From: Deltaproteobacteria bacterium
GTDB lineage: Bacteria; Desulfobacterota; Syntrophobacteria; BM002
Reading direction: 5' to 3'
Length of the DNA: 61,111 nucleotides
NCBI GenBank assembly: GCA_022340745.1
Contig: JAJDNL010000019.1
Location: 1-61,111, forward strand
In this document: positions 1-61,111 of the stretch, in pieces
How the letters are laid out: each line of letters begins with the position of its first letter
How positions within the stretch are numbered: the stretch's first letter is position 1
The notes under the pieces: model-generated
The model's database searches: none
Told to the model about the DNA's origin: nothing
The model's input: only the letters and a program-made list of their open reading frames with translations
Made by a program: the position numbers and the translations under genes

Positions 1-3
1 CTG

Positions 4-423
4 GTGGACAAGTTGCGGCAAAACTGTGAAGACCTGTTGTCCTTAGTCGCCTTGATGCAAAATCAAGTTGTTGGTCACATTCTTTTCACTCCCATCATGG
101 TTGAAAGTGAGGACAACATTGTCAAAGGAATGGCTTTAGCACCAATGGCCGTCCTGCCTGAGTATCAAAGGCAGGGAATAGGTTCAGAATTGATCCGCAC
201 TGGTATCGAAAAACTGAAGATGAGGCAATGTCCGTTCATCATTGTTCTGGGCCACGCTGAGTACTACCCTCGATTTGGGTTTGAACCTGCTAGTCGCTAT
301 GGAGTTCGGAGCGAGTGGGAAGTGCCAGACGAAGCGTTCATGATCTTGGTAATTGGTGCATTTGAGATGCAAGGCGGGGTGGCTCTAGCTAGATATAGAC
401 CAGAATTTGCCGAATCGATGTGA
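4..423 (+). CDS. GNAT-family N-acetyltransferase (YhbS-like), probably 5'-truncated by the window edge
   Basis: LAPMAVLPEYQRQGIGSELI (acetyl-CoA-binding motif A) and VLGHAEYYPRFGF; followed directly by an attC site. Confidence 0.9.
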   Translation: MDKLRQNCEDLLSLVALMQNQVVGHILFTPIMVESEDNIVKGMALAPMAVLPEYQRQGIGSELIRTGIEKLKMRQCPFIIVLGHAEYYPRFGFEPASRYGVRSEWEVPDEAFMILVIGAFEMQGGVALARYRPEFAESM

Positions 424-426
424 AGC

Positions 427-501
427 GCCTAACCACTCGCTGCAGTCGGACCCCTTCGACGCGCTCCGTTCACTCAGGGCCGTTGAGCTCGACCGTTAGG
501 C
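427..501 (+). mobile_element. Integron attC recombination site (intact)
   Basis: R'' GCCTAAC (427-433) and complementary R' GTTAGGC (495-501); inner boxes GCTGCAG-TCGGACCC / GGGCCG-TTGAGC; 75 bp; 3 bp after a stop codon. Confidence 0.88.
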
Positions 502-518
502 AAAAGACGGAGAATATT

Positions 519-761
519 ATGGATATCGAAATGCTGCAGGGATTTTTCTTCTGGTGCATGTTGGTCAATGTTGGAATATATGCTTGCACTGCTATAGCGG
601 TATTGGTATTGCGTGATTTCGTGTGCAAAATTCATAAAAAGTTGTTTGGTCTAGACGAAGAAACGGTCTACAAATCAATACAAAAATATTTGGCTACCTA
701 CAAGCTGTTGATAACTGTTTTCAACTTCGCACCCTGGATTGCAATACTGATAATTAAATAA
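519..761 (+). CDS. Small membrane protein, DUF6868-like (cassette gene)
   Basis: ATG at 519 after SD GGAG; two hydrophobic helices; FFFWCMLVN...YKLLITVFNFAPWIAI pattern. The ORF-track start (420) runs through the attC and is rejected. Confidence 0.7.
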   Translation: MDIEMLQGFFFWCMLVNVGIYACTAIAVLVLRDFVCKIHKKLFGLDEETVYKSIQKYLATYKLLITVFNFAPWIAILIIK

Positions 762-907
762 ATGGAATTATTATTTCTAATATTCCTTGCTATCGCCTTT
801 GCAGCTCCTGCATTCTATCTTGCAACAGCACATATTTCGTGACATCGGCGTGAGGCAACTCCGGGAGCAGCTGTCATCATGGGTTCAATGCCATATGATT
901 TTGTACG

Positions 908-1022
908 ACCTAACCACTCGCTGCAGTCGAACTCTGAGCTGCCTGCCCGGCGGCTTGTCTTGCCGAAGTTTTAACGTGGGCGGAAGGCTGGGTCGAAGGG
1001 CCGCTGGGCGGCCTTCTTAAGA
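908..1022 (+). mobile_element. Degenerate attC site
   Basis: CCTAACCACTCGCTGCAGTCG is identical to the left arm of the first attC; the right arm keeps GGGCCGCTG but R' has decayed to CTTAAGA. Confidence 0.7.
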
Positions 1023-1046
1023 AAGCAATACCGAAGGTGTCGAAAG

Positions 1047-1562
1047 ATGAACTGGGGGCTTGTGAAAACGATTATCGTGTTGCCTGGCACAGTGCTTATT
1101 GTCATCCCGGGAGCTATTCTCCTGGCCACCCAAGACTCGAAATTTGCACCAGAATTGGCATCTCCCACTCAGGTTTGCTTCTGGTTGGCCTCATTGGCCG
1201 CGATCATTGGTCTAGCTTTGAGCGCCTGGACAGTCACACTCTTCATGAAATTCGGCCAAGGAACTCCCGCTCCCTGGGACCCCCCGAAGAGATTGGTTAT
1301 TCAGGGTCCTTACCGCCATGTTAGAAACCCGATGATTACGGGCGCCTTGCTCATGCTTCTTGCTGAGGCAATCTTATTCCGATCTTTGCCGATAGCCACA
1401 TGGATGACGGTTTTCTTTATTGGCAATGCAATCTATTTTCCGCTTATTGAGGAGAACGGGTTAGAGAAAAGATTCGGCGACGAATACCGGGAATATAAAT
1501 CCCATGTTCCCCGCTGGATTCCTCAACTCAGGGCTTGGAAACAGGAAAACGATGGTGGGTAA
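1047..1562 (+). CDS. Isoprenylcysteine carboxyl methyltransferase / PEMT family membrane protein
   Basis: GQGTPAPWDPP, LVIQGPYRHVRNPM and EE..L.KRFGDEYREYKSHVPRW motifs. Confidence 0.9.
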   Translation: MNWGLVKTIIVLPGTVLIVIPGAILLATQDSKFAPELASPTQVCFWLASLAAIIGLALSAWTVTLFMKFGQGTPAPWDPPKRLVIQGPYRHVRNPMITGALLMLLAEAILFRSLPIATWMTVFFIGNAIYFPLIEENGLEKRFGDEYREYKSHVPRWIPQLRAWKQENDGG

Positions 1563-1584
1563 GCCCTTGAACTCGACCGCTATG
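1563..1584 (+). mobile_element. attC right-half remnant
   Basis: GCCCTTGAACTCGACCGCTATG matches 479-500 (GCCGTTGAGCTCGACCGTTAGG) at 18/22 positions, directly after a stop codon. Confidence 0.5.
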
Positions 1585-1606
1585 AGGCGGTTAAAATGAC
1601 ACTGCG

Positions 1607-1885
1607 ATGATGTTGGCACGGGACATATGGGGAAAGGTAAATAAAGACTTCGAAACTCCTGAGGAGGCAGCTCTTGCGCTGTCAGTCTTGGCTGACTTTG
1701 TGGACCAAAATCAAGAGCTGGCGAGTGACCGCCTATTGAGATGCATTGTGTTCGTCGCGAAGGGAGACCTCAATAGGCTGGAGAAAGCAATAAATTTGGC
1801 CAAAGAAGACTATCGAGATTTGATTGTCTGGGCAGAGTACGATGAGAAAAGTAAACGAGTTCGTGACCTAACGAATCCGTTCTAG
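1607..1885 (+). CDS. Hypothetical protein (cassette-like)
   Basis: 92-aa ORF with plausible composition; RLLRCIVFVAKGDL...AKEDYRDLIVWAEY. Confidence 0.65.
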   Translation: MMLARDIWGKVNKDFETPEEAALALSVLADFVDQNQELASDRLLRCIVFVAKGDLNRLEKAINLAKEDYRDLIVWAEYDEKSKRVRDLTNPF

Positions 1886-1896
1886 CCCTGCTGTTA

Positions 1897-2042
1897 TTGA
1901 AGCTCCCTGCAGCAAGACCTGTCGACGAGACTTGTCGATGAGACCTGTCGATGAGACCTGTCGACGAACTCAGGTCGAGTCGCTCAAGTCGTGTCGCTCA
2001 AGTCAAGTCGCTACGGGGAATGCGCTCGCCGCAGCATTTTCA
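1897..2042. mobile_element. MITE family A copy 1 (IS200/IS605-like ends; central core deleted; 4x13-mer + 3x14-mer tandem repeats)
   Basis: Ends TTGAAGCTCCCTGCAG ... GGGGAATGCGCTCGC..AGCATTTTCA are shared with five other copies. Confidence 0.85.
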
Positions 2043-2073
2043 TGCAACTGACATTTTATCAGGAGAGAAGGGA

Positions 2074-2526
2074 ATGCAGATATGGGTCGATGCTGATGCC
2101 TGCCCCAGAGTGATAAAAAATATTCTCTTTCGTGCAGCCGAGAGATTACAGATATCTTTAACTCTGGTCGCAAATCGGCCTCTACATACCCCTCCGTCAT
2201 GTTATATCAAGGCGATCCAAGTAGATCATGGTCTCGATGTGGCCGACAACCAAATAGTGCAAAAATTACGACAAGGCGACCTCGTCATTACCGCTGATAT
2301 ACCTCTTGCCGCTGAGGTTATAGAGAAAGGTGGCCATGCGCTTGACCCCAGGGGAGAATTCTATACAAAAGGCAATATTGGCGAGCGCCTTGCTGTGCGT
2401 AATTTCATGGATGAGCTGCGCAGTGGTGGCGTGGACACGGGTGGACCATCGTCGTTCAGCCAAAGTGATCGTCAAGCTTTTGCTAATCAATTAGATCGTT
2501 TTTTGGCTAAACACGGCAATACTTAA
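2074..2526 (+). CDS. yaiI: YaiI/YqxD family protein (UPF0178, DUF188)
   Basis: [11 protein letters not shown] start, [20 protein letters not shown]; the ORF-track N-terminal extension lies in a MITE. Confidence 0.92.
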
Positions 2527-2538
2527 CCCTGATATTTC

Positions 2539-2811
2539 ATGAATACAGATGCTTCCGAAAAGATGAGAGTGGTGGAGATTGAGGAAGAGCCTATTGAGCT
2601 TTATAAAATTCTAAAGTTCGAAAGCATGGTTCAAAGCGGGGGAGAGGCAAAACACGTTATTGCAGAAGGGCTCGTGCGTGTAAATGGTGGAATTGAAACC
2701 AGAAAAAGAAAAAAAATCATTGCGGGTGATATTATTGAATTTGAGGAAGAGAAGATTCGAATTATTACCAAAGGGAGTGGCTCAAGGCGCAAGGAAAAGG
2801 GCCGATGTTAG
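2539..2811 (+). CDS. S4-domain RNA-binding protein (YbcJ/YaaA-like)
   Basis: IELYKILK...SGGEAKHVIAEGLVRVNG..ETRKRKKI..GD. Confidence 0.9.
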   Translation: MNTDASEKMRVVEIEEEPIELYKILKFESMVQSGGEAKHVIAEGLVRVNGGIETRKRKKIIAGDIIEFEEEKIRIITKGSGSRRKEKGRC

Positions 2812-2813
2812 AT

Positions 2814-2938
2814 CGCATGGAGCATAGGGAGGTAATTTCGAATTGCGGATTGCGGATTGCGAATTTGAAAAGACATACGATATGGAATAATTATTCTATA
2901 CAAAATGTCTTTTTGCTGCCTGCTGTCTGCTGCTAGCT
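2814..2938. repeat. Composite heptamer-repeat block (GCATRGR, TTGCGGA, CTGCTGC units)
   Basis: 2814-2872 is a near reverse complement of the block at 15657-15716 / 22520-22580. Confidence 0.75.
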
Positions 2939-2976
2939 AACACCGGCCGTAGGGCCAAGACTTTCAAGGAGCAATC

Positions 2977-3180
2977 ATGCCTTATATAAATATCAAAGTG
3001 ACCGAGGAAGGCGTCACAGCAGCTCAAAAGGCTCAACTTATCAAGGGAGTGACAGACCTCCTCGCTGAAGTTCTGGGAAAGAATCCGGCAACTACAGTCG
3101 TGGTCATAGATGAGGTCCATACAGATAACTGGGGTATTGGTGGTGAAACTGTTACGGTGCGACGCCAACGAGGTCAATAA
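2977..3180 (+). CDS. 4-oxalocrotonate tautomerase family protein
   Basis: N-terminal catalytic Pro (MPYINIK), QKAQLIKGVT, NWGIGG; SD AAGGAG. Confidence 0.92.
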   Translation: MPYINIKVTEEGVTAAQKAQLIKGVTDLLAEVLGKNPATTVVVIDEVHTDNWGIGGETVTVRRQRGQ

Positions 3181-3249
3181 GAGATCTCCTGCTTTGGCCT
3201 CATCCTGGGACGAAAATATCGGGTTATTGAACCACCGGTGGAAGGTTCA

Positions 3250-3678
3250 ATGGTGAATGATCTATCCACTAATGCAAAACACCGGCCGAAATGGACTCTT
3301 TTTGCTGCCTTGCTTTTAACCGTGCCGGCTCCCTTCTTCATGCTGGTTGTGGGCGGTATAGTGCCGACATTCTGTATAATCTATCTCGCAGTTCACGGGC
3401 TCATTGTGGCTTTAGCAAAATTCACTGCCGAAGGTTTCTGGATGCTCGGTATATTGTGGACGCATGTCGTAATCCTCGGAGGCCTTCTCTATGTTGCAGC
3501 GGCCGGAATTACCTGGTTGCTGTTCCGCTTCTTACCCTATCGTTACGCTCGCGCGGTGGTGCTTGGGCTGATTGTCGCTCTTTTTGTAGTATCAACCTTT
3601 GAAATCTATCGAGTGCCTGGGCACAACAGTGCTCCACCGGCGAATATATTTCGCATTTATAAGGGCTTCTTTACCTAG
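3250..3678 (+). CDS. Hypothetical integral membrane protein
   Basis: About four hydrophobic segments; ATG at 3250 preceded by GGAAGG. Confidence 0.65.
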   Translation: MVNDLSTNAKHRPKWTLFAALLLTVPAPFFMLVVGGIVPTFCIIYLAVHGLIVALAKFTAEGFWMLGILWTHVVILGGLLYVAAAGITWLLFRFLPYRYARAVVLGLIVALFVVSTFEIYRVPGHNSAPPANIFRIYKGFFT

Positions 3679-3859
3679 CTCGGAGTATTCATGAAGCTGT
3701 GTCGCGAGACCGTGAAGATGGATGTTCCACCTGGCAACCGCAGGGGCTTGAATCCGAGGCGTACTAGAACAGTACGTCGCAGGTTTCAAGGCCAGAGGAC
3801 GCCAGGAAGGACGGTCATATCCACGGTCGAAGCAGCCGATTCATGAATACTATGGGCTA
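3676..3859. mobile_element. MITE family B copy 1 (20-bp imperfect TIRs, TA ends)
   Basis: TAGCTCGGAGTATTCATGAA ... TTCATGAATACTATGGGCTA (17/20 inverted match); internal homology to 9211-9438 and 53905-54234. Confidence 0.85.
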
Positions 3860-3934
3860 ACATCGGCAACAGCGATTCCGCCACGCGCCCCCTGCGGTGT
3901 AGGCGGGATTGCTATTTTTGCTCTGGGAAAGCTC

Positions 3935-4600
3935 ATGGGACAATCTGTAAAACACCGCATCCTCACCGAACTTTTCGTCCTCGGTGTACTAACCACTGTC
4001 TTTCTGGTTGTTTTTCCAAAACGGCCTATCTACCTTGACGTTCTCCTTGCTCTGTTCGCCCTCGGCCTCATTGCCTGGAACGCGCGGTTCACCAGAAACT
4101 CAATCTGGGCTCAGTTTCCACCGGAAGAGGATCTACAGACTCGAGTAAGACGATCATACCTTCTGGCCTCAGCCTTCACTATTCCCATAATTCTTGCCTT
4201 CGCGGCAATCGGACTTGCGCTCGGTTACAGGGAATCCGGCTGGAATGGAGCCTGGGCGCGATTTTTAAACTACCATCTCCCCCTAGCATTCGTCCTCTAC
4301 CTCCCGTGGGCTCTCCTGCAGCAGTTCCTCTTCCAGTTCTACCTTCTCGGGCGTCTTCTTACGCTTTTTCCTACGCCGGTCTCAGTAGTCGTCACGGGGA
4401 TGGCGTACTCTTTAGTCCACTTACCTGACATCGGCGTCACGCTTGCTGCCGCTGCTGCAGGAATCTTCTGGACTTTTCTCTACCGTCGCTATCGAGTCCT
4501 GCTCCCTCTGGGACTCTCTCATGCCTTCCTCGGGTCCACATTTTACTACTGGGTCTGCGGTCACGATCTTTTGATGGTTTGGAAAGAAATGTTACAGTAA
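3935..4600 (+). CDS. CPBP (CAAX protease/Abi) family membrane protein with degenerate first motif
   Basis: Multi-TM; motif order QQFLFQ (canonical EExxxR), YSLVH, LSHAFL. Confidence 0.7.
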   Translation: MGQSVKHRILTELFVLGVLTTVFLVVFPKRPIYLDVLLALFALGLIAWNARFTRNSIWAQFPPEEDLQTRVRRSYLLASAFTIPIILAFAAIGLALGYRESGWNGAWARFLNYHLPLAFVLYLPWALLQQFLFQFYLLGRLLTLFPTPVSVVVTGMAYSLVHLPDIGVTLAAAAAGIFWTFLYRRYRVLLPLGLSHAFLGSTFYYWVCGHDLLMVWKEMLQ

Positions 4601-4663
4601 TTTATCTATTCGTCCATGGATTGTGAGTCCGAAGATATCCGGGCTAAAAAAGGAGTTAACATA

Positions 4664-4924
4664 ATGAGTAATGTCGATGAACTAACAAAGGCATTAGAGC
4701 TTGACAGAGATGGCCATTGGGATAGTGCTCATACAATTGTACAGGGAATTGAATCGTTAGATTCTTATTGGATCCATGCATACTTGCACCGAAAAGAGGG
4801 GGCTTTAGGAAACTCAAACTACTGGTACAGGAGAGCCAACAAGACAATGCCGGAGTATGATATAGATCAAGAATGGAATGAGTTGTATGAATATATCACC
4901 TCAAAGCAAAAAAACGAGAGCTAG
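4664..4924 (+). CDS. Conserved hypothetical protein
   Basis: SD AAGGAG before ATG 4664; WDSAH...WIHAYLHRKEG...NSNYWYRRA pattern. Confidence 0.75.
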   Translation: MSNVDELTKALELDRDGHWDSAHTIVQGIESLDSYWIHAYLHRKEGALGNSNYWYRRANKTMPEYDIDQEWNELYEYITSKQKNES

Positions 4925-5302
4925 GTTTCAGGTGTCAGGAAAAAGAAGCATAGGAGTTGAAAAAGTGACAAAGGAATTTGCCCATTTGCCATTCCTTGTC
5001 ACCTTCATGTCATATGAGCTATAAATGCAACTTCAAAGCCATAAGGATTTTAGATTTTAGAATGCAGATTTTAGATTGAAGAGCTTAGTACCTCGCCGCA
5101 ATGAAGGCGTTTAGCTCAATCTGCAATCATAGATCATACGAAGACTGGCCCTGGGGACCAAGTTTTCTGGGACCTAACAGAGTATTATGTCACTCAACCT
5201 AAACTCAAGCGATTTAGCAAGAATCGGGTGGCTACTCCATCTGCCATAGGCTACGGTGCCTTGAAACGGTAGTCTATAAATTTTCAATCATGGAGATTAG
5301 CT

Positions 5303-6172
5303 ATGAAGTCTGATTATGAGAGAATTGCTGCTGCCATCCGCTTCATTGAACGAAGTGCACCTGAACAGCCTACTCTTGCTGATATTGCATCCGAACTAGG
5401 TCTTAGTACGTTTCATTTTCAACGTCTGTTCCAACGCTGGGCAGGTGTATCGCCGAAGCGTTTTCTGCAGTTTCTCACTGTCCAGCACGCAAAACAGCTT
5501 CTGGAACACTCCAAAAGCGTGCTGGACACAACCTATGAAGTGGGGCTATCGGGTCCGGCGCGTCTCCACGACCACTTCGTCTCCCTGGAGGCTGTCACGC
5601 CTGGCGAATACAAAACACGAGGCGCTGGACTCCGGATTGGCTATGGGATTCAACCAAGCCCTTTCGGCTCAATGTTTCTGGCCACCACCAAACGGGGTGT
5701 CTGTTGGCTTTCCTTCCTTGCAGATGAGTCTGCGGAACGTGAACTGGCTTCACTGCAACGGTTTTGGCAGGGAGCTGAGGTTTATCCGGACAAAGAAGGT
5801 ACCGGCGCCATAGCAAAGAGAATCTTCACTCGCCAAAAAAATGAAAACGGCTCACTGACTTTACTGGTAAAGGGAACGAACTTTCAAATCAACGTTTGGA
5901 AAGCTCTTCTCAGAATACCTCCTGGCCTTCTCTGCTCCTATAGTCAGGTTGCACGGACCATTGGAAACCCTTCTGCCTCCCGTGCGGTGGGTACAGCGAT
6001 CGCTGTCAACCCGGTAGCCTATCTCATCCCCTGTCATCGTGTGATTCGAAAGGTCGGCACCCCGGGTGACTATCGATGGGGTGACGTACGCAAAAAAGCT
6101 CTTATTGGTTGGGAGGCTGCAAACCTTCCCGCCATGCCAAGAGACCGTACTCTAAGCCCGGATATTTCATGA
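5303..6172 (+). CDS. AraC-HTH / O6-methylguanine-DNA methyltransferase fusion (Ada-like, no Zn-binding domain)
   Basis: LSTFHFQRLFQRWAGVSPK HTH; GTNFQINVW, RAVG and active-site IPCHRVI. Confidence 0.92.
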   Translation: MKSDYERIAAAIRFIERSAPEQPTLADIASELGLSTFHFQRLFQRWAGVSPKRFLQFLTVQHAKQLLEHSKSVLDTTYEVGLSGPARLHDHFVSLEAVTPGEYKTRGAGLRIGYGIQPSPFGSMFLATTKRGVCWLSFLADESAERELASLQRFWQGAEVYPDKEGTGAIAKRIFTRQKNENGSLTLLVKGTNFQINVWKALLRIPPGLLCSYSQVARTIGNPSASRAVGTAIAVNPVAYLIPCHRVIRKVGTPGDYRWGDVRKKALIGWEAANLPAMPRDRTLSPDIS

Positions 6173-6204
6173 ATCACTTGCTTTGATTCTCTATCGGAGA
6201 CTAT

Positions 6205-6765
6205 ATGACAACGAACAGCAATTGTTCTGCCCTGGTCGACCCGAAGCGATTTAGGCCGATTCAGGATCTGCATACATGGTCTCCCGATTGTATGGTGGCA
6301 GTCGATGACAGTTTCGAATTGAAAAACGAATTTCTTTTTATCACCGATCCAATTCATCTCGGTCAGACAAAGAGTGCAAGCACCGACCCATCGGCGAGTT
6401 ATGTGCAAAGGCGTGGTCTGACGGTGACACATTATGGTGGCAAGGCTTCATGCCCGGTGTTGTGGTGCAATCCATACCTCTTGCTTCCACTGTCACAGTC
6501 CTTGGAAGAAAAGTTCTTGTTGCCTGCCAACTCAGAAACGCTGGCGGAAAAGATTTCCTGCCACTCCGGATCACTTCTTTTTTTACCGTTGGCGAATGAC
6601 ATTCCACGGTCTTTGCTTGAACGGGTACATAAGGTTTGCACGGACAAAAACGGGGCAAAGATACAGCTCGCAGTGGGAACGTATCGAGTATTCTATGAGC
6701 AACTCGAATTCCCCTCGGGCTCCCAAGAGGAACTCTACCGAAATATTGTGGCTCAGAAGCAGTAA
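6205..6765 (+). CDS. Hypothetical protein
   Basis: 186-aa ORF with SD GGAG, co-oriented with neighbours; no recognised motif. Confidence 0.55.
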   Translation: MTTNSNCSALVDPKRFRPIQDLHTWSPDCMVAVDDSFELKNEFLFITDPIHLGQTKSASTDPSASYVQRRGLTVTHYGGKASCPVLWCNPYLLLPLSQSLEEKFLLPANSETLAEKISCHSGSLLFLPLANDIPRSLLERVHKVCTDKNGAKIQLAVGTYRVFYEQLEFPSGSQEELYRNIVAQKQ

Positions 6766-6845
6766 GATTGCTTTCTCCAATTTCAGTACAGCTGACCTGG
6801 AAAACAGCTCGTTCGCGCGCTGCGCCCCAACCTCATGGGGGAACA

Positions 6846-7544
6846 ATGATGTACAATATGAAAAAAGGACATATATGGTTCACGGTATGGATGTGCGGTT
6901 TAACGCTCCTGGCGGCGTGCTCTGGCACCTCAGCACAGCAACATGAGAGCAATGAGGTTGATCAACGGCATGGGGCAGTCGCCCCCCAGACATACGTGTA
7001 TGAATGCAGCGACAGCTACAGCTTTGTGGCACGCATAGAGGGCGAAAAAGCCTGGTTGTTTTTGCCGAAGAAGACTGTACCTCTTCCCCATGTTCCATCG
7101 GCTTCCGGGGCGAAGTACAGTGACGGGCAGATTACGTTTTGGAGCAAGGGAGATGAAGCATTGATCGAGGATGGTCAAAAAACGCACCGTGATTGCAAGA
7201 ACAACCGGGCAAGAGCCATCTGGGAACATGCCAAGTTGGGAGGTGTCGATTTCAGGGCCGTTGGCAACGAGCCGGGTTGGTATCTGGAGCTAAGAAAAGG
7301 TGACCGTGTCATATTCGTAGCCGACTACGGCCAGAGACGATATGAGTTTACCACACCTGCGCCTACGCTGGACCAGGAGGCTCGAGTAGCAACCTACAGG
7401 GTTCAGGCCAATGAGCATGAGTTGCTCATTGTGCTTACAGGACAACGCTGCCGTGATTCTATGAGCGGCGAACTGTTTGAGACCAGTGTCACCGTGATCT
7501 TAGACGACATAGAATATCAAGGATGTGGCCGCCCACTGCACTAA
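6846..7544 (+). CDS. Lipoprotein with MliC-like domain and C-terminal COG3650-like domain
   Basis: Lipobox LAAC; SASGAKY..FWSKGDEA (MliC); FRAVGNEPGW, CRDSMSG, YQGCG. Confidence 0.85.
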   Translation: MMYNMKKGHIWFTVWMCGLTLLAACSGTSAQQHESNEVDQRHGAVAPQTYVYECSDSYSFVARIEGEKAWLFLPKKTVPLPHVPSASGAKYSDGQITFWSKGDEALIEDGQKTHRDCKNNRARAIWEHAKLGGVDFRAVGNEPGWYLELRKGDRVIFVADYGQRRYEFTTPAPTLDQEARVATYRVQANEHELLIVLTGQRCRDSMSGELFETSVTVILDDIEYQGCGRPLH

Positions 7545-7581
7545 TGCTACCCACGCCACAAGGCGATGGAAAATAGAGGAA

Positions 7582-7869
7582 ATGCCTAACTACAGAATAA
7601 CCCACAATGGTCCAATTTCTGGACTCATCACATACTGGATAGGTCGTATTTGGATGAGGGTATTTGGCTGGGATGTTCTGGGCCAGGTTCCGGTTGGTGG
7701 CAAGTTTGTCTTTGTGGGTGCACCACATGCAAGAAACTGGGACTTTCCTTTCATGCTTGCCGCAGTATATATCTTCCGCCTAAGGATCTCTTGGCTGGGA
7801 CAAGATGCACTTTTTAGAAAACCTTTTGGCAGAGTGATGAGATGGTTAGGCCGAAAGAAAAGTTGGTAG
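7582..7869 (+). pseudogene. Truncated PlsC-like acyltransferase (N-terminal fragment)
   Basis: APHARNWDF (HxxxxD motif), then LFRKPFG..MRWLG and an early stop; later motifs are absent. Confidence 0.65.
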
Positions 7870-7882
7870 AAGAGGATCTATT

Positions 7883-8167
7883 ATGAATGCAGATGAGATG
7901 TCAAATGGCCTTGATGTCGTGGCAGAAATCCTGCTGAGGTGCTTTCTCTTTTCTCTTGCTCTCTTAATAGTGTGGTTTATGAGCTATGTGGTCGGAGGTG
8001 ATTGGATATACAGTATGCATGCGAAGTGGTTCAACGTGAGCAAACACGAGTTCGTCCTGATGAATTACTACGGCTTGGCTCTGGTCAAATTGTGCGCTGT
8101 TGTTTTCTTCCTCCTGCCGTACGGTGCCATCAAGCTGATGTCGCGCAAGAAAAAATATAGTATGTAA
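7883..8167 (+). CDS. Small membrane protein, DUF6868-like
   Basis: LLRCF...DWIYSMHAKWF...YYGLALVKL..VFFLLPYGAI; SD GAGGA. Confidence 0.75.
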   Translation: MNADEMSNGLDVVAEILLRCFLFSLALLIVWFMSYVVGGDWIYSMHAKWFNVSKHEFVLMNYYGLALVKLCAVVFFLLPYGAIKLMSRKKKYSM

Positions 8168-8209
8168 CAATTCATTTGAATAAAAGCCCGGAGGTTTCAA
8201 GCAAATAAA

Positions 8210-8707
8210 ATGAAGCTTAAAATTTTTACCGTTGGCGGTACGATAGACAAGATATATTTCGATAAGAAAAGCAAGTATCAGGTTGGGGAGCCGGCTGTAG
8301 ATCAAGTATTAAAAGAGGCAAACATCAATTTTGCATTTCAAATTGAATCCATCTTAAGAAAAGATAGCCTCGACATGACCGATGATGACCGCCAACTCAT
8401 CTTCGACAAAATAGAGGCTGATGATCACAAATATGTAATAGTAACGCACGGAACTGATACTATAATTCAAACGGCAAAAAAAATTATGAGTATTCAGAAT
8501 AAAGTTATCGTGCTTACCGGGGCAATTGAACCTGCCAGGTCTAAATCAAGTGATGCCCCCTTTAATATTGGTTCTGCAGTTGCTGCTGTTCAATTGTTGC
8601 CGGTTGGTGTCTACATCGTTATGAACGGACGCGTTTTTGATCCAAATAGAGTTCAAAAAAATGTGAAACTGAATAGGTTTGAAGAGGCTGGGCATGAAAT
8701 ACTCTGA
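8210..8707 (+). CDS. Short asparaginase-domain protein
   Basis: TVGGTIDK, DSLDM, VTHGTDT, VLTGA and DAPFN motifs. Confidence 0.9.
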   Translation: MKLKIFTVGGTIDKIYFDKKSKYQVGEPAVDQVLKEANINFAFQIESILRKDSLDMTDDDRQLIFDKIEADDHKYVIVTHGTDTIIQTAKKIMSIQNKVIVLTGAIEPARSKSSDAPFNIGSAVAAVQLLPVGVYIVMNGRVFDPNRVQKNVKLNRFEEAGHEIL

Positions 8708-9137
8708 GGCCAAACAGGGACGAATTTTCGTAATACGTCTTGAGGACGGTGACATCGTCCATGCTGAAATTGAACGCTTTGCCCGCAAGAAATCTATTGG
8801 GGCCGCTGGTTTGATCATAGTCGGCGGAGCTGATCAAAAAAGTAAATTTGTCGTTGGCCCTGAAAAAGGTCGGGCAACCCCTGTTGTTCCCATGGAGCAT
8901 GTGTTAAACGAAGTGCACGAGATAGCGGGGGTTGGAACGCTTTTTCCGGACGATGCAGGAAATCCCGTGCTCCACATGCACATGGCATGCGGCAGGAAGT
9001 CATCCACTATAACCGGGTGTATTCGTGAGGGTGTCAGGGTGTGGCATGTCATGGAAGTGATCCTTTTCGAACTGGCTGACACAACTGGGGTACGCACGTA
9101 TGACTCCGAAACGGGATTTAATCTGCTCCAACCGTGA
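8694..9137 (+). CDS. PPC-domain (DUF296) protein
   Basis: FVIRLEDG, EIAGVGTL, PVLHMHMACG; overlaps the upstream stop. Confidence 0.85.
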   Translation: MKYSEAKQGRIFVIRLEDGDIVHAEIERFARKKSIGAAGLIIVGGADQKSKFVVGPEKGRATPVVPMEHVLNEVHEIAGVGTLFPDDAGNPVLHMHMACGRKSSTITGCIREGVRVWHVMEVILFELADTTGVRTYDSETGFNLLQP

Positions 9138-9210
9138 GCATAATCCGGATTAAAGGAGCACTTTTGTTCTACCACCTTGAAAATCTATCCATCCGTGACT
9201 ATTTTTTCAC

Positions 9211-9438
9211 TACCCCGGATATTTTATGAATTGCTGTCGCGAGGCCACACAGATGGGTGTGCCACCTGGCAACTCGTCCCGCGGTACCGCGGGATTGGGT
9301 CCGAGGCGTACCTGAATGGTACGTCGCAGGGGCCGACACCCGAGGACGCCAGGCTTCCGGCTCGTAGAGCCTACAGCTCGGAGAGAAGGACGGCCATATC
9401 GGTGGCCGCAGCAAGCAATTCATAAAATATCCGGGGTA
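9211..9438. mobile_element. MITE family B copy 2 (perfect 25-bp TIRs)
   Basis: TACCCCGGATATTTTATGAATTGCT (9211-9235) and its exact reverse complement (9414-9438). Confidence 0.9.
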
Positions 9439-9475
9439 ACAGAGTGAATGACCATTGTAGCGGTCGGAGGATTTT

Positions 9476-9919
9476 ATGAAGTGGTTCGATGATGACATCG
9501 ATAAAGAATTTGAGCGCATGCGTCAGCGCATGGAAAAAATGGTTGGCTCGTTGACGCGTCCTGGGGCTGCCACCCTCTGTGGTGACACTGGTTGGCGGCC
9601 TTCCCTTGATCTTTATGAAACAGACGACGAGCTCACCGTATTGGTGGACGTGGCTGGTATCCAGCCGCAAGATGTTGAAGTGGTGGTAGAGAGTGCGGTT
9701 GTGAGGATTTCTGGTAACAGATGTAGGCCGTTGGACGAGAACGTCAGTCGCGTCCATCGCATGGAAATAGACTTCGGCCCCTTCAAGCAAGCTATTCGCC
9801 TCCCTGTCCCCGTGGACCCGGATGGCGCCAGCTCAGCCTATCGTGATGGTTTCTTAGTCATTCACCTCCCCAAGAAATCCAGGATTTCAACATCCGTATC
9901 TATAAAAGCAGATGAATAG
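9476..9919 (+). CDS. Hsp20/alpha-crystallin small heat-shock protein
   Basis: PSLDLYET, EIDFGPFKQAIRLP, AYRDGFLVIHLPK; SD GGAGG. Confidence 0.92.
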   Translation: MKWFDDDIDKEFERMRQRMEKMVGSLTRPGAATLCGDTGWRPSLDLYETDDELTVLVDVAGIQPQDVEVVVESAVVRISGNRCRPLDENVSRVHRMEIDFGPFKQAIRLPVPVDPDGASSAYRDGFLVIHLPKKSRISTSVSIKADE

Positions 9920-10021
9920 TTGGACTATCAACGGTGCTCCGTCAGCTATTCGCTTTATGATGCAGACGATACTTGAGCGCTGACTGCTAGGGAATGATTG
10001 ATTAGTAAAGGAGTTTTGTTC

Positions 10022-12376
10022 ATGGCCGAAGAAGCTGTCAATCTCACAGATACTGAAGAAGAGCAAGAAATCCCCGAGCGTCTGCCGGTGCTGCCCCTGC
10101 ACCAGGGGGTGCTCTTCCCAGAACTCACCGTTCCGCTCTTGGTGAGCCGCCCTGATCACATCAAGCTGATAGATGAGGCCTTGGTGAAGGATAGAGCGCT
10201 TGTGGCGGTAGCCCAAAGGGACAACACCGTGGAAAAGCCCGGACTCGTGGATTTGTACCGGGTAGGAGTGGCAGCCTTTATCATGAAGATGATGCGATCT
10301 CCCGAAGGCCACTACCACCTCCTGGTTCGCACCTCAAAAAAGGTTCGGCTTACTGAGACAGTCCAGGAAGAACCGTACCTAGTTGCCACGGTGGAAGTTA
10401 TCGAAGAAGCCGTCCAGATGGATAAGCAGATCGAGGCCATGGTCTTAAACATACGCAATCTCTTTCAAAAAGTTGTGGAACTGGCCAACATGCCGGCCGA
10501 GCTAGGCATCGTAGCTGCTAATGTGGAGGGACCTCACCCCCTTATTTCCTTGGTGGCCTCAAATTTAGATCTGACCTTGGCAGAGGCTCAGGAAATTCTC
10601 GAGACTCTGGAAATCCAGACGGTGTTGGAGCGATTGACCGTCAATCTGAACCAGAGACTCGAGACCCTGGAACTCAGCCAAGAAATCCAGAAGAAAATCA
10701 AGGATGGCATGGACAAGACCCAGCGGGACTACATGCTCCGCGAACAGCTCAAGGCCATTCAGAGAGAGCTTGGAGAGGGTGACGAACGAACCGTCGAGAT
10801 CGATGAACTGAAAAAGAAGCTGGAAGAGACACCCATGCCCGATGAGGTGCGAGATGTGGCCGGGAAGGAACTGGACCGGTTGAGTAAAATGCCGCCAGCA
10901 GCAGCCGAGTACACCGTATCGCGCACATATCTGGACTGGCTACTGGAGCTTCCCTGGAAAGTCTCTACCGATGACAACTTGGACATTGCTGCGGCCCAAG
11001 AGACGTTGGATGCTGACCACTATGATCTGGAAAAAGTCAAAAAGCGGGTCATCGAATATCTGGCAGTGAGAAAGCTCAAACAGGATATGAAGGGCCCTAT
11101 TCTCTGTTTTGTGGGTCCTCCAGGTGTTGGCAAAACTTCTTTAGGACAATCCATTGCCCGTACTCTCGGACGTGAGTTTATTCGCATTTCTTTAGGAGGG
11201 GTGCGGGATGAGGCCGAAATTCGGGGCCATAGGCGCACCTATGTGGGCGCCCTGCCCGGGCGCATTGTTCAAGGCCTTCGCAAGGCTGGAGCAAACAACC
11301 CGGTGTTCATGCTCGACGAAATCGACAAGGTGGGCACAGACTTTCGGGGCGATCCGTCCTCGGCACTTCTGGAGGTGCTTGATCCTGAACAAAACCATAC
11401 ATTTTCTGACCATTATCTTGAAGTGCCCATTGATCTTTCTCAGGTAATGTTCATCACCACCGCCAACATATTGGACACTATCCCCCCTGCCCTACGTGAC
11501 CGCATGGAAGTGATTGAACTGCCAGGCTACATCGAGGAAGATAAGTTAATGATAGCAAAGCGTTATCTACTCCCTGAGCAGCTTGAAGCTCATGGGCTGA
11601 AAGCTGATCTTATCGAACTGGAGGATGATGCAATCCGCTCCATCATTCGGTCTTACACACGTGAAGCAGGGGTTCGCAACCTGGAACGGCAGATCGCCGC
11701 CGTCTGCCGAGGTGTCGCCAAAGAGGTTGTCGCCGGGCGCGAGCAGGTGACCAGAATCGGGCCAGACAACCTGGAAGAATTCCTTGGGCCGGTGATGTTT
11801 ATTCCTGAGCTGGCCGCCCGAGCGTGGGGACCTGGGCTGGCCACCGGGCTCGCCTGGACGCCAACCGGCGGTGACATCATTTTCATTGAGGCTGCCCGGA
11901 TGTCAGGAAAGGGCAGCCTCACGCTCACCGGCCAATTGGGCGACGTCATGAAAGAGTCTGCAACCGCCGCCCTCACCTACGTCCGAGCCCATGCCACCGA
12001 ACTGAATATTGACAAGAACTTTCTCGATGGCTCAGATATCCATATCCATGTGCCCGCTGGGGCTATACCCAAGGATGGGCCTTCCGCCGGCATCGCCATG
12101 TTGGTTACCTTAGCCTCTTTGATAAGTGGAAAGCCGGTGCGGAGAGACGTGGCTATGACTGGAGAGATCACCTTGCGGGGCGATGTTCTCCCCGTGGGAG
12201 GGATTAAAGAAAAGGTTCTTGCCGCGCACCGGGCCGGAATAAGGGAAGTGATCTTGCCACACATAAATGACAAGGATCTTCCGGATGTGCCTGAACAGGT
12301 TCGAGAGACAATGCAATTTCACCTGGTTCGCACTATGCCCGATGCCCTGGAGGTGGCCCTGGAACAGACAGAATGA
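10022..12376 (+). CDS. lon: Lon (endopeptidase La)
   Basis: N-domain; Walker [10 protein letters not shown]; MLDEIDK; protease PKDGPSAG and GGIKEK; SD AAGGAG before ATG 10022. Confidence 0.97.
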
Positions 12377-12412
12377 AAAAGCAACTCCTTACAAGAGATG
12401 GCATTTTCACTA

Positions 12413-12636
12413 GAGTAGTGCAGTACCGGAGGAATAGAAATTCCAAATCACAAAGAATGAGGTTTCAGGTTTCAGTGTTCAGTTTTCAGTTTTCAGTTTT
12501 TTGGTTGTTCTTCCCTGACACCTGACATCCGACACCTGAAACCCTGAGATTTCTCCTGCGGAGTCCCCACCCTCTGGGCGGGGCCCCAGTTTGGTGCCTG
12601 GAGTTTGGGATTTTATAGACTCAATACTCCAATATT
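12413..12636. repeat. Three-layer nested inverted short-repeat element
   Basis: Inner (GTTTCAG)n 12460-12496 vs (CTGACAC)n 12515-12545; middle AAATTCCAAATCACAAA vs TTTGG..GAGTTTGGGATTT; outer GAGTAGTG.. vs CAATACTCCAATA. Confidence 0.75.
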
Positions 12637-12660
12637 CACCAGGAACGATAGTGCCCTCGC

Positions 12661-13065
12661 CTACTTAATCAGCCTGAGCCAGAGGGCGGCAGCCACACCC
12701 CAAATGGCGTTAAAGAAGAGCACCAGCACTGGAGTCATATTCCCGAGGGCCAGACCGAACATACCCTTGTTGGCCTTCATGGGAAAAACGATGAAGAACA
12801 TCACCAGGGAGGGCCCCAGACTGTATAACAGACCACGGCTTATCACGGAGCGGCGCAGTATAGGCAGTAAGAAAAGAAACCCCCATATCCCACCCCAGAC
12901 AATGCGGGGATAAAGCCAAGCAGGGGTCAGTTTGGGGGCAATCTTGACTCCCAGGGCTGCATTGACTCCCAGGTGGCCAAAGTTCCAAACCACGAGACTA
13001 TTTAACACTCCCCCCACACATCCCGCCACAAAAACCAAGGAAAGAGTTCGGAAGATGTTGTTCAT
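12661..13065 (-). CDS. Conserved hypothetical membrane protein
   Basis: Four TM segments; WLYPRIVWGGIWGFLF and FFNAIWG. Confidence 0.8.
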   Translation of the reverse strand: MNNIFRTLSLVFVAGCVGGVLNSLVVWNFGHLGVNAALGVKIAPKLTPAWLYPRIVWGGIWGFLFLLPILRRSVISRGLLYSLGPSLVMFFIVFPMKANKGMFGLALGNMTPVLVLFFNAIWGVAAALWLRLIK

Positions 13066-13210
13066 TGCACGCTCCGCGTTTGTCCGTAGCCCGCCGTCAA
13101 TTCTACCATTTTTTTATTGCTCATTCACTTAAAAGCTATGATTTGGCAGGATAGTATCCTCCATAATTTTAGACATTTTAGTTCATTTTAGGCATTCGGG
13201 TTAACGGACA

Positions 13211-13693
13211 TTACTTGAATCTTTCATCCGCTTCCGCTTCCGCTGATTTTTCTGCCCTGCCGGTGAGCCAACCTATACGTTCAACCTCTCTTGAGTCAAA
13301 TTCCGGCACGTAGGGCTTGATATCCAGCAAGGGAGTGGAGTCGGCAATGTCCAGGTCTTCAATGTGAAGTGTGCACCCCTCTATGTCTACAAGCCGCACA
13401 ACCGAGATTCCGATAGCGTTGGGGCGCCTGGGCGCTCTGGTGGCGAAGATTCCTCGCGGAGAATCATCCAAAAAGGGCTTCACCATCAGCGAGTATCCTT
13501 GGGAGAGATGGAAATGGTAGAGCAGAAAAATATGCGAAAACCCTTCAAGATCTTTCAAACCTTCACCACACTCGGGGATAACCTCTACAGTGCCGGCCAC
13601 TCCCCTGGCTCCAGCAGGTTGAATGGGCATCCCTTTTGTCTCTTTAAAGGGTGAATGAATGACACCAATGGGGCGATATCTGATTTCTTGCAT
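13211..13693 (-). CDS. tsaA: tRNA m6t6A37 methyltransferase TrmO/TsaA
   Basis: PIGVIHSPF, GFSHIFLLYHFH, GIFATRAPRRPNAIG, TPLLDIKPY. Confidence 0.92.
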   Translation of the reverse strand: MQEIRYRPIGVIHSPFKETKGMPIQPAGARGVAGTVEVIPECGEGLKDLEGFSHIFLLYHFHLSQGYSLMVKPFLDDSPRGIFATRAPRRPNAIGISVVRLVDIEGCTLHIEDLDIADSTPLLDIKPYVPEFDSREVERIGWLTGRAEKSAEAEADERFK

Positions 13694-13785
13694 GGGTTTT
13701 ACCTCTCATCACTTTTTGTGATCGTATGCAGCCTCCGAGCCGGAGGGAGCTTATTCCTAAAAAGAGAACGGACTGGGAATTCCTC

Positions 13786-15480
13786 TTACCCTTCGTAGGC
13801 AGCTAATTTACGAATACCATATCGCATCGGTAGCCAGACAGCAGCAATATTCACCAGCACCAGGAGAAGGATAGAGCCACTGACATACAACCATTGGAAA
13901 AAACCGAGGGAATGATGGCGGGCCTGGGCCGTGAATAGGATATAAACGGGTCCTGCTTCCAGAATAACTACCAGTGCTATGAAGCCCATAGCCAGGATCA
14001 TGTAGAGCAGCCCGCCAAAACCTGTGGCAACTTGGGTTATGTTCTCGGCCTTAAAGTTTGGGAACACAGCGCCCATACCTACTCCAAGCGCGGTGATGCC
14101 AAAAACCATAGAGAAAATGGTGATGGGTGCCAGCCACCGCATCAAAGCGCTTACTTGAAGCAATTCGTTGGTGGCGATGGTCAGAATCAAACCCAGGAGC
14201 AGCAAAGGCGCCAAATAAAGAAGGAACTTGCTCCACAGTAACCGCCGCATACTCACCGGAGCACTCTGCATAATCCAGAAAGAAAAGCCTTCTCCGCTCA
14301 CCGCCGTGAACACGAAACGCACGCCGATAGAGGCTAGGACAAAACCGGCCAGCCCCACATTCAGAAAAGCAATGAGATTTTGCAAATAAAAAGTGGGCAC
14401 CTTAACACTATCCAAAGGTAAAACGCTGTAATTGTAAAGATAGAGCACAATAAGAGCCAAGATCAGGAGCAGCTGTGACCACTGGGTATTGTCACGGAAG
14501 AAGAACTTCAGGTCTTTGCCCATGAGAGTAAGAGTCTGAGAACGACGCGGTTTCCTAGGCCTGAGTTGTTTGGGAACCAGACCCAGAAATCTGCCAGCCA
14601 ACAGACGTCCGCTTTCCTGAGACTTGGACCAGCCCTCAGGATAAACCCAAATCGCCACAAGAGCACACACCACCAGACTGGCCAACCCGTTCACCCACAA
14701 AAATCCCTGGTAAAAACCACTGGAGATTGGTGAAGGCTTCAAAAGAGGCCAAATCGCCTCACTGGCCCAACTGCTGGGCAGATAAGGCGAAGCCGGAGCA
14801 CTGAGCGCTCGAAAATACGTGATCACGCTAGCGAAAGCGTCTGGGTCCACCAACCTTTCCGGTCGCGAAAACCGGAAGAGAAAGAAAAGGAGAATGATCA
14901 CCAAAAGGGAAAGAAGAAAAAGTATATCCCGGGTGCGTTGGGCTGGAAAAACCTGCACCAAGATCATGGTGAGGGTTATCCCCACAGCTGCTGCCAGGAT
15001 CAGGTAGGGAATCATTACACTGACAAGACCGAGATAATAGACAACGGACGCCTGGTAGACAAGGCCGTAAGCGGTAAAGATGGGAATGCCAAAAAGCAGT
15101 ACCATCCATGAACTCTCAACCAACGTATCCAGAAAACGAGCCGCAAAAATTTCTCCTATGGAAACCGGGGTAGCGTGAATTATTTCTAAATCCTGTGACA
15201 AAAAAAATGTATTGAGAGCTACCAGCACGTTACTGAAGATCAACAACCCGAAAAAGGTAAGATACACCATGGTGAGAAGCTTGTAGGCCAGCAGGTCACC
15301 AAATTCTTCCACCGCCTGAAAATAGCGGAGTACCCGGTAGAATATCACATATATTCCGACCCAGAAGCCAACAGCCACGGCCAACAGAGAACCTGCTTTG
15401 ATAAGGGATCGGCGGCCGCCAAAAACTAAATCGTTTCTGAAGCCCCACCAGCGTGGGCCAAGTAGCGTCAGTACATTCAT
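13786..15480 (-). CDS. ABC-2-type exporter permease
   Basis: About 12 TM segments; downstream of an ABC ATPase; KDLKFFFRD..QWSQLL. Confidence 0.8.
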   Translation of the reverse strand: MNVLTLLGPRWWGFRNDLVFGGRRSLIKAGSLLAVAVGFWVGIYVIFYRVLRYFQAVEEFGDLLAYKLLTMVYLTFFGLLIFSNVLVALNTFFLSQDLEIIHATPVSIGEIFAARFLDTLVESSWMVLLFGIPIFTAYGLVYQASVVYYLGLVSVMIPYLILAAAVGITLTMILVQVFPAQRTRDILFLLSLLVIILLFFLFRFSRPERLVDPDAFASVITYFRALSAPASPYLPSSWASEAIWPLLKPSPISSGFYQGFLWVNGLASLVVCALVAIWVYPEGWSKSQESGRLLAGRFLGLVPKQLRPRKPRRSQTLTLMGKDLKFFFRDNTQWSQLLLILALIVLYLYNYSVLPLDSVKVPTFYLQNLIAFLNVGLAGFVLASIGVRFVFTAVSGEGFSFWIMQSAPVSMRRLLWSKFLLYLAPLLLLGLILTIATNELLQVSALMRWLAPITIFSMVFGITALGVGMGAVFPNFKAENITQVATGFGGLLYMILAMGFIALVVILEAGPVYILFTAQARHHSLGFFQWLYVSGSILLLVLVNIAAVWLPMRYGIRKLAAYEG

Positions 15481-15527
15481 AACCCAAACCGATCAGTGGA
15501 TGCCGAGCAATCAGCGCTTAAAGAATC

Positions 15528-15772
15528 CAGTGGTCAGCGGTAAGCAGTAAACAGTGAGCGGTAAACGGTAAACAGTAAGAGATGTGATACGTTATGCATT
15601 ACAGGTCGCTTTCCGACCTCTGCCCGCTGCCCGCTGCCTGCTGCTAGCTGCCTTTTGCTTTTCAAATTCGCAATCCGCAATTCGAAATTCGAAATTGTCT
15701 CCCTATGCTCCATGCCTCCACAATCTGCAATCTAAAATCTCAAATCCTTAAATTCCCCAATCCCTCAATTGT
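15528..15772. repeat. Composite heptamer/octamer repeat spacer inside the ABC operon
   Basis: (CRGTAAR)n 15528-15578, (CTGCCCG)n 15620-15652, (TTCGCAA/TTCGAAA)n, (AATCTNM)n and an octamer tail. Confidence 0.8.
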
Positions 15773-15773
15773 T

Positions 15774-16532
15774 TTAGTTAATAAAGCCAATATCCTCGGT
15801 GCTTTCTGTTTCAGCGCCGGTCAGATGCAAGAATATGGACTCCAAGCGTGGTTCTTCCTGGCCAGCCAACTCCTTCAGCTCAGTGACGGTACCCTCTGCT
15901 AGGAGTTCTCCCTTTTGGATGATGCCGATGCGATCGCAAAGCTCTTCTGCAACTTCAAGGGTGTGGGTTGACATGAACACCGTCAGACCGCTCCGTTTCA
16001 ATCTCGTAAAGATTCGCTTAATGAGCCGAGCCCCCTTGGGATCCAAGCCCACAAGAGGCTCATCCACAATGAAAACCCTGGGTGCATGCAGCAGGGCAGC
16101 ACTCATGATTAACCGTTGTTTCATGCCATGGGAATAACTACTCACCAGTTCCTTGGCCCATTCTGCCAGTTCAAAGAGTTCGAGAAACTGCTGGATCCTC
16201 TTTTCTCGTCCCACACCATTGAACCCGTACAGATTGGCCATGAAGGACATGAATTCTGACCCTGTGAGTTTTTCATATAAAAAGGGGCGATCCGGGATAA
16301 ATCCTATCCGTGCCTTCACGTCGATGGGATGTTTTAGCAAATCCAGTCCATCAATAAAGATACTCCCTGAGGTCGGGCGCATGATTCCGGCGAGCATCTT
16401 GATGGTGGTTGTTTTGCCGGCTCCGTTGGGCCCGAGAAAACCATAAATTTCTCCGGGCGCCACCATCAAGCTCACGTTGTCCACCGCAGTGACTTGTTTG
16501 AAGCGTTTTGTCAGTCCTTCCAGGCGAATCAT
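15774..16532 (-). CDS. ABC transporter ATP-binding protein
   Basis: GPNGAGKTT, YSHGMKQR, IVDEP, MSTH. Confidence 0.95.
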   Translation of the reverse strand: MIRLEGLTKRFKQVTAVDNVSLMVAPGEIYGFLGPNGAGKTTTIKMLAGIMRPTSGSIFIDGLDLLKHPIDVKARIGFIPDRPFLYEKLTGSEFMSFMANLYGFNGVGREKRIQQFLELFELAEWAKELVSSYSHGMKQRLIMSAALLHAPRVFIVDEPLVGLDPKGARLIKRIFTRLKRSGLTVFMSTHTLEVAEELCDRIGIIQKGELLAEGTVTELKELAGQEEPRLESIFLHLTGAETESTEDIGFIN

Positions 16533-16700
16533 GTTCTACCCCCGATTGATGGCATTCGTAGTTCCTCCTGCGGCGGATCAGTCCGCCTTCGGCGGATTCG
16601 ACTTAATCCTTTTCTCAGCAACGGACAATGGACGAAGCACAAAAAGCATATCCCGTCGTCTGTCGAGAACGAGCCAATCGCATCAAAGTGACCTAAGGGT

Positions 16701-18194
16701 TCATTCATAGTCTATAACTTTGATGCCTAGCCTACCGAGAGCTCTGACCAGGCGCACCTGGCGATCCAGCCCTCCCGTAATGAGCCGAACATGGGTGGGG
16801 TCAGCAGGCACTTGGTTCAAAAGGGAATCCACCGCAACCCATTCCCCCACGTAGACTTCATTCCAGGCGTGATAATAGAAGCGACCTTTGGTGTACAGGA
16901 GACCCGCAACGATCCTGGTGGGAATACCCACTGATCTAGCCAGGGCAGCAAAGAGCACACTATGCTCATTGCAATCTCCGGCCCGCAGCTTGTAAACTTC
17001 GACCGCGTTTGGAATGGATAGGGTCGGACGCTTTTCAAGATTATGATAAACCCAAGAACTAATGAGCTCAACAGCACGCAAAGCATCCTGTTCCTCACCC
17101 ACAATGGCCGCGGCTTGCTCTTTCAAAATCGGCTCGTCGCTCTGGACTAGCAAGCTTGACTGCAAATCCTGAGCCATCTCGGCAGTGCTCAACGGGATGT
17201 GGACTGCAGGGATTTGCGGCAAAACCTCGCGAACTATTAAGAGCTCTCCCTCTCTCAACTGTTGTCTCCCACCTGTCAAATCCCAACCCTCACCAGTAAT
17301 ACCCGTTAGTTGCAGACGCAAGCTTCTCAACAGCCTGGGATGAGCAATGATGCGATCTGGAACCACAGCCGCCTCGCGCACTAATTCTGCGGGTGTGGCC
17401 TTAGCGAAAGCGGCAAGAGCGTCCTGACGGTCGCTCCTCACCATGGTCAAACCCAGAAACCCTTCTTCTTTGAGCACCTCCCCATATGGGCTAACCCAGG
17501 TCCTGAGCTGAACGCCGTGAAACTCCAATACCACGCGATAAGCCTCCAAATTTCGAGAACCAATCTGGATTGTCTCCATCTCCTCTACTCGCAACGGCAC
17601 CATTGTCTGACTCAAGGTGGAAGGATCAAAGAGCGCCAGCCTATAGGTATTGCCCTCTCGCAAGTGCTGTTGAGCGATGAATGACTTCATCCCACTACCC
17701 AAATAAATGGGATGAGAGAGCGGCAGTTGTTGACTGCGTTCCTGACCCGCCATCTGACTCACAAGTAGCAAGCTTCCGTCTTTTATACCGCCGCTGAGAT
17801 TGTAGTAAATGGGGCCGGCTTGGAGACGAAAAGTAAAGGATTTTAGGGAGAAATCCGGCTCCAACTTAGCTTGAACCCTGGTAAATAGATCCTGGATATC
17901 CCCGAGGAAATCGAGGCGGAGGAAAACCTCTTCGGTAAGCGCGTACTCTTCAGGCAGTGGCCGGATTTCGGTGTGGCTGTACCCGGTTCGATTGCCATGT
18001 TGATAAATGGTAAACCATTCTTCCTGGAGTTCTTGGCCTGCCAGTTGTTGTACTTCCGGGGTGAGGACCTCTCCCCCGCCATAGTTCAGGCGGTGGACGA
18101 AAACGGCCACATAACAAATCCATGCAGCCAAAATCACAATGGCGAGTCCGAAGCCCAACCTTCTTTGCCAGGGTTTTTTGCTAATGGTGCTCAT
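16701..18194 (-). CDS. Membrane-anchored transglutaminase-like domain protein
   Basis: N-terminal TM; catalytic triad GDCNEH, YHAWNE, VAVD; start overlaps the PHP gene stop. Confidence 0.85.
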   Translation of the reverse strand: MSTISKKPWQRRLGFGLAIVILAAWICYVAVFVHRLNYGGGEVLTPEVQQLAGQELQEEWFTIYQHGNRTGYSHTEIRPLPEEYALTEEVFLRLDFLGDIQDLFTRVQAKLEPDFSLKSFTFRLQAGPIYYNLSGGIKDGSLLLVSQMAGQERSQQLPLSHPIYLGSGMKSFIAQQHLREGNTYRLALFDPSTLSQTMVPLRVEEMETIQIGSRNLEAYRVVLEFHGVQLRTWVSPYGEVLKEEGFLGLTMVRSDRQDALAAFAKATPAELVREAAVVPDRIIAHPRLLRSLRLQLTGITGEGWDLTGGRQQLREGELLIVREVLPQIPAVHIPLSTAEMAQDLQSSLLVQSDEPILKEQAAAIVGEEQDALRAVELISSWVYHNLEKRPTLSIPNAVEVYKLRAGDCNEHSVLFAALARSVGIPTRIVAGLLYTKGRFYYHAWNEVYVGEWVAVDSLLNQVPADPTHVRLITGGLDRQVRLVRALGRLGIKVIDYE

Positions 18195-18840
18195 CTTGTC
18201 TGCGCCTGACCAACTCCTCAGCATTTTGGAGCATTTGTTGAAAATCTCTCTGCTCGAGTCCTGCCCCCAAAGCAATCTTTTCGACCATTTCCCCCGTTAA
18301 CAGGTCTCCTGGCGCGTGGGCATCAGAGTTGAGTATCAGGCTAGCCCCTGCTGCCTGGGCAATTCTAGCTACATGTCCATTGGTGAAAGAGTGGCCTTTG
18401 CGGCCTGAAATCTCCAGAAGAATGCCACGCCGTGCCGCCAGGGCTGCCTCCTCTGGCGTCAACAGCCCCGGATGGGCAAGAATGTCAATGTCTGCCTCTA
18501 GCCCAGCCTGATTTGTGCCGGGCAGTACTGGTTCCATTATAGTCTCCCCATGAACAACCACCAACCGCGCTCCCAACTGCCTGGCCTCCACTGCCAAAGA
18601 TGCAATGGTGGGAGGCGGTACGTGGGTGAGTTCTATTCCGGGGACTGCCTGAATGCGATTGTACTGATTGAGTTCTGCCGCAGCTCGCACCACCCGAGGA
18701 ATAATGAGATCTAAATTACTGCGGTCAGCGTGATCGGTGATACCGATGAAACGGTACCCCATTTCCTCAGCGCGGCGCACCAACTCGCTCACCACAAGTT
18801 CACCATCGCTGAATAACGAATGAGTATGCAGGTCAATCAA
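18181..18840 (-). CDS. PHP-domain phosphoesterase (histidinol-phosphatase-like)
   Basis: DLHTHSLFSDG, ITDH, GIELTH, LAHPG, NSDAH; TTG start with SD AGGAG. Confidence 0.9.
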   Translation of the reverse strand: MIDLHTHSLFSDGELVVSELVRRAEEMGYRFIGITDHADRSNLDLIIPRVVRAAAELNQYNRIQAVPGIELTHVPPPTIASLAVEARQLGARLVVVHGETIMEPVLPGTNQAGLEADIDILAHPGLLTPEEAALAARRGILLEISGRKGHSFTNGHVARIAQAAGASLILNSDAHAPGDLLTGEMVEKIALGAGLEQRDFQQMLQNAEELVRRRQDEHH

Positions 18841-18957
18841 AATGTTTCTCCTTTCTTTAAAACACCGGCAGAACATGCACAATTTGTTCCGAACGGTTTC
18901 ATCAAAAGAGCCTGAGAATGAAGTACTTGATCTTAATGGCAGCTGGACAAGATGACA

Positions 18958-19108
18958 AGGGGATTAGGGGATTTTTGATTTGGGATTGCGGATTGTGGAA
19001 TTGAGGAATTCAGGAATTTAGGGATTGGGGAATTGAGAGATTCGATTCTGCAGCAATCGTTCAGCTAGCTTTAATTCCTAAATCTCTTAATTCCTCAATT
19101 CCTTAATA
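18958..19108. repeat. Inverted octamer array (GGAATTNA)n / (TNAATTCC)n
   Basis: GGAATTGA GGAATTCA GGAATTTA GGGATTGG GGAATTGA ... TTAATTCC TAAATCTC TTAATTCC TCAATTCC. Confidence 0.85.
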
Positions 19109-19116
19109 TTGTTGCT

Positions 19117-19614
19117 TTACATCTTATATTTGCCGAAGTCCTCCGGTGAGAGATTTTCTAAAATATCAGTCCACTTCTTGGCTTCTTCGTCTTTGATTTC
19201 CACCTTGGCAGTGGGGTCCAGCTTGCCTGATTTCTCTATTACCTGCTCGTCCACATAAATTCGGGCGTTAGCTCTCAGAGCTATGGCAAGAGCGTCACTG
19301 GGTCGAGCGTCTATCCGAGTCTCTTCGCCGTTCACAGTCAGATAGATCCAAGCGTAAAAAGTATTATCCCGCAGGTCGCAGACCTCGACCTTTTCAACCT
19401 TGGCCCCCAAATGGCCCATCAGGTTCTTGATTAGATCATGCGTCATAGGACGGGAAAACTCGACCTTTTCAAGTTCAGTGGCAATGGCAGTAGCCTCTAA
19501 TAAGCCAATCCAGATGGGCAAAGATGTTTCGCTATCAGGATCTTTCAACACAACAATGGGCGTATTCGTTTGCGGGTCCATGGTGAGACCCGATATTATC
19601 ATTTCCCGCACCAT
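19117..19614 (-). CDS. Bifunctional nuclease family (DUF151) protein
   Basis: LPIWIGLLEA, RPMTHDL, IDARPSDALAIALR. Confidence 0.92.
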   Translation of the reverse strand: MVREMIISGLTMDPQTNTPIVVLKDPDSETSLPIWIGLLEATAIATELEKVEFSRPMTHDLIKNLMGHLGAKVEKVEVCDLRDNTFYAWIYLTVNGEETRIDARPSDALAIALRANARIYVDEQVIEKSGKLDPTAKVEIKDEEAKKWTDILENLSPEDFGKYKM

Positions 19615-20993
19615 GATCTCTCCTTCACACCTTTCAAGCTCACGTTATCGTCCACACAAACCACAGCCTCCAATGAGTGGGCATGTCCTGCGGTAATGAG
19701 AACAGGTATCTGCTCACCAACAAGCTCTGGTGGTCCCTGAAAATTCACCACCCGGTTCTGTGGGGTTCGCCCGCTGAGTTGGGATCCTCCGACCTGACTC
19801 GGACCCTCCACCAACACCCGAGTGGTTTGCCCCACCTGTGCTTCGTTCTTCTCTAGCGTTATACGCTCTTGCAAACTCTGAAGAGTTTGCAGTCGCTGCA
19901 GTTTAACTTCTTCCTCCACCTTGCCATCCAGACGGCTAGCCGCCGTCTGTGGTCTATCAGAGTACTTGAAAGAGAAAAGCGCATCAAAGCGAACTTCCTC
20001 CAGCAGGCTCAGGCTCCCCTGAAAGTCCCCCTCATTCTCACCGGGAAATCCAACAATCATGTCTGAGGATACCGCCACGTCCTCTCTTATTGCCTTCAAC
20101 TCTTTCACCAGTCGAAGGTAGTGTTCCCGCGTGTACCCCCGCTTCATTCGTTTTAGAATCCGGTCAGACCCTGATTGCACCGGAAGATGGATGTGAGGGC
20201 AAAGTGGCTCGATATCCGCAAAACACTGCATAAGTGACGGCGACAGGTCTTTGGGGTGCGAGGTGGTAAACCGAATCCGCAGCAACCCCTCCACGTGGGC
20301 TACTCGCCTCAGCAATCCAGCAAAATCCAGTTCCTCCGCAACTCCTTGGCCATAGGAGTTCACATTCTGGCCCAAAAGCGTGACCTCCCGTACGCCGCCC
20401 TCAACCAGGCTTGTCACCTCCCGAACAATCTCGTCGCTCGGACGGCTGCGCTCCGCACCACGGACCATTGGCACTATGCAGTAGGTGCAGAAATTATCAC
20501 AACCTCTCATGATAGTTACGTAAGCGCTCACTTCAGGCCTACACAGCTGCGACCGACCGTCAGACTCATCACCAAAATCGTAGGAAAAATCCACAAAGGC
20601 CTGCCGTTCTCCGGTCGTCTCATAACGAGAGAGCATGGCCGGCACTCTACTGACGCCATGTGTCCCTACCACAAGATCCAGGTGCGGAAGCCGTCGCAGC
20701 AGATCCTCGCCATGCTGCTGAGCCACGCAGCCACCGAGAGCCACTACCAGTCCCGGCTGGCTGCGCTTGAGTTGTTTGAGACGGCCCAGGTAGCTGAATG
20801 CCTTTTGCTCGGCTTTGTCGCGAACAGTGCAGGTGTTGATGAAGATAAAATCCGCCTGGCGATAATCATCCACAGGCTGGAAATCTTCCTCACCAAGTAT
20901 TTCCACCAAACGTTCACTGTCGTAACGGTTCATCTGGCAGCCGAACGTTCGGATAAATAGCCGCCTGATCTTTTTATCACCAATTGCGCTCAC
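19599..20993 (-). CDS. miaB: tRNA ms2i6A37 methylthiotransferase MiaB
   Basis: TFGCQMN, NTCTVR, radical-SAM GCDNFCTYC, HLPVQSGS, C-terminal TRAM domain. Confidence 0.96.
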   Translation of the reverse strand: MSAIGDKKIRRLFIRTFGCQMNRYDSERLVEILGEEDFQPVDDYRQADFIFINTCTVRDKAEQKAFSYLGRLKQLKRSQPGLVVALGGCVAQQHGEDLLRRLPHLDLVVGTHGVSRVPAMLSRYETTGERQAFVDFSYDFGDESDGRSQLCRPEVSAYVTIMRGCDNFCTYCIVPMVRGAERSRPSDEIVREVTSLVEGGVREVTLLGQNVNSYGQGVAEELDFAGLLRRVAHVEGLLRIRFTTSHPKDLSPSLMQCFADIEPLCPHIHLPVQSGSDRILKRMKRGYTREHYLRLVKELKAIREDVAVSSDMIVGFPGENEGDFQGSLSLLEEVRFDALFSFKYSDRPQTAASRLDGKVEEEVKLQRLQTLQSLQERITLEKNEAQVGQTTRVLVEGPSQVGGSQLSGRTPQNRVVNFQGPPELVGEQIPVLITAGHAHSLEAVVCVDDNVSLKGVKERSWCGK

Positions 20994-21781
20994 GAGTCAG
21001 TCCCGGTGTTCTTTTCTAATTCCTTCTTCAGCCTCGCGATCTCCTTTGTGGCCTGAGATAGCCGTTTGGCCAAAGTCCGAATGATCCTTTTTGCGATCTC
21101 CGGATGTTCCTCAATCATATCTTGAATGTTGTCCGCTGAATAGACCTGGACAACACTATTACCTTTGGAAATTATGGTCGCCGAGCGCACCTTGTTCAAC
21201 ACGCTTGCCATTTCGCCAAAAAACTCGCCGGGATTCGTAATGCGCCCGACTTCCCTGCTACCCTTTGAGACCACTAATCCCTGCTCAGTGGATATCAGTT
21301 TGAAGATGTCAGTGTCTTTGCCCCCCTCCTCGATAATGACCTCGTTGTCTCCGTAAAAGCAGACGTCTATATTTTCCGCCTTAGGCCCCGCCTCTTCTTG
21401 ACCCGCAGCTTGGCTGGTCTGTGCAAGCTGCTCGAGTAACGACAGGAGAACCCCCTTACTCATCTGGGGTCGCTCGTACAGTATGAATTCTATCGCTTCT
21501 CTGTCATACATGGCGATTCGGGTCTTATCTATTGAACAAGTGCTGACACTGGAAGGCCTATTGAAAAAACAGCTCTCTAGGCCGAATACATCTCTCTCTC
21601 CAAGAACGGCAAGCTGTCGCCCGTGGCGGGTGACCTTTACGTTACCGCTGAGCACTACATAAAAATGACTGCTGTGCTCACCTTCGGCAATGATTTCCTC
21701 ATCTTCTCCGTAGGTGCGGATCTCCAGGGCTGTTGCCCCATCTTCTAGGTCAACATCTTCCCGCCATTTTTCATCCGCCAC
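20990..21781 (-). CDS. Tandem cyclic-nucleotide-binding domain protein
   Basis: Two cNMP domains (VFGLE..RPSS; FFGEMA..RSAT); no HTH. Confidence 0.85.
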   Translation of the reverse strand: MADEKWREDVDLEDGATALEIRTYGEDEEIIAEGEHSSHFYVVLSGNVKVTRHGRQLAVLGERDVFGLESCFFNRPSSVSTCSIDKTRIAMYDREAIEFILYERPQMSKGVLLSLLEQLAQTSQAAGQEEAGPKAENIDVCFYGDNEVIIEEGGKDTDIFKLISTEQGLVVSKGSREVGRITNPGEFFGEMASVLNKVRSATIISKGNSVVQVYSADNIQDMIEEHPEIAKRIIRTLAKRLSQATKEIARLKKELEKNTGTDS

Positions 21782-21910
21782 GGCATCACCTTGTCAGCCC
21801 CAGCCAGGGAGGCTGTTCTCTGCGGCTCCATGTAAAGACTAGTCACATGGAGGTTAATCTTTATCCCAGCCGCCCGCAATTTTCAAGAGCAAAGCATTGT
21901 TTATTAGGGT

Positions 21911-22156
21911 TTATCCCGCCGGACTGATCCGCTTGAGCTCCAGTTCTTGACCCAAGGCCTCCAGCAAAACCTTCAGGCTTCCATGACGTCCAGGTGGCAC
22001 TGCCATCTGCACAAGTCCTTTTTGAGGATCCAGCGTGGTCAACGTTGTCAGCCCCTCATATGCCTCCAGGATAAATTTCAGATAGTGGATTTCGTGAGGA
22101 TCAACCTGGTATGTCCACAGGGCTGAACGCTGTTGGGGACTGACTTTAACAGCCAT
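21911..22156 (-). CDS. DUF4911-like small protein
   Basis: IHYLKFILEAYEGL..LTTLD motif, upstream of miaB. Confidence 0.75.
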   Translation of the reverse strand: MAVKVSPQQRSALWTYQVDPHEIHYLKFILEAYEGLTTLTTLDPQKGLVQMAVPPGRHGSLKVLLEALGQELELKRISPAG

Positions 22157-22226
22157 TGACCACCTCCTGAAAACGATGCGATCACGTTACCATGTTTACC
22201 CTAACGTTGCAAACCTGAAGGTATAG

Positions 22227-22595
22227 TCAGGTTTCAGGTGTCGGGTGTCAGGTGTCAGGGAAAAGAAACGTAGAATCCAATAGTCAGTAGCCAGTAGCCC
22301 ACAGTTCGGGTACAGGGTGCAGGGTATAAGGTACAGGGAATTATGTGACTTCTGTTCAGTGCTTTACCCTGTACCTTGCACCTTGTATCTTGTACCGGAA
22401 TTTCCCTGTATTCTGACCTCTAATCTGCGTCTCACCGTTTCTCCGCGTCCCCGCGTCATCTTGTAGTGCTTACTGCCTAGTACAAGTATCTGCCTGCTGC
22501 TAGCCGCCAGCTGCCTTTTGCTTTTCAAATTCGCAATCCGCAATTCGAAATTCGAAATTGTCTCCCCATGCTCTATGCCCCATGCCCCATGCCCT
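22227..22595. repeat. Multi-family nested short-repeat spacer
   Basis: (GGTGTCA)n, (CAGTAGC)n, (GGTACAG)n vs (CCTTGTA)n, (CCGCGTC)n, a 58-bp block shared with 15646-15703, (ATGCCCC)n. Confidence 0.8.
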
Positions 22596-22723
22596 CAATG
22601 ACAGCCGATCTGAGAGCATGGGGAAACTCTTCTTTTGCCTTGACTTGCAGGAACGCTTGGGATTTATTGTGCCGGACAATCATTATCACAAACCCATATA
22701 TTGGCCGTGGGCAGGACAAGTAC

Positions 22724-24466
22724 ATGCAGAACACTGAGTCCACTCCAGAGACGATCCAGGGAGTCCGCTACCAGTGGCAGCTAAAAACCCCCTATCACGA
22801 CCTGGCCCAGGAGATTGAAACGGCCCTCGGACTACCCCCTTTGGTTGCCTTGATTCTCACCACTCGGCACATCACTTCTACAACTCAGGCTAACGACTAC
22901 CTCGATTGCCGGCTCGAAAACCTCCACCCTCCAGACAATATGCCAGATCTCGATAAAGCGGTTAGTCGCATCGTCAGAGCTTTAGAGCAAAGAGAGCAGA
23001 TAGCTGTCTACGGCGACTATGACGTGGACGGTATTACTGCCACCGCGCTGCTGGTGCACTTCCTTTCCTCGTTAGATGGGGCAGTACGTTGGTACATACC
23101 GCACCGTCTTCAGGAAGGTTACGGTCTCAACAGGAAAGCTCTTCAAACTATGCATGGCGAGGGCGTCGCTCTGGTCATCACTGTGGACTGCGGCATTACA
23201 AATCATGAGGCTATTGAAGTGGCCGGCAAACTCGGACTGGATGTAATTGTCACCGACCATCACCTGCCTCCACATTCCCTTCCGGCAGCACTCGCCCTAA
23301 TAAATCCCAAACGGAGTGAAAAAACAGAAGAACTCAGGGATCTTACCGGCGTCGGTGTTGCCTTCTATCTAGCCGCCGCGCTTCGAGCCCACTTCCGCCG
23401 CGCGGGCCGGTACGCCACCTCTGAGCAGCCCGACCTTAAAAAATATCTCGCCTGGGTCGCCCTCGGCACATTGGCGGACATGGCCCCTCTTACCGGCACG
23501 AACCGGATTCTTGCACGTTTCGGTCTGATAGAACTTACCCGAACTTCCAACTGCGGGCTGCAAGCTCTCAAGGCAATTTGTGGTCTGGAGAAAAGCACAA
23601 TTAATGACTGGGACGTCTTGTTTCGGTTGGGCCCCCGTCTCAACGCTCCTGGGCGACTGGCGAGTGGGGACCTGGCTGTGCGCTTTCTCCTTAGCACTGA
23701 TTCTGCCGAGACCCGGAATCTGGCCCTTGAAATCGAAGAACTCAACCGGCAGCGCCAGCATGAGGAAAAACAGCTCTTGGCCGAGGCTTTGTACCTTGTG
23801 GAGGCGGATAGCTCTCTTGAGCAGAGCAGTTCGTTGGTTCTTGCCTCACCCGGCTGGCACAAGGGAATATTGGGCCTCGTGGCCTCCCGCCTCGTCGAGC
23901 GTTTCAACAAACCGACCATCCTCCTCACCCAAGTGGACCAGCACTGGGAGGGGTCTGGCCGTAGTTTTGGTACCTTCGATCTTTATCAGGCGTTGTATAG
24001 CTGTAGAGATCACCTGGTGCGCTTCGGCGGCCACAAACAGGCAGCAGGACTGGGTCTCAAAAAAGAGCTACTGACAGAATTCCGTACTGCATTCGAAAGC
24101 ATTGTGGAGGAGCAAATGGACCCAGAAGACATCCGCCGAACAATAAAAGTGGATGCTATGGTTCATCTTGATGAGATTACTCCTGAGTTGATGGCATATC
24201 TGGAACGAATGCAACCTTACGGCGTAGACAATCCAGAACCCGTTTTCTGTTGTTGTGGTTTTCAGGTGGAAAATCTGCAGATACTCAAGGGGCGCCACTT
24301 ACAGTTGCGGTTGCGGCAGGGAAAAGCACGCCTCGGCGCCATTGGCTTCAACTTCATTGAGTCCGATCATCCACCTCCGGTTCCGGAGTGGCTGCTTTTC
24401 AGCCCTCGATGGAATTATTGGCAGGGCCAGAACCGCATTCAGTTGCACTTGCATGATTATAAATAG
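22724..24466 (+). CDS. recJ: Single-stranded DNA exonuclease RecJ
   Basis: YGDYDVDG, TVDCG, VTDHH, LGTLAD, PRLNAPGR, FGGHKQAAG; the ORF-track extension lies in repeats. Confidence 0.95.
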   Translation: MQNTESTPETIQGVRYQWQLKTPYHDLAQEIETALGLPPLVALILTTRHITSTTQANDYLDCRLENLHPPDNMPDLDKAVSRIVRALEQREQIAVYGDYDVDGITATALLVHFLSSLDGAVRWYIPHRLQEGYGLNRKALQTMHGEGVALVITVDCGITNHEAIEVAGKLGLDVIVTDHHLPPHSLPAALALINPKRSEKTEELRDLTGVGVAFYLAAALRAHFRRAGRYATSEQPDLKKYLAWVALGTLADMAPLTGTNRILARFGLIELTRTSNCGLQALKAICGLEKSTINDWDVLFRLGPRLNAPGRLASGDLAVRFLLSTDSAETRNLALEIEELNRQRQHEEKQLLAEALYLVEADSSLEQSSSLVLASPGWHKGILGLVASRLVERFNKPTILLTQVDQHWEGSGRSFGTFDLYQALYSCRDHLVRFGGHKQAAGLGLKKELLTEFRTAFESIVEEQMDPEDIRRTIKVDAMVHLDEITPELMAYLERMQPYGVDNPEPVFCCCGFQVENLQILKGRHLQLRLRQGKARLGAIGFNFIESDHPPPVPEWLLFSPRWNYWQGQNRIQLHLHDYK

Positions 24467-24558
24467 GCATGGAGTTCGGAGCGTACTCCCTGCTGGCTGA
24501 CCGCTGATAGCTGACAGCTGACCTAATAATCCTTGCCAAGCCTCGAACCCTATGCTAA

Positions 24559-24815
24559 TGAAAATGCTACAGCTCGCCCTGTTGAATAGGGTTCCTTTCG
24601 GGAAATTCAACAGGGCGAGCGCATTCCCCGTAGCGACTCGACCTGAGCGACTCGACCTGAGCGACACGACTTGAGCGACTCGACCTGAGCTCGTCGACAG
24701 GTCTCGTCGACAGGTCTTGCTGCGGGGTTAGCGAGCGAACTATAATAAAATGGAATCATTTCCTTACATTTCGAAGATTCCCTGCCCGCCGCAGGCGGAC
24801 TGCAGGGAGCTTCAA
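24559..24815. mobile_element. MITE family A copy 2 (reverse orientation; 2x13-mer + 4x14-mer; extra hairpin insert)
   Basis: TGAAAATGCT ... CTGCAGGGAGCTTCAA with the conserved core GGGGTTAGCGAGCGAACTAYAATAAAATGGAAT. Confidence 0.88.
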
Positions 24816-24898
24816 TTGGAGCCCTGCCATTACCGTTCTACATGCAGTAAAGAATCTGGACCCAAAGGACCTGGCTTTGGACTGCCCTCTTGATGCAA

Positions 24899-25046
24899 GG
24901 CGCTAAGCGCAGAGCGCAAAGCGTGAGGTAAACAGTAAACGGTCAACGGTAAACCGATTGTGCACTGGCTCCGAGACCGCTCACCGTCTACCATTTGCCG
25001 TTTACTTATTTTTTCGCTATGCGCCATGCGCTATGCCCTATGCGAT
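24899..25046. repeat. Two-layer nested heptamer element (homologue at 50579-50720)
   Basis: Outer GCGCTAA/GCGCAAA vs CTATGCG units; inner GTAAACR vs CCRTTTR units. Confidence 0.8.
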
Positions 25047-25139
25047 CTGACCTGGCCATAGGGACCAGGTTTTCCGTGTTGAACAAACAGGACCAGCCAC
25101 AGGGCTCTTCCTAACCACTAGCATTCAATGTTGAAGGGG

Positions 25140-26333
25140 ATGATGAAAGCTCTACTCTATAAGGTTTCTTGGGCCGTATTAGTCTTGTGGTTGTTCGTCT
25201 TCACCCTTTCTTCTTCTGCCCTAGCCCAGGACAGAGATCTGAGCAGACCGCTGGTGGCCTCTGGCACCAGGCCCATGCTGGAGCAGGACTCAGCAGACGC
25301 ACGAAAATTGGCCCTGGAGGAGGCTTTACGCGCTGCTGTGGAAGAGGCTCTCAATTGGCTCCTTCCCTCCGATCGCATTGTCCGTTATTATCCGCTGCTG
25401 TTGGATCATATCCTCAAGGAGCCCATGAGTTACATCCAGGACTATCAGATAGTCCATGAAGGTGTGACCTTTGGGCTCTATAGGGTGACCGTGCTAACAA
25501 CCCTGTACACCGAGGGGCTGACGCGTAAATTGCGCCGTCTTGGTCTATTTCTGGCTGCCAGCGAGCGTCCTCGGATTTTACTCCTGGTTGCTGAGCGCAC
25601 CAGCCCGGAGGACCCCTGGCATTGGTGGTGGCAGACTTCGCTGGTGGAACATCAACAGTTTATATTTTCTCGGGCTCTAGCAAAGCTTATGTCTGACCAA
25701 GGTTTGGTGCCACTTGATCCGAAGCTTTTTTTGGAAAGCTTACCTGAGGATCCGATCTACCAGGAACCTGTGTTGACTGATGAGCAGGGTGGCGCCTTGG
25801 CTAAGGCTCTGGGAGCGGATGTGGCCATACTGGGTCAGGTTACTCACCTACCCGGTAGCACGGATTCAACTGGAATGGCCAGCGGCTCTCTACGAGCAGT
25901 GAGAGTGGAAAGTGATAAGATTCTTGCCCGGGTCTCCGGCACTGTCCAGGTCCAACCTTCCAGCGAGCATGCAGCATTTGACTACGGTTTTACTGCCTTG
26001 GCAGAACGCCTGGCCCCACATCTGGTGAGTGGTGTACTGGCTCCCTTTGTCACCGTATCCCGTGCCCCAAAGGAGATTACCCTCCAGGTTGAAGGAGTGA
26101 GGTCCTATGGTGATCTCATCCTTATCAAGGAGCACCTCCAACGCGCTCCTGCGGTAAAAGAAATCAAACAGATTCAGCTGAAGGCAGACTTGGGATCTTT
26201 TACCCTCGTTTTGGCGGGAAATCTTGAAGATTTGGAGAGTGCACTTGAGGGTCATGACTTCGGCACTTTTGTTACCACCGCCGAAGTGACCGACGAAAAC
26301 ATCATGGCAGTGACTATCCTCAGCAAGAGGTAA
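25140..26333 (+). CDS. Exported protein, FlgT N-terminal-like domain
   Basis: Signal peptide (SSSALA); ARKLALEEALRAAVEEA helix; start could be 25128, 25140 or 25143. Confidence 0.65.
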   Translation: MMKALLYKVSWAVLVLWLFVFTLSSSALAQDRDLSRPLVASGTRPMLEQDSADARKLALEEALRAAVEEALNWLLPSDRIVRYYPLLLDHILKEPMSYIQDYQIVHEGVTFGLYRVTVLTTLYTEGLTRKLRRLGLFLAASERPRILLLVAERTSPEDPWHWWWQTSLVEHQQFIFSRALAKLMSDQGLVPLDPKLFLESLPEDPIYQEPVLTDEQGGALAKALGADVAILGQVTHLPGSTDSTGMASGSLRAVRVESDKILARVSGTVQVQPSSEHAAFDYGFTALAERLAPHLVSGVLAPFVTVSRAPKEITLQVEGVRSYGDLILIKEHLQRAPAVKEIKQIQLKADLGSFTLVLAGNLEDLESALEGHDFGTFVTTAEVTDENIMAVTILSKR

Positions 26334-26345
26334 ACCTCTCCTCCC

Positions 26346-26903
26346 ATGACCATCCCGAATTTCCTCACAATCTTGCGCGTTTTGCTGACACCAGTGCTGG
26401 TTATTTTACTCCTCGAAGAACGCCTCAGTGAGGCTCTTCTCGTCTTTATAATAGCAGGAGTCACTGACGGACTCGACGGTCTGATAGCCCGACTGTATAA
26501 GCAGAAATCCAGGTTGGGCGCCTTCCTAGATCCTCTAGCAGACAAGTTGCTTCTGGCTACCACCTACGTAATTTTGGCCGTCCAGAGTCTGGTTCCACGG
26601 TGGCTCACCGTCATTGTTCTCAGCCGGGACGTGCTCATCGTTTTGGGGGTATTCGTTCTCTTCATGCAAGACCTACCTTTCGAAATCAAACCTACCCTTG
26701 CCAGCAAGCTGACCACCTGTGCCCAGATCATTACCGCAATTGTCACCATGGCAACAGCCTTGTGGACACCTCACCCGATTCTCAAACATACCCTTTTTTA
26801 CCTCACTGGCGCGGTTACGATTGTGTCCTGGGGTCAATATATGGTCCGGGGAGTTCGCATTATGCAGGAGGCAGGACATAGCCAGAAAGGCACGAAGCAC
26901 TAA
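26346..26903 (+). CDS. CDP-alcohol phosphatidyltransferase (PgsA-like)
   Basis: MTIPNFLTILR; TDGLDGLIAR...SRLGAFLDPLADK signature. Confidence 0.93.
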   Translation: MTIPNFLTILRVLLTPVLVILLLEERLSEALLVFIIAGVTDGLDGLIARLYKQKSRLGAFLDPLADKLLLATTYVILAVQSLVPRWLTVIVLSRDVLIVLGVFVLFMQDLPFEIKPTLASKLTTCAQIITAIVTMATALWTPHPILKHTLFYLTGAVTIVSWGQYMVRGVRIMQEAGHSQKGTKH

Positions 26904-27039
26904 ACACATTTATCATTTCGCATTTCGCCTCTGGTCTCGCAAATAACACTACTGCCTGCTGCTTGCTGCCCGCTGGTGTAGGGGAAATTTCTCTTGACAG
27001 TGACCACCTGTCTTGATACTTAGTAGATGCTTTAATCAT

Positions 27040-27114
27040 AGGCACGTAGCTCAGGGGGAGAGCACTACCTTGACGCGGTAGGGGTCTGGGGTTCAAATCC
27101 CCACGTGCCTACCA
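27040..27114 (+). tRNA. tRNA-Val(GAC)
   Basis: Acceptor AGGCACG/CGTGCCT, D stem GCTC/GAGC, anticodon stem CTACC/GGTAG with GAC at 27072-27074, T loop TTCAAAT, encoded CCA. Confidence 0.96.
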
Positions 27115-27177
27115 GATCTACTCTTCAAAGGTGTTGATAACGACCTTCATGCGAATTAACAAATAGTAGTCAGCTTG

Positions 27178-27217
27178 AGGCATCGGCGAGGTAGAACTCG
27201 GGTGCCTTTTCTTATTT
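27178..27217 (+). terminator. Terminator-like hairpin between tRNA-Val and thrS
   Basis: AGGCATC..CGAG/CTCG..GGTGCCT followed by TTTCTTATTT. Confidence 0.55.
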
Positions 27218-27234
27218 AGTGAGATGGAAAAGCA

Positions 27235-29163
27235 ATGGACGAAATAAATGTATCGATTGAGGGTGGTGAAAGCCAGCGCTTGCCAAAGGGTATAAGTGCA
27301 GGAGAAGCTCTGGAACGGTTGCGGAAGAAAAAGGGCATCCCCGCAGTTGCTGCTAAGATAAATGGCGAACTTTTTGATCTCAGCAAACCGCTGGAACAGG
27401 ATTGCACCATTGAGCCGCTGAACCAGAATAACGAAAAGGCCCTGGAGATTCTTCGCCACACTGCTTCGCACGTCATGGCCCAGGCGGTGCAAAGCCTGTA
27501 CCCGGAAGCTAAAATCACTATTGGCCCAGCCATCGAAAACGGCTTCTACTATGATTTTGATTACCCTGAAACCTTCAGTGTAGAGGATATTCCCAAAATC
27601 GAAGCTAAAATGCAGGAGATAATCCAGCAAGCTTCGCCTGTGTTGCGCAGGGAACTAGATCGGCAGGAAGCAATCCAAGTCTTCACTGAACGTGACGAGA
27701 CCTACAAGGTCGAAATGCTGGAGGAGATGGAGGAACCGGTGGTGTCGGTCTACGGACAGGATGATTGGCTTGACCTCTGCCGCGGCCCTCACTTGGTTAA
27801 TACCAGTGAGGTCAAAGCCTTCAAGCTCACCGGAGTCGCCGGAGCCTACTGGCGGGGTGACGAACGCAATCCAATGCTGCAGCGCATTTACGGCACAGCC
27901 TTTTTTTCAAAGAAGGATCTCAAGAGACATCTACAGCTTCTTGAGGAAGCAAAAAAACGAGATCACCGTAAGTTGGGGAAACAACTGGATCTCTTCCATG
28001 TAAGTGACGAGGCGGGACCAGGACTGGTCATCTATCATCCCAAAGGAGCTTTGCTCCGCCACATCATAGAGACCTTCGAAAAGGAAGCGCATCTCCGCCG
28101 CGGGTATCAAATGGTCAGCGGGCCGCAACTGCTCAAGACCGAAATGTGGAAACAGTCGGGGCATTTCGAAAATTACCGGGAAAACATGTACTTCACAGAG
28201 GTGGAAGGCCAGTCTTATGGTATCAAACCCATGAACTGTCTGGCCCATATGCTCATCTATAAATCCGCAATTCGTTCTTACCGGGATCTGCCCATACGAT
28301 ATTTTGAGATGGGTCTGGTGCATCGACACGAAAAGTCCGGGGTGCTTCATGGCCTGACCCGAGTGCGTCAATTCACTCAAGATGATGCTCATCTCATCTG
28401 TACTCCGGAACAACTGAACGACGAGATCAAAGGAGTTATTGATTTTGCCCTGGACATGCTGGAGTTATTTGGTTTCGAGTACGAGATTGAACTCAGCACC
28501 CAACCAGAGAAGCGTATCGGCACTGACGAAGATTGGGAAAGGGCCACCGTCGCTCTGGAAAAAGCACTTATTGACAAACAGATCCCGTATACAATTTGTG
28601 CCGGTGAAGGCGCATTTTATGGTCCCAAAATCGACATCCTTCTGAAGGATGCCTTAAATCGTCGCTGGCAGTGCTCCACCATTCAGTGCGACTTCACCCT
28701 GCCGGAGCGTTTTGATCTAACGTACATCGGGCCTGATGGTGGAAAGCACCGTCCGGTGATGCTCCATCGCACCCTTCTTGGCAGTATGGAACGCTTCCTA
28801 GGGGTTCTCATCGAACATTACGCCGGCGCCTTTCCCACCTGGCTGGCACCGGTACAGGCCATCATCCTCACAGTTACCGACCGGCACCAATCGTACGGCG
28901 AGGAACTCTACAAGAAGCTGTTGAATAATGGCATACGAGTGGAAAAGGACTTACGGAACGAAAAATTGGGCTACAAGATCAGAGAAGCACAGCTTCAGAA
29001 GATTCCTTACATGCTCGTAGTGGGAGACCGGGAGGTTGAAGCCGCTGGAGTCTCACCTCGCCGAAGAGACGGTAAGGATTTGAAGCTCATGGAGGTGGCG
29101 GATTTCGTTGAACTGGTTCGAGAAGAAAACGCGGTAGCTGATTCGATTTTTGCAATAGCATAG
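27235..29163 (+). CDS. thrS: Threonine--tRNA ligase
   Basis: TGS and editing domains (RHTASH, DLCRGPH), RDHRKLG, KPMNC, GLTRVRQF, FYGPKID. Confidence 0.98.
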   Translation: MDEINVSIEGGESQRLPKGISAGEALERLRKKKGIPAVAAKINGELFDLSKPLEQDCTIEPLNQNNEKALEILRHTASHVMAQAVQSLYPEAKITIGPAIENGFYYDFDYPETFSVEDIPKIEAKMQEIIQQASPVLRRELDRQEAIQVFTERDETYKVEMLEEMEEPVVSVYGQDDWLDLCRGPHLVNTSEVKAFKLTGVAGAYWRGDERNPMLQRIYGTAFFSKKDLKRHLQLLEEAKKRDHRKLGKQLDLFHVSDEAGPGLVIYHPKGALLRHIIETFEKEAHLRRGYQMVSGPQLLKTEMWKQSGHFENYRENMYFTEVEGQSYGIKPMNCLAHMLIYKSAIRSYRDLPIRYFEMGLVHRHEKSGVLHGLTRVRQFTQDDAHLICTPEQLNDEIKGVIDFALDMLELFGFEYEIELSTQPEKRIGTDEDWERATVALEKALIDKQIPYTICAGEGAFYGPKIDILLKDALNRRWQCSTIQCDFTLPERFDLTYIGPDGGKHRPVMLHRTLLGSMERFLGVLIEHYAGAFPTWLAPVQAIILTVTDRHQSYGEELYKKLLNNGIRVEKDLRNEKLGYKIREAQLQKIPYMLVVGDREVEAAGVSPRRRDGKDLKLMEVADFVELVREENAVADSIFAIA

Positions 29164-29359
29164 TGTTTTTCGGCATATAAAATGCTAGATATTTACTACC
29201 GAGCATTGGATAGAGCCCAGCAAAGAAATTTGACACAGGTAGCATGAAACAGAATTACCTTGTCGCTGTGGGATATGAGATCTGGGATGTGAGATTCTAA
29301 CGCGAAAGAGAACCGTCCACCCATCGCATAGCTGTTTTCCAAGAAAGGAGGGAAGTAAA

Positions 29360-29869
29360 ATAAACAAGCACGTTAACGTAAACCAAAGGATTAGAGCTCC
29401 CCAAGTCCGTCTTATAGGTGTAGACGGCACACAACTGGGGATAGTGCCGCTGGAAGAAGCACTGGAGCGTGCAATTGAAGAAAAATTGGACCTGGTGGAA
29501 GTGGCGCCCAAAGCAACGCCTCCGGTATGCAAGATAATGGATTATGGTAAGTACAAATACTTGCAGAGCAAGAAACTCCAGGAGGCGAAAAAGAAGCAGA
29601 CCATAATCCAGATAAAGGAAGTGAAAATCCGCCCGAAAACCGAAGATCATGATTATCAGTTTAAACTGCGGCACATCAAACGTTTCCTCGGGGAGAACAA
29701 TAAGGCCAAGATAACTATCATGTTCCGCGGGCGAGAAATAGCCCATTCTGAACTAGGATTGAAAGTCCTCGAGCGTATCATAGCTGACACTGAAGAAGAA
29801 GGCGTTGTGGAACAATCGCCCAAGCTCGAGGGAAGAAACATGACCATGATACTCGCTCCCCGATCGTAG
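29360..29869 (+). CDS. infC: Translation initiation factor IF-3 (non-canonical ATA start)
   Basis: In-frame upstream extension INKHVNVNQRIRAPQVRLIG; SD AAGGAGG 8 nt before ATA 29360; PPVCKIMDYGKY, KEVKIRP. Confidence 0.93.
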   Translation: MNKHVNVNQRIRAPQVRLIGVDGTQLGIVPLEEALERAIEEKLDLVEVAPKATPPVCKIMDYGKYKYLQSKKLQEAKKKQTIIQIKEVKIRPKTEDHDYQFKLRHIKRFLGENNKAKITIMFRGREIAHSELGLKVLERIIADTEEEGVVEQSPKLEGRNMTMILAPRS

Positions 29870-30033
29870 CTTTTCTGGAGGAGCTTGAGACCTTCCCTTT
29901 GACAGGGAAAATTCCTTCCCGTATTGAGAGCTGCGGCGAGAGCCCGTAGTGAGCACCCACGCCGCTTTAGGTTTGCAAGCAGGAAGCCATGCTTGCGGGC
30001 TGCTGTTGCCGTATTCCTCTACCTAAAAATATC

Positions 30034-30062
30034 TTGACAATTTCTGAACTTAAAGATATGGT
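30034..30062 (+). promoter_or_regulatory. Sigma70-type promoter for rpmI-rplT
   Basis: TTGACA-17 bp-TATGGT. Confidence 0.65.
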
Positions 30063-30103
30063 TTTTGATTCCTTTTTGGTACTGAGACCACACGGGAGTT
30101 ACA

Positions 30104-30301
30104 ATGCCTAAGATGAAAAGCAATCGCGGCGCAGCCAAGCGTTTTAAAACCACTGGCAGCGGAAAGCTCCGCCGCGCTAAAGCGTTTAGAAGCCACATCT
30201 TGACGAAGAAATCAGCAAAGAGGAAGCGAAACCTGCGGAAGTCTGGTCTTGTTGACTCCACAAATGCCCGGGGAGTTCGGCGACTGCTGCCCTATGCTTA
30301 A
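30104..30301 (+). CDS. rpmI: 50S ribosomal protein L35
   Basis: [15 protein letters not shown]...HILTKKS. Confidence 0.98.
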
Positions 30302-30405
30302 GCGCAGGGAAATGGCTGGCTGATGGGCGTAAAACCCCGGAAAGACGCCAGGACGGCTTCTCTTTTTTTGACAAAATTTTATTTTTATCCGAATAGGGGT
30401 GAATC

Positions 30406-30759
30406 ATGGCACGCGCCACCAACGCAGTTGCTTCCAGAAAACGACGCAAGAAAATACTGAAACAGGCGAAGGGATATCGCGGGGCTCGAAGCAAGTCGCT
30501 ACGCTCCGCCCGCTTGAATGTGGAAAGGGCGCTCCAGTACGCCTATCGTGATCGACGTGTTCGCAAACGTCAGTTTCGTTCACTTTGGATCACCCGGATA
30601 AACGCGGCCGCCCGTATGCATGGCCTCTCTTACAGCAGGTTTATGGATGGTCTCAAGAAGGCCGGAATAGGCCTGGATCGTAAGGTGCTGGCCGACCTCG
30701 CCGTCAACGATCCCCAAGGCTTTGCTCAGATCGCGGAACTAGCCCGCCGGGACGCCTAG
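30406..30759 (+). CDS. rplT: 50S ribosomal protein L20
   Basis: [30 protein letters not shown]. Confidence 0.98.
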
Positions 30760-30778
30760 ATCTACTCCTCCCAAAACA

Positions 30779-31783
30779 ATGAAACAAGAAATTGATACCC
30801 TCCTTCAGGAAACCATTGAGCGATTGGCAACCATCGATAAAGCGAAGGATGTGGAACGACTGCGCATCGCTGTGCTGGGGCGCAAGGGAACACTCTCCCA
30901 CCTGTTTAAAAAACTGGGGGAGAGCCCCGCAGAAGAGCGTCCTGTTCTTGGCAAGATACTGAATGAGACACGCGTACGGTTGGAAAGCGCTTTTGAAGAG
31001 GCTAAATCTCGCACCACCTCCGTCTCCGCTCACAGTACTGCTTTGGATATTTCCCTGCCGGGCAGGTTGCCGTACCTAGGTCACCTGCATCCCATCACCC
31101 AAGTTAGCATGGAGATCGCAGAAATCTTTCAGCGACTGGGATTCGAGGTGGTTGAGGGCCCAGATGTGGAGTTGGACTACTACAATTTTGAGGCCCTCAA
31201 TATCCCCAAAGACCATCCTGCCCGTGACATGCAAGATACTTTCTACGTCACGGACAATATCGTTCTGCGTACCCACACATCCCCCATTCAAGTGCGGGTT
31301 ATGGAAAAACAACCACCACCCGTGCGAATCATCGCACCTGGCAAGGCCTACCGGTGCGATTCAGACGTGACTCACACCCCCATGTTCCATCAGGTCGAGG
31401 GCCTCATGGTGGACAAGGACGTCTCCTTCGGTGATCTCAAAGGTGTGCTCACCGTTTTCGTGCACCAGATGTTTGGAGCGGATGTGGATCTGCGCTTCCG
31501 CCCCAGTTTTTTTCCTTTTACCGAGCCCAGCGCAGAGGTGGACATCCAGTGTGTCATGTGCCGGGGTGAGGGGTGCCGGGTTTGTTCGGAAACTGGTTGG
31601 CTGGAGATTCTGGGCTCCGGCATGGTCGATCCAGAAGTGTTTAAAATGGTTGGCTATGATCCAGAAGAGGTTACCGGCTATGCTTTTGGCATGGGCATCG
31701 AACGCATTGCCATGCTCAAGTACGGAATCAACGACCTCCGGTTGTTTTTTGATAACGACCTGAGGTTCTTGGAACAGTTCTAG
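30779..31783 (+). CDS. pheS: Phenylalanine--tRNA ligase alpha subunit
   Basis: [32 protein letters not shown]. Confidence 0.98.
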
Positions 31784-31786
31784 CAC

Positions 31787-31890
31787 TGAGGTTTCAGTGT
31801 TCAGGTTTCAGTTTTTTCCTGACACCTGAAACCCGACACCTGAAACCCCGAGACTTGGTGCCTAGTCCATAGTGCTTAGTGCCTAGTTGG
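31787..31890. repeat. Inverted heptamer array between pheS and pheT
   Basis: (GTTTCAG)n 31789-31811 vs (CTGACAC/CTGAAAC)n 31819-31848, then (TAGTGCY)n. Confidence 0.8.
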
Positions 31891-31928
31891 TGCAGCTGCT
31901 GGAACCTTAACGACCGCAGGAACAAATT

Positions 31929-34337
31929 ATGCTCATCAGCCTCAAATGGCTTCGCTCTTTAATCAGCTGTGATGCTTCACCTGATGAGATTGCCCACCGG
32001 CTTACCATGGCCGGCTTGGAAGTGGAAGCCATTGAGCCTTTCCACTTCGGCCTGGAGCGGGTTGTGGTGGGGAGCATCCAAAGCATACAGCAACATCCCG
32101 CTGCTGAGCATCTCCAAGTCTGCAAGGTGCAGGGCTCTGGAGGTATCCTGGATGTGGTCTGCGGCGCTCCCAATGTGGCGGCGGGACAGATGGTGCCTCT
32201 TGCCCTGGATGGCGCCCGTCTGGCTGACGGTGCTGAGATTGGCTCAGCTGAAATTCATGGCGTATTCTCCCAGGGCATGCTTTGTTCGGAAAAAGAACTC
32301 GGTCTGGGAGAAGACGCGAGCGGCATAATGGTCCTGGATTCCAACTTGTCCCCCGGAACCCCCCTGGCCGAAGCTCTCGAACTGGACGACTTAGTTCTGG
32401 ATATAGGCATTACACCAAACAGGGCCGATTGTCTGAGCCTCGTGGGCATCGCCAGGGAGGTGGCGGCCCTCTTTGACCTCCCGTGGTCTCTCCCTCCCAT
32501 TAGCCTCAAGGAGAGCGGCCCGCCAGTAGAAACTTTGACCTCGGTAACTATTGAGGATCCGGACCTCTGCCCTCGCTATGCCGCCCGGGTGGTTCAAAAT
32601 ATTACCATTAAACCTTCTCCTCTTTGGCTGCGACAGCGTTTGGAGGCGCAGGGTATCCGGGCCATCAATAACATTGTGGATGTTACCAACTATGTTATGC
32701 TGGAGTTGGGCCAACCCTTGCACGCCTTCGACTTCCACCGTCTGGACGGCAACCGTATTGTGGTGCGTCGGGCGCAAGCCAATGAAACGTTCGTAACCTT
32801 GGACGGCCAGAAGCATGAGTTGCAGCAAGATATGCTGCTTATCTGTGATGCCAGCCACGGCGTAGCCCTGGCCGGCATCATGGGCGGCCTTGACTCGGAG
32901 ATTGCTCCCGATACTAACACCGTTCTTATCGAAAGTGCCCATTTTCAACCAACTGGCACCAGGCGGACCGCCAAAGCCCTTGGAATGAGCACCGAATCAT
33001 CTTATCGCTTTGAGCGGAGGGTAGACCCTGAGGGTGTGCTTACCGCATTGGATCGGGCCGCCCAGCTTATGGTGGAACTGGGCGATGGTGAGTTGGCCGC
33101 CGGCTGCATTGATGTCTATCCAGTTCCAATTGGGCAGGAATCGATACAACTCAAGGTGTCTAAAACCAATCGCTTCCTGGGCACGGATCTCACCAGAGAA
33201 GAGATCTGTAAACATCTGGAGTCGATTCAGTTGAAGGTCAGCACTGCCGAAGAAGACCTCCTCGTGGTAGATCCACCATCTTTTCGCGCCGACCTCAGCC
33301 GCGAAGTGGATCTCATGGAGGAAGTGGCCCGGTTGGCAGGATACGATCGTATCCCCAGTGCTTCACCCATGGCTCGCCTGGCTTCAGCCAAGCCGGCTCA
33401 AGATCAGGTCATCAGACAGCAGAGCAAACAGCTCCTTGCAACCCACGGTTTTTGCGAAATTGTCTCCTACTCATTCATCAGCGCCCAATCTGTTGATCTG
33501 CTGAGACTTGAAGAGGACGACCCGCGGAGGCGGCTCCTTCCCCTTCGCAACCCCTTGAGCGAGGAGCAGGCAGTAATGCGCACTTCACTTGTTCCAGGTA
33601 TGCTAGAAACTGCCGCCCGCAACCAGCGCCAAAACAACTTCAATTTGAGACTCGTTGAAATCAGCAAGGTCTTTTTCTCCAGAGGAGCGGAGGAACTTCC
33701 TGAAGAGCGATTCAACCTTTGTGGCCTGCTCTCTGGTACGCGTCGGCCGCTAGGATGGAACGAGCCAGCTGAGAGCGTTGATTTCTTCGATATCAAAGGT
33801 GCGCTCGAGGCTCTCTTTCTGGGTCTCGGAGTCGCAGATATTCGTTGGGCCGATACGAATCCAGCTCCTTACTTAAAGCCAGATGCCGCTGCGTGCCTCT
33901 TCTTGGCCGACTCTTGTTTGGGGGATCTGGGGGAGGTCCATCCCAGGGTTCTAGAGGACTTCGACCTCAAAGGCCCCATATATATTTTTGACATCGACTT
34001 CGACCTCCTCATGGAAAACACGGTATCTCTGAAAAAGTTCAAGCCCTTGCCAAGATTCCCCGCGGTCAACCGTGACCTGGCCATTGTCGTTTCTGGTACT
34101 GTCGCCGCCCAAGATTTGCTCGATTATCTAGAAAAACATCGACCGCAGTACTCTGAATCCATCACCCTCTTCGATCAGTATCACGGCAAACAGCTAGAAG
34201 AAGGTAAAAAGAGTCTTGCCTTCCGCATCACCTACAGATCCGGAAAACGTAGTCTCACTGACCTGGAGGTCAATGAAATCCATACGGCATTTGGCCAAAA
34301 GGTCATCGCCGCATTCCAGGCTGAAATACGCTCTTGA
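31929..34337 (+). CDS. pheT: Phenylalanine--tRNA ligase beta subunit
   Basis: VCGAPNV, TPNRADCLS, GQPLHAFD, SSYRFER, FDX-ACB domain RFPAVNRDLA. Confidence 0.98.
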   Translation: MLISLKWLRSLISCDASPDEIAHRLTMAGLEVEAIEPFHFGLERVVVGSIQSIQQHPAAEHLQVCKVQGSGGILDVVCGAPNVAAGQMVPLALDGARLADGAEIGSAEIHGVFSQGMLCSEKELGLGEDASGIMVLDSNLSPGTPLAEALELDDLVLDIGITPNRADCLSLVGIAREVAALFDLPWSLPPISLKESGPPVETLTSVTIEDPDLCPRYAARVVQNITIKPSPLWLRQRLEAQGIRAINNIVDVTNYVMLELGQPLHAFDFHRLDGNRIVVRRAQANETFVTLDGQKHELQQDMLLICDASHGVALAGIMGGLDSEIAPDTNTVLIESAHFQPTGTRRTAKALGMSTESSYRFERRVDPEGVLTALDRAAQLMVELGDGELAAGCIDVYPVPIGQESIQLKVSKTNRFLGTDLTREEICKHLESIQLKVSTAEEDLLVVDPPSFRADLSREVDLMEEVARLAGYDRIPSASPMARLASAKPAQDQVIRQQSKQLLATHGFCEIVSYSFISAQSVDLLRLEEDDPRRRLLPLRNPLSEEQAVMRTSLVPGMLETAARNQRQNNFNLRLVEISKVFFSRGAEELPEERFNLCGLLSGTRRPLGWNEPAESVDFFDIKGALEALFLGLGVADIRWADTNPAPYLKPDAAACLFLADSCLGDLGEVHPRVLEDFDLKGPIYIFDIDFDLLMENTVSLKKFKPLPRFPAVNRDLAIVVSGTVAAQDLLDYLEKHRPQYSESITLFDQYHGKQLEEGKKSLAFRITYRSGKRSLTDLEVNEIHTAFGQKVIAAFQAEIRS

Positions 34338-34489
34338 AATTTAATCGATGGTGTTGCATATTACACAGCAGACAGTGCAAGCTTCTATACGAAGCAATCA
34401 GTGAACGGTATACAAGCAGTTGGGACGAAAACCTTAACCCTTTTCCTTTTCGCTGTTGACCGCTTTTTGAAACGGCATGTGCCTCGATT

Positions 34490-34810
34490 ATGACAGACTT
34501 CATTCCCAGTAAGCGGTTTTTCAAGATTGGCGAGGTGAGCCGGATTGTAGGCGTTCCCACTCATGTGCTTCGCTATTGGGAGCGAGAGTTTTCCCTTGTC
34601 CGACCCCGACGCGCCCCTTCAAAGCAGCGGGTTTACCGTCGTAAAGATGTGGAGATGCTCCTGCACATCAAGAATTTGCTTCACGACGAGCAGTACACCA
34701 TCGCTGGCGCCCGCAAGAAATTAAAACTCCCCTCAGATCACTCTTCACACCACCCAACCTTGGATGAAATCAAACAAGAACTGATCGCCCTTCGACGCAT
34801 GTTAGATTGA
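34490..34810 (+). CDS. MerR-family HTH regulator
   Basis: [20 protein letters not shown]...YTIAGARK; the type typically found after pheT-ihfA. Confidence 0.92.
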
Positions 34811-34996
34811 CAGTTCGATTGATGAGCTGAACACGGCATGATTCCTGCAGGCATGCGACATTACTACAAAAAAGTATTTGCATTTTTATAGCAATGCTGC
34901 TATAGATACCGAGATCTTTTTTGTAGCGAAATTGAAAGCATACGTGTTTAATCGCTGCTCTCACCTAGTGCGGAGCCAGTAAAAGTGAGGGGGGGT

Positions 34997-35392
34997 ATGG
35001 ATCTCGTCTTATCCAAAGAATCGATAGATAACATCATTAGCGTTCTGGATGAAGACCTTCTCCGGGCCGGGGCTGACTGTGTCCTCTTGGTTGACCGTTC
35101 TGGTAATCTTATTGTCAATCGAGGCGATCCTGCCAATCTGGATGTTGTAGCCTTAGCTGCACTCTCTGCGGCCAATTTCGGCGCAACCGCCGAGATTGCT
35201 AAACTCATTGGCGAAGATGACTTCGCTCTTCTTTTCCACAAAGGCAAAAATGAAAGCATCCACTTCACCAAAGTGGGAAAGGGGTTCATTCTTATTACCC
35301 TTTTCGGCAAGGATGTTTCCTTGGGGCTGATCAGGTTAAATACCGCGAGAGTGACTGATACACTGGTACCTATTCTGGGCGGAGAGCAGTAA
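34997..35392 (+). CDS. mglB: Roadblock/LC7 protein MglB
   Basis: LLVDRSGNLI, ALAALSAANFGATAEIAKLIGEDDF..LFH.G, SLGLIRL; directly upstream of mglA. Confidence 0.88.
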   Translation: MDLVLSKESIDNIISVLDEDLLRAGADCVLLVDRSGNLIVNRGDPANLDVVALAALSAANFGATAEIAKLIGEDDFALLFHKGKNESIHFTKVGKGFILITLFGKDVSLGLIRLNTARVTDTLVPILGGEQ

Positions 35393-35394
35393 CT

Positions 35395-36006
35395 GTGTCG
35401 TTTATTGATCTTAGTAAAAACGAGGTCCAATGTAAGATCGTCTACTACGGACCTGGGCGAGGGGGCAAGACTACCAACCTGCTCTACTTGCACCAGGCCA
35501 TGACCGACTCTGTTCGTGGCAAGATGGTTACCATCGATACCAAGGGTGACCGCACGCTCTTTTTTGATTTTCTCCCTTTGGCCCTCGGTCAGATTCAGGG
35601 ATTGAGTATAAAAATCCAGCTTTACACCGTCCCTGGCCAGGTCATGTACAATGCGACCCGCAAACTGGTTCTCAAAGGTGTGGATGGCATTGTATTCGTT
35701 GCTGATTCCCTGAAGGTTCAGAAAGAGAAGAACATTGAGAGTCTGGAAAATCTGAGACTGAATCTTGCTGAAGATAACATCGACATTAAGGAAATTCCTC
35801 TCGTCCTTCAGTACAATAAGAGAGACCTCGGCGGTTCTAATATCCCCATCCTCTCTGTTGAGGAGATGCAGGAAGACCTGAACAAGGAACTCCAGGTTCC
35901 CTATTTCAGTGGCAGCGCACTCAAGGGCGACGGTGTGTTTGAGACGCTGAGAGAGATCAGCAAGGGGACAGTAAAATATGTGAGCCGTAAGCTTTTATCT
36001 CGTTAA
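35395..36006 (+). CDS. mglA: Small GTPase MglA
   Basis: KIVYYGPGRGGKTTN, DRTLFFDF, LYTVPGQV, QYNKRDL. Confidence 0.93.
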   Translation: MSFIDLSKNEVQCKIVYYGPGRGGKTTNLLYLHQAMTDSVRGKMVTIDTKGDRTLFFDFLPLALGQIQGLSIKIQLYTVPGQVMYNATRKLVLKGVDGIVFVADSLKVQKEKNIESLENLRLNLAEDNIDIKEIPLVLQYNKRDLGGSNIPILSVEEMQEDLNKELQVPYFSGSALKGDGVFETLREISKGTVKYVSRKLLSR

Positions 36007-36035
36007 CAATCGCCAGTTGCCATAAGGAGGGGGAA

Positions 36036-38282
36036 ATGGATTTGACCGACGACCCCTTGGCAGGAGTTGATGCCAGCGAATTAGAGGCCGACATTGACAA
36101 GGCCATAGACGAACTCTTCGTAAAAAAAACCGAGGGGAAGGAACCTTCGCGAGCTGAGGAAGCCCCACCCGAAGAGCCCGACAAAGAACCGGCAGAGAAA
36201 CCAGTGGAAGAATCTGTCCCGGCTCCGCCGGCTGAAGCCGCAGATGATCCTTTAGCTCAATTGAAGGAGAGTCTTCTCACTCTGGATTGGGAAATTACTC
36301 CGGAGTCCATACAGGATTTTGAAAAAGAGCTCCAGGCCGTTAGCGACAAGCACGGTGATGATCGTCACTGCATGGCAGTGATTAAAATGTCCCTGGGCGT
36401 GCTCACATATCTACGGGCTGCAAAGGCTGATGCAGCGCCGATCTCCGTCCAGTTTTTACATGGAGCTACCCGCGGTCTTGATCTCTTCCTGCGGGAGTCA
36501 GAACCCACAGAGGCTGAGCGCAGCGAGGTAATGGACCAATTGCTCGGTCAATTTAGGCGGGTGAAGGCTGAGATCCAGCGGATGAAACCGTCGGCAGAAA
36601 GACCTCCAGCAGTTGAGCCCGAACCAGCCGTCGAGCCTCCGCCAGATGATGAGCCGATTTTGGAAGAAATGGTCGCGGAAGAACCAGCGCTGGAGGAGAT
36701 AATCGAGGAAGAGCCGATTCTGGAGGAGGCTGCCGCAGAGGAACCAATACTGGCGGCTACCCCTGAAGACGAACCAGTTCTAGACGAACTATTTGGGGAA
36801 GAACCGGTATTAGAAGAAGCGCTCGAGGAAGAGCCGATTCTGGAGGAGGCTGCCGCAGAGGAACCAACACTGGCGGCTACCCCTGAAGAAGAACCAGTGC
36901 TGGACGAATTATTCGGAGAGGAACCGGTATTAGAGGAAGCGCTCGAAGAAGAGCCGACTCTGATCGCTCCTGCAGAAGAAGAACCCTTGCTGGAAGAACC
37001 TCCGGAAGAAGAACCGACACTGGAAGCACTCACCGCAGAGGAACCAACACTGGCGGCTACCTCTGAAGAAGAACCAGTGCTGGACGAGCTTTTGGAAGAA
37101 GAACTTGTCGCTGAAGACATACCCGGGGCAGAGCCAACTCCGGAGGCACCTCCCGAGGAGGAACCAGTTTTTGAGGAGCTTTTCGACGAAGAACCGGTTC
37201 TGGAGCCAGCGGCAGAGCCAGCGGAAATGGCTCCGCCACCTGAGATGGTCCCGGCTGATACTCCTGCATCCCAGCAGCCCTTCATCCAAGAAGCCAGAGC
37301 CCTGAGTGGTCAACTTTCCAATGCTTTGCAGGTCCTTGACCAGGAGACCACCACCTTTTTTGCTCGCATTTTGCAAGCAATGGCAGGCAAGCCTGCTCTC
37401 CAGAAATTAGAGAGACATTTTGGCTCCGTGCATAAGACTGTAGGAGCTAAACTGACAGACGCCCAGGAACTGTCCGGCAATCTGAGTGCAGCGCTGAGCA
37501 AACTTGAGCAAAATTTAGACCAGCAGCAAGAGGGAGCCCTTGCCCCGAAAGCCCAGGCTGCAATTGATTCGCAGGTTACAACTATCCGTAATGCTGTTCA
37601 GAGTCTAAGTCAGGCCGCTTCCAACCTGCAGCACAGTCTTGCCGGTAAGGGTGTGGCATCCGAAGGGATAGCATTCAAAGATGCGCAATTGGAAACTGAA
37701 GAGTTCTCCTTGGATTCTGATGAGTTCATGGAGTCTCTAGATTCCGAACCAGTATTGGACCTGGTCGAGGAGATACCTTCCGAGTCCCCTGGTATGACTC
37801 CCGATGCACAGGCTAGCATTTACCTGGCCGACGTGGTCAACAACACCCTGGGTATTCCTGCGGAGGCCGTCGTCAATATCTACAAGGTTTCCAAGGGCAA
37901 AGTGAAGAGTTTGCGCAAGAGAGGTTACCTTAGACTGACCGATTTCAAGGGGGCATTTCGCAGCATCAAGCGGGGAATTACTGGTCCTCTCGCCAACCTC
38001 AAACCGAAAGACTTGAAGAAAATCCAATTCCCCATTATCACTCTTGGTGCGGAAATCCTTGGCAGCGATGACACCGAGGCCGTAGCCCCCGTCAGAGGTA
38101 TTGTTCTGCTCAGCACTGGTGAGCGCCACGGTGCCTTACTGACTGATGAGGTCATGCAAAGGACGCCCTATGACGTCAAAGGCTTCCGCAAAGCTGGGGT
38201 ACCAGGAAAGGTGAGCGGCACGGCCACCATTGAAGGAGATTTTGAGATTAACGTTATTGATCCGAACTACGTGCTCTCGTAA
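36036..38282 (+). CDS. Large acidic protein with EEEP decapeptide repeats and possible C-terminal CheW-like domain
   Basis: LKESLLTLDWEIT helical domain; about 19-20 EEEPxL repeats; C-terminal beta domain LGIPAEAV...ALLTDEV...SGTATI...VIDP. Confidence 0.75.
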   Translation: MDLTDDPLAGVDASELEADIDKAIDELFVKKTEGKEPSRAEEAPPEEPDKEPAEKPVEESVPAPPAEAADDPLAQLKESLLTLDWEITPESIQDFEKELQAVSDKHGDDRHCMAVIKMSLGVLTYLRAAKADAAPISVQFLHGATRGLDLFLRESEPTEAERSEVMDQLLGQFRRVKAEIQRMKPSAERPPAVEPEPAVEPPPDDEPILEEMVAEEPALEEIIEEEPILEEAAAEEPILAATPEDEPVLDELFGEEPVLEEALEEEPILEEAAAEEPTLAATPEEEPVLDELFGEEPVLEEALEEEPTLIAPAEEEPLLEEPPEEEPTLEALTAEEPTLAATSEEEPVLDELLEEELVAEDIPGAEPTPEAPPEEEPVFEELFDEEPVLEPAAEPAEMAPPPEMVPADTPASQQPFIQEARALSGQLSNALQVLDQETTTFFARILQAMAGKPALQKLERHFGSVHKTVGAKLTDAQELSGNLSAALSKLEQNLDQQQEGALAPKAQAAIDSQVTTIRNAVQSLSQAASNLQHSLAGKGVASEGIAFKDAQLETEEFSLDSDEFMESLDSEPVLDLVEEIPSESPGMTPDAQASIYLADVVNNTLGIPAEAVVNIYKVSKGKVKSLRKRGYLRLTDFKGAFRSIKRGITGPLANLKPKDLKKIQFPIITLGAEILGSDDTEAVAPVRGIVLLSTGERHGALLTDEVMQRTPYDVKGFRKAGVPGKVSGTATIEGDFEINVIDPNYVLS
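36646..37210 (+). repeat. Coding tandem repeat, 30-bp period with a 120-bp higher-order duplication
   Basis: 36705-36824 and 36825-36944 are near-identical. Confidence 0.88.
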
Positions 38283-38353
38283 ATCGCCACCGGCCTAGAC
38301 TGATTGACCGCCTCCCAGGTTAGCAGGACAGTTGCCCGGGGTCTTCCCTGACC

Positions 38354-40510
38354 ATGCAATCAGACAATATTAACCATTCCAGCGCCGATGGCCTCTCTGA
38401 GATCCAAGAAAAGATACATGAGGCTGAACTCTACCTTTCTCAGGGTCTTTTCGACGAAGCCCGCCAGGTCTATCAACAGCTCCTGGAAGAATTAGGATCC
38501 CTCTCGCAAAAAGCCTCTACCGATCCAGCCTTTCGTCAAACCTACGAAAGCCGTCGCGGATTTATTCGGGAACAACTGGCTCTCATTGAACGCCAGGAAG
38601 CCGAATTCCACGGCCAACCCTCGGAGGCCAAACCCGAAGAGCATATCGATGCCCAAGAAGGGGAAGGAAGTGCTGCCTTCAATCGAGGGCAAGCGTTTCT
38701 GGACATCGGTCTCTACGCCGAGGCAATCCAGGAGTTTCAAAGCGCTGCCAGCCTAGGATTCCAGCCGATTGAATGTTCTCTGCAGATTGGCAAGGCTCAT
38801 ATTCAGCTCGGGCAGCACAGAGAAGGTCTCCGGATCTTGGAGAAGACCTATAGACAGAAAGGTTTGGATGATACCGACCGCAATGTGCTCTTGGGGCAGA
38901 TGGCGGTAGGGTATGAAACAGCTGGGGACATGGAAAAGGCCCTAGAGTTCTACCAGCAGCTGGCGGCGAGCGACCCGACGCATCGAACTGCGGCCAAGAA
39001 GGTCAAAAGCTTGGCCAAAGATAGCGATCGCTATGAGCTAAACGTGGTGAAGCTTCACCTCAAGAACGAGCAGTTCTCGAAAGCCATCAAAACGCTGCGG
39101 CACATGGAGAGCGAGCAGCAGGTCCCGGTTGACCGATTAGTGCCCTTATATGAGCAAGTACTGGAGAAAGATCCGGGTAACGCTGATGCCATGGAGCGAG
39201 TCGCGGCCATTTACCAAGAGATGCTTGACAACGGAAGTGAGAAGACCGACATTCGCTTGAAGCTTGCCAGACACCTTCTCCGTGCGGGCGAATTCGACAG
39301 TGCTGCCAATGAATATCTGCACGTAATGCTGGAGGACACCCCTTACAAATTGACTGCCCTGACCGAATTCGGCGAGGCTTTGCTAAAAAGACAGGACTAT
39401 GATCGAACTCTTGAGGTCTTGGAAGATGCTCTTCCCTGGATAGAGTCCATCAAGCCCGGACCTGAAACGTTGAAGTACTATTATCTGATGGGAACTGCCT
39501 GCGAGAGGAAAAATCTATACGACCGGGCGCAAACCTACTTCCAGCGTGCTGCCTCTATTGATCCCACTCACAAGGTAATCCGCTCCAAGGTGCAGACGCA
39601 GACCCAGGGACCCCTCTTGTCCACTGGCAAGGGTTTGCTTGGCCTCCAGGTGGACCCTAATCTCAAGTACGAAATTCAGGCAGAACTTGGTCAGGATGAG
39701 ATCCATCAGATTGTCCGAGTGCGCGAGGTTCCGAGTGGAACCTTTCGTGTCGCCAAGACCCTTCTCCCTCAACTGTCTGGTGGGGCTAAGGTCAAAGATT
39801 TCATTGTGAAGTGGGCCTACGAGCAACTGAATATGGAAAACCGCAACATCACTCGAGTCCTGGATGTAGCCGAACATGAGGGCCACTATTACCTAATCAT
39901 GGAAAATTTTGACAGCACCCTGGAGGATCTGCTAAAAGAGAAACCTCACCTGTCCATAGCCGAGGCCCTCAGCTTGGCCAGAGCCCTCCTCAACGCTCTT
40001 GCCTATGCCCATTCGCATCGAGGCGCTGACGATACCCTCAGGAAGATATTCCACCTTGCTCTCAACTCCAAACGGGTGATTGTCAGCGACCAGGTTAGCA
40101 ACGCCAAAATTACCGATTTTGGTCTTGTCTACCAGCTCAGTAACATGCTGGATTTGACAACGAACTATGAGAAACTCTCCGCTTTTGAATTAGCCTATAT
40201 GGCGCCCGAGCTGTTCAACCGCGCTCCGGCGCGAATGCCGGATAAGATGAAGCAGGCCGCAGATCTCTACTCTTTCGGCCTCGTATTCTATCAAGCTCTC
40301 ACAGGGAAATTGCCGTTTGAAGGGCCATCACCGGAGGACTTCAAGAAACAGCACAATGAGAAATACCCCGTGCCTCCCCGGGTGCATATTTCCAGCATTC
40401 CTGCCAAACTGGATGAAGCCATTTTGAAATGTCTGCACAAAGATCCTAAGAAGCGCTGGCGTACGCCCACAGAGTTAGATCTTGCCCTTGAGAAAATTCC
40501 TACCAAGTAG
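38354..40510 (+). CDS. TPR-repeat protein with C-terminal Ser/Thr kinase-like domain (probable pseudokinase)
   Basis: TPR helices; VAK, ITDFG, YMAPE and DLYSFG present; catalytic loop reads HLALNSKR. Confidence 0.85.
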   Translation: MQSDNINHSSADGLSEIQEKIHEAELYLSQGLFDEARQVYQQLLEELGSLSQKASTDPAFRQTYESRRGFIREQLALIERQEAEFHGQPSEAKPEEHIDAQEGEGSAAFNRGQAFLDIGLYAEAIQEFQSAASLGFQPIECSLQIGKAHIQLGQHREGLRILEKTYRQKGLDDTDRNVLLGQMAVGYETAGDMEKALEFYQQLAASDPTHRTAAKKVKSLAKDSDRYELNVVKLHLKNEQFSKAIKTLRHMESEQQVPVDRLVPLYEQVLEKDPGNADAMERVAAIYQEMLDNGSEKTDIRLKLARHLLRAGEFDSAANEYLHVMLEDTPYKLTALTEFGEALLKRQDYDRTLEVLEDALPWIESIKPGPETLKYYYLMGTACERKNLYDRAQTYFQRAASIDPTHKVIRSKVQTQTQGPLLSTGKGLLGLQVDPNLKYEIQAELGQDEIHQIVRVREVPSGTFRVAKTLLPQLSGGAKVKDFIVKWAYEQLNMENRNITRVLDVAEHEGHYYLIMENFDSTLEDLLKEKPHLSIAEALSLARALLNALAYAHSHRGADDTLRKIFHLALNSKRVIVSDQVSNAKITDFGLVYQLSNMLDLTTNYEKLSAFELAYMAPELFNRAPARMPDKMKQAADLYSFGLVFYQALTGKLPFEGPSPEDFKKQHNEKYPVPPRVHISSIPAKLDEAILKCLHKDPKKRWRTPTELDLALEKIPTK

Positions 40511-40779
40511 CTCGCATTCCTCATTTTTCATTTCTCAAGAGGCATCGTCATAAGTATTTAGTGTCCACCCGGAAAACACAAGAATACCTCCTCTTTGTCG
40601 AAGATCCCGTTGCAGTCTCGTGGTGAGTACGGGGGGATTTTTGGATGGACACTCGTAAGGATGGCTCTGGGTTGCGGGCGAGGGGGAGAGGCCTCAGAGT
40701 ATCGCATGGAATGAGCCTAAGTAATGAATGAGCAAGGACAAATTGCCACGGACGATGGACGATAGACAACGGCCTATAT

Positions 40780-42003
40780 TTACTTCCGTTTAAGAAAGGA
40801 GAGAATTCCTTTTCCCTTGCCCTTCGCACCCTGGTTCACTTCTTGCTGAAATTGCTCCACCGTTTGGATGATGGTGCTCAGGATGGCTCCTTTGAGGTTG
40901 GACTTGCCGGCAAGCTGTTGCCAGGCGGCGTCGGGTCTGGTCAATTCCTGGAGGTTAGTTACCATGGCCTCTTCACTCAAAATTCCTTTCTGTTTGTGCA
41001 GGATGGCAAGGATCCAGGCATTGAACGCGTACAGTAGTTCCTCATTGCCGGGAGGAGAATTAGGAGCAGCCTCCAGGACCAGCTTCAGGTTTTTCTTGGC
41101 ATCACTTCGGCAATCATAGGTTCTGAGTAATTTCGAGTATTGGGCCGGCACCTGGGCTTTGGCTTCTTCCAAAAGATTGTAGGCTCGATCGCCGACGGCT
41201 TTTTCTGTGATCTTCAGTATGCCCAGGAGTACATGGTGATAAATGTGGATGATAGTAGGAGCTTCACTCTTGCCCCCGGAAGTCACCGCAGCAGCACCTC
41301 CGCTTGGTTCAATAAGGCCCGAGGAAATCAGAGAGTTGATCATGCGATAGACAACGAACTCATCGTGGCCGCTGTCGTCGACGATTTGTTCTACTGTCCG
41401 CCTTCCATCAACGAGTGAGATTACCCGCCACTCATTTGCTGTCAGGTTAACTGTGTCGCGCTGTTTCTCCACACTTTTGTTAATTTTGAAAACCACGTGG
41501 GGATTTGGAATATTCTTACTGAGAATTTCCCACTCATCCACACGCCGGGTTCCCTCTAAAATTACCTCCATGTGATTTAGCTCAGTGACAAACTCCTCGT
41601 CCAGGTCGAAATCCTGGTCCACGTACTCGAAGTCCCCTTTTTTCCACAAGAACAAATCGTAGAGGATGTCGCGCACCTGCTGATGAATAAACTTCTTCAG
41701 GGTCTCGAGGGAAATATAGCTCTTTTCCACCAGGATCTTACCCAATCGCTCTTTTCTCTGTTTCGCCAAGGTTAAGGCCTTCTGGAGTTCCTCGGCTGAG
41801 ATGATGCCTTTGGTGCGCAGAAGATAACCCAGTCTTACCTCCTTTTGGGTGCCTACCGCATAAATAATGTTGCCATTCTTGATGTACACCCGCACCATTC
41901 GCCCTTTATCGGCGATGGTGAGAATGCCTGTCTTCTTATCTTGGGCAAGCAACTGCAGCATGCTGGACAGATAAAATGTCTCAATGTTTCCCTTCAATGC
42001 CAT
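40780..42003 (-). CDS. DUF4388 (PatA-N-like) protein with MshEN-like motifs
   Basis: MALKGNIETF..MLQLL...KTGILTI; tandem RLGxxL motifs; EGTRRVDEW; LVDGRRTV. Confidence 0.85.
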   Translation of the reverse strand: MALKGNIETFYLSSMLQLLAQDKKTGILTIADKGRMVRVYIKNGNIIYAVGTQKEVRLGYLLRTKGIISAEELQKALTLAKQRKERLGKILVEKSYISLETLKKFIHQQVRDILYDLFLWKKGDFEYVDQDFDLDEEFVTELNHMEVILEGTRRVDEWEILSKNIPNPHVVFKINKSVEKQRDTVNLTANEWRVISLVDGRRTVEQIVDDSGHDEFVVYRMINSLISSGLIEPSGGAAAVTSGGKSEAPTIIHIYHHVLLGILKITEKAVGDRAYNLLEEAKAQVPAQYSKLLRTYDCRSDAKKNLKLVLEAAPNSPPGNEELLYAFNAWILAILHKQKGILSEEAMVTNLQELTRPDAAWQQLAGKSNLKGAILSTIIQTVEQFQQEVNQGAKGKGKGILSFLKRK

Positions 42004-42213
42004 GCGTAATCGCCACCTATAGTTTCACAGTATTTTACTGAAGTGTTTTTGATATGCCAGTTTGTATAGATACTTAGGGGTTTTGTCAACTCTTTTGTCC
42101 GCGCGCAGAACGTTCAGCGCAGGAACCGCTAAGCACGAAGAACCAGGCACCAGTTATCTATTAGCAATTAGTATTCCGTTTTGTGATCAATGTTGATTTT
42201 TGTTTGCTCGCGG

Positions 42214-42391
42214 TTGAAGCTCCCTGCAGCAAGACCTGTCGACGAGACTTGTCGACGAGCTCAATTCGTGTCGCTCAGGTCGAGTCGCTGCAGGGAATCT
42301 TCGAAATGTAAGGTATTTATACCATTTTATTGTAGTTCGCTCGCTAACCCCGCCGCAAGCTGCGGGGAATGCGCTCGCTGAAGCATTTTCA
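42214..42391. mobile_element. MITE family A copy 3 (2x13-mer + 2x14-mer)
   Basis: TTGAAGCTCCCTGCAG ... GCATTTTCA; its terminal TCA is the miaA stop codon on the minus strand. Confidence 0.9.
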
Positions 42392-43333
42392 GCTGGCGTC
42401 CCGATTGAGGCCGCACAAGAACCGCCCAGCGAGCCTGACAATATCCTCCTTTTGGCTCGGGTGAAACCAGTTGATCTCCTGGTCGCGTCGAAACCACGTC
42501 ATTTGTCTTTTGGCATACCGGCGAGTATCTCGCTTCATGGTCCTCACAGCCTCAGTGATAGCCACACCATGTATCAGATGTTGCACCATGTGCCGGTAAC
42601 CCAATGCCTGCATGCTTTTGAGGTGTGGTCCATAGCCTCGGCTCAGCAGTTCTCTAACCTCCTCCAGAAGTCCCAGGCTCATCATTTTTTCCACTCTGCT
42701 GTTAATGCGCTCATACAGTTCGGGGCGAGGACGTCGCAATCCTATTTTCAGCGGCAGAAATGGCCGATCGCTAAAATCGTGATCACTTTGGAGGACAGAG
42801 ATCGGTTGTCCCCTACATTCCCACACTTCCAGGGCCCGGATAATTCTAAAAAGGTCGTGTGGATGGACTCGCTGGGCGGTGACTGGATCTAGCCGTTGAA
42901 GCCGCTGGTAAAGCTCGCCCCTACCCTTTTTCGCTGCTTCTCGACGCAAACGTTGTCTTACTATAGGATCTGAAGGAGCTCCGGGGAAAAGCCCGTGAAA
43001 AATCGCTTTGAGGTACAGGCCGGTTCCACCTACCACTAGGGCGGGCTTGCCCTGTCGGGCCAGACGTGCGATCACCTCTCTTGCCAGTTGGCTGTACCGA
43101 CTGGCATCGAAGTCCTGGTCAGGATCCACAATGTCCACAAGATGATGGACCACCTCAGCCCTATCAGCCATTGTGGGTTTAGCGGTGCCAATGTCCATGA
43201 AACGATAAATCTGCACCGAATCCGCGTTTACAATCTCACCGCCCAAATTTTTGGTCAACTGTGAAGTCAGCCAGGTTTTCCCCACTGCAGTGGGACCCAT
43301 TACAGCGATGACACGTGGCCGCTCGTCACTCAT
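42389..43333 (-). CDS. miaA: tRNA dimethylallyltransferase
   Basis: GPTAVGKT, DSVQIY..MDIGTAKP, VGGTGLY, TRRYAKRQMTWF. Confidence 0.97.
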   Translation of the reverse strand: MSDERPRVIAVMGPTAVGKTWLTSQLTKNLGGEIVNADSVQIYRFMDIGTAKPTMADRAEVVHHLVDIVDPDQDFDASRYSQLAREVIARLARQGKPALVVGGTGLYLKAIFHGLFPGAPSDPIVRQRLRREAAKKGRGELYQRLQRLDPVTAQRVHPHDLFRIIRALEVWECRGQPISVLQSDHDFSDRPFLPLKIGLRRPRPELYERINSRVEKMMSLGLLEEVRELLSRGYGPHLKSMQALGYRHMVQHLIHGVAITEAVRTMKRDTRRYAKRQMTWFRRDQEINWFHPSQKEDIVRLAGRFLCGLNRDAS

Positions 43334-43428
43334 CAATCTTGTGGTTCCTCCAACACTTTAGAAGCCCTCGTCTCTATTCGCCACGCCTGCTGTGTAGCGG
43401 CCACTGCATGGCGCCTGCGCATGCAGAT

Positions 43429-43632
43429 AAATCCGAAATCCGAAACAAATCTAAGACAATCGATGTGGGATGTGAGATGTGCGATGTGGGAAGGAGAAAT
43501 ACGTCTACCATAATCTCACATCTCATATCTCATATCTCACATCACAATCAAAATTTGTTTCGTGCTTCGTGCTTCGGATTTCGGATTTGGTTTTGAACGT
43601 GCTCTATGCCCCATGCCCTATGCTCTATGCCC
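43429..43632. repeat. Nested inverted heptamer element between mutL and miaA
   Basis: Shell 43429-43450 / 43553-43588; inner (GATGTGR)n vs (ATCTCAY)n; (CTATGCY)n array abutting the mutL stop. Confidence 0.88.
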
Positions 43633-45412
43633 TCCCAAACATCCTTTCTACCTCACCCATAGTGAGTTTCCACCAGAGAGGACGGCCGTGTGGGCAGGTT
43701 GAGCAACGATCTAGTCCATCGAGCTGCTGCAAGAGTGCCGCAATCTCCTCCCTCCCCAACCTCTGGCCAGCCTTTATGGCGACCTGGCACGCCATTGATT
43801 GCAGTAGTTTCTCAAGCAGAGTCTCCGGTCCGAGAGAGCCTGCCCCCTTACAGCCGGCTGCCACCAACTCCTGAAGCAGTTCTAATGGCTCTTGGCGGAG
43901 GACCACTGCCGGAACCGCACGTACTACGAAGGTATAGCTACCAAATGGCTCCAACCTAAACCCCAACTTTGAAAAGAGAGGCAAGGAGTCCTCCAGCCAG
44001 GCGCTCTCCTCAGCAGTGAGCTCTACAGTCTCAGTAATCATCAAAATCTGACTTGACAGTTGCCCTTCAATCGCCTCTTTATGAAAAGCCTCGAAAAAAA
44101 CACGCTCGTGAGCCGCGTGCTGATCAATAAGAATCAGACCGTCCGGCGCTTCGCAGAGAATATAGGTGTTGTGGAATTGACCTATGACATTCAGTTCGCC
44201 AAACAACAGCCCGAGTTCCTGGTGCAATTTTTCCGGTGGTCGCCTGCTTTCTTCATCCGTGGAAAAACCTCTCTGGGGAAAATCGAGCGCCTCATAGGTT
44301 TGAATCCTTGGCTCGGATACTGCTGCCCCCGCAGGTGAGAGAGGCGCCAATTTACCTTGAATCAGAGCCTCGGCAGCTCGCAGCCCAGAGCCTGCAACCA
44401 GAGGCCGAGCCCATCTCTGCCTCTCCATAGTGGCCAGCGCGGCTTGCGCCGCAGACGTTACTGTTGCACAGAGAGTCCGCGGATCTTGGAAACGCACCTC
44501 CGCTTTCGTTGGGTGCACATTTACATCCACTTGCTGGGCAGGCAATTCCAGAAAAAGCACCCCGAGAGGATATTTACCCTTTGGCAGCAATGTTCTGTAG
44601 GCCTCCAGAAGGGCAAACCTCAGCTGGCGATCCCAAACCGGTCTGCCATTGACGTAAAGGAAAAGCATGCGGCTGTCAGATCGGTAAAGCTCTGGGGGGC
44701 TTAGAAATCCTTCAAAATTCAAGACCCCTTGTCTGTGGGATACTGCCAACCAGGATTGTGTTGATCTCTTGGGGAAGATTTGTGCCAGCCGCTGCTGCAG
44801 ATTTATCGCTGCGGGCCAGTCATGAATCTGGCGATTTTTCTGCCTCAGGGAGAAATGGGTTTCCGGTCGTCCCAGGGCCAGCCTGGTCAGCGTATCTACC
44901 ACCTGTCCGAACTCGGTCTTCTCACTTTTCAGAAATTTACGTCGCGCTGGTTGATTAAAAAAAAGATCACGAACCCACACTTGGGTACCAGGTGGACAGC
45001 CGCACTCGTTCACTCCTTTCACCACCCCTGCAGAGGCACTAATACGAGTACCCGCGGTGGAGTCCCTCGTTCTCGTTGTGAGCTCAAATTTCGACACCGC
45101 CGCCAGGCTCGGGAGGGCTTCACCGCGAAATCCGAGGGTTTGGATGGCAGCGAGGTCTGCATCGCTGCTGATCTTACTGGTAGCATGCCGCTCAAGGGCC
45201 AGAATGGCGTCGTCCTCTTCCATACCGACACCATTATCAACCACCCGTATGGAACGGCAGCCTGAACCATGGATTTCGATGCTTATCTGGCGAGCTTCCG
45301 CATCTATGGCATTCTCAACCAGTTCTTTTACCGCTGAAGCAGGCCTTTCAACTACCTCACCGGCGGCAATCTTGTTGGCCAGCTGTTCTGACATCACACG
45401 AATCGTGGCCAT
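43625..45412 (-). CDS. mutL: DNA mismatch repair endonuclease MutL
   Basis: IAAGEVVERP, GFRGEAL, VDVNVHP, DQHAAHER, CPHGRP. Confidence 0.98.
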   Translation of the reverse strand: MATIRVMSEQLANKIAAGEVVERPASAVKELVENAIDAEARQISIEIHGSGCRSIRVVDNGVGMEEDDAILALERHATSKISSDADLAAIQTLGFRGEALPSLAAVSKFELTTRTRDSTAGTRISASAGVVKGVNECGCPPGTQVWVRDLFFNQPARRKFLKSEKTEFGQVVDTLTRLALGRPETHFSLRQKNRQIHDWPAAINLQQRLAQIFPKRSTQSWLAVSHRQGVLNFEGFLSPPELYRSDSRMLFLYVNGRPVWDRQLRFALLEAYRTLLPKGKYPLGVLFLELPAQQVDVNVHPTKAEVRFQDPRTLCATVTSAAQAALATMERQRWARPLVAGSGLRAAEALIQGKLAPLSPAGAAVSEPRIQTYEALDFPQRGFSTDEESRRPPEKLHQELGLLFGELNVIGQFHNTYILCEAPDGLILIDQHAAHERVFFEAFHKEAIEGQLSSQILMITETVELTAEESAWLEDSLPLFSKLGFRLEPFGSYTFVVRAVPAVVLRQEPLELLQELVAAGCKGAGSLGPETLLEKLLQSMACQVAIKAGQRLGREEIAALLQQLDGLDRCSTCPHGRPLWWKLTMGEVERMFGRA

Positions 45413-45502
45413 CCAATCCTCCTTTTGTCAACATCCCCCTATCCTAATCCTATTCAGTACGATTTGACAACCGTCACCGAATGAATTGGAGCGCTGATCA
45501 TT

Positions 45503-45860
45503 GAAGATTTTAGAATGCAGATTGCAGATTTAATTTTGAAATTTCCAAAACACCCATCCATTTAGCTCTGCATACTGTGGATGCTAGATTTCGATATGCA
45601 CTTTTATTTTCTAACCACAGAGACACGGAGGCATGTAATTTCAGATTGCAGAATGCAGAATGCAGAATGCGAAATTTAGTAAGATCAGATTTGTTTATAT
45701 CTACAATCTTAAATCTAAAATACTCGTTTATTCCCTCCGTGGTAAATCCTCACTCAGGTTTCCTCAGGGCGCTACAATAAGGACTAGGTTAATATGGTCG
45801 TATTTCAATTTCGGAGTTTTCAATCTGCAATCCAAAATCTGAAATCTGAAATTGGAAATT
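45503..45860. repeat. Three-layer nested repeat element in the divergent mutL intergenic region
   Basis: Outer and inner (GAWTGCA)n vs (AATCTNM)n; middle AACCACAGAGACACGGAG vs CTCCGTGGT. Confidence 0.75.
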
Positions 45861-46033
45861 GGTTGACACAACTTCCTAAATAGGCTATTCATGGACCGAA
45901 CCGTGGCCCGGCATGAGATAACATGTGGTAACAATTAATAATATTGGTCAGAGTACGGTGAGATAGCACCCGAACGGGCATGTCTATCGAGCCGCTTCAT
46001 TTATATCCTTCTGTGCCCCACCTGCAGGTCCAT

Positions 46034-47488
46034 ATGTCAGTTGATCGACAACTCGACGACATCACTGCTCTGCTGAGTAACTGCCTGGATGCTTACACGG
46101 CGGCCCTGTTTCTTTGGGATGACAGTAGCAAACACCTTACCTTGAGAGCATTTCATAGCTTGAGCAAGCACATCAACCCCGACGCTCGATTTTCTCTCGA
46201 GGAAGGGGGCCTGGTGGGCTGGGTGGCAAAGAATAACGAACCACTAAGTATCGATCACTTTGACCGCGACACCAAGATTCTTCCCTACTATCAAAGCGAC
46301 GAAAACATCAAATCCTTCCTGGCTTTTCCCCTTGAGCAGCCCAAAGGCGTGCTTTGTGTGGACAGTAAGCGCCAGTACGTCTTTACCAATAAAGCCCAGA
46401 AGCTTCTTTCGGGCTTTGCAACTGTTGTCGGTAATGCCCTCGGTGCTGAGCGGGCCAGTCACCTCCATCAGCGCCAGCGTCAACTCTTGACTCTGTGGCG
46501 CCGTGCTGACGCACTGCCGGCAGACACTGACGATCCGGTACCATATCTAACCCGCTTGATGGACGCCGCTTGTCAATATCTGCAAGCGGACAGCGCTTTA
46601 GTTGCTGTGCCCATCAAAGAGGGCCAATTCTTGCAATTAGTCGCCGCTTCGGGCGGCATGGTTTCATCTCTTCTCAGAAGTTCACATCCAGCTGACCAGG
46701 GTATTATTGGTTGGATCTTCCAGAATCGTAAGTCTTTAGTTATTCCCAAGTTTCGCTCTCGCACTCGTATTCCTTTTCTTTTTGGCCCGAAAGACTCCAT
46801 CGGTAGAATTGGTGCCCTGGTCGGTATGCCCCTGGCCTGGGAAGCGGCTGAAATGGGAGGTGTGATGGCTTTTATCAGCCGCACCGAAGCTGACTGGAGT
46901 AAGGAAGAACTAGGTGCAATAACTGCCCTGGTAAGGCGTGCCACTCTCGTCCTGCAAAATTTTACCTTTAAGCGTGAACTGGCTCTTGTTCGCAATTTGG
47001 ACCCCATCACCGAAGTGTGCAACACTGAGGCTTTTGACCGGATTCTCAAGAAAAGACTGGAAAGGTGTCGGCAAAACGGTGTCAGTCTGGGACTAGGTAT
47101 CATTGCCGTCGAGGGTTTTGAGGCACTGAGCACTCGAGTAGCTTTGCCAGATCTGGCAATCATACGCCAGCGCATCGCCTCAACACTGCTCCAGCGACTC
47201 AGAGACAAACAACTCATTGGTTGTCTAGATCAAGCCCGTTTTGCCGTATTGTTTGAGGACGAATCGGGAAGAGCCATGCATGACCAACTCGTGTCCAGTA
47301 CCGCCGCTATACACCAAGAGGTGCTGGCATCATTGGATGACCTGCCCCGGCTGGAGGTTAGTTTTGGTTCTGCACTCTATCCCCGAGATGCGGCTTCATC
47401 CCGTGAACTGTGGACCATGGCTTTTCAAGCCTTAACCGATCAAGCAGCGAACGCTTCCAATCGAGACACAAAAGTAAAATCTGCTTGA
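46034..47488 (+). CDS. GAF-GAF protein with degenerate GGDEF-like domain
   Basis: Two GAF domains (GLVGWVAK; GIIGWIF); DPITEVCN..AF; GGDEF position reads LDQAR; alternative start 45980. Confidence 0.8.
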   Translation: MSVDRQLDDITALLSNCLDAYTAALFLWDDSSKHLTLRAFHSLSKHINPDARFSLEEGGLVGWVAKNNEPLSIDHFDRDTKILPYYQSDENIKSFLAFPLEQPKGVLCVDSKRQYVFTNKAQKLLSGFATVVGNALGAERASHLHQRQRQLLTLWRRADALPADTDDPVPYLTRLMDAACQYLQADSALVAVPIKEGQFLQLVAASGGMVSSLLRSSHPADQGIIGWIFQNRKSLVIPKFRSRTRIPFLFGPKDSIGRIGALVGMPLAWEAAEMGGVMAFISRTEADWSKEELGAITALVRRATLVLQNFTFKRELALVRNLDPITEVCNTEAFDRILKKRLERCRQNGVSLGLGIIAVEGFEALSTRVALPDLAIIRQRIASTLLQRLRDKQLIGCLDQARFAVLFEDESGRAMHDQLVSSTAAIHQEVLASLDDLPRLEVSFGSALYPRDAASSRELWTMAFQALTDQAANASNRDTKVKSA

Positions 47489-47601
47489 ATGTGCGTCTGG
47501 ATCGGTTTCGCCCAGATACCATCACCGCTGAAAATTAGATCGAGATTATGGTTGGACGGATTAACTTGTCGCCAGAGAAGACTCCCGTTAGGTAGGTAAT
47601 T

Positions 47602-48630
47602 ATGAGGTTGCTGCACGGACTTGCTGGACTTTTCGCCAAAGATTTGGCCATGGACCTTGGTACAGCCAATACCCTCATTTACGTGAAGGGTGAGGGAATT
47701 GTGCTCAATGAACCTTCAGTGGTGGCCCTGAGCCGCGACACAGGAAAGGTAATTGCCGTGGGTAGTGAGGCCAAAGAATATTTGGGCCGCACTCCCCAGA
47801 AAATCGTCGCCATTCGTCCCATGAAGGACGGAGTGATTGCTGATTTTGAAGTAACCAGTGTAATGATCAAATACTTTCTCAAGAAGATCCAAAGACACTC
47901 TTTTCTTTTTCGACCACGGCTCATTGTGGCCGTCCCCACCGGCATTACCCAGGTGGAAAAACGTGCGGTCATTGAATCAGCAGAGCAAGCAGGTGCGCGC
48001 CAGGTGCACCTGGTCGAGGAACCCATGGCGGCAGCTATTGGCGCTGACCTACCCATCGACAAGCCGGTAGGCAGCATGGTGGTGGATATCGGCGGGGGGA
48101 CCACGGAGGTGGCGGTGATTTCGCTTTCGGCCGTGGCCTACTCAGAATCAGTGCGAGTGGCCGGCGACGAGGCTAATGATGCCATAATCCGCCACGTTCA
48201 AAACCACCACCAAATCGCCATCGGTGAAAATGAGGCGGAGCGGGTCAAGCTGGCAATCGGCTCTGCCTGTCCACTTTCCCAGCCCATGACGACTGAAGTC
48301 GCAGGGAAGGAAATACTCACAGGAATACCCAGATCTCTCCAGGTAGACGACCAAGAAATCAGGCGCGCCCTGACGGAGCCGGTGAATGTAATAATTGAAA
48401 GTATCAAGCGGACTTTCGAAAAGACACCGCCGGAACTCGCATCAGACATCACACACAATGGAGTCTGGCTGGCGGGAGGTGGAGCACTTCTCAGGGGCTT
48501 GGACACTCTGCTGACTGACATGTTGAAACTTCCGGTCCATGTGGAAGCAGATGCGCTCACTACCGTCACCCGTGGCGCTGGCAAGGTAATGGAATCCATC
48601 GATACGTACCGACAGGTATTCTTGAACTAA
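47602..48630 (+). CDS. mreB: Rod shape-determining actin-like protein MreB (orphan copy)
   Basis: DLGTANTL, EPSVVA, EEPMAAAIGA, VDIGGGTTEVA, LAGGGALL. Confidence 0.95.
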   Translation: MRLLHGLAGLFAKDLAMDLGTANTLIYVKGEGIVLNEPSVVALSRDTGKVIAVGSEAKEYLGRTPQKIVAIRPMKDGVIADFEVTSVMIKYFLKKIQRHSFLFRPRLIVAVPTGITQVEKRAVIESAEQAGARQVHLVEEPMAAAIGADLPIDKPVGSMVVDIGGGTTEVAVISLSAVAYSESVRVAGDEANDAIIRHVQNHHQIAIGENEAERVKLAIGSACPLSQPMTTEVAGKEILTGIPRSLQVDDQEIRRALTEPVNVIIESIKRTFEKTPPELASDITHNGVWLAGGGALLRGLDTLLTDMLKLPVHVEADALTTVTRGAGKVMESIDTYRQVFLN

Positions 48631-48633
48631 AGA

Positions 48634-48813
48634 CAGTAAGCAGTAAGCGGTGAGCAGTAAGCAGTTAGTGGCAAGAATGTAGTAATTAAGGAGCATTGAG
48701 GCAACTCGATTGCGGATTTGGGAATGCGGAATGCGGATTGCTCCATTTAGATTGAGTTTTTGATTTGCAATCTATTTTTTTCAATCCGAGATCCGAAATC
48801 CGAAATCCGAAAT
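48634..48813. repeat. Heptamer arrays between convergent genes
   Basis: (CAGTAAG)n after the mreB stop; (GAATGCG)n vs (AATCCGA)n ending at the ABC ATPase stop. Confidence 0.82.
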
Positions 48814-49545
48814 TTAGAGAATTTGACTTAGAAATAGTTTCGTTCGGTCATGGGTGGGATTCTTGAAGAAGTGTTCCGGGGTGCCCACTTCAACTATCTG
48901 GCCCTCGTCCATAAAGATGACTCGATCCGCAACTTCCCTGGCAAAGCCCATCTCGTGAGTCACTACTATCATGGTCATCCCCTCCAGGGCCAGGGTCTTC
49001 ATAACATCCAGTACCTCTCCAATCATCTCGGGATCCAGAGCTGAGGTTGGCTCGTCGAAGAGCATCACTTTGGGGTTCATGGCCAGGGCCCTGGCGATGG
49101 CAACCCGCTGCTGCTGCCCACCCGAGAGGTTGTCCGGATAGGAGTCGGCCTTGTCAGGGATGCCCACTTTCTCCAACAGAACCATAGCTTTCTCTTCTGC
49201 CTCTTTTTTGGAGCGTTTGCGCACCACTGTCTGGGCCAGGGTTAAATTGCCCAGCGCCGTTTTATGGCGAAAGAGGTTGAAGGACTGAAATACCATACCC
49301 ATTTCTTCCCTGACCTTGTTAATGTTGGTCTTGGGATCCAGAATATCGACACCGTCTATGTAGATGTGGCCTTCGTCAGCCTTCTCCAACATGTTCAGGC
49401 AGCGCAGTATGGTGCTTTTTCCTGACCCCGAAGGACCGATAATCACCACCACTTCGCCCTTATCTACTCGACAGGAGACATCCACCAGGGCCTCAATCTT
49501 GTGGGTGGTGTAGAAGGTCTTGTAAACGTTTTCTGCTCTAACCAC
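48814..49545 (-). CDS. Polar amino-acid ABC transporter ATP-binding protein (GlnQ-like)
   Basis: [28 protein letters not shown]; GTG start with SD GGAGG. Confidence 0.96.
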
Positions 49546-50557
49546 CGATCGCAGTCCTCCTCTCCAAATATTGGACAAACATGGACAGGGAAAAAGTCAG
49601 CACCAGGTAGAGTATGGCGCAGACGAACCAGAGCTCGAAGGGCTGCAAACTGCTGGTAACCACCTCCCTGGTTGCCTTGGTGAGTTCACGAATGGCAATG
49701 ATCCCCAGCAGCGATGAATCCTTGATGAGACTAATAAACTGTCCCGCCAGGGGCGGCAGGATGCGTCGAAAGGCCTGGGGCAGGATGATGTAGTGCATAG
49801 ACTGAGGATACGTCATTCCTAGAGAGCGGGCTGCTTCCATCTGCCCAAAGTGGATAGACTGAATGCCAGCCCGGACTATCTCAGCCACATAAGCCCCAGC
49901 AAAAACCGCCAGGGCTGCCACGCCGTACCACAGGGGTGAAAGTTGGCCCATTCCATTTTGAGCCAGCAGGGTATTGAACATAGTCCCCAGGACAAAATAC
50001 CAGATAAAAATCTGGACCAGGAGAGGTGAACCCCTCACTAGTTCGATGTAAGTGATTGCAGTCCACCTCAAAGCAGGATTCTTGGAGATTCTGGCCAATC
50101 CTGTGAAAAGACCAATTACAATTCCCAAGAACACAGCGATGATACTGACTTCCAGGGTAACCCAAAGCCCTTTAAGCAGGATACCGACTTTCCATTGCTG
50201 GTAGGACCCGAGGATGTCGCCGGGATAAATGTAATCCCCCTCGCTCACCCGCAACGAATCGGCTGGAACAGAATAAACCTCCTCCACATCTGCGCCGCGG
50301 ACCTTCACCTCCACCCGGTCACCCTTGGGGACCAGAGAGGCGACATCACCTCCTATCTCGGCCCGAATTTCAACTCGATCATGGTAATAGAAATATTGGG
50401 GTATTCGGTACCAACGCCAGGTATACTCGACCTTCTGGGTGGCGTAGTAAATTCCGCCGATAACCGCCAATATCATTAGAAAAAAGAGAAAAATGGAGAT
50501 ATGGCGCCAACCTCGGGTTCGGAGATAATCGGTTACAGAAAAACTGCCCTCTGCCAC
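49538..50557 (-). CDS. Polar amino-acid ABC transporter permease
   Basis: [35 protein letters not shown]; the ORF-track start 50614 lies in a repeat. Confidence 0.93.
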
Positions 50558-50578
50558 TGTCGTTACCCTTTTGAAGCA

Positions 50579-50720
50579 AAGCGCTAAGCGCAAAGCGTGA
50601 GGTAAATAGTACACAGTAAACGGTCAACAGATTGTGTGCTGGCTTCGCGACAATTCACCGCTTACCATTTACCGTTTACTCTTTTTTTCGCTATGCGCCA
50701 GGCGCTGTGTTCTATGCGAT
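50579..50720. repeat. Two-layer nested heptamer element (homologue of 24899-25046)
   Basis: Colinear similarity including GCGCAAAGCGTGAGGTAAA, GATTGTG..CTGGCT and CCGTTTACT..TTTTTTCGCTATGCGCCA. Confidence 0.8.
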
Positions 50721-50764
50721 TTGTCCTGGAACCAAAAACCTGGTTTTCAATGTTGCATAAAAGC

Positions 50765-50798
50765 GGGGCTCGGCGGTCAGAGAATGACCGCCGGCCCC
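50765..50798 (-). terminator. Strong stem-loop after the substrate-binding gene
   Basis: GGGGC-T-CGGCGGTCA / TGACCGCCG-GCCCC, followed by TTTT on the minus strand. Confidence 0.55.
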
Positions 50799-50812
50799 CA
50801 GAATTACTAGTT

Positions 50813-50963
50813 TTGAAGCTCCCTGCAGCAAGACCTGTCGACGAGCTCAGGTCGGGTCGCTGCAGAGAATCTTCGAAATGTAAGGAAGTGATTCCATTTT
50901 ATTGTAGTTCGCTCGCTAACCCCGCAGCAAGCTGCGGGGAATGCGCTCGCTGAAGCATTTTCA
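50813..50963. mobile_element. MITE family A copy 4 (1x13-mer + 1x14-mer)
   Basis: Full scaffold; right hairpin unmodified (CCCCGCAGCAAGCTGCGGGG). Confidence 0.9.
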
Positions 50964-51001
50964 AGATGAAGCATACCTTACGGTTTCACTGCACCGCCGC
51001 C

Positions 51002-51832
51002 TTACTGCTGAATATTTTCTATCCATTTAGTGCCTTTGATCCACTTGTTGTAGATGCGGTCATAACGGCCGTCATTTTTTATCTGCCTCAGGAAGTTATT
51101 GAGCCAGTTCATGAAGTCCGGGTCACCCTTGTTGATGGCCCAGGCCAGCGGTTCAAAAGTAAAGGGCTTGTCCAGAAACACCAGCTTGCCTTTCCCCTGT
51201 TGCGCATTGAACACCACGCAGTAGGGCAGGTCGTAGACAAAAGCGTCGGCCTTACCGTTGACCACCTCGAGAGCGGCCTCGGGTTCGGTCTCAAAGGACT
51301 TATAGTTGGCCTTCGGGATGAGTCGCTTTACTGCTTGCTCACCGGTGGTTCCCAATTTGGAGGTTACGGTGTACTTCTTGTTGTTCAAATCCTTGTAGGA
51401 ATTCACAATGCCCAGGTGTTTCTTGGCCAGCAGGATGGCCTGCCCCACGATAATGTACGGCTCGGCGAAGTTGATCTTTAGGTTGCGCTCCTGGGTGATG
51501 GTCATACCGCTCATAATGATGTCGAACTTTTTGGTGGTCAGAGCGGGGATAATCCCGTCCCAGGCGGTGTTTACGGGTACAAACTTCACACCCATGGCCT
51601 TGGCCATCTCTTTGGCTATGTCAATGTCGAAGCCGACAAAATTGCCTTTCTTGTCGGTCATCTCGAAGGGCATATAGCCGGATTCAAACCCCACTCGAAG
51701 TTCACCCCGCTTGAGGATGGTCTCCAAGGTTGATTTCTGTGCCAGATCAATATCGGCCGCCAATACATGTGTCTGAGAAAAACAGAGGAAGAGTGCCGCA
51801 AAAATCGCCACAATAATCATAAATCTTTTCAT
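51002..51832 (-). CDS. Amino-acid ABC transporter substrate-binding protein (family 3)
   Basis: Signal peptide; YMPFEM, GFDIDIA, WDGIIPAL, MTITQER. Confidence 0.95.
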   Translation of the reverse strand: MKRFMIIVAIFAALFLCFSQTHVLAADIDLAQKSTLETILKRGELRVGFESGYMPFEMTDKKGNFVGFDIDIAKEMAKAMGVKFVPVNTAWDGIIPALTTKKFDIIMSGMTITQERNLKINFAEPYIIVGQAILLAKKHLGIVNSYKDLNNKKYTVTSKLGTTGEQAVKRLIPKANYKSFETEPEAALEVVNGKADAFVYDLPYCVVFNAQQGKGKLVFLDKPFTFEPLAWAINKGDPDFMNWLNNFLRQIKNDGRYDRIYNKWIKGTKWIENIQQ

Positions 51833-52130
51833 ACAAGCCTCCTTTGTCACACGGTTCCAATGCAAGGGCAGTTGGATCTTTCCTCCCACCTCTCTTGCCT
51901 ATTTCATTAATACGACTTTCCCTCGTCTAGAAGTTCCTCGATGTTCATCTGGATCTTGCAGTCTGGACATTTGGGAATATCTTCTTGTGGGATGTAGACT
52001 ATTTGCGTTCGTTTACATTTCGGGCATTTGACCTGAACAGCTTCCTTTTTGTCTCGCATGGTTGGCTTCTCCCGCTCCCGTACCTATTATCACAAAGTGA
52101 AGGCGAGAACAAGGAAGAAACAAATCGGAG

Positions 52131-52308
52131 AAATTGCAAATTAAGGAATTAAGGAATTGTATTCGTCCTTCGTATTCATGGTGTGCAATTGTAATTGACT
52201 CTCGAAAATACTTGTCGGTCCCTAGCAATCACCTTCCGAGATTCCTAAATTCCTCAATCCCTAAATACCTCAATTCTGTAATTCCTAAATACCTCAATTC
52301 CTAAATTT
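52131..52308. repeat. Inverted octamer array (same family as 18958-19108)
   Basis: AATTAAGGAATTAAGGAATT vs about eight (TMAATWCC) units ending at the DUF167 stop. Confidence 0.82.
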
Positions 52309-52599
52309 CTACTTTGTGAGTAGCTGCCGCACCTCTTCTGCTGATATTCCCTCGATAGCAATGCTCTTGGCCCGGGATGTAGCGCCTGAGGCAATACTCA
52401 TGTGACTCCTGGGAACCCTGAGTTTCTTGGCCAGAAATTTGAGCAAGTGTTTGTTGGCCGCCCCTGCAACCGGAGCTGCGGTTATGCGTATCTTGACCGC
52501 ATCTCCATGGGGCCCCGCCACCTCGTCCCGAGAGGCCCGGGGTTGCACCTGCACCCTGAGAATTACCCCATTTTTACTGTCGCTCACAAAAGAAGACAC
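52309..52599 (-). CDS. yggU: DUF167 (YggU/UPF0235) protein
   Basis: VQPRASR, APVAGAAN, SGATSRAK. Confidence 0.9.
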   Translation of the reverse strand: MSSFVSDSKNGVILRVQVQPRASRDEVAGPHGDAVKIRITAAPVAGAANKHLLKFLAKKLRVPRSHMSIASGATSRAKSIAIEGISAEEVRQLLTK

Positions 52600-52906
52600 A
52601 GTTGATCCCTAATAGGTTTCTCATGGGGTGGAGACGCAAGGCAAAGGTGGTGACAACGAAACCCAAAAAGTCATTACACTGCGCGCATAGGCGCTTCGTT
52701 GTCACTAGGGCTGCGCCCGTCATGAGGCCTTACGGCCGTCATTAAGTTGTTTCAACGCCATAATGACGGTTAACTATGAATCACAGCCTAGCATATTGAC
52801 CTAATGACAATAAATGACGCCGAAGGCATAATGACAGCCACGTCAGTGGCCGAATGACCCAAACTGGTTTGAGCCTGAGTAGTGCCTCGCCTCTAGTATA
52901 AAGCCG

Positions 52907-53764
52907 CTAATGTTTTTCGTCGATCCACAGCCTCATATTATCTATCAATCTGGCCTGGCCCACGAAGACAGCCATGGCCATCACCGCCTTGGGCGTCACC
53001 TCGTCAATATCCGTAACTGTCTCTTCGTCCACCACCTGAATGTACTGAATGCGAGTGTGCGGCTCGGCCTCAATCACCTCTTTGGCTCTGGCCAGCAAGA
53101 CACTCACCCGTCGTTCACCTTCGGCGACCATGGTGCGAGCAGCCAGAAGAGAGCGTGAGAGGGAAAGAGCTGAGCTGCGCTCTTCTTCTGAGAGGTATTT
53201 GTTACGGCTGCTCATGGCCAGGCCGTCCGGTTCACGCACGGTGGGGTGGGCGACGATCTCCACCCCGAGATTCAAATCTTTGCTCAGTCTCTTGATCACC
53301 ACCAGTTGTTGAAAATCCTTCTCTCCGAAGACGGCCAAATGGGGACGAATCGCGCAAAACAGCTTAGTGACAACCAGTGCCACGCCTGAAAAATGGCCTG
53401 TCCGATACAAGCCGCAGAGATTCTGGGTAAGATGGTCTACCTCAACCCTGGTCTTGAATCCCGACGGATACATCTCTTCAACTTCCGGAGCAAAGATCGC
53501 CTGTACCCCAAGCTCACGGCAGAGCTCAAGATCTCGTTCCCAATCGCGGGGATACTGGTCAAGATCTTCGCCCGGGCTGAACTGGGTCGGGTTAACAAAT
53601 ATGCTCACCACCACCTCATCGGCCCGCCGCAAGGCCTCCTCCACAAGGGCCAGATGTCCCCGGTGCAAGTAACCCATGGTGGGCACAAAGCCCACGATCC
53701 GGCCTTTACGGTAGCGTTCCTCTCGCCATTTGCTCATCTCATTGTTTGTACGGAGTACTTCCAT
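52907..53764 (-). CDS. panC: Pantoate--beta-alanine ligase
   Basis: VPTMGYLHRGH, SIFVNPTQF, FGEKDFQQ, GLAMSSRN, RLIDN. Confidence 0.97.
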   Translation of the reverse strand: MEVLRTNNEMSKWREERYRKGRIVGFVPTMGYLHRGHLALVEEALRRADEVVVSIFVNPTQFSPGEDLDQYPRDWERDLELCRELGVQAIFAPEVEEMYPSGFKTRVEVDHLTQNLCGLYRTGHFSGVALVVTKLFCAIRPHLAVFGEKDFQQLVVIKRLSKDLNLGVEIVAHPTVREPDGLAMSSRNKYLSEEERSSALSLSRSLLAARTMVAEGERRVSVLLARAKEVIEAEPHTRIQYIQVVDEETVTDIDEVTPKAVMAMAVFVGQARLIDNMRLWIDEKH

Positions 53765-53904
53765 ACGAGACAACTCCTTGGTGGTTAAAAATTTGGGCCC
53801 GAGGGCTTTGAAGGGTTTCAGGTGTCAGGTGTCAGAGAAAAACCTAAAAATTAGGGTAAAGACTGATTTGAATGTACAAAGGAAAGAAAAACAAACAGCT
53901 TTGC

Positions 53905-54234
53905 AAGCCCGGATGTTTCATGAAAATGCTGCAGCGAGCGCAGTCCCCTGGGCCCGCTTCTCGAGCGGGACGGGGTTAGCGAGCGAACTACAATAAAATG
54001 GAATACCTTCCTTACATTACGAATCCCGCTTCAGCGGGACTGCAGTTTACTGCAGGGAGCTTCAATTGTCGTCGCGAGACCGTGGAGAAGGATGTACCAC
54101 CGGGCAACCGCAGGGGGTTGGATCTGAGGCGTACTTGAAAAGTACGTCGCAAGGTCAGGCACCCGAGGACGCCCGGAAGGACATTGATATCCTCGGTCGT
54201 AGTCACGCCGTGGCGTGATGAAATATTCGGGCTA
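53905..54234. mobile_element. MITE family B copy 3, interrupted by MITE A copy 5
   Basis: TIRs AAGCCCGGATGTTTCAT / ATGAAATATTCGGGCTA; the B body resumes at 54066. Confidence 0.85.
53921..54065. mobile_element. MITE family A copy 5 (reverse orientation, nested in B)
   Basis: TGAAAATGCT ... CTGCAGGGAGCTTCAA with conserved core. Confidence 0.88.
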
Positions 54235-54732
54235 GGGTTTGGTGAAGAATTTCAGCTTGCTTTCCAGGTCCTCCGCCTCTGCCTCTTCTTCTTTCTGCAT
54301 ATCCAGCATCTTCTGATAGGTTTCTATGGTGGCGCGAATTTTCAGCTCGAACTGAGTCCGCTGCCTCTTGAGCTCGGCTATGTCTTCATGAATTTGGGCT
54401 AAGCGGTTATGCGCATTGTTCAGGATGCGTTCTGCTTTGACCTCAGCCTCTGAGACCAAAAGTTTTGACTCCTTTTGGGCGTTGACCTTCATCTGTTCCA
54501 CCGTTTTCTGCGCACTAATGAGCGTGTTTTTCAGGGTTTGTTCTCGCTCCTTGTGCTCGCCGAGTTGGCGTTCCCTGTTATCCAGTTCCCGCTTGAGTTC
54601 GTCAATCTGTTTGAGATATACGCTCATCTGATCAGCAACCTTTTGCAGAAAGGACTCCACCTCCTTGGCATCCAGACCACGGAACCGATTGGGGAACTGC
54701 TTCTGCTGAATCTCAAGAGGGCTTAGTAGCAT
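54232..54732 (-). CDS. divIVA: DivIVA-domain protein
   Basis: LSPLEIQQKQF..RFRGLDAKEVESFL followed by coiled coil. Confidence 0.9.
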   Translation of the reverse strand: MLLSPLEIQQKQFPNRFRGLDAKEVESFLQKVADQMSVYLKQIDELKRELDNRERQLGEHKEREQTLKNTLISAQKTVEQMKVNAQKESKLLVSEAEVKAERILNNAHNRLAQIHEDIAELKRQRTQFELKIRATIETYQKMLDMQKEEEAEAEDLESKLKFFTKP

Positions 54733-54784
54733 TGGGTTCTCCTGTTCTTTTGCTGTTTAAACCATCCTCCACTTATGGTTCTGG

Positions 54785-55087
54785 TTAGTGGACGAATTGC
54801 ATAGCCAGATCATGAAGTGAAGCGACCAGGAATCTCTGCAAGAATATGATAGCTAGAATTACCACTATGGGCGAAAAATCTATCCCGCCGAAAGCAAGGG
54901 GCAGCCGGCGCCTTATCGCCAATAAAACGGGATCGGTGATACTGTAAAGAACGCGGACAATAGGGTTGTACGGATCCGGGTTAACCCAGGATATAACCGC
55001 TCGGGCGATAATGATCCACATGTAGAGACTGAGCACATAGTAGATGACAGTCGCAATTGCATCCAACAGATGGCCCACAATGAACAT
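54785..55087 (-). CDS. yggT: YggT family membrane protein
   Basis: ISWVNPDPYNPIV...TDPVL..IRR...GIDFSPIV. Confidence 0.94.
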   Translation of the reverse strand: MFIVGHLLDAIATVIYYVLSLYMWIIIARAVISWVNPDPYNPIVRVLYSITDPVLLAIRRRLPLAFGGIDFSPIVVILAIIFLQRFLVASLHDLAMQFVH

Positions 55088-55124
55088 TCATTATTCCTTT
55101 CTCTTTTACCCATTTTTCCACGCA

Positions 55125-55244
55125 ACATTATCTTGAATTCCTCAGAGTGTCAAGAAAAATCTTTTTATTATCAAGAGGATAAACCCTAAATGCCCCTTCT
55201 GATCCTCGGGACACATTGACATTTTCCCAACCTTTCCTGATAAT
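55125..55244. promoter_or_regulatory. Back-to-back sigma70-type promoters (yggT on minus, proC on plus)
   Basis: Minus: TTGACA (55153-55148)-17-TAATGT; plus: TTGACA (55216-55221)-17-GATAAT. Confidence 0.6.
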
Positions 55245-55409
55245 GATCCACCTATGTTGATAATTGGCCGAAGCCATTTGTTGTTTGCCGTCGATCATCT
55301 ATCGGCAACCGTTCCTTGAACATGATGCAATTTTCGTACTTGAAATGAAGATTACTCTTCTTTCCTTCAATTCGCACCAACCATTTTGGTTGCGCTACAA
55401 CTGACATTA

Positions 55410-55552
55410 TTGAAGCTCCCTGCAGTCCGCCTGCGGCGGCCAGGGAATCTTCGAAATGTAAGGAAGTGATTCCATTTTATTGTAGTCCGCTCGCTAACCC
55501 CGTCCCGCTCGAGAAGCGGGACCAGGGGAATGCGCTCGCTGGAGCATTTTCA
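55410..55552. mobile_element. MITE family A copy 6 (upstream of proC)
   Basis: Full scaffold; hairpin tips replaced by TCCGCCTGCGGCGG and TCCCGCTCGAGAAGCGGGA. Confidence 0.9.
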
Positions 55553-55571
55553 CTAGGATAGGGAGACTGTT

Positions 55572-56387
55572 ATGGTTGCCTCCAAGACAATAGGATTTAT
55601 TGGCGGGGGAAATATGGGTGAAGCCCTTATCAAGGGGCTACTGCAATCAGGCCATTTTGATGCAAGCCATATTAGGGTCAGTGACATCAGCCAGGATCGG
55701 CTCCACCACCTCCGGGACACGTATCAGGTTTCTATCTCTTCTGACAACGGAGAAGTGGCTGAGGGCTCCGATGTGATCGTCCTTGCAGTGAAACCCCAAC
55801 AAGTGGGAGATGTACTTGCCGAAACGCATGCGAGCCTTGAACACCTGCCCTTGCTGATTTCCATCGCTGCTGGGGTGCCGATTGCTTCTCTTGAACAGAA
55901 ACTTGATAAGCCGGTACCTGTGGTTCGGGTTATGCCCAATACCCCAGCACTCGTTCTGGCCGGCGTTTCTGCCATTGCCGGCGGCACCCACACCAAGTCC
56001 GAACATTTGGCAGTGGCCAGAGCACTGTTCGAGGCAGTTGGTGTGGTCGTGGAGGTTGATGAGACTCAAATGGATGCAGTCACCGGACTGAGCGGCAGCG
56101 GTCCTGCCTATGTTTTCCTATTCATGGAGGCTCTCATAGACGCTGGGGTCTTGATGGGATTAACCCGGCCGGTGGCACGGGCTCTAGCGGTGCACACCAC
56201 CTTGGGCTCGGCCAAACTTCTGGTTGAGAGTGGAGAACATCCCGGTGTCCTTAAAGACCAAATCACCTCTCCGGGCGGTACAACCATTCACGGTTTGACC
56301 ATCCTGGAAAGTGGGGGATTGCGCGGCATGCTCATGGACGCTGTGGAGGCTGCTACCAGGAGATCAGAGGAACTAGGGAGGAAGTAA
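55572..56387 (+). CDS. proC: Pyrroline-5-carboxylate reductase
   Basis: IGFIGGGNMG, LAVKPQ, RVMPNTP, TGLSGSGPAY, TSPGGTT. Confidence 0.97.
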   Translation: MVASKTIGFIGGGNMGEALIKGLLQSGHFDASHIRVSDISQDRLHHLRDTYQVSISSDNGEVAEGSDVIVLAVKPQQVGDVLAETHASLEHLPLLISIAAGVPIASLEQKLDKPVPVVRVMPNTPALVLAGVSAIAGGTHTKSEHLAVARALFEAVGVVVEVDETQMDAVTGLSGSGPAYVFLFMEALIDAGVLMGLTRPVARALAVHTTLGSAKLLVESGEHPGVLKDQITSPGGTTIHGLTILESGGLRGMLMDAVEAATRRSEELGRK

Positions 56388-56419
56388 GAACAGGCTCCTT
56401 TCTTCGATTGGAGTCTGTC

Positions 56420-56563
56420 AAATCCGAAATTCGAAGCACGAAGCACGAAACAAATTCAAAACTCGAATTTTCCAATTTCTCAAACAATACCATACTATTA
56501 AGGCATTTAATGTTTTGGTCATTTGGATTTTGGTAAATCGGATTTGTTTCGGATTTCGGATTT
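56420..56563. repeat. Inverted heptamer shell element (reverse complement of the 43429-43588 shell)
   Basis: Arms of 36 bp (35/36 match) and 22 bp (exact match); different interior. Confidence 0.88.
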
Positions 56564-56624
56564 TATTTTTATGCTTCTTCTTTGTGCGACGGACCACGGA
56601 CAACTGACTACGGACGCCGGCCGG

Positions 56625-57461
56625 CTAGGCCGGCGTAATTTCCATACTCATATCAACGGCCCGGGCTGAATGAGTCAGGGCACCAACTGAGATCAGATCG
56701 ACTCCCGTAGCAGCCACTTCCCGGACATTGTCCAGGGTAATTCCTCCCGAAGCCTCAAGAGGGACTTTTCCCCCAGTTCGCCGCACAGCCTCTGCCATGG
56801 TTTTCAGATCCATGTTGTCCAACATTATAGCGTCAGCCCCGGCAGCTATGGCTTCAGCTAATTGATCCAGCGTCTCCACTTCCACTTCTACCCTTAAGGA
56901 ATGACGATTGCTCGCCCTTGCCGCCCCCACTGCCTGTTGAATAGACCCTGCCGCCGCTATGTGATTGTCCTTGATTAGAATCCCATCGTAAAGCCCAAAG
57001 CGGTGGTTGTAGCCGCCTCCGGCTCGAACTGCAGCTTTCTCCAACAAACGGTATGCGGGGGTTGTTTTGCGGGTATCTAGAATGTGGGCGGCAGTCCCGG
57101 CTACTTTGTCCACGAAGGCTCGAGTGAGTGTTGCGATACCGGAAAGTTGCTGTAGAAAGTTTAGGGCAGTGCGTTCGCCCATGAGCATGGCAGCCAGATC
57201 CCCTTCTATCTCTAATAGCTTATCTCCTTCCTTTGCTCGGCTGCCGTCCTTCTGAGAAAGAGTGATCGCAAGCCCGTTATCAACCTTCAGAAAGACTTGT
57301 CTGGCGATATCTGTTCCGGCAAGAACCAGTGGTTCTTTGGCAATAATACACCCCTTACCCAAAGCGCCTGGGGCCACTGTGCAGGCAGTGGTGATATCAC
57401 CGTTTCCTATGTCCTCGGCCAGTGCTCTGTTGATCAAATTTTCCACTTCATCGGATAACAA
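56625..57461 (-). CDS. nadC: Nicotinate-nucleotide diphosphorylase (carboxylating)
   Basis: ERTALNFLQ..SGIAT, DTRKTTP, HRFGL, IKDNH, EASGGI, ISVGALTHS. Confidence 0.97.
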   Translation of the reverse strand: MLSDEVENLINRALAEDIGNGDITTACTVAPGALGKGCIIAKEPLVLAGTDIARQVFLKVDNGLAITLSQKDGSRAKEGDKLLEIEGDLAAMLMGERTALNFLQQLSGIATLTRAFVDKVAGTAAHILDTRKTTPAYRLLEKAAVRAGGGYNHRFGLYDGILIKDNHIAAAGSIQQAVGAARASNRHSLRVEVEVETLDQLAEAIAAGADAIMLDNMDLKTMAEAVRRTGGKVPLEASGGITLDNVREVAATGVDLISVGALTHSARAVDMSMEITPA

Positions 57462-57464
57462 GCC

Positions 57465-60119
57465 CTATACCTCGCCACTGAGCTTTGTCAGTTTTTCAAG
57501 TTGCGCCTGGAGCTTCTCCAGTTTGCCGCGCAATCTCTCCAGTTTTTCCTTTTCTTTGGCGACAATGTCTGCAGGGGCCTGCGTGAGAAATGCATCGTTG
57601 GTCAGTTTCTTCCGGGTCCTGGCCAGTTCAGGCTCCAGCTTGCCGATTTCCTTCTGCAAGCGCCGATTTTCTTCCTTGAAGTCAAGGACACCCTCGAGTG
57701 GCACGAACAACTCAAGCTCTCGCACCACAGCCGAAGCCGCCACCCGAGGTCGCTCCCCGTCCTGAACCACCTCCAGCGATGACAGCCTGGCCAGATCTTC
57801 TATGTAATGGCTATAAGTCTTGACAATACTGGTGAGGCTATTTGGGCCAAAAACCACGGTGTCCACCTGGGCAGCCGGAGCAACATTCATCTCTCCCCTA
57901 ATGTTTCTGATGGCCGTGGTCACATCCATCATAACTGCCATCTGCTCTTCCCCCGGACGGTCCACCAAAGATTCATCTCGTCTGGGAAACTCTGCCACCA
58001 TAATGCTGCCTTCATGATCTGGTAGATGCTGCCATAATTCCTCGGTAACATAAGGCATAAAGGGATGGAGCAGCCGAAGAACGGAAGAAAGCCCATGAAG
58101 GAGAAACTGTTGGGTTTCTTTGCGATCCGTCTCGTCGTCACCGTAAAGGACTGGTTTGATCATTTCAAGGTACCAGTCGCAGAACTCGTGCCAAGTGAAC
58201 TGATAGAGCACACTGGCAGCCTCATTGAAATGATAAGAATTCAGCGCCTCGTCTACCTGGCGGACAATTTCCTGCAAACGACTCAGCATCCAGCGATCTG
58301 CCAACCTTTTGGGCTCGGGTAACACCCCGGCGGCTTCCACCCCCTCGAGATTCATGAGAGTAAAACGGCTGGCATTCCAGATCTTATTGACAAAATGCCT
58401 GTAACCTTCGATTCGCTCTTCAGAAAGACGAACGTCTCTTCCCTGTGCTGCGAATGCTGCCAAAGTAAACCGAAAAGCATCTGTACCATAACGGTCCATG
58501 ATCACCAGAGGGTCGATAACATTTCCCTTAGACTTGCTCATCTTCTGGCCCTCGGCATCTCTGACAAGAGCGTGAATGTAGACGTCATGGAATGGCACGT
58601 CTTTCATGAAATGCAAGCCCATCATCATCATTCGTGCCACCCAGAAAAAAAGAATATCGAAACCGGTAACCAGAACAGAAGTGGGGTAAAAGATCTCAAG
58701 TTCTGGTGTCTTCTCAGGCCATCCCATGGTGGAGAATGGCCAGAGGGCGGAACTGAACCAGGTATCCAATACGTCGCTCTCTTGGTTCAGGTTGTTGCTG
58801 CTACAGCGATTGCACTGTTTCGGCTCCTCCATGGCAACGATGACTTCATCGCAATCTTGACAGTACCATGCGGGAATACGGTGTCCCCACCAGATCTGTC
58901 GTGAAATGCACCAATCTTCTATGTTTTCTAGCCAGTCGAAGTAGTTCTTCTCCCACATCTCTGGGATTATACGGGTTCTTCCTTCCCGCACCGCTGCCAT
59001 GGAAACTTCGGCCATCTGTTTCACCGCCACAAACCATTGCTTGGAGAGTGTGGGCTCGATGATGGTCTTACAGCGGTAGCAGTGTCCCACTCTATGCTGG
59101 TAGTCCTCAACTTTTACGAGCAAGCCCTGCCCTTGGAGGTCTTCAACTATCTGCTGACGACAACTATCACGGTCCATGCCAGAGTATGGACCAGCCTCTT
59201 CGTTCATCACGCCTTCATCGTCCATCACCCTGATCACTGGCAACCCGTGCCTTTGGCCAATTTCAAAGTCGTGTGGATCGTGGGCTGGGGTTACTTTCAG
59301 CGTGCCAGTGCCGAACTCCCGGTCCACGTATTCATCTGCAATCACCGGCAACTCGCGGTTTAGCAGAGGGAGTAAGACTTTTTTCCCAATGAAATCACGG
59401 TAACGCTCATCTTCAGGGTGTACCGCCACACCGGTGTCTCCAAGCATAGTTTCCGGTCGGGTAGTGGCCACGACCAGACCGTCAGTTCCATCAGGGGCAG
59501 GATAGTGCAGGTGGTAAAGCCGCCCCTCCCTCTCTTCCGCCTCCACCTCCAGATTAGCCAGTGCTGTGACGCATCGCGGGCACCAATTGATAATACGCTG
59601 GCCTCGGTAGATCATGCCCTCATGATAGAGGGAAACGAAAACGCGCCTCACGGCTTCAGAAAGACCTTCGTCCATGGTGAAGCGCTCTCGACTCCAATCG
59701 CAACTTGCACCTAACCTCTTGAGTTGATTGATTATTTTTCCACCGTAAAGTTCGCGCCACTCCCAAACCCTCTTGATGAACTTTTCCCTTCCTAGCTGGT
59801 GCCTGTCCAAGCCTTCTTCTGCAAGCTGACGTTCGACCACATTCTGGGTGGCGATGCCAGCGTGGTCGGTGCCAGGCATCCAGAGCACATTTTCTCCATA
59901 CATGCGCTTGTATCGGCAGAGGATGTCCTGCAGGGTATTGTTGAGGGCATGCCCCATGTGCAGATCACCGGTAACATTCGGTGGAGGGATCACGATGGAA
60001 TAGGCTGGATTGCTGCTGTTTTCGTCAGCTCGAAATAAATTCTGCTTTTCCCAAAATTGATACCACTTTTCCTCTGCAGCTTCTGGTTCGTAGGCTTTGG
60101 GAAGCACTGAGTTCTTCAT
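57465..60119 (-). CDS. valS: Valine--tRNA ligase
   Basis: PPPNVTGDLHMGH, WCISRQIWWGHRIP, KMSKS, C-terminal coiled coil; ATG at 60119. Confidence 0.98.
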   Translation of the reverse strand: MKNSVLPKAYEPEAAEEKWYQFWEKQNLFRADENSSNPAYSIVIPPPNVTGDLHMGHALNNTLQDILCRYKRMYGENVLWMPGTDHAGIATQNVVERQLAEEGLDRHQLGREKFIKRVWEWRELYGGKIINQLKRLGASCDWSRERFTMDEGLSEAVRRVFVSLYHEGMIYRGQRIINWCPRCVTALANLEVEAEEREGRLYHLHYPAPDGTDGLVVATTRPETMLGDTGVAVHPEDERYRDFIGKKVLLPLLNRELPVIADEYVDREFGTGTLKVTPAHDPHDFEIGQRHGLPVIRVMDDEGVMNEEAGPYSGMDRDSCRQQIVEDLQGQGLLVKVEDYQHRVGHCYRCKTIIEPTLSKQWFVAVKQMAEVSMAAVREGRTRIIPEMWEKNYFDWLENIEDWCISRQIWWGHRIPAWYCQDCDEVIVAMEEPKQCNRCSSNNLNQESDVLDTWFSSALWPFSTMGWPEKTPELEIFYPTSVLVTGFDILFFWVARMMMMGLHFMKDVPFHDVYIHALVRDAEGQKMSKSKGNVIDPLVIMDRYGTDAFRFTLAAFAAQGRDVRLSEERIEGYRHFVNKIWNASRFTLMNLEGVEAAGVLPEPKRLADRWMLSRLQEIVRQVDEALNSYHFNEAASVLYQFTWHEFCDWYLEMIKPVLYGDDETDRKETQQFLLHGLSSVLRLLHPFMPYVTEELWQHLPDHEGSIMVAEFPRRDESLVDRPGEEQMAVMMDVTTAIRNIRGEMNVAPAAQVDTVVFGPNSLTSIVKTYSHYIEDLARLSSLEVVQDGERPRVAASAVVRELELFVPLEGVLDFKEENRRLQKEIGKLEPELARTRKKLTNDAFLTQAPADIVAKEKEKLERLRGKLEKLQAQLEKLTKLSGEV

Positions 60120-60237
60120 TTCCTTCTTCCTTCTCCGTTGTCCGCAATCAGTCGATGAACACCGCACTATCTTTTACCACGGACAACTGACTACGGACAA
60201 CTGTCAGGAGTTTCCCTAAAATGCCATTTGCGATCTT

Positions 60238-60576
60238 GGCAAAGGGGAAGTCTACTCCACTCCGAGCAGTTCACGCCATTTTATGGCAGTGTTCCCTTGC
60301 ACATAGCACCACATCTTCATGCATGGACTAGCGAGGCTGAGATAGCACAATACAGGTTGCTCAGATGCTCGTTGTTTCGCAGCCTACCCCTTTGCCTTTG
60401 CTGGTGTCTCTTCTGAGTGACTGCGGAAGGTCTGTGCCACTTCCCCGGCTGCGTCTGGGGGAGCCCCTGGCCCCGTTCTGCAGGAACGGGGAACAGGGAG
60501 GGGGTGCCTTCCCCCGGGCACGGCCTGGTGTGAAGTGACCAGACCGTGAGCCTTGGAACGACAGAAGAGACACCAG
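60238..60576 (-). ncRNA. Candidate two-domain structured RNA upstream of valS (family not recognised)
   Basis: Closing stems of 15 bp (60401-60415/60562-60576) and 10 bp (60238-60247/60387-60396), each enclosing several hairpins; CATAAT -10 on the minus strand at 60588-60583. Confidence 0.55.
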
Positions 60577-60681
60577 ATAAGCATTATGATTCCAAAATCA
60601 GGGCAAGTTACCTCGTGATCTCAGTTGACAAACATCAGTGGTCAATTATGGGGGCAACTCCTGACAACCGACGTTTGAGGC

Positions 60682-60717
60682 AAAAGAAAAATGGGGATTA
60701 TCCAGATAACCCCCATT
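60682..60717 (-). terminator. Intrinsic terminator of the upstream minus-strand gene
   Basis: Minus strand AATGGGGGTTATC-TG-GATAATCCCCATT followed by TTTCTTTT. Confidence 0.7.
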
Positions 60718-60760
60718 CATAACCCGCCAATAATCGCGGGAGGTAATCATTTTGAGGTAA

Positions 60761-61111
60761 TCATTTTTCTGATTCTAGAGCACCCTTGATTCTTTCAATC
60801 TCCTGGGAGATGGCGTCCTGTACCATGGAGGGCAAGCGTTCGTCCACCAGACGGGTTACCACGGCCTCCACCTGAGCACTGACGAGCGCTGCTAACTCTT
60901 CGGCTGTATCCGCTGGCAGTTCCCCCACCGAATCCTCCTCGCCTATATCCTTTGTCTCCGCTTCAACGTCTGCACCGATATCTTCGGTGACCTCTTCCTC
61001 GGCAACCATGGCTGACACCCCTTGAACGGCTTGTTCACTCACATCCCCTGATTCTGCCTCAGGATCGGCAAAAAGATCCTCGGATAGATCATCCTCTGAA
61101 TCAGGGCTGAC
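60761..61111 (-). CDS. C-terminal part of an acidic-linker protein (possibly RomR-like); 5' end outside the window
   Basis: Frame is open to the window edge (VSPDSEDDLSEDLF...); ends in an amphipathic helix VEAVVTRLVDERLP..ISQEIERIK. Confidence 0.7.
   Translation of the reverse strand, partial: VSPDSEDDLSEDLFADPEAESGDVSEQAVQGVSAMVAEEEVTEDIGADVEAETKDIGEEDSVGELPADTAEELAALVSAQVEAVVTRLVDERLPSMVQDAISQEIERIKGALESEK

Follow-up and report, generated by a model that had tools for sequence, protein, structure and literature searches.

The small dispersed repeats (SDRs) of Nostoc punctiforme and its relatives are, as reportedly described by Elhai et al. in 2008, dispersed, non-coding sequences of 21-27 nt. 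They are said to lie nested in other repeats, namely heptamer arrays and hairpins, and to have hosts in both filled and empty versions. We know of no enzyme that mobilises SDRs, and mobile DNA of less than about 30 nt has, to our knowledge, never been explained; nor are SDRs known to have been described as nesting at their own centre and forming mirror-ordered arrays. Cyanobacteria also have STRR heptamer repeats. REPs are marked by a GTAG-type head, and IS200/IS605 elements insert 3' of a fixed tetra- or pentanucleotide and have a cognate TnpA.

According to PMC5861425, no SDR-like repeat is found outside the Nostocaceae among HIP1-enriched cyanobacteria. REP and REPIN sequences are described in two papers (Bertels and Rainey 2011, PMC3116915; PMC6006769) as short imperfect extragenic palindromes mobilised by RAYT Y1 transposases. 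Plant MITEs insert preferentially into their own kind, with multimers arising from independent insertions (Jiang and Wessler 2001, as related in PMC5172404). Quasipalindrome template switching (PMC8794818, PMC7202029) acts at hairpins, gives compensatory changes and can lengthen a stem in one step. In Geobacter metallireducens, PMC2700814 describes paired inverted sites of tandem hepta- and octanucleotide repeats.

The window analysed here is one entire contig of 61,111 nt from an assembly of 3.9 Mb (301 contigs, 50% G+C, 95.8% complete); the array-bearing organism is an uncultured, sulfate-reducer-like bacterium. The original prediction had put four arrays in this window, of 4+3, 2+4, 2+2 and 1+1 units around a hairpin-tip AGCT, and the sequence, Tandem Repeats Finder (which recovers all four) and shuffling confirmed them (Table 1). 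Each follows the formula [A]n-AG-[B]m-CT, with an A unit of 13 nt (consensus AGACCTGTCGACG) and a B unit of 14 nt (consensus CTCAGGTCGAGTCG); copy 1, for example, runs in the order CCCTGCAGCA, four A units, AA, three B units and then CTACGGGG. At two mismatches or fewer the A unit had 12 matches in the window against 0.87 expected (maximum of 100 shuffles, 4), and the B unit had 9 against 0.39, counts so far above shuffle expectation that chance is excluded for the arrays. The unmodified hairpin tip that the prediction had named, GCAGCA-AGCT-GC, is present as well, for instance at hairpin 2 of the copy 3 and copy 4 hosts. Two further parts of the prediction also stood: variant units (A', B') recur at different loci, and the module enters hairpin 1 and hairpin 2 at the identical base. 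Copy 2 occupies the hairpin-2 tip of a two-hairpin host, in which hairpin 1 (near 24780-24815) is tipped by a different mini-hairpin and the right end holds another nested insert (about 24575-24618). Folded as DNA, copy 3 gave z = -4.2 on the plus strand and -4.8 on the minus strand; the long arrays were not notably more stable than shuffles (z = -0.8 and -1.9), an unremarkable result, and hairpin stability was therefore left out of the evidence. A CRISPR-like array and a restriction-site artefact were each considered and dropped, and the link to GIY-YIG or reverse-transcriptase genes raised in the prediction was set aside.

Table 1. Positions of the four arrays and of their hosts in the window.
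Feature	Position	Strand	Composition
Copy 1 host	1899..2040	+	hybrid of hairpin-1 left arm, module, and hairpin-2 right arm with right end; 2-nt TT ambiguity at boundary
Copy 1, left arm	1915..1966	+	four 13-nt A units (A, A'-like, A-like, A)
Copy 1, centre dinucleotide	1967..1968	+	AA; with the next CT, the retained tip AG^CT
Copy 1, right arm	1969..2012	+	three 14-nt B units at 1969-2010 (B, B', B' variant), then tip CT
Copy 2, module 2+4	24634..24717	-	A 24692-24717 (2), centre 24690-24691, B 24634-24689 (4)
Copy 3 host	42214..42389	+	two hairpins; hairpin 1 with module, hairpin 2 (42345-42368) with plain tip
Copy 3, module 2+2	42232..42287	+	A 42232-42257 (2), B 42260-42287 (2); mirror order A A' / B'-like B
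Copy 4 host	50813..50963	+	two hairpins; hairpin 2 (50917-50940) with plain tip
Copy 4, module 1+1	50831..50859	+	A 50831-50843 (1), B 50846-50859 (1); one 27-nt element plus split AG/CT

Across the genome the module occupies 91 loci, in the order A...B at every one, most commonly as 2+2 (29 loci), 1+1 (19), 2+1 (12) and 1+2 (10). The two sides had been thought to vary independently, which is only half right. Permutation predicts equal n and m at 35.1 of the 91 loci, and 52 have them (p about 1e-4, r = 0.36), an excess that is inflated by related copies; in relatives n equals m in 84 of 102 loci. The arrays are also mirror-ordered. The innermost A and B units complement each other at the variable stem position (C/G or T/A) in 77 of 91 loci here and in 96 of 102 in relatives, and the rarer stem pairs G/C and A/T also occur at this position. 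The 2+2 arrays read CT|AG in 6 of 7 loci in hairpin 1 and TC|GA or TT|AA in 7 of 10 in hairpin 2, and three of the four 3+3 arrays are perfect mirrors (CCC|GGG, CTT|AAG, CTC|GAG). A third variable site (GAG versus GTG) lies in an unpaired stretch of B and is inherited along with the stem variant, a linkage that stem pairing cannot explain since the site itself is unpaired. Where n equals m, 65 of 88 layers belong to just three whole-element types: (T,A,T) with 33, (C,G,A) with 23 and (T,A,A) with 9. Adjacent units of the same arm are of equal type in only 31/73 cases for A and 27/82 for B; being mostly unlike, they are not the outcome of neighbour duplication.

The arms keep their asymmetry throughout. 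Units are 13 nt and 14 nt at every parsed locus, and A pairs with B imperfectly (GACCTG/CAGGTC and CGAC/GTCG), with fixed mismatches besides the difference in length. Copying from arm to arm, one reading of the templated addition raised in the original prediction, is thus unlikely: not one locus has a perfect-palindrome centre, that is, a right arm that is the exact reverse complement of the left. The centre dinucleotide is AG in 83 of 92 genome loci. Before inner units the dinucleotide is AG in 73/73 cases; before the outermost unit it tracks the target, with GG in 5/92 loci. Head-to-tail junctions of module copies were absent from both the genome and the fetched loci.

We lean, with some reserve, towards a reading in which the arrays are nested copies of one 27-nt non-coding element, blurred by one-sided unit change and by deletion between hairpins. 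The element would consist of ACCTGTCGACGAG as its 13-nt left half and CTCAGGTCGAGTCG as its 14-nt right half, together an asymmetric hairpin. A new copy would enter between the G and the C of R-G^C-T at the apex of certain hairpins, the putative targets being both end hairpins of a miniature transposon of ~150 nt and a tip motif of ~19 nt. The element's own apex, ...GACGAG^CTCAGG..., would itself be a target for further copies, and with each addition the retained AG^CT would gain an A unit on its left and a B unit on its right. A second copy at the centre of the first would give A-A-AG-B-B-CT, and repeated addition [A]n-AG-[B]n-CT in mirror order. Replication slippage or unequal exchange would then gain or lose single 13- or 14-nt units on one side, and recombination or slippage between the inserts of a host's two hairpins would delete the interior, leaving single-hairpin hosts such as that of copy 1. 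Given re-insertion at a regenerated AG^CT, equality of n and m together with mirror order calls for no copying between arms. Deleting ACCTGTCGACGAG-CTCAGGTCGAGTCG (27 nt) from a 1+1 locus gives back the plain tip ...CA-AG^CT-GC.... The earlier proposal that hairpin tips gain sequence to either side of an AG^CT that is kept is supported.

At two orthologous sites the difference is precisely this increment. In one (L051), the exact 27-mer lies between ...TTCGGCAAG and CTCAGGG..., and the genome (C116, near 7102) has the uninterrupted motif. In another (L028), the relative carries 1+1 (C|G) and the genome (C90) 2+2, the additional inner pair being of the other variant type. A clean one-pair difference was found in only these 2 of the 28 orthologous comparisons attempted (15 + 10 + 3). 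The set of 15, in which these two were the ones informative at module level, also included hosts that are present in a relative at a site where the genome is empty (four) or has a remnant (L004), larger indels (3; L012, L048, L070) and sites that were not alignable (5; L155, L011, L022, L037, L054). Ten loci of a separate 20-locus comparison, which included the single-hairpin site L188/C184, lacked orthologous flanks. At the second C87 locus the region is replaced in all five relatives. Two whole composites, each of tip motif plus module and measuring about 50-63 nt, were seen in one species and are missing in others; one of these composites sits inside a heptamer array and is missing in three other species. 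Exact 27-nt differences, mirror order (77/91) and three-site linkage (65/88) accord with the view, already expressed in the prediction, that the arrays are more ordered than plain slippage would make them. We infer that insertion, not excision, accounts for the 27-nt step and that each new copy comes from another site; in these unrooted comparisons the differences could also be excisions, and some substitutions in an array of 56 nt would in any case be expected at about 90% divergence.

The miniature transposon has two related hairpins, H1 (CCCTGCAG-CAAG-CTGCAGGG) and H2 (CCCCGCAG-CAAG-CTACGGGG), and is present in the genome in 81 two-hairpin copies. A tip may be plain, hold the module or hold some other mini-hairpin (TCCCGC-N4-GCGGGA, TCCGCC-N3-GGCGGA or an insert of 31-34 nt), and all combinations of H1 and H2 tip states were seen. 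Tip state is unlinked to backbone similarity: among pairs that differ at 0-2 positions, the hairpin-1 state agrees in 2/10 and the hairpin-2 state in 3/10 cases, in a comparison over 100 columns that holds little signal and gives no tree. Outside the transposon the commonest context of the module is the tip motif CC(C)TTCGACA-RG^CT-CAGG(G), which is located in heptamer arrays or in 'gtcattctgagc...gcgaagaatctc' repeats and of which plain copies are numerous in the genome. The module core was found in at least five unrelated sequence contexts in this genome and its congeners. With so many contexts, and with tip states unlinked to backbones, the arrays do not fit one ancestral insertion followed by slippage and recombination, the account that the original prediction had set against itself.

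The host transposon is itself mobile. Three congeners lack the copy 1 host at the orthologous site (...GTTAT(T/G)|(C/T)ATGC...), and in a fourth the site holds a two-hairpin element with an identical right junction; contig joints at this site skip 146-148 nt, from 1894/1898 to 2041/2047. The copy 4 host is missing in 6/6 alignable congeneric loci. The copy 3 host, the one that is shared with a congener, occupies the same site in L120 and is missing in L121, L123, L124 and L125; its tips are replaced rather than filled. Three pairs of empty and filled host junctions revealed no target duplication beyond a 1-2-nt ambiguity; the left flanks there have the ends TTAT(T), ACGG(T) and GTGA(T), and TGAAG is part of the element, not of its target. 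Mechanical ORFs overlap the module copies; despite this overlap the hosts are intergenic insertions, since they are missing in relatives beside conserved genes. Hosts multiply together with their inserts, as in a contig with 98.5% flank identity that has a single-hairpin host (L220) where the genome has none. Many mirror arrays may therefore stem from few founders, and counts of loci overstate the number of independent events.

Length variation within populations, which the prediction had called for, was found between populations of 97-99% identity. In metagenome contigs at this distance from the genome the change is of one or two units in a single arm, never of a 27-nt pair: one locus (C114) is 2+3 in the genome and 3+3 in L221 with identical flanks, and another (C235) is 3+3 in the genome and 3+1 in L218. 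In L219 the right flank departs from the locus past the element, a possible assembly join to which we give little weight. This population-level variation is of the slippage kind. Wherever one arm exceeds the other by at least two units (8/8 loci), identical adjacent units are present.

Deletion between hairpins is the second source of disorder. A search for single-hairpin hosts gave 32 matches, of which 6 were full-length variants and were set aside; the remaining 26 carry the module (17, copy 1 and 16 others) or the TCCGCC-type mini-hairpin (9) and never a plain tip. Copy 1 had been assigned to hairpin 1, which is right for its left flank, the hairpin-1 left arm, and wrong for its right flank, the hairpin-2 right arm. 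Such hosts originate from two-hairpin forms: congener L188 retains a two-hairpin host with 1+1 in H1 at a site where the genome (C184) has a single-hairpin host with 1+5. Arrays in single-hairpin hosts are longer (mean n+m of 5.05 vs 3.3), and at least one such host is polymorphic between strains. The variation, for which the prediction could name no mechanism, is in part ordinary, namely in its one-sided unit changes and its inter-hairpin deletions.

One-sided changes, the only kind seen in populations of 97-99% identity and again between L079 and L212 (one 13-nt unit apart), are what would be expected of an ordinary minisatellite in a passenger, which entered tips once or a few times, spread with the host and has since changed by 13/14-nt slippage or unequal exchange alone. 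Mirror order and equal n and m would on this account be kept because balanced, well-paired hairpins survive or copy better, and the occurrence of four compensatory stem variants (C/G, T/A, G/C, A/T) fits such selection for pairing, just as the mobility of array-carrying hosts and the runs of identical units in the most unequal arrays fit the rest. We nonetheless judge it unlikely, because adjacent units are mostly unlike in type and inner and outer pairs differ at three linked sites, one of them unpaired. It also has no place for the exact 27-nt presence or absence at an otherwise plain tip motif or for host backbones that are not linked to tip state, and with a core in at least five unrelated contexts it offers no source for the first 1+1 copy in each.

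Nested insertion, the reading that we prefer, raises the matter of what moves the element. Our first guess is a trans-acting, hairpin-specific enzyme of the Y1-HUH kind that cuts and pastes single strands. The prediction had looked to co-occurrence with HUH genes, which failed in this assembly: PF01797 (Y1 transposase) had 0 matches by profile search and by tblastn with congener proteins, in an assembly that is 95.8% complete and of a type from which multi-copy genes may be lost. All 17 congeners have PF01797 matches (1-12 each), in numbers that bear no relation to module count; their Y1 proteins include forms of roughly 150 aa and roughly 330 aa. The assembly without PF01797 matches has the most core copies (72).

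The main alternative to a hairpin-specific enzyme is microhomology-guided template switching or short-patch conversion. Here the 27-mer or whole arrays would spread between look-alike tips by ectopic gene conversion or template switching with no dedicated mobility, guided by microhomology (left, ...CGAC-R-AG; right, CT-C/G-AGG) that the element has in common with the tip motif and, to a lesser degree, with the host hairpins. The target tips do all resemble the element's centre, tip states are shuffled relative to backbones, tips were replaced and not simply filled at the host shared with one congener, and the assembly has no transposase match; template switching at hairpins is, moreover, presented in PMC8794818 and PMC7202029 as an established mutational process. 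We still regard this account as improbable: homology to host-hairpin tips is only about 4-6 nt per side, and the arms always keep their 13/14-nt asymmetry, with no perfect palindrome found. The core is, in addition, base-conserved over 17 species and sporadic distant genomes, which fits an element selected for its own propagation.

All 17 other genomes of the genus contain the 23-nt core, with 1-32 copies apiece compared with 72 core matches here; the high-copy genomes have 72, 32, 25 and 14 core matches. Beyond the genus, 1 of 4 genomes from the family's other genera had it, as did none of 19 from the class's other families and 2 in a phylum-wide sample of 400 (one copy each). Species-representative genomes hold at least 78 core loci, and among the matches listed nearly all carriers are MAGs of Syntrophobacteria, Syntrophobacterales, Desulfobacteraceae or Deltaproteobacteria; viral contigs gave 0 core matches. 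An assembly artefact, which the prediction had named as a possible refutation, is ruled out by the presence of the core in every other genome of the genus, single-contig ones included, and in independent metagenome assemblies. At copy 1 itself no Logan contig spans the array: the pieces stop at 1923 and resume at 1974, and the internal joints of Logan contigs at this array are not assignable to the copy 1 locus. A cyanobacterial origin, suggested by the heptamer repeats, is contradicted by the Syntrophobacteria, Desulfobacteraceae and Deltaproteobacteria affiliation of the carriers.

A cellular function, in which the arrays would bind a protein or form a structured RNA and set the activity of an adjacent gene through their number of units (for example as a phase-variable terminator or operator), is highly improbable: the arrays are intergenic, form hairpins, adjoin gene ends and differ in unit number among populations, but next to the same conserved genes some congeners have an entire host and others none, Rfam at the gathering threshold matched a tRNA and nothing else over the window, the inspected loci have no neighbouring gene or orientation in common, and copies number 1 to 72 per genome within one genus. 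We read the element as selfish DNA, having seen no sign of a cellular function; at 27 bases it seems to be among the smallest DNA units that are apparently mobile. It is tempting, if on balance doubtful, to go further and propose a dedicated hairpin-apex insertion activity that recognises R-G^C-T at the tip of a particular folded strand of single-stranded DNA and inserts a single hairpin of 27 nt there. If that were true, the element would be one of the smallest self-targeting mobile elements, the arrays would form an ordered record of successive insertions with the outermost layers oldest, and the other mini-hairpins that replace or fill the same host tips would be explained, as perhaps would cyanobacterial SDRs.

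The module family makes a clean case. It has a fixed 27-nt increment and a 4-nt target that the element regenerates, and it offers filled and empty orthologous sites, a range of 1 to 72 copies among the species of one genus and population-level variation, so that the question of what moves such tiny elements becomes testable. 'Tandem repeats' in mirror order at hairpin tips need not arise by slippage. Inserts common to both end hairpins of a miniature transposon drive its collapse to single-hairpin forms, and these break short-read assemblies, as in the Logan contigs that end within an array.

Neither strand of the core or the tip motif was found in any of the papers searched; a relative of the tip motif could be among the supplementary repeat alignments of PMC2700814. 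Searches for nested, self-inserting hairpin elements returned only plant MITE and other eukaryotic papers. Like plant nested MITEs, the module would insert into its own copies and build multimers. MITEs are, however, longer than 100 bp, have terminal inverted repeats and make target duplications, and their insertions are not limited to the exact centre and give no mirror-ordered tandem arrays.

With REPs and REPINs the module shares the form of a short, imperfect, extragenic palindrome in tens of copies or more that is thought to move as a folded single strand. It differs from them in having no GTAG-type head, no inverted doublets and no BIME-like clusters, in an assembly without a Y1 gene; its copies are nested and never adjacent, with 0 head-to-tail junctions, and its sites are hairpin tips, its own among them. 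Gene-less derivatives of IS200/IS605 (PATEs) resemble the host only, which has a hairpin near each end, lacks terminal inverted repeats, makes no target duplication (three site pairs) and may insert after a short motif ending in T, in a genus where 17/17 congeners have Y1 transposases. TnpA-like genes are present in all 17 congeners and number 0 here. The module is a passenger in the host hairpins and, with only a single hairpin, cannot have the two-ended IS200/IS605 architecture.

The Geobacter and STRR repeats likewise place short tandem units on both arms of an intergenic foldback, and the window is rich in heptamer pairs. Their unit sequence, however, varies by locus around a non-repeated spacer, whereas the module keeps a single conserved sequence across many loci and species. 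Quasipalindrome correction makes the arms exact complements; the module retains its 13/14-nt asymmetry, with 0 right arms exactly complementary to the left. A plain VNTR shaped by slippage alone was rejected on account of unlike adjacent units, mirror order and the enrichment of n = m, with slippage still one component. In its organisation the module is not REP- or REPIN-like, and it is neither a plain minisatellite nor a product of quasipalindrome correction.

The closest known analogue, by likeness of description, appears to be the cyanobacterial SDRs (SDR1-8) of Nostoc punctiforme and relatives. The increment of 27 nt and the 91 dispersed loci match the reported SDR features, as do the empty and filled host hairpins, the empty and filled tip motif and the composite inside a heptamer array. 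The module differs in being found in another phylum, in MAGs of Syntrophobacteria, Desulfobacteraceae and Deltaproteobacteria, and the two are likened by description, not by sequence. What is new here is self-nesting that gives mirror-ordered arrays.

The commonest target of the 27-mer, the 27-nt hairpin module, was a hairpin motif of ~19 nt with the sequence CC(C)TTCGACA-RG-CTCAGG(G), which resembles a shortened relative of the module itself. This tip motif was found genome-wide within direct heptamer arrays, and it also occurs within 'gtcattctgagc...gcgaagaatctc' repeats. In two cases, the motif and its module were either there or missing as a single block when species were compared. A further insert of 31-34 nt (CCCCGCTGAAGCGGGATCTCCGCTTCGCTCCGACA and variants) lies directly to the left of AGCT in the hairpin tips of the host, the ~150-nt two-hairpin miniature transposon. 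As it terminates in ...CGACA-AG^CT, this insert therefore represents an additional target for the 27-mer.

In many host copies, the CAAG(CTG) tip of hairpin 1 is swapped for a mini-hairpin, either TCCCGC-N4-GCGGGA or TCCGCC-N3-GGCGGA, the stems of which covary; at least 40 hosts with hairpin 1 replaced in this way were counted genome-wide. The host orthologous to that of copy 3 (the module array at 42232-42287) carries, in one congener, mini-hairpin tips of these types on both hairpins. Another nested palindromic insert (CCTGTTGAATTTCCCGAAAGGAACCCTATTCAACAGGGCGAGC) is present at the host of copy 2 and was seen again at other hosts having the right flank 'gcgctcgccctgttgaat...'. A congener (loci L012/L177) harbours a ~145-nt foldback with ends GTGGGAGCGGCTT...AAGCCGCTCCCAC, the centre of which holds the tip motif together with a 1+1 module; the corresponding site in our genome (contig C53, ~22999-23061) has only a single arm.

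Example locations of repeats and hairpin-tip inserts (C, contigs of this assembly; L, loci from relatives)
Feature	Location	Strand	Remark
Heptamer arrays	window 12463-12543; 22226-22594; 31789-31887		tandem 7-nt units
~19-nt tip motif	C27:3834; C52:26728; C116:7102; C120:2431		example sites
31-34-nt tip insert	C123, C125, C201, C253, C282; L093, L188, L191		
Mini-hairpin tips	window ~24780-24815; ~55410-55450; ~54040-54065	-; +; -	host hairpin 1
Nested palindromic insert CCTGTTGAATTTCCCGAAAGGAACCCTATTCAACAGGGCGAGC	window ~24575-24618	-	right end, host of copy 2

The intergenic DNA of the window is crowded with 7-nt tandem repeats, with about 50 arrays in addition to those tabulated and a unit sequence that varies between loci. 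Inverted pairing is frequent among them, so that paired arrays fold back on one another (for example, GGTTTCA x5 opposite CCTGA(A/C)A x4). A long, GAAGAAGAACC-rich tandem repeat at 36651-37104 (periods of 30, 60, 90 and 120 nt) is probably a coding Glu/Pro-rich repeat. For the gene downstream of copy 1, the start ATG of the mechanical ORF (1951-2526, plus strand) falls within the module array. Conservation across relatives starts no earlier than about 2041, and an ATG at 2075 is conserved, suggesting that gene callers may over-extend the gene into the repeat.

Although this genome has the most host elements and modules within its genus, its whole assembly (95.8% complete) gave no matches to PF01797 (Y1 transposase). 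Each congener has 1-12 such matches, which occur in two forms of roughly 150 aa and roughly 330 aa.

Follow-up and report, generated by a model that had tools for sequence, protein, structure and literature searches.

Short intergenic palindromic modules of the REP/BIME/REPIN type and hairpin MITEs such as Correia are mosaic in structure, lie in either orientation, and are co-transcribed with genes, and Correia hairpins are substrates of RNase III. Heterocystous cyanobacteria reportedly carry short tandemly repeated repetitive (STRR) heptamers, in whose arrays SDR mini-elements are said to be embedded; to our knowledge, the description of STRR includes neither fold-back pairing nor a link to TIGR02436 proteins. 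The intervening sequences (IVSs) of 23S rRNA in Leptospira, Coxiella, Xanthomonas, and others are fold-back elements with complementary ends and an optional gene for a four-helix-bundle protein (S23p/TIGR02436/PF05635). In Coxiella, three tandem heptamers, the number of which varies by strain, are reported upstream of the S23p ORF, and RNase III cuts at the first of them (PMC4990558).

Paired sites are also described in Geobacter metallireducens, where units of 7 or 8 nt, repeated four or five times in tandem, form mostly opposite-strand pairs of variable spacing that are multicopy, intergenic, and also found inside operons, for example proB-proA (Aklujkar et al. 2009, PMC2700814); they were read as sites for IHF/HU or a regulator, and the part of that paper dealing with them draws no link to TIGR02436. 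The TAACTGA repeats of Beggiatoaceae are likewise intergenic heptamer arrays (2–6 copies), common to Beggiatoaceae, cyanobacteria, and Bacteroidetes, with a patchy distribution suggesting horizontal transfer (PMC4679880).

The window analysed here is a 61,111-nt stretch from the MAG of a sediment bacterium (301 contigs, 95.8% complete), an assembly in which repeats can be mis-assembled. Its arrays resemble REP/BIME/REPIN and Correia sequences in being short intergenic modules, mosaic and present in both orientations, but differ from them in having arms of tandem 7/8-mers instead of a single palindrome, in the absence of the RAYT/Y1 transposase, and in that terminal repeats with a target duplication are not definable. 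As STRR are said to be, they are dispersed, degenerate intergenic heptamer arrays with small nested inserts, but the host, whose closest named relative is an uncultured Syntrophobacterales MAG, is Syntrophobacterales-like (Thermodesulfobacteriota) and not a cyanobacterium, so that the STRR frame of the original prediction is a misfit. Whereas 23S IVSs occupy rRNA helices, the elements here are located between protein genes, are nearly all gene-less, number hundreds per genome, and are nested. Hundreds of fold-backs contrast with the tens of pairs reported for G. metallireducens (PMC2700814). TAACTGA repeats, as described, consist of a single unit, are direct (inverted in 1 of 170 sets), and lie just 5′ of start codons, unlike the inverted fold-backs and the arrays here (PMC4679880). 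We hold it to be slightly better than an even chance that the arrays make up the arms of selfish fold-back elements, small in size, akin to the S23p/TIGR02436-carrying 23S rRNA IVSs, and mostly without cargo.

TRF returned 80 rows in the window, the majority with period 7, which were merged into 51 period-7/8 arrays with 72–100% matches; 18 of the 33 spacers longer than 40 bp hold at least one. Entirely intergenic are 47 of the 51; two run into ORF ends, by 9 and 27 nt, and two lie at most about 15 codons from the beginning of a crude longest ORF. As claimed, arrays occur in the pheS-pheT and mutL-miaA spacers, and others adjoin ABC genes. Genome-wide, 2299 of 4483 rows have period 7, whereas a Markov-3 simulation yields 55 of 557, and periods 8 and 14 are likewise enriched (416 vs 101 and 555 vs 12 rows), confirming that the predicted window-wide system of 7- to 8-mers is real. 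Period-7 arrays are present in 897 of 2248 intergenic spacers (40%); 2020 of the 2299 rows fall wholly outside crude ORFs, which make up 79% of the genome length, with 165 wholly inside and 114 across an ORF edge.

The prediction that arrays form a left arm and a reverse-complement right arm was borne out well above chance, 660 of 2246 arrays having a reverse-complement partner compared with 108, 40, and 78 for direct, reverse, and complement controls; together with the spacer occupancy this supports a genome-wide family of fold-back elements that is restricted to spacers. Shuffling of units gave 77 ± 11 inverted pairs against 238 observed, and 76 direct pairs against 26. Below 200 bp, 256 inverted pairs face 20 direct ones, and beyond 600 bp there is no inverted excess. 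Pairing is nevertheless partial: a partner was not detected for about 70% of arrays genome-wide, and with a match of at least 12/14 or 14/16 to two reverse-complement units within 300 bp, 22 of the 51 window arrays have one, about half being unpaired (e.g., those at 15540, 15620, 15664, 22527, 43600, and 48634). The Russian-doll nesting is real but modest, with 24 nested, 11 crossing, and 4 serial neighbour pairs among 471 fold-back intervals (3 nested, 2 serial, and 0 crossing for strict TRF-called pairs).

Window fold-backs at 31786-31850, 18985-19110, 22305-22398, and 43425-43592 fold with z = −4.9 to −7.5, and partner-bearing spacers reach −0.295 kcal/nt versus −0.229 after shuffling. The antisense strand folds as well as the sense strand (58:52) and orientation with respect to genes shows no bias (22 vs 23), so that nothing indicates a strand-specific RNA role.

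Among individual window features, octamer arms were confirmed at 18992-19107 and 52139-52311: ATTGAGGA x5.8 faces TTAATTCC x4.6 at 18958..19107 (z = −5.99), and the unequal arms AATTAAGG x2.5 and ATTCCTAA x8.9 face each other at 52139..52311. Family 1 is represented by a flipped fold-back 3′ of lon (12455..12548; TTTCAGT x5.4, loop, CCTGACA x4.3; z = −1.96; 187 hits), by a left arm with only the start of the loop (22226..22299; GTCAGGT x4.9, then CCAGTAG x3.3; 177 hits), and by a fold-back in the pheS-pheT spacer followed by an unpaired GTGCCTA x4.3 (31786..31887; AGGTTTC x3.9/CCTGAAA x4.3; z = −4.93). At 22305..22398, GGGTACA x4.4 faces TACCTTG x4.6 (z = −7.38), the same arm family as that of a TIGR02436 element in a congener (G009, L214). 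Nested fold-backs lie at 24895..25044 (outer GCAAAGC x4.1/CGCTATG x4.3, inner GGTAAAC x4.0 and its reverse complement near 24989) and in the mutL-miaA spacer at 43429..43633 (outer AAATCCG/TTCGGAT, inner GATGTGG x4.3/ATCTCAC x4.4; z = −7.48), where an unpaired TGCCCTA x4.9 follows within the interval. Outer arms ATTGCAG x4.4/AATCTGA x4.4 at 45500..45862 surround 288 nt (45529-45816) within which lies another fold-back (CAGAATG x4.1, ATCTAAA x3.3). Arrays CAGTAAG x4.6, GGAATGC x3.0, and AATCCGA x4.4 are located 3′ of mreB (48634..48813), GCAAAGC x3.1 and ACCGTTT x3.3 at 50576..50679 each have a reverse-complement partner close by, and 56432..56615 contains CGAAGCA x2.6, TTTCGGA x2.4 (partner present), and ACGGACA x3.9. 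Unpaired arrays comprise AATTGCG x4.6 with TGCTGCC x2.9 (2834..2933), GATTTTA x4.6 (5046..5077), and a three-array composite of GTAAACA x5.6, CTGCCCG x4.7, and AAATTCG x4.7 followed by CCATGC-type units (15536..15750; z = −0.84 for 15615-15750, i.e., not structured). The stretch 2815-2877 is a dispersed module with 52 blastn hits in the genome. A second, unpaired copy of the composite (AAATTCG x4.7, CCCCATG x4.4) reaches the start of recJ at 22490..22594.

The arrays are mostly dispersed modules that have been copied whole to many sites. Family 1, the most abundant, has 87 copies in the genome with a common consensus for arms and loop, and the exact order of variant units is shared in the left arm by 32, in the right arm by 40, and in both by 17; since copies share this order and the loop, whole modules have been copied. 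This sharing, including the non-repetitive loop, speaks against a reading without any element, in which replication slippage of 7-nt units generates each array where it stands, template switching within the molecule (quasipalindrome correction) makes or corrects the complementary arm, and like units at separate sites reflect convergence or mutational bias. Such an origin would suit the short and degenerate arrays (median 4 copies), the one-mismatch networks that link unit families, the whole-unit length change seen in natural strains, the symmetric arm mismatches, many of the transition type (G/T 179, A/C 158 of 1041), and the absence of strand bias; in many bacteria, heptamers are also reported to be the most frequent of the long repeat units (PMC4679880, citing Mrazek 2007). 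It would not predict a 35-nt insert that 8 evaluable copies out of 9 carry at the identical place and in the identical orientation within the family-1 arm, the almost complete recurrence of the composite at 15615-15750 and 22490-22594, the drop in density from 59 arrays per 100 kb to a background of 0–1.7 in sister families, or an arm family and a protein subfamily that travel together between this genome and Nostocales plasmids. Slippage, quasipalindrome correction, and convergence are, taken jointly, an unlikely explanation.

The selfish fold-back element is further supported by its gene-bearing form. Arms were predicted to flank TIGR02436 and GxxExxY genes, and in this genome complementary flanks accompany each of the 10 evaluable TIGR02436 genes, the flank score being at least 30 for 7 of 10 compared with 14 of 760 control genes. 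Complementary array arms also surround 20 of 20 TIGR02436 genes in four congeners, 13 of 15 from further genera and families (a true 23S rRNA IVS among them), and, on plasmids of other phyla, 9 of 12 homologues; the single GxxExxY gene of this genome has complementary flanks with a period of about 10, judged by eye. This IVS belongs to a member of the same class (G021), and its arms, like those of a true 23S IVS in an Azospirillum plasmid rRNA operon, show ~7-nt periodicity. The closest plasmid homologues, with 61–65% identity, come from Nostocales; they lie within operons and have the same AGTCAGG-type arms, the arm family of two copies in this genome. Arms co-diverge with the protein, flank 6-mer sharing rising from 0.09 (<40% protein identity) through 0.18 (55–70%) to 0.24 (>70%), and the gene-bearing form brings its own arm family along, even across phyla. 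These arm families are among the abundant gene-less ones (13–232 hits each), and for most of the predicted “empty” heptamer families of the window gene-bearing counterparts were found here or in congeners; family 1 has none among the 31 TIGR02436 genes examined in the genus. As blastn found no TIGR02436 remnant in gene-less copies, both a deletion derivative and gene capture by the arms are possible. Gene number does not follow array density across genomes, with 11 TIGR02436 genes at 59 arrays per 100 kb in G000, 1 at 36 in G002, 6 at 12 in G011, and 4 at 8 in G018; G026 has 6 genes.

Turnover between relatives bears on another alternative, namely that the paired 7/8-mers are host regulatory or architectural sites bound by a global regulator, IHF/HU, or a cold-shock-type single-strand binder. 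Among 17 pheS-pheT loci, the family-1 element is flipped or replaced in congeners, and inner families differ within the same octamer outer arms. Array-bearing spacers differ two- to three-fold in length among ~90% identical relatives, whereas the array-free spacer 47489-47601 is constant (112–113 nt). At 53774-54231, where the window holds a family-1 left arm and loop only (53812..53850), congeners have other fold-back families or none, and neither a clean empty site nor a target duplication is definable for the elements. The mutL-miaA outer arms recur in G009 around a different inner part. In metagenome contigs of run X4, one 7-nt unit is missing at 43476, and the outer arms of 45500..45862 are kept while 48 other letters replace the 288 nt, with a 114-letter anchor; joints in run contigs with short sides (18–23 letters) are weak. 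Between strains and species, arms gain or lose whole units, conserved outer arms enclose inner parts that have been exchanged or that are found in one relative and missing in another, and fold-backs occur flipped. Such gain, loss, flipping, and family swapping at the same gene pair is unlike conserved operators. Binding sites have been proposed for the Geobacter pairs (24, 21, and 8 opposite-strand pairs of tandem octa-/heptanucleotides, PMC2700814) and for TAACTGA repeats, CspB reportedly binding one heptamer per protein (PMC4679880), and the occupancy of 40% of spacers, together with the sharing of CAGGAGC, ACTAGGC, AGCATGG, CAATCTA, and CGCTATG units with another genus of the family (G018), fits that view. 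The 87-copy family favours neither an orientation nor a distance with respect to flanking genes, spacer types are occupied alike (0.35–0.49), and the number of distinct units is large (261), which leaves host sites improbable.

That a reverse transcriptase working together with an Avd-like protein synthesised the arms iteratively, one unit at a time on a short template, before their integration, as the original prediction had it, is very improbable: TIGR02436 proteins are related to Avd, the DGR accessory protein (PMC10053308; match to NF033474, 1.3e-07), and the genome has three reverse-transcriptase ORFs, but one is of the group II intron type, no contig holds both a reverse transcriptase and one of the 11 Avd-like genes, the arrays are degenerate, the 1041 arm mismatches lack a strand- or adenine-specific signature, and the shared variant-unit order fits whole-module copying rather than synthesis anew at every site.

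Returning to selfish fold-back elements related to the rRNA IVSs, these would occupy intergenic spacers instead of rRNA in this Syntrophobacterales-like genus, the great majority consisting of arms and a short loop only. No mobilising enzyme was identified, and no Y1/RAYT transposase was found in the 95.8% complete genome; new copies may be made from those already present and placed in hairpins that exist elsewhere, or in the loops of these, with shared arms allowing recombination or template switching or with an element-specific activity at work. Arms built of tandem units would tolerate slippage, because re-pairing in another register is possible. The RNase III gene is present, and by the precedent of the rRNA IVSs the fold-backs may be cleaved by this enzyme. 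Transcribed either way, their imperfect 25–35 bp stems would behave like an IVS stem, either offering RNase III a substrate or forming a hairpin at an mRNA end, and the element could therefore sit in operons without breaking genes.

The window contains 80 rows reported by Tandem Repeats Finder (TRF), mostly of period 7 with 2–6 copies and 72–100% matches, which merge into 51 arrays of period 7 or 8. Forty-seven of these are confined to spacers. Of the other four, two run into an ORF end by 9 and 27 nt, and two fall no more than about 15 codons from the start of an ORF on the crude longest-ORF gene map. At least one array is present in 18 of the 33 window spacers longer than 40 bp, next to genes that include lon, an ABC ATPase gene, recJ, pheS, miaA, mutL, mreB, and an ABC permease gene, and the gene map confirmed the earlier claim that arrays sit inside operons, between pheS and pheT and between mutL and miaA.

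Across the genome of the window (G000; 3.9 Mb in 301 contigs, 95.8% complete), a fragmented MAG in which repeats are possibly collapsed, period 7 accounts for 2299 of 4483 TRF rows as against 55 of 557 in a third-order Markov simulation of the same genome, while periods 14 and 8 contribute 555 versus 12 and 416 versus 101 rows, respectively. The 7/8-nt periodicity named in the original prediction is thus enriched genome-wide, with weak arrays being missed at the TRF thresholds. Crude ORFs with a minimum length of 120 aa take up 79% of the genome; 2020 of the 2299 period-7 rows are completely outside them, 165 inside, and 114 across an edge. Array-bearing spacers (897 of 2248) occur at similar rates (0.35–0.49) in all four arrangements of flanking genes. 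The units fall into 261 strand-neutral types, the commonest being linked in one-mismatch networks (for example, ACACCTG with 187 arrays and AAACCTG with 127), and the copy number per array has a median of 4, with arms usually of 4–6 units. No Rfam family matched the arrays.

Many of these arrays are organized as fold-backs, in which a tandem array is accompanied by a nearby array of reverse-complement units. An inverted partner, with at least 12 of 14 positions matching two reverse-complement units within 300 bp, was found for 660 of 2246 arrays in the genome, compared with 108, 40, and 78 in controls using the direct, reversed, and complemented unit; the window gave 22 of 51, and about 70% of the genomic arrays are without a detected partner. 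When units were shuffled among arrays, 77 ± 11 inverted and 76 direct pairs were obtained, as against 238 and 26 observed, so that the inverted pairing proposed at the outset clearly exceeds chance. This excess is a short-range property, with 256 inverted versus 20 direct pairs below 200 bp, 17 versus 12 at 300–600 bp, and no excess in the genome beyond 600 bp. The nesting of one family within another, as described initially, is seen at 24895–25044, 43429–43588, and 45500–45862, but concerns a minority: among 471 fold-back intervals in the genome, 24 neighbour pairs are nested, 11 crossing, and 4 serial.

Arm complementarity amounts to about 83% (5069 matches and 1041 mismatches in 256 fold-backs), and example fold-backs gave RNA folding z values of −4.9 to −7.5, with −1.96 for one copy of family 1 and −0.84 for an unpaired composite. 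Spacer folding was compared in samples of 110 spacers per class, drawn from 511, 218, and 148. Sense and antisense strands of co-directional spacers with partners folded equally (58:52); the ratio of 70:40 for spacers with unpaired arrays may be explained by base composition. Arm mismatches are symmetric (G/T 179 versus A/C 158; C/T 255 versus A/G 225, the latter pair of counts being dominated by family 1), with no sign of a preference for wobble pairs or of an adenine-specific pattern.

Copying of whole modules is seen in family 1, a fold-back with 87 copies in the genome that has GGTGTCA-type units in the left arm, CTGAAAC-type units in the right arm, and some 18 nt of purine-rich loop in between. 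Its consensus includes the loop and a specific order of variant units, which is retained exactly in the left arm of 32 copies, the right arm of 40, and both arms of 17. One position in each unit consistently distinguishes the left arm from the right, so that flipped copies are recognisable, and no orientation is preferred (22 and 23 in co-directional settings, 19 and 16 in others, and 7 at contig edges). Every copy that has a gene on both sides lies in a spacer. A 35-nt insert occupies the same position and orientation in the right arm of 8 evaluable copies out of 9, two of which carry a further insert within it. A composite of three unpaired arrays likewise occurs twice, at 15615–15750 and 22490–22594, and most array-bearing window spacers have tens to hundreds of matches elsewhere in the genome. 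The iterative short-template synthesis of arms suggested in the original prediction does not agree with this copying of entire modules, variant order and loop included, nor with the absence of adenine-specific mismatches.

Comparison with relatives, which are not independent of one another, revealed turnover at the same sites. Among the 17 loci of the genus and family at which the pheS-pheT spacer was compared, the family-1 element is found within outer octamer arms, with three species having it in one orientation and four in the opposite one; in other species the same outer arms enclose a different heptamer family or just a unique loop, and sister-family genomes have a plain hairpin. At the site that follows the gene ending at 53773, each of four species has a fold-back family of its own and two more have none, and in the mutL-miaA spacer the relative G009 shares the outer arms of the window around a different inner part. 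The length of array-bearing window spacers varies by a factor of two to three between relatives that share about 90% identity, the orthologue of spacer 43337–43624 in the relative G003 (44 nt) being left out as a possible anchoring artefact. The array-free spacer 47489–47601, upstream of mreB, measures 112–113 nt in all five close relatives and is a useful internal control.

Strains were compared using contigs of one RNA run (X15) and three DNA runs, which show neither ends nor strands; Logan contigs of RNA runs match parts of the window (shares 0.07–0.13). One metagenome contig lacks a single 7-nt unit at 43476, and another, with a 114-letter anchor, keeps the outer arms at 45500–45528 and 45817–45862 with 48 other letters in place of 288 nt. 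Contig joints from 43444/43450/43451 to 43552/43566 skip an inner fold-back; they are weak, with sides of 18–23 letters, and may derive from other copies.

A protein-coding cargo was identified in a small number of these elements. The genome encodes 11 TIGR02436 (S23p/Avd-like four-helix-bundle) proteins and one GxxExxY protein, none of them in the window, where all copies are gene-less. By eye, all ten TIGR02436 genes with two flanks lie between complementary tandem arrays of period 7, 8, or about 14–16, the eleventh being at a contig edge. When the 5′ flank was aligned locally with the reverse-complemented 3′ flank, these ten scored 22–55, relative to a median of 15 and a 95th percentile of 21 for 760 control genes of 120–200 aa; seven of the ten, versus 14 of the 760, reached at least 30. 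The same test detected complementary flanks at 20 of 20 further TIGR02436 genes in four congeners, and, elsewhere in the class (other genera and families), at 13 of 15, one flank being masked and one weak. One of these, in G021, is a true intervening sequence (IVS) in 23S rRNA with CAAGGNN-type arms. The earlier statement that such arms flank TIGR02436 and GxxExxY genes was therefore borne out, for the latter by eye only, at the single gene in the genome, whose complementary flanks repeat the motif CACGGA at intervals of about 10 nt.

Many TIGR02436 genes of this bacterial family have a AAAGGGGCAC-like motif 5–10 nt before the start codon (contigs C282, C148, C267, C287, and C101 of the genome; loci L172–L176 and L209–L226), which is probably a strong ribosome-binding site travelling with the element. 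No other protein family recurs between arms in the genome. A search for cargo of other kinds was negative: ORFs lie between 61 of 91 inverted pairs of arrays 250–1500 bp apart and between 62 of 86 direct pairs, and those between distant inverted arrays have housekeeping functions and no relation to one another (peptidase, radical SAM, FlpD, HhH-GPD, ABC permease, and NuoE). Apparent triple-nested flanks around housekeeping genes arise because complete fold-backs are present in both adjoining spacers.

The arm families of gene-bearing elements are also abundant in gene-less form, with 13–232 matches. For most families that are empty in the window, the genome or its congeners hold gene-bearing counterparts (GGGTACA, GTGCCTA, GCAAAGC/CGCTATG, GATGTGG, CTGCCNG, CCATGCN, AATCCGN, ATTGCAG, ACGGACA, and both octamers), so that the window arrays may be empty derivatives, as proposed; family 1 has no such counterpart.

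Homologues on plasmids extend the association to other phyla. The best plasmid homologues of one TIGR02436 paralogue of the genome, at 61–65% identity, are from Nostocales, and these copies have the AGTCAGG/CCTGACT arms of both genomic copies of that subfamily. They are wedged into operons with 20–60 nt on each side, as between cas10 and cmr3 in Picosynechococcus. Tandem arrays are visible by eye on both sides at all twelve plasmid loci, and nine score as inverted; the arrays are direct only (AAAAGCT-type) in Pseudanabaena and mainly direct in Bernardetia, and the low flank scores of Gemmatirosa and Azospirillum, whose arms are visible by eye, are unreliable as the ORF bounds were guessed. The Azospirillum plasmid copy is inside a 23S rRNA gene. 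The more similar two proteins are, the more 6-mers their flanks share (0.09 for protein identities below 40%, 0.11 at 40–55%, 0.18 at 55–70%, and 0.24 above 70%; Spearman rho 0.17 for 33 elements, with pairs that are not independent), indicating that a TIGR02436 gene and its arms are inherited together as one unit. Among the plasmid genes with array arms (L152, Picosynechococcus; L161, Pseudanabaena; L154/L156, Chlorohelix, Gloeocapsa), the insertion sites of L152, L161, and L154/L156 are cas10/cmr3, cas6/cas4, and a DUF1156 gene/Swt1-family HEPN gene, and these TIGR02436 genes are thus within defence operons on plasmids of three phyla.

The host is Syntrophobacterales-like and not a cyanobacterium: the best named match to its PheT comes from an uncultured Syntrophobacterales MAG (90% identity), with MAGs of Syntrophaceae and Thermodesulfobacteriota next at 44–48%. 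Array density per 100 kb is 59 in the genome, 36 and 12 in two congeners and 8 in another genus of the family (100 kb sampled each), 0–1.7 in three sister-family genomes (20–60 kb sampled), and 1.4 in the Markov control. Among the few genomes for which both are known, the TIGR02436 copy number does not track array density.

Other repeats are also present in the window. A second dispersed element of about 180–240 nt (3681–3863, 9202–9441, 50813–50968, 53906–54231, and 55406–55556), with 116–134 blastn matches in the genome and no Rfam match at E ≤ 1, is rich in G+C, has short inverted ends, and is apparently highly structured; the copy at 54000–54231 is shared with G009, whereas four other congeners lack it in the orthologous spacer. 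A third of about 260 nt (1894–2012, 24559–24819, and 42214–42388; about 141 matches, none in Rfam) comprises tandem 13/14-mers of the AGCGACTCGACCTG and CTCGTCGACAGGT types in inverted arrangement and has very high summed contig depth in all four sequencing runs compared. A coding repeat at 36651–37104, within the ORF 36036–38282, has a 120-nt unit in about 2.6 copies with sub-periods of 30 and 60; it encodes a Glu/Pro codon-rich repeat protein unrelated to the spacer arrays.

Among the closest known systems is the intervening sequence of 23S rRNA, which is removed from the transcript by RNase III. Complementary ends and a long stem are common to it and to 22 of the 51 window arrays and 660 of the 2246 genomic ones, and its optional enclosed TIGR02436 gene is shared by the genome (10 of 10 evaluable genes) but not by the window copies; the IVS sits in helix 25 or 45, whereas all window copies lie between protein genes. 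A 23S rRNA was not found in the assemblies of G000 and its relatives G002, G011, G013, and G018. The STRR, heptamer arrays of cyanobacteria already in print and reportedly found by Elhai in 2008 to contain small nested inserts, share the dispersed intergenic tandem heptamers but belong to heterocystous cyanobacteria, a frame that does not hold for a host whose best named PheT relative is of the Syntrophobacterales. Paired tandem hepta- and octanucleotides are described in Geobacter metallireducens, multicopy and intergenic, with four or five tandem 7/8-mers on opposite strands (PMC2700814), a description that the arrays of this genome, with a median of 4 copies and short-range pairing, fit. 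Two other reports mention TAACTGA repeats in Beggiatoaceae (PMC4679880) and heptamers alongside the Coxiella S23p ORF (PMC4990558).

As regards MITEs, the arms are inverted; neither a target-site duplication nor a clean empty site was definable at the orthologous spacers compared, and the transposase search covered Y1 only. A diversity-generating retroelement, in which Avd adjoins a reverse transcriptase and template and variable repeats are present, is rejected: the co-occurrence that was earlier proposed as a check is not seen, the 11 Avd-like genes and three reverse-transcriptase ORFs being on different contigs, and the arm mismatches are devoid of an adenine-specific pattern. One of the three ORFs is of group II intron type, one has RVT_1 alone, and one exceeds 1200 aa; the last (contig C174; L115 43–3663) is an open frame cut at both locus ends, with a single reverse-transcriptase domain at residues 487–707 and no other Pfam match. 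REP/REPIN sequences with a RAYT are rejected because the Y1 transposase PF01797 had no match in the genome, the control search matching 6 of 14 genomes.

The simplest account is that the arrays are intervening-sequence-type fold-back elements, a few with an S23p gene and most of them gene-less copies or derivatives. Such elements would spread as whole modules among intergenic hairpins, with inner parts swapped under common arms, elements flipping, and arms lengthening or shortening by unit slippage. Movement may proceed from copy to copy via shared arms or by an element-specific activity, and hairpin apices would be favoured targets, as suggested by true IVSs in rRNA helix loops and by inner modules in the loops of outer ones. 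Given the RNase III gene in the genome and stems of a length and imperfection as in rRNA IVSs, RNase III cleavage of the stems in mRNA is plausible. According to a limited literature search, which returned no general account of array arms for TIGR02436/S23p and nothing relevant on heptamer or tandem repeats in Syntrophus or Smithella, three points appear to be undescribed: the location of TIGR02436 genes as a rule within complementary tandem-unit arms (database annotation may say something similar), the extension of this rule to true 23S IVSs, and the proliferation of the elements in a Syntrophobacterales-like genus.

Solved relatives of the TIGR02436 protein (2gsc and 2rld) contain five chains per entry, which, together with arms usually of 4–6 units, gave rise to the idea that the protein reads its own arms. 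In its broadest form, which we regard as unlikely, S23p/TIGR02436 proteins would be sequence-specific binders of their own arms, and protein and arms would constitute an unrecognised class of mobile element in at least six phyla, targeting hairpin apices, be they loops of rRNA helices, terminator-like hairpins, or the loops of other such elements. Its footprints or non-autonomous copies would then include the STRR of cyanobacteria, the 'regulator sites' of Geobacter, and the hundreds of gene-less fold-backs described here.

To our knowledge, the cyanobacterial heptamers and the rRNA intervening sequences have been on record for more than 30 years with no mechanism and treated as separate curiosities. 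Taken together, the present results suggest that they are one thing, a fold-back with tandem-unit arms in which an Avd-like four-helix-bundle gene is optional. In practical terms, these repeats fragment metagenome assemblies, and spacer length is a fast strain marker. For the biology of the host, such elements can occupy 40% of the intergenic spacers, those of essential operons included, while leaving the genes intact.
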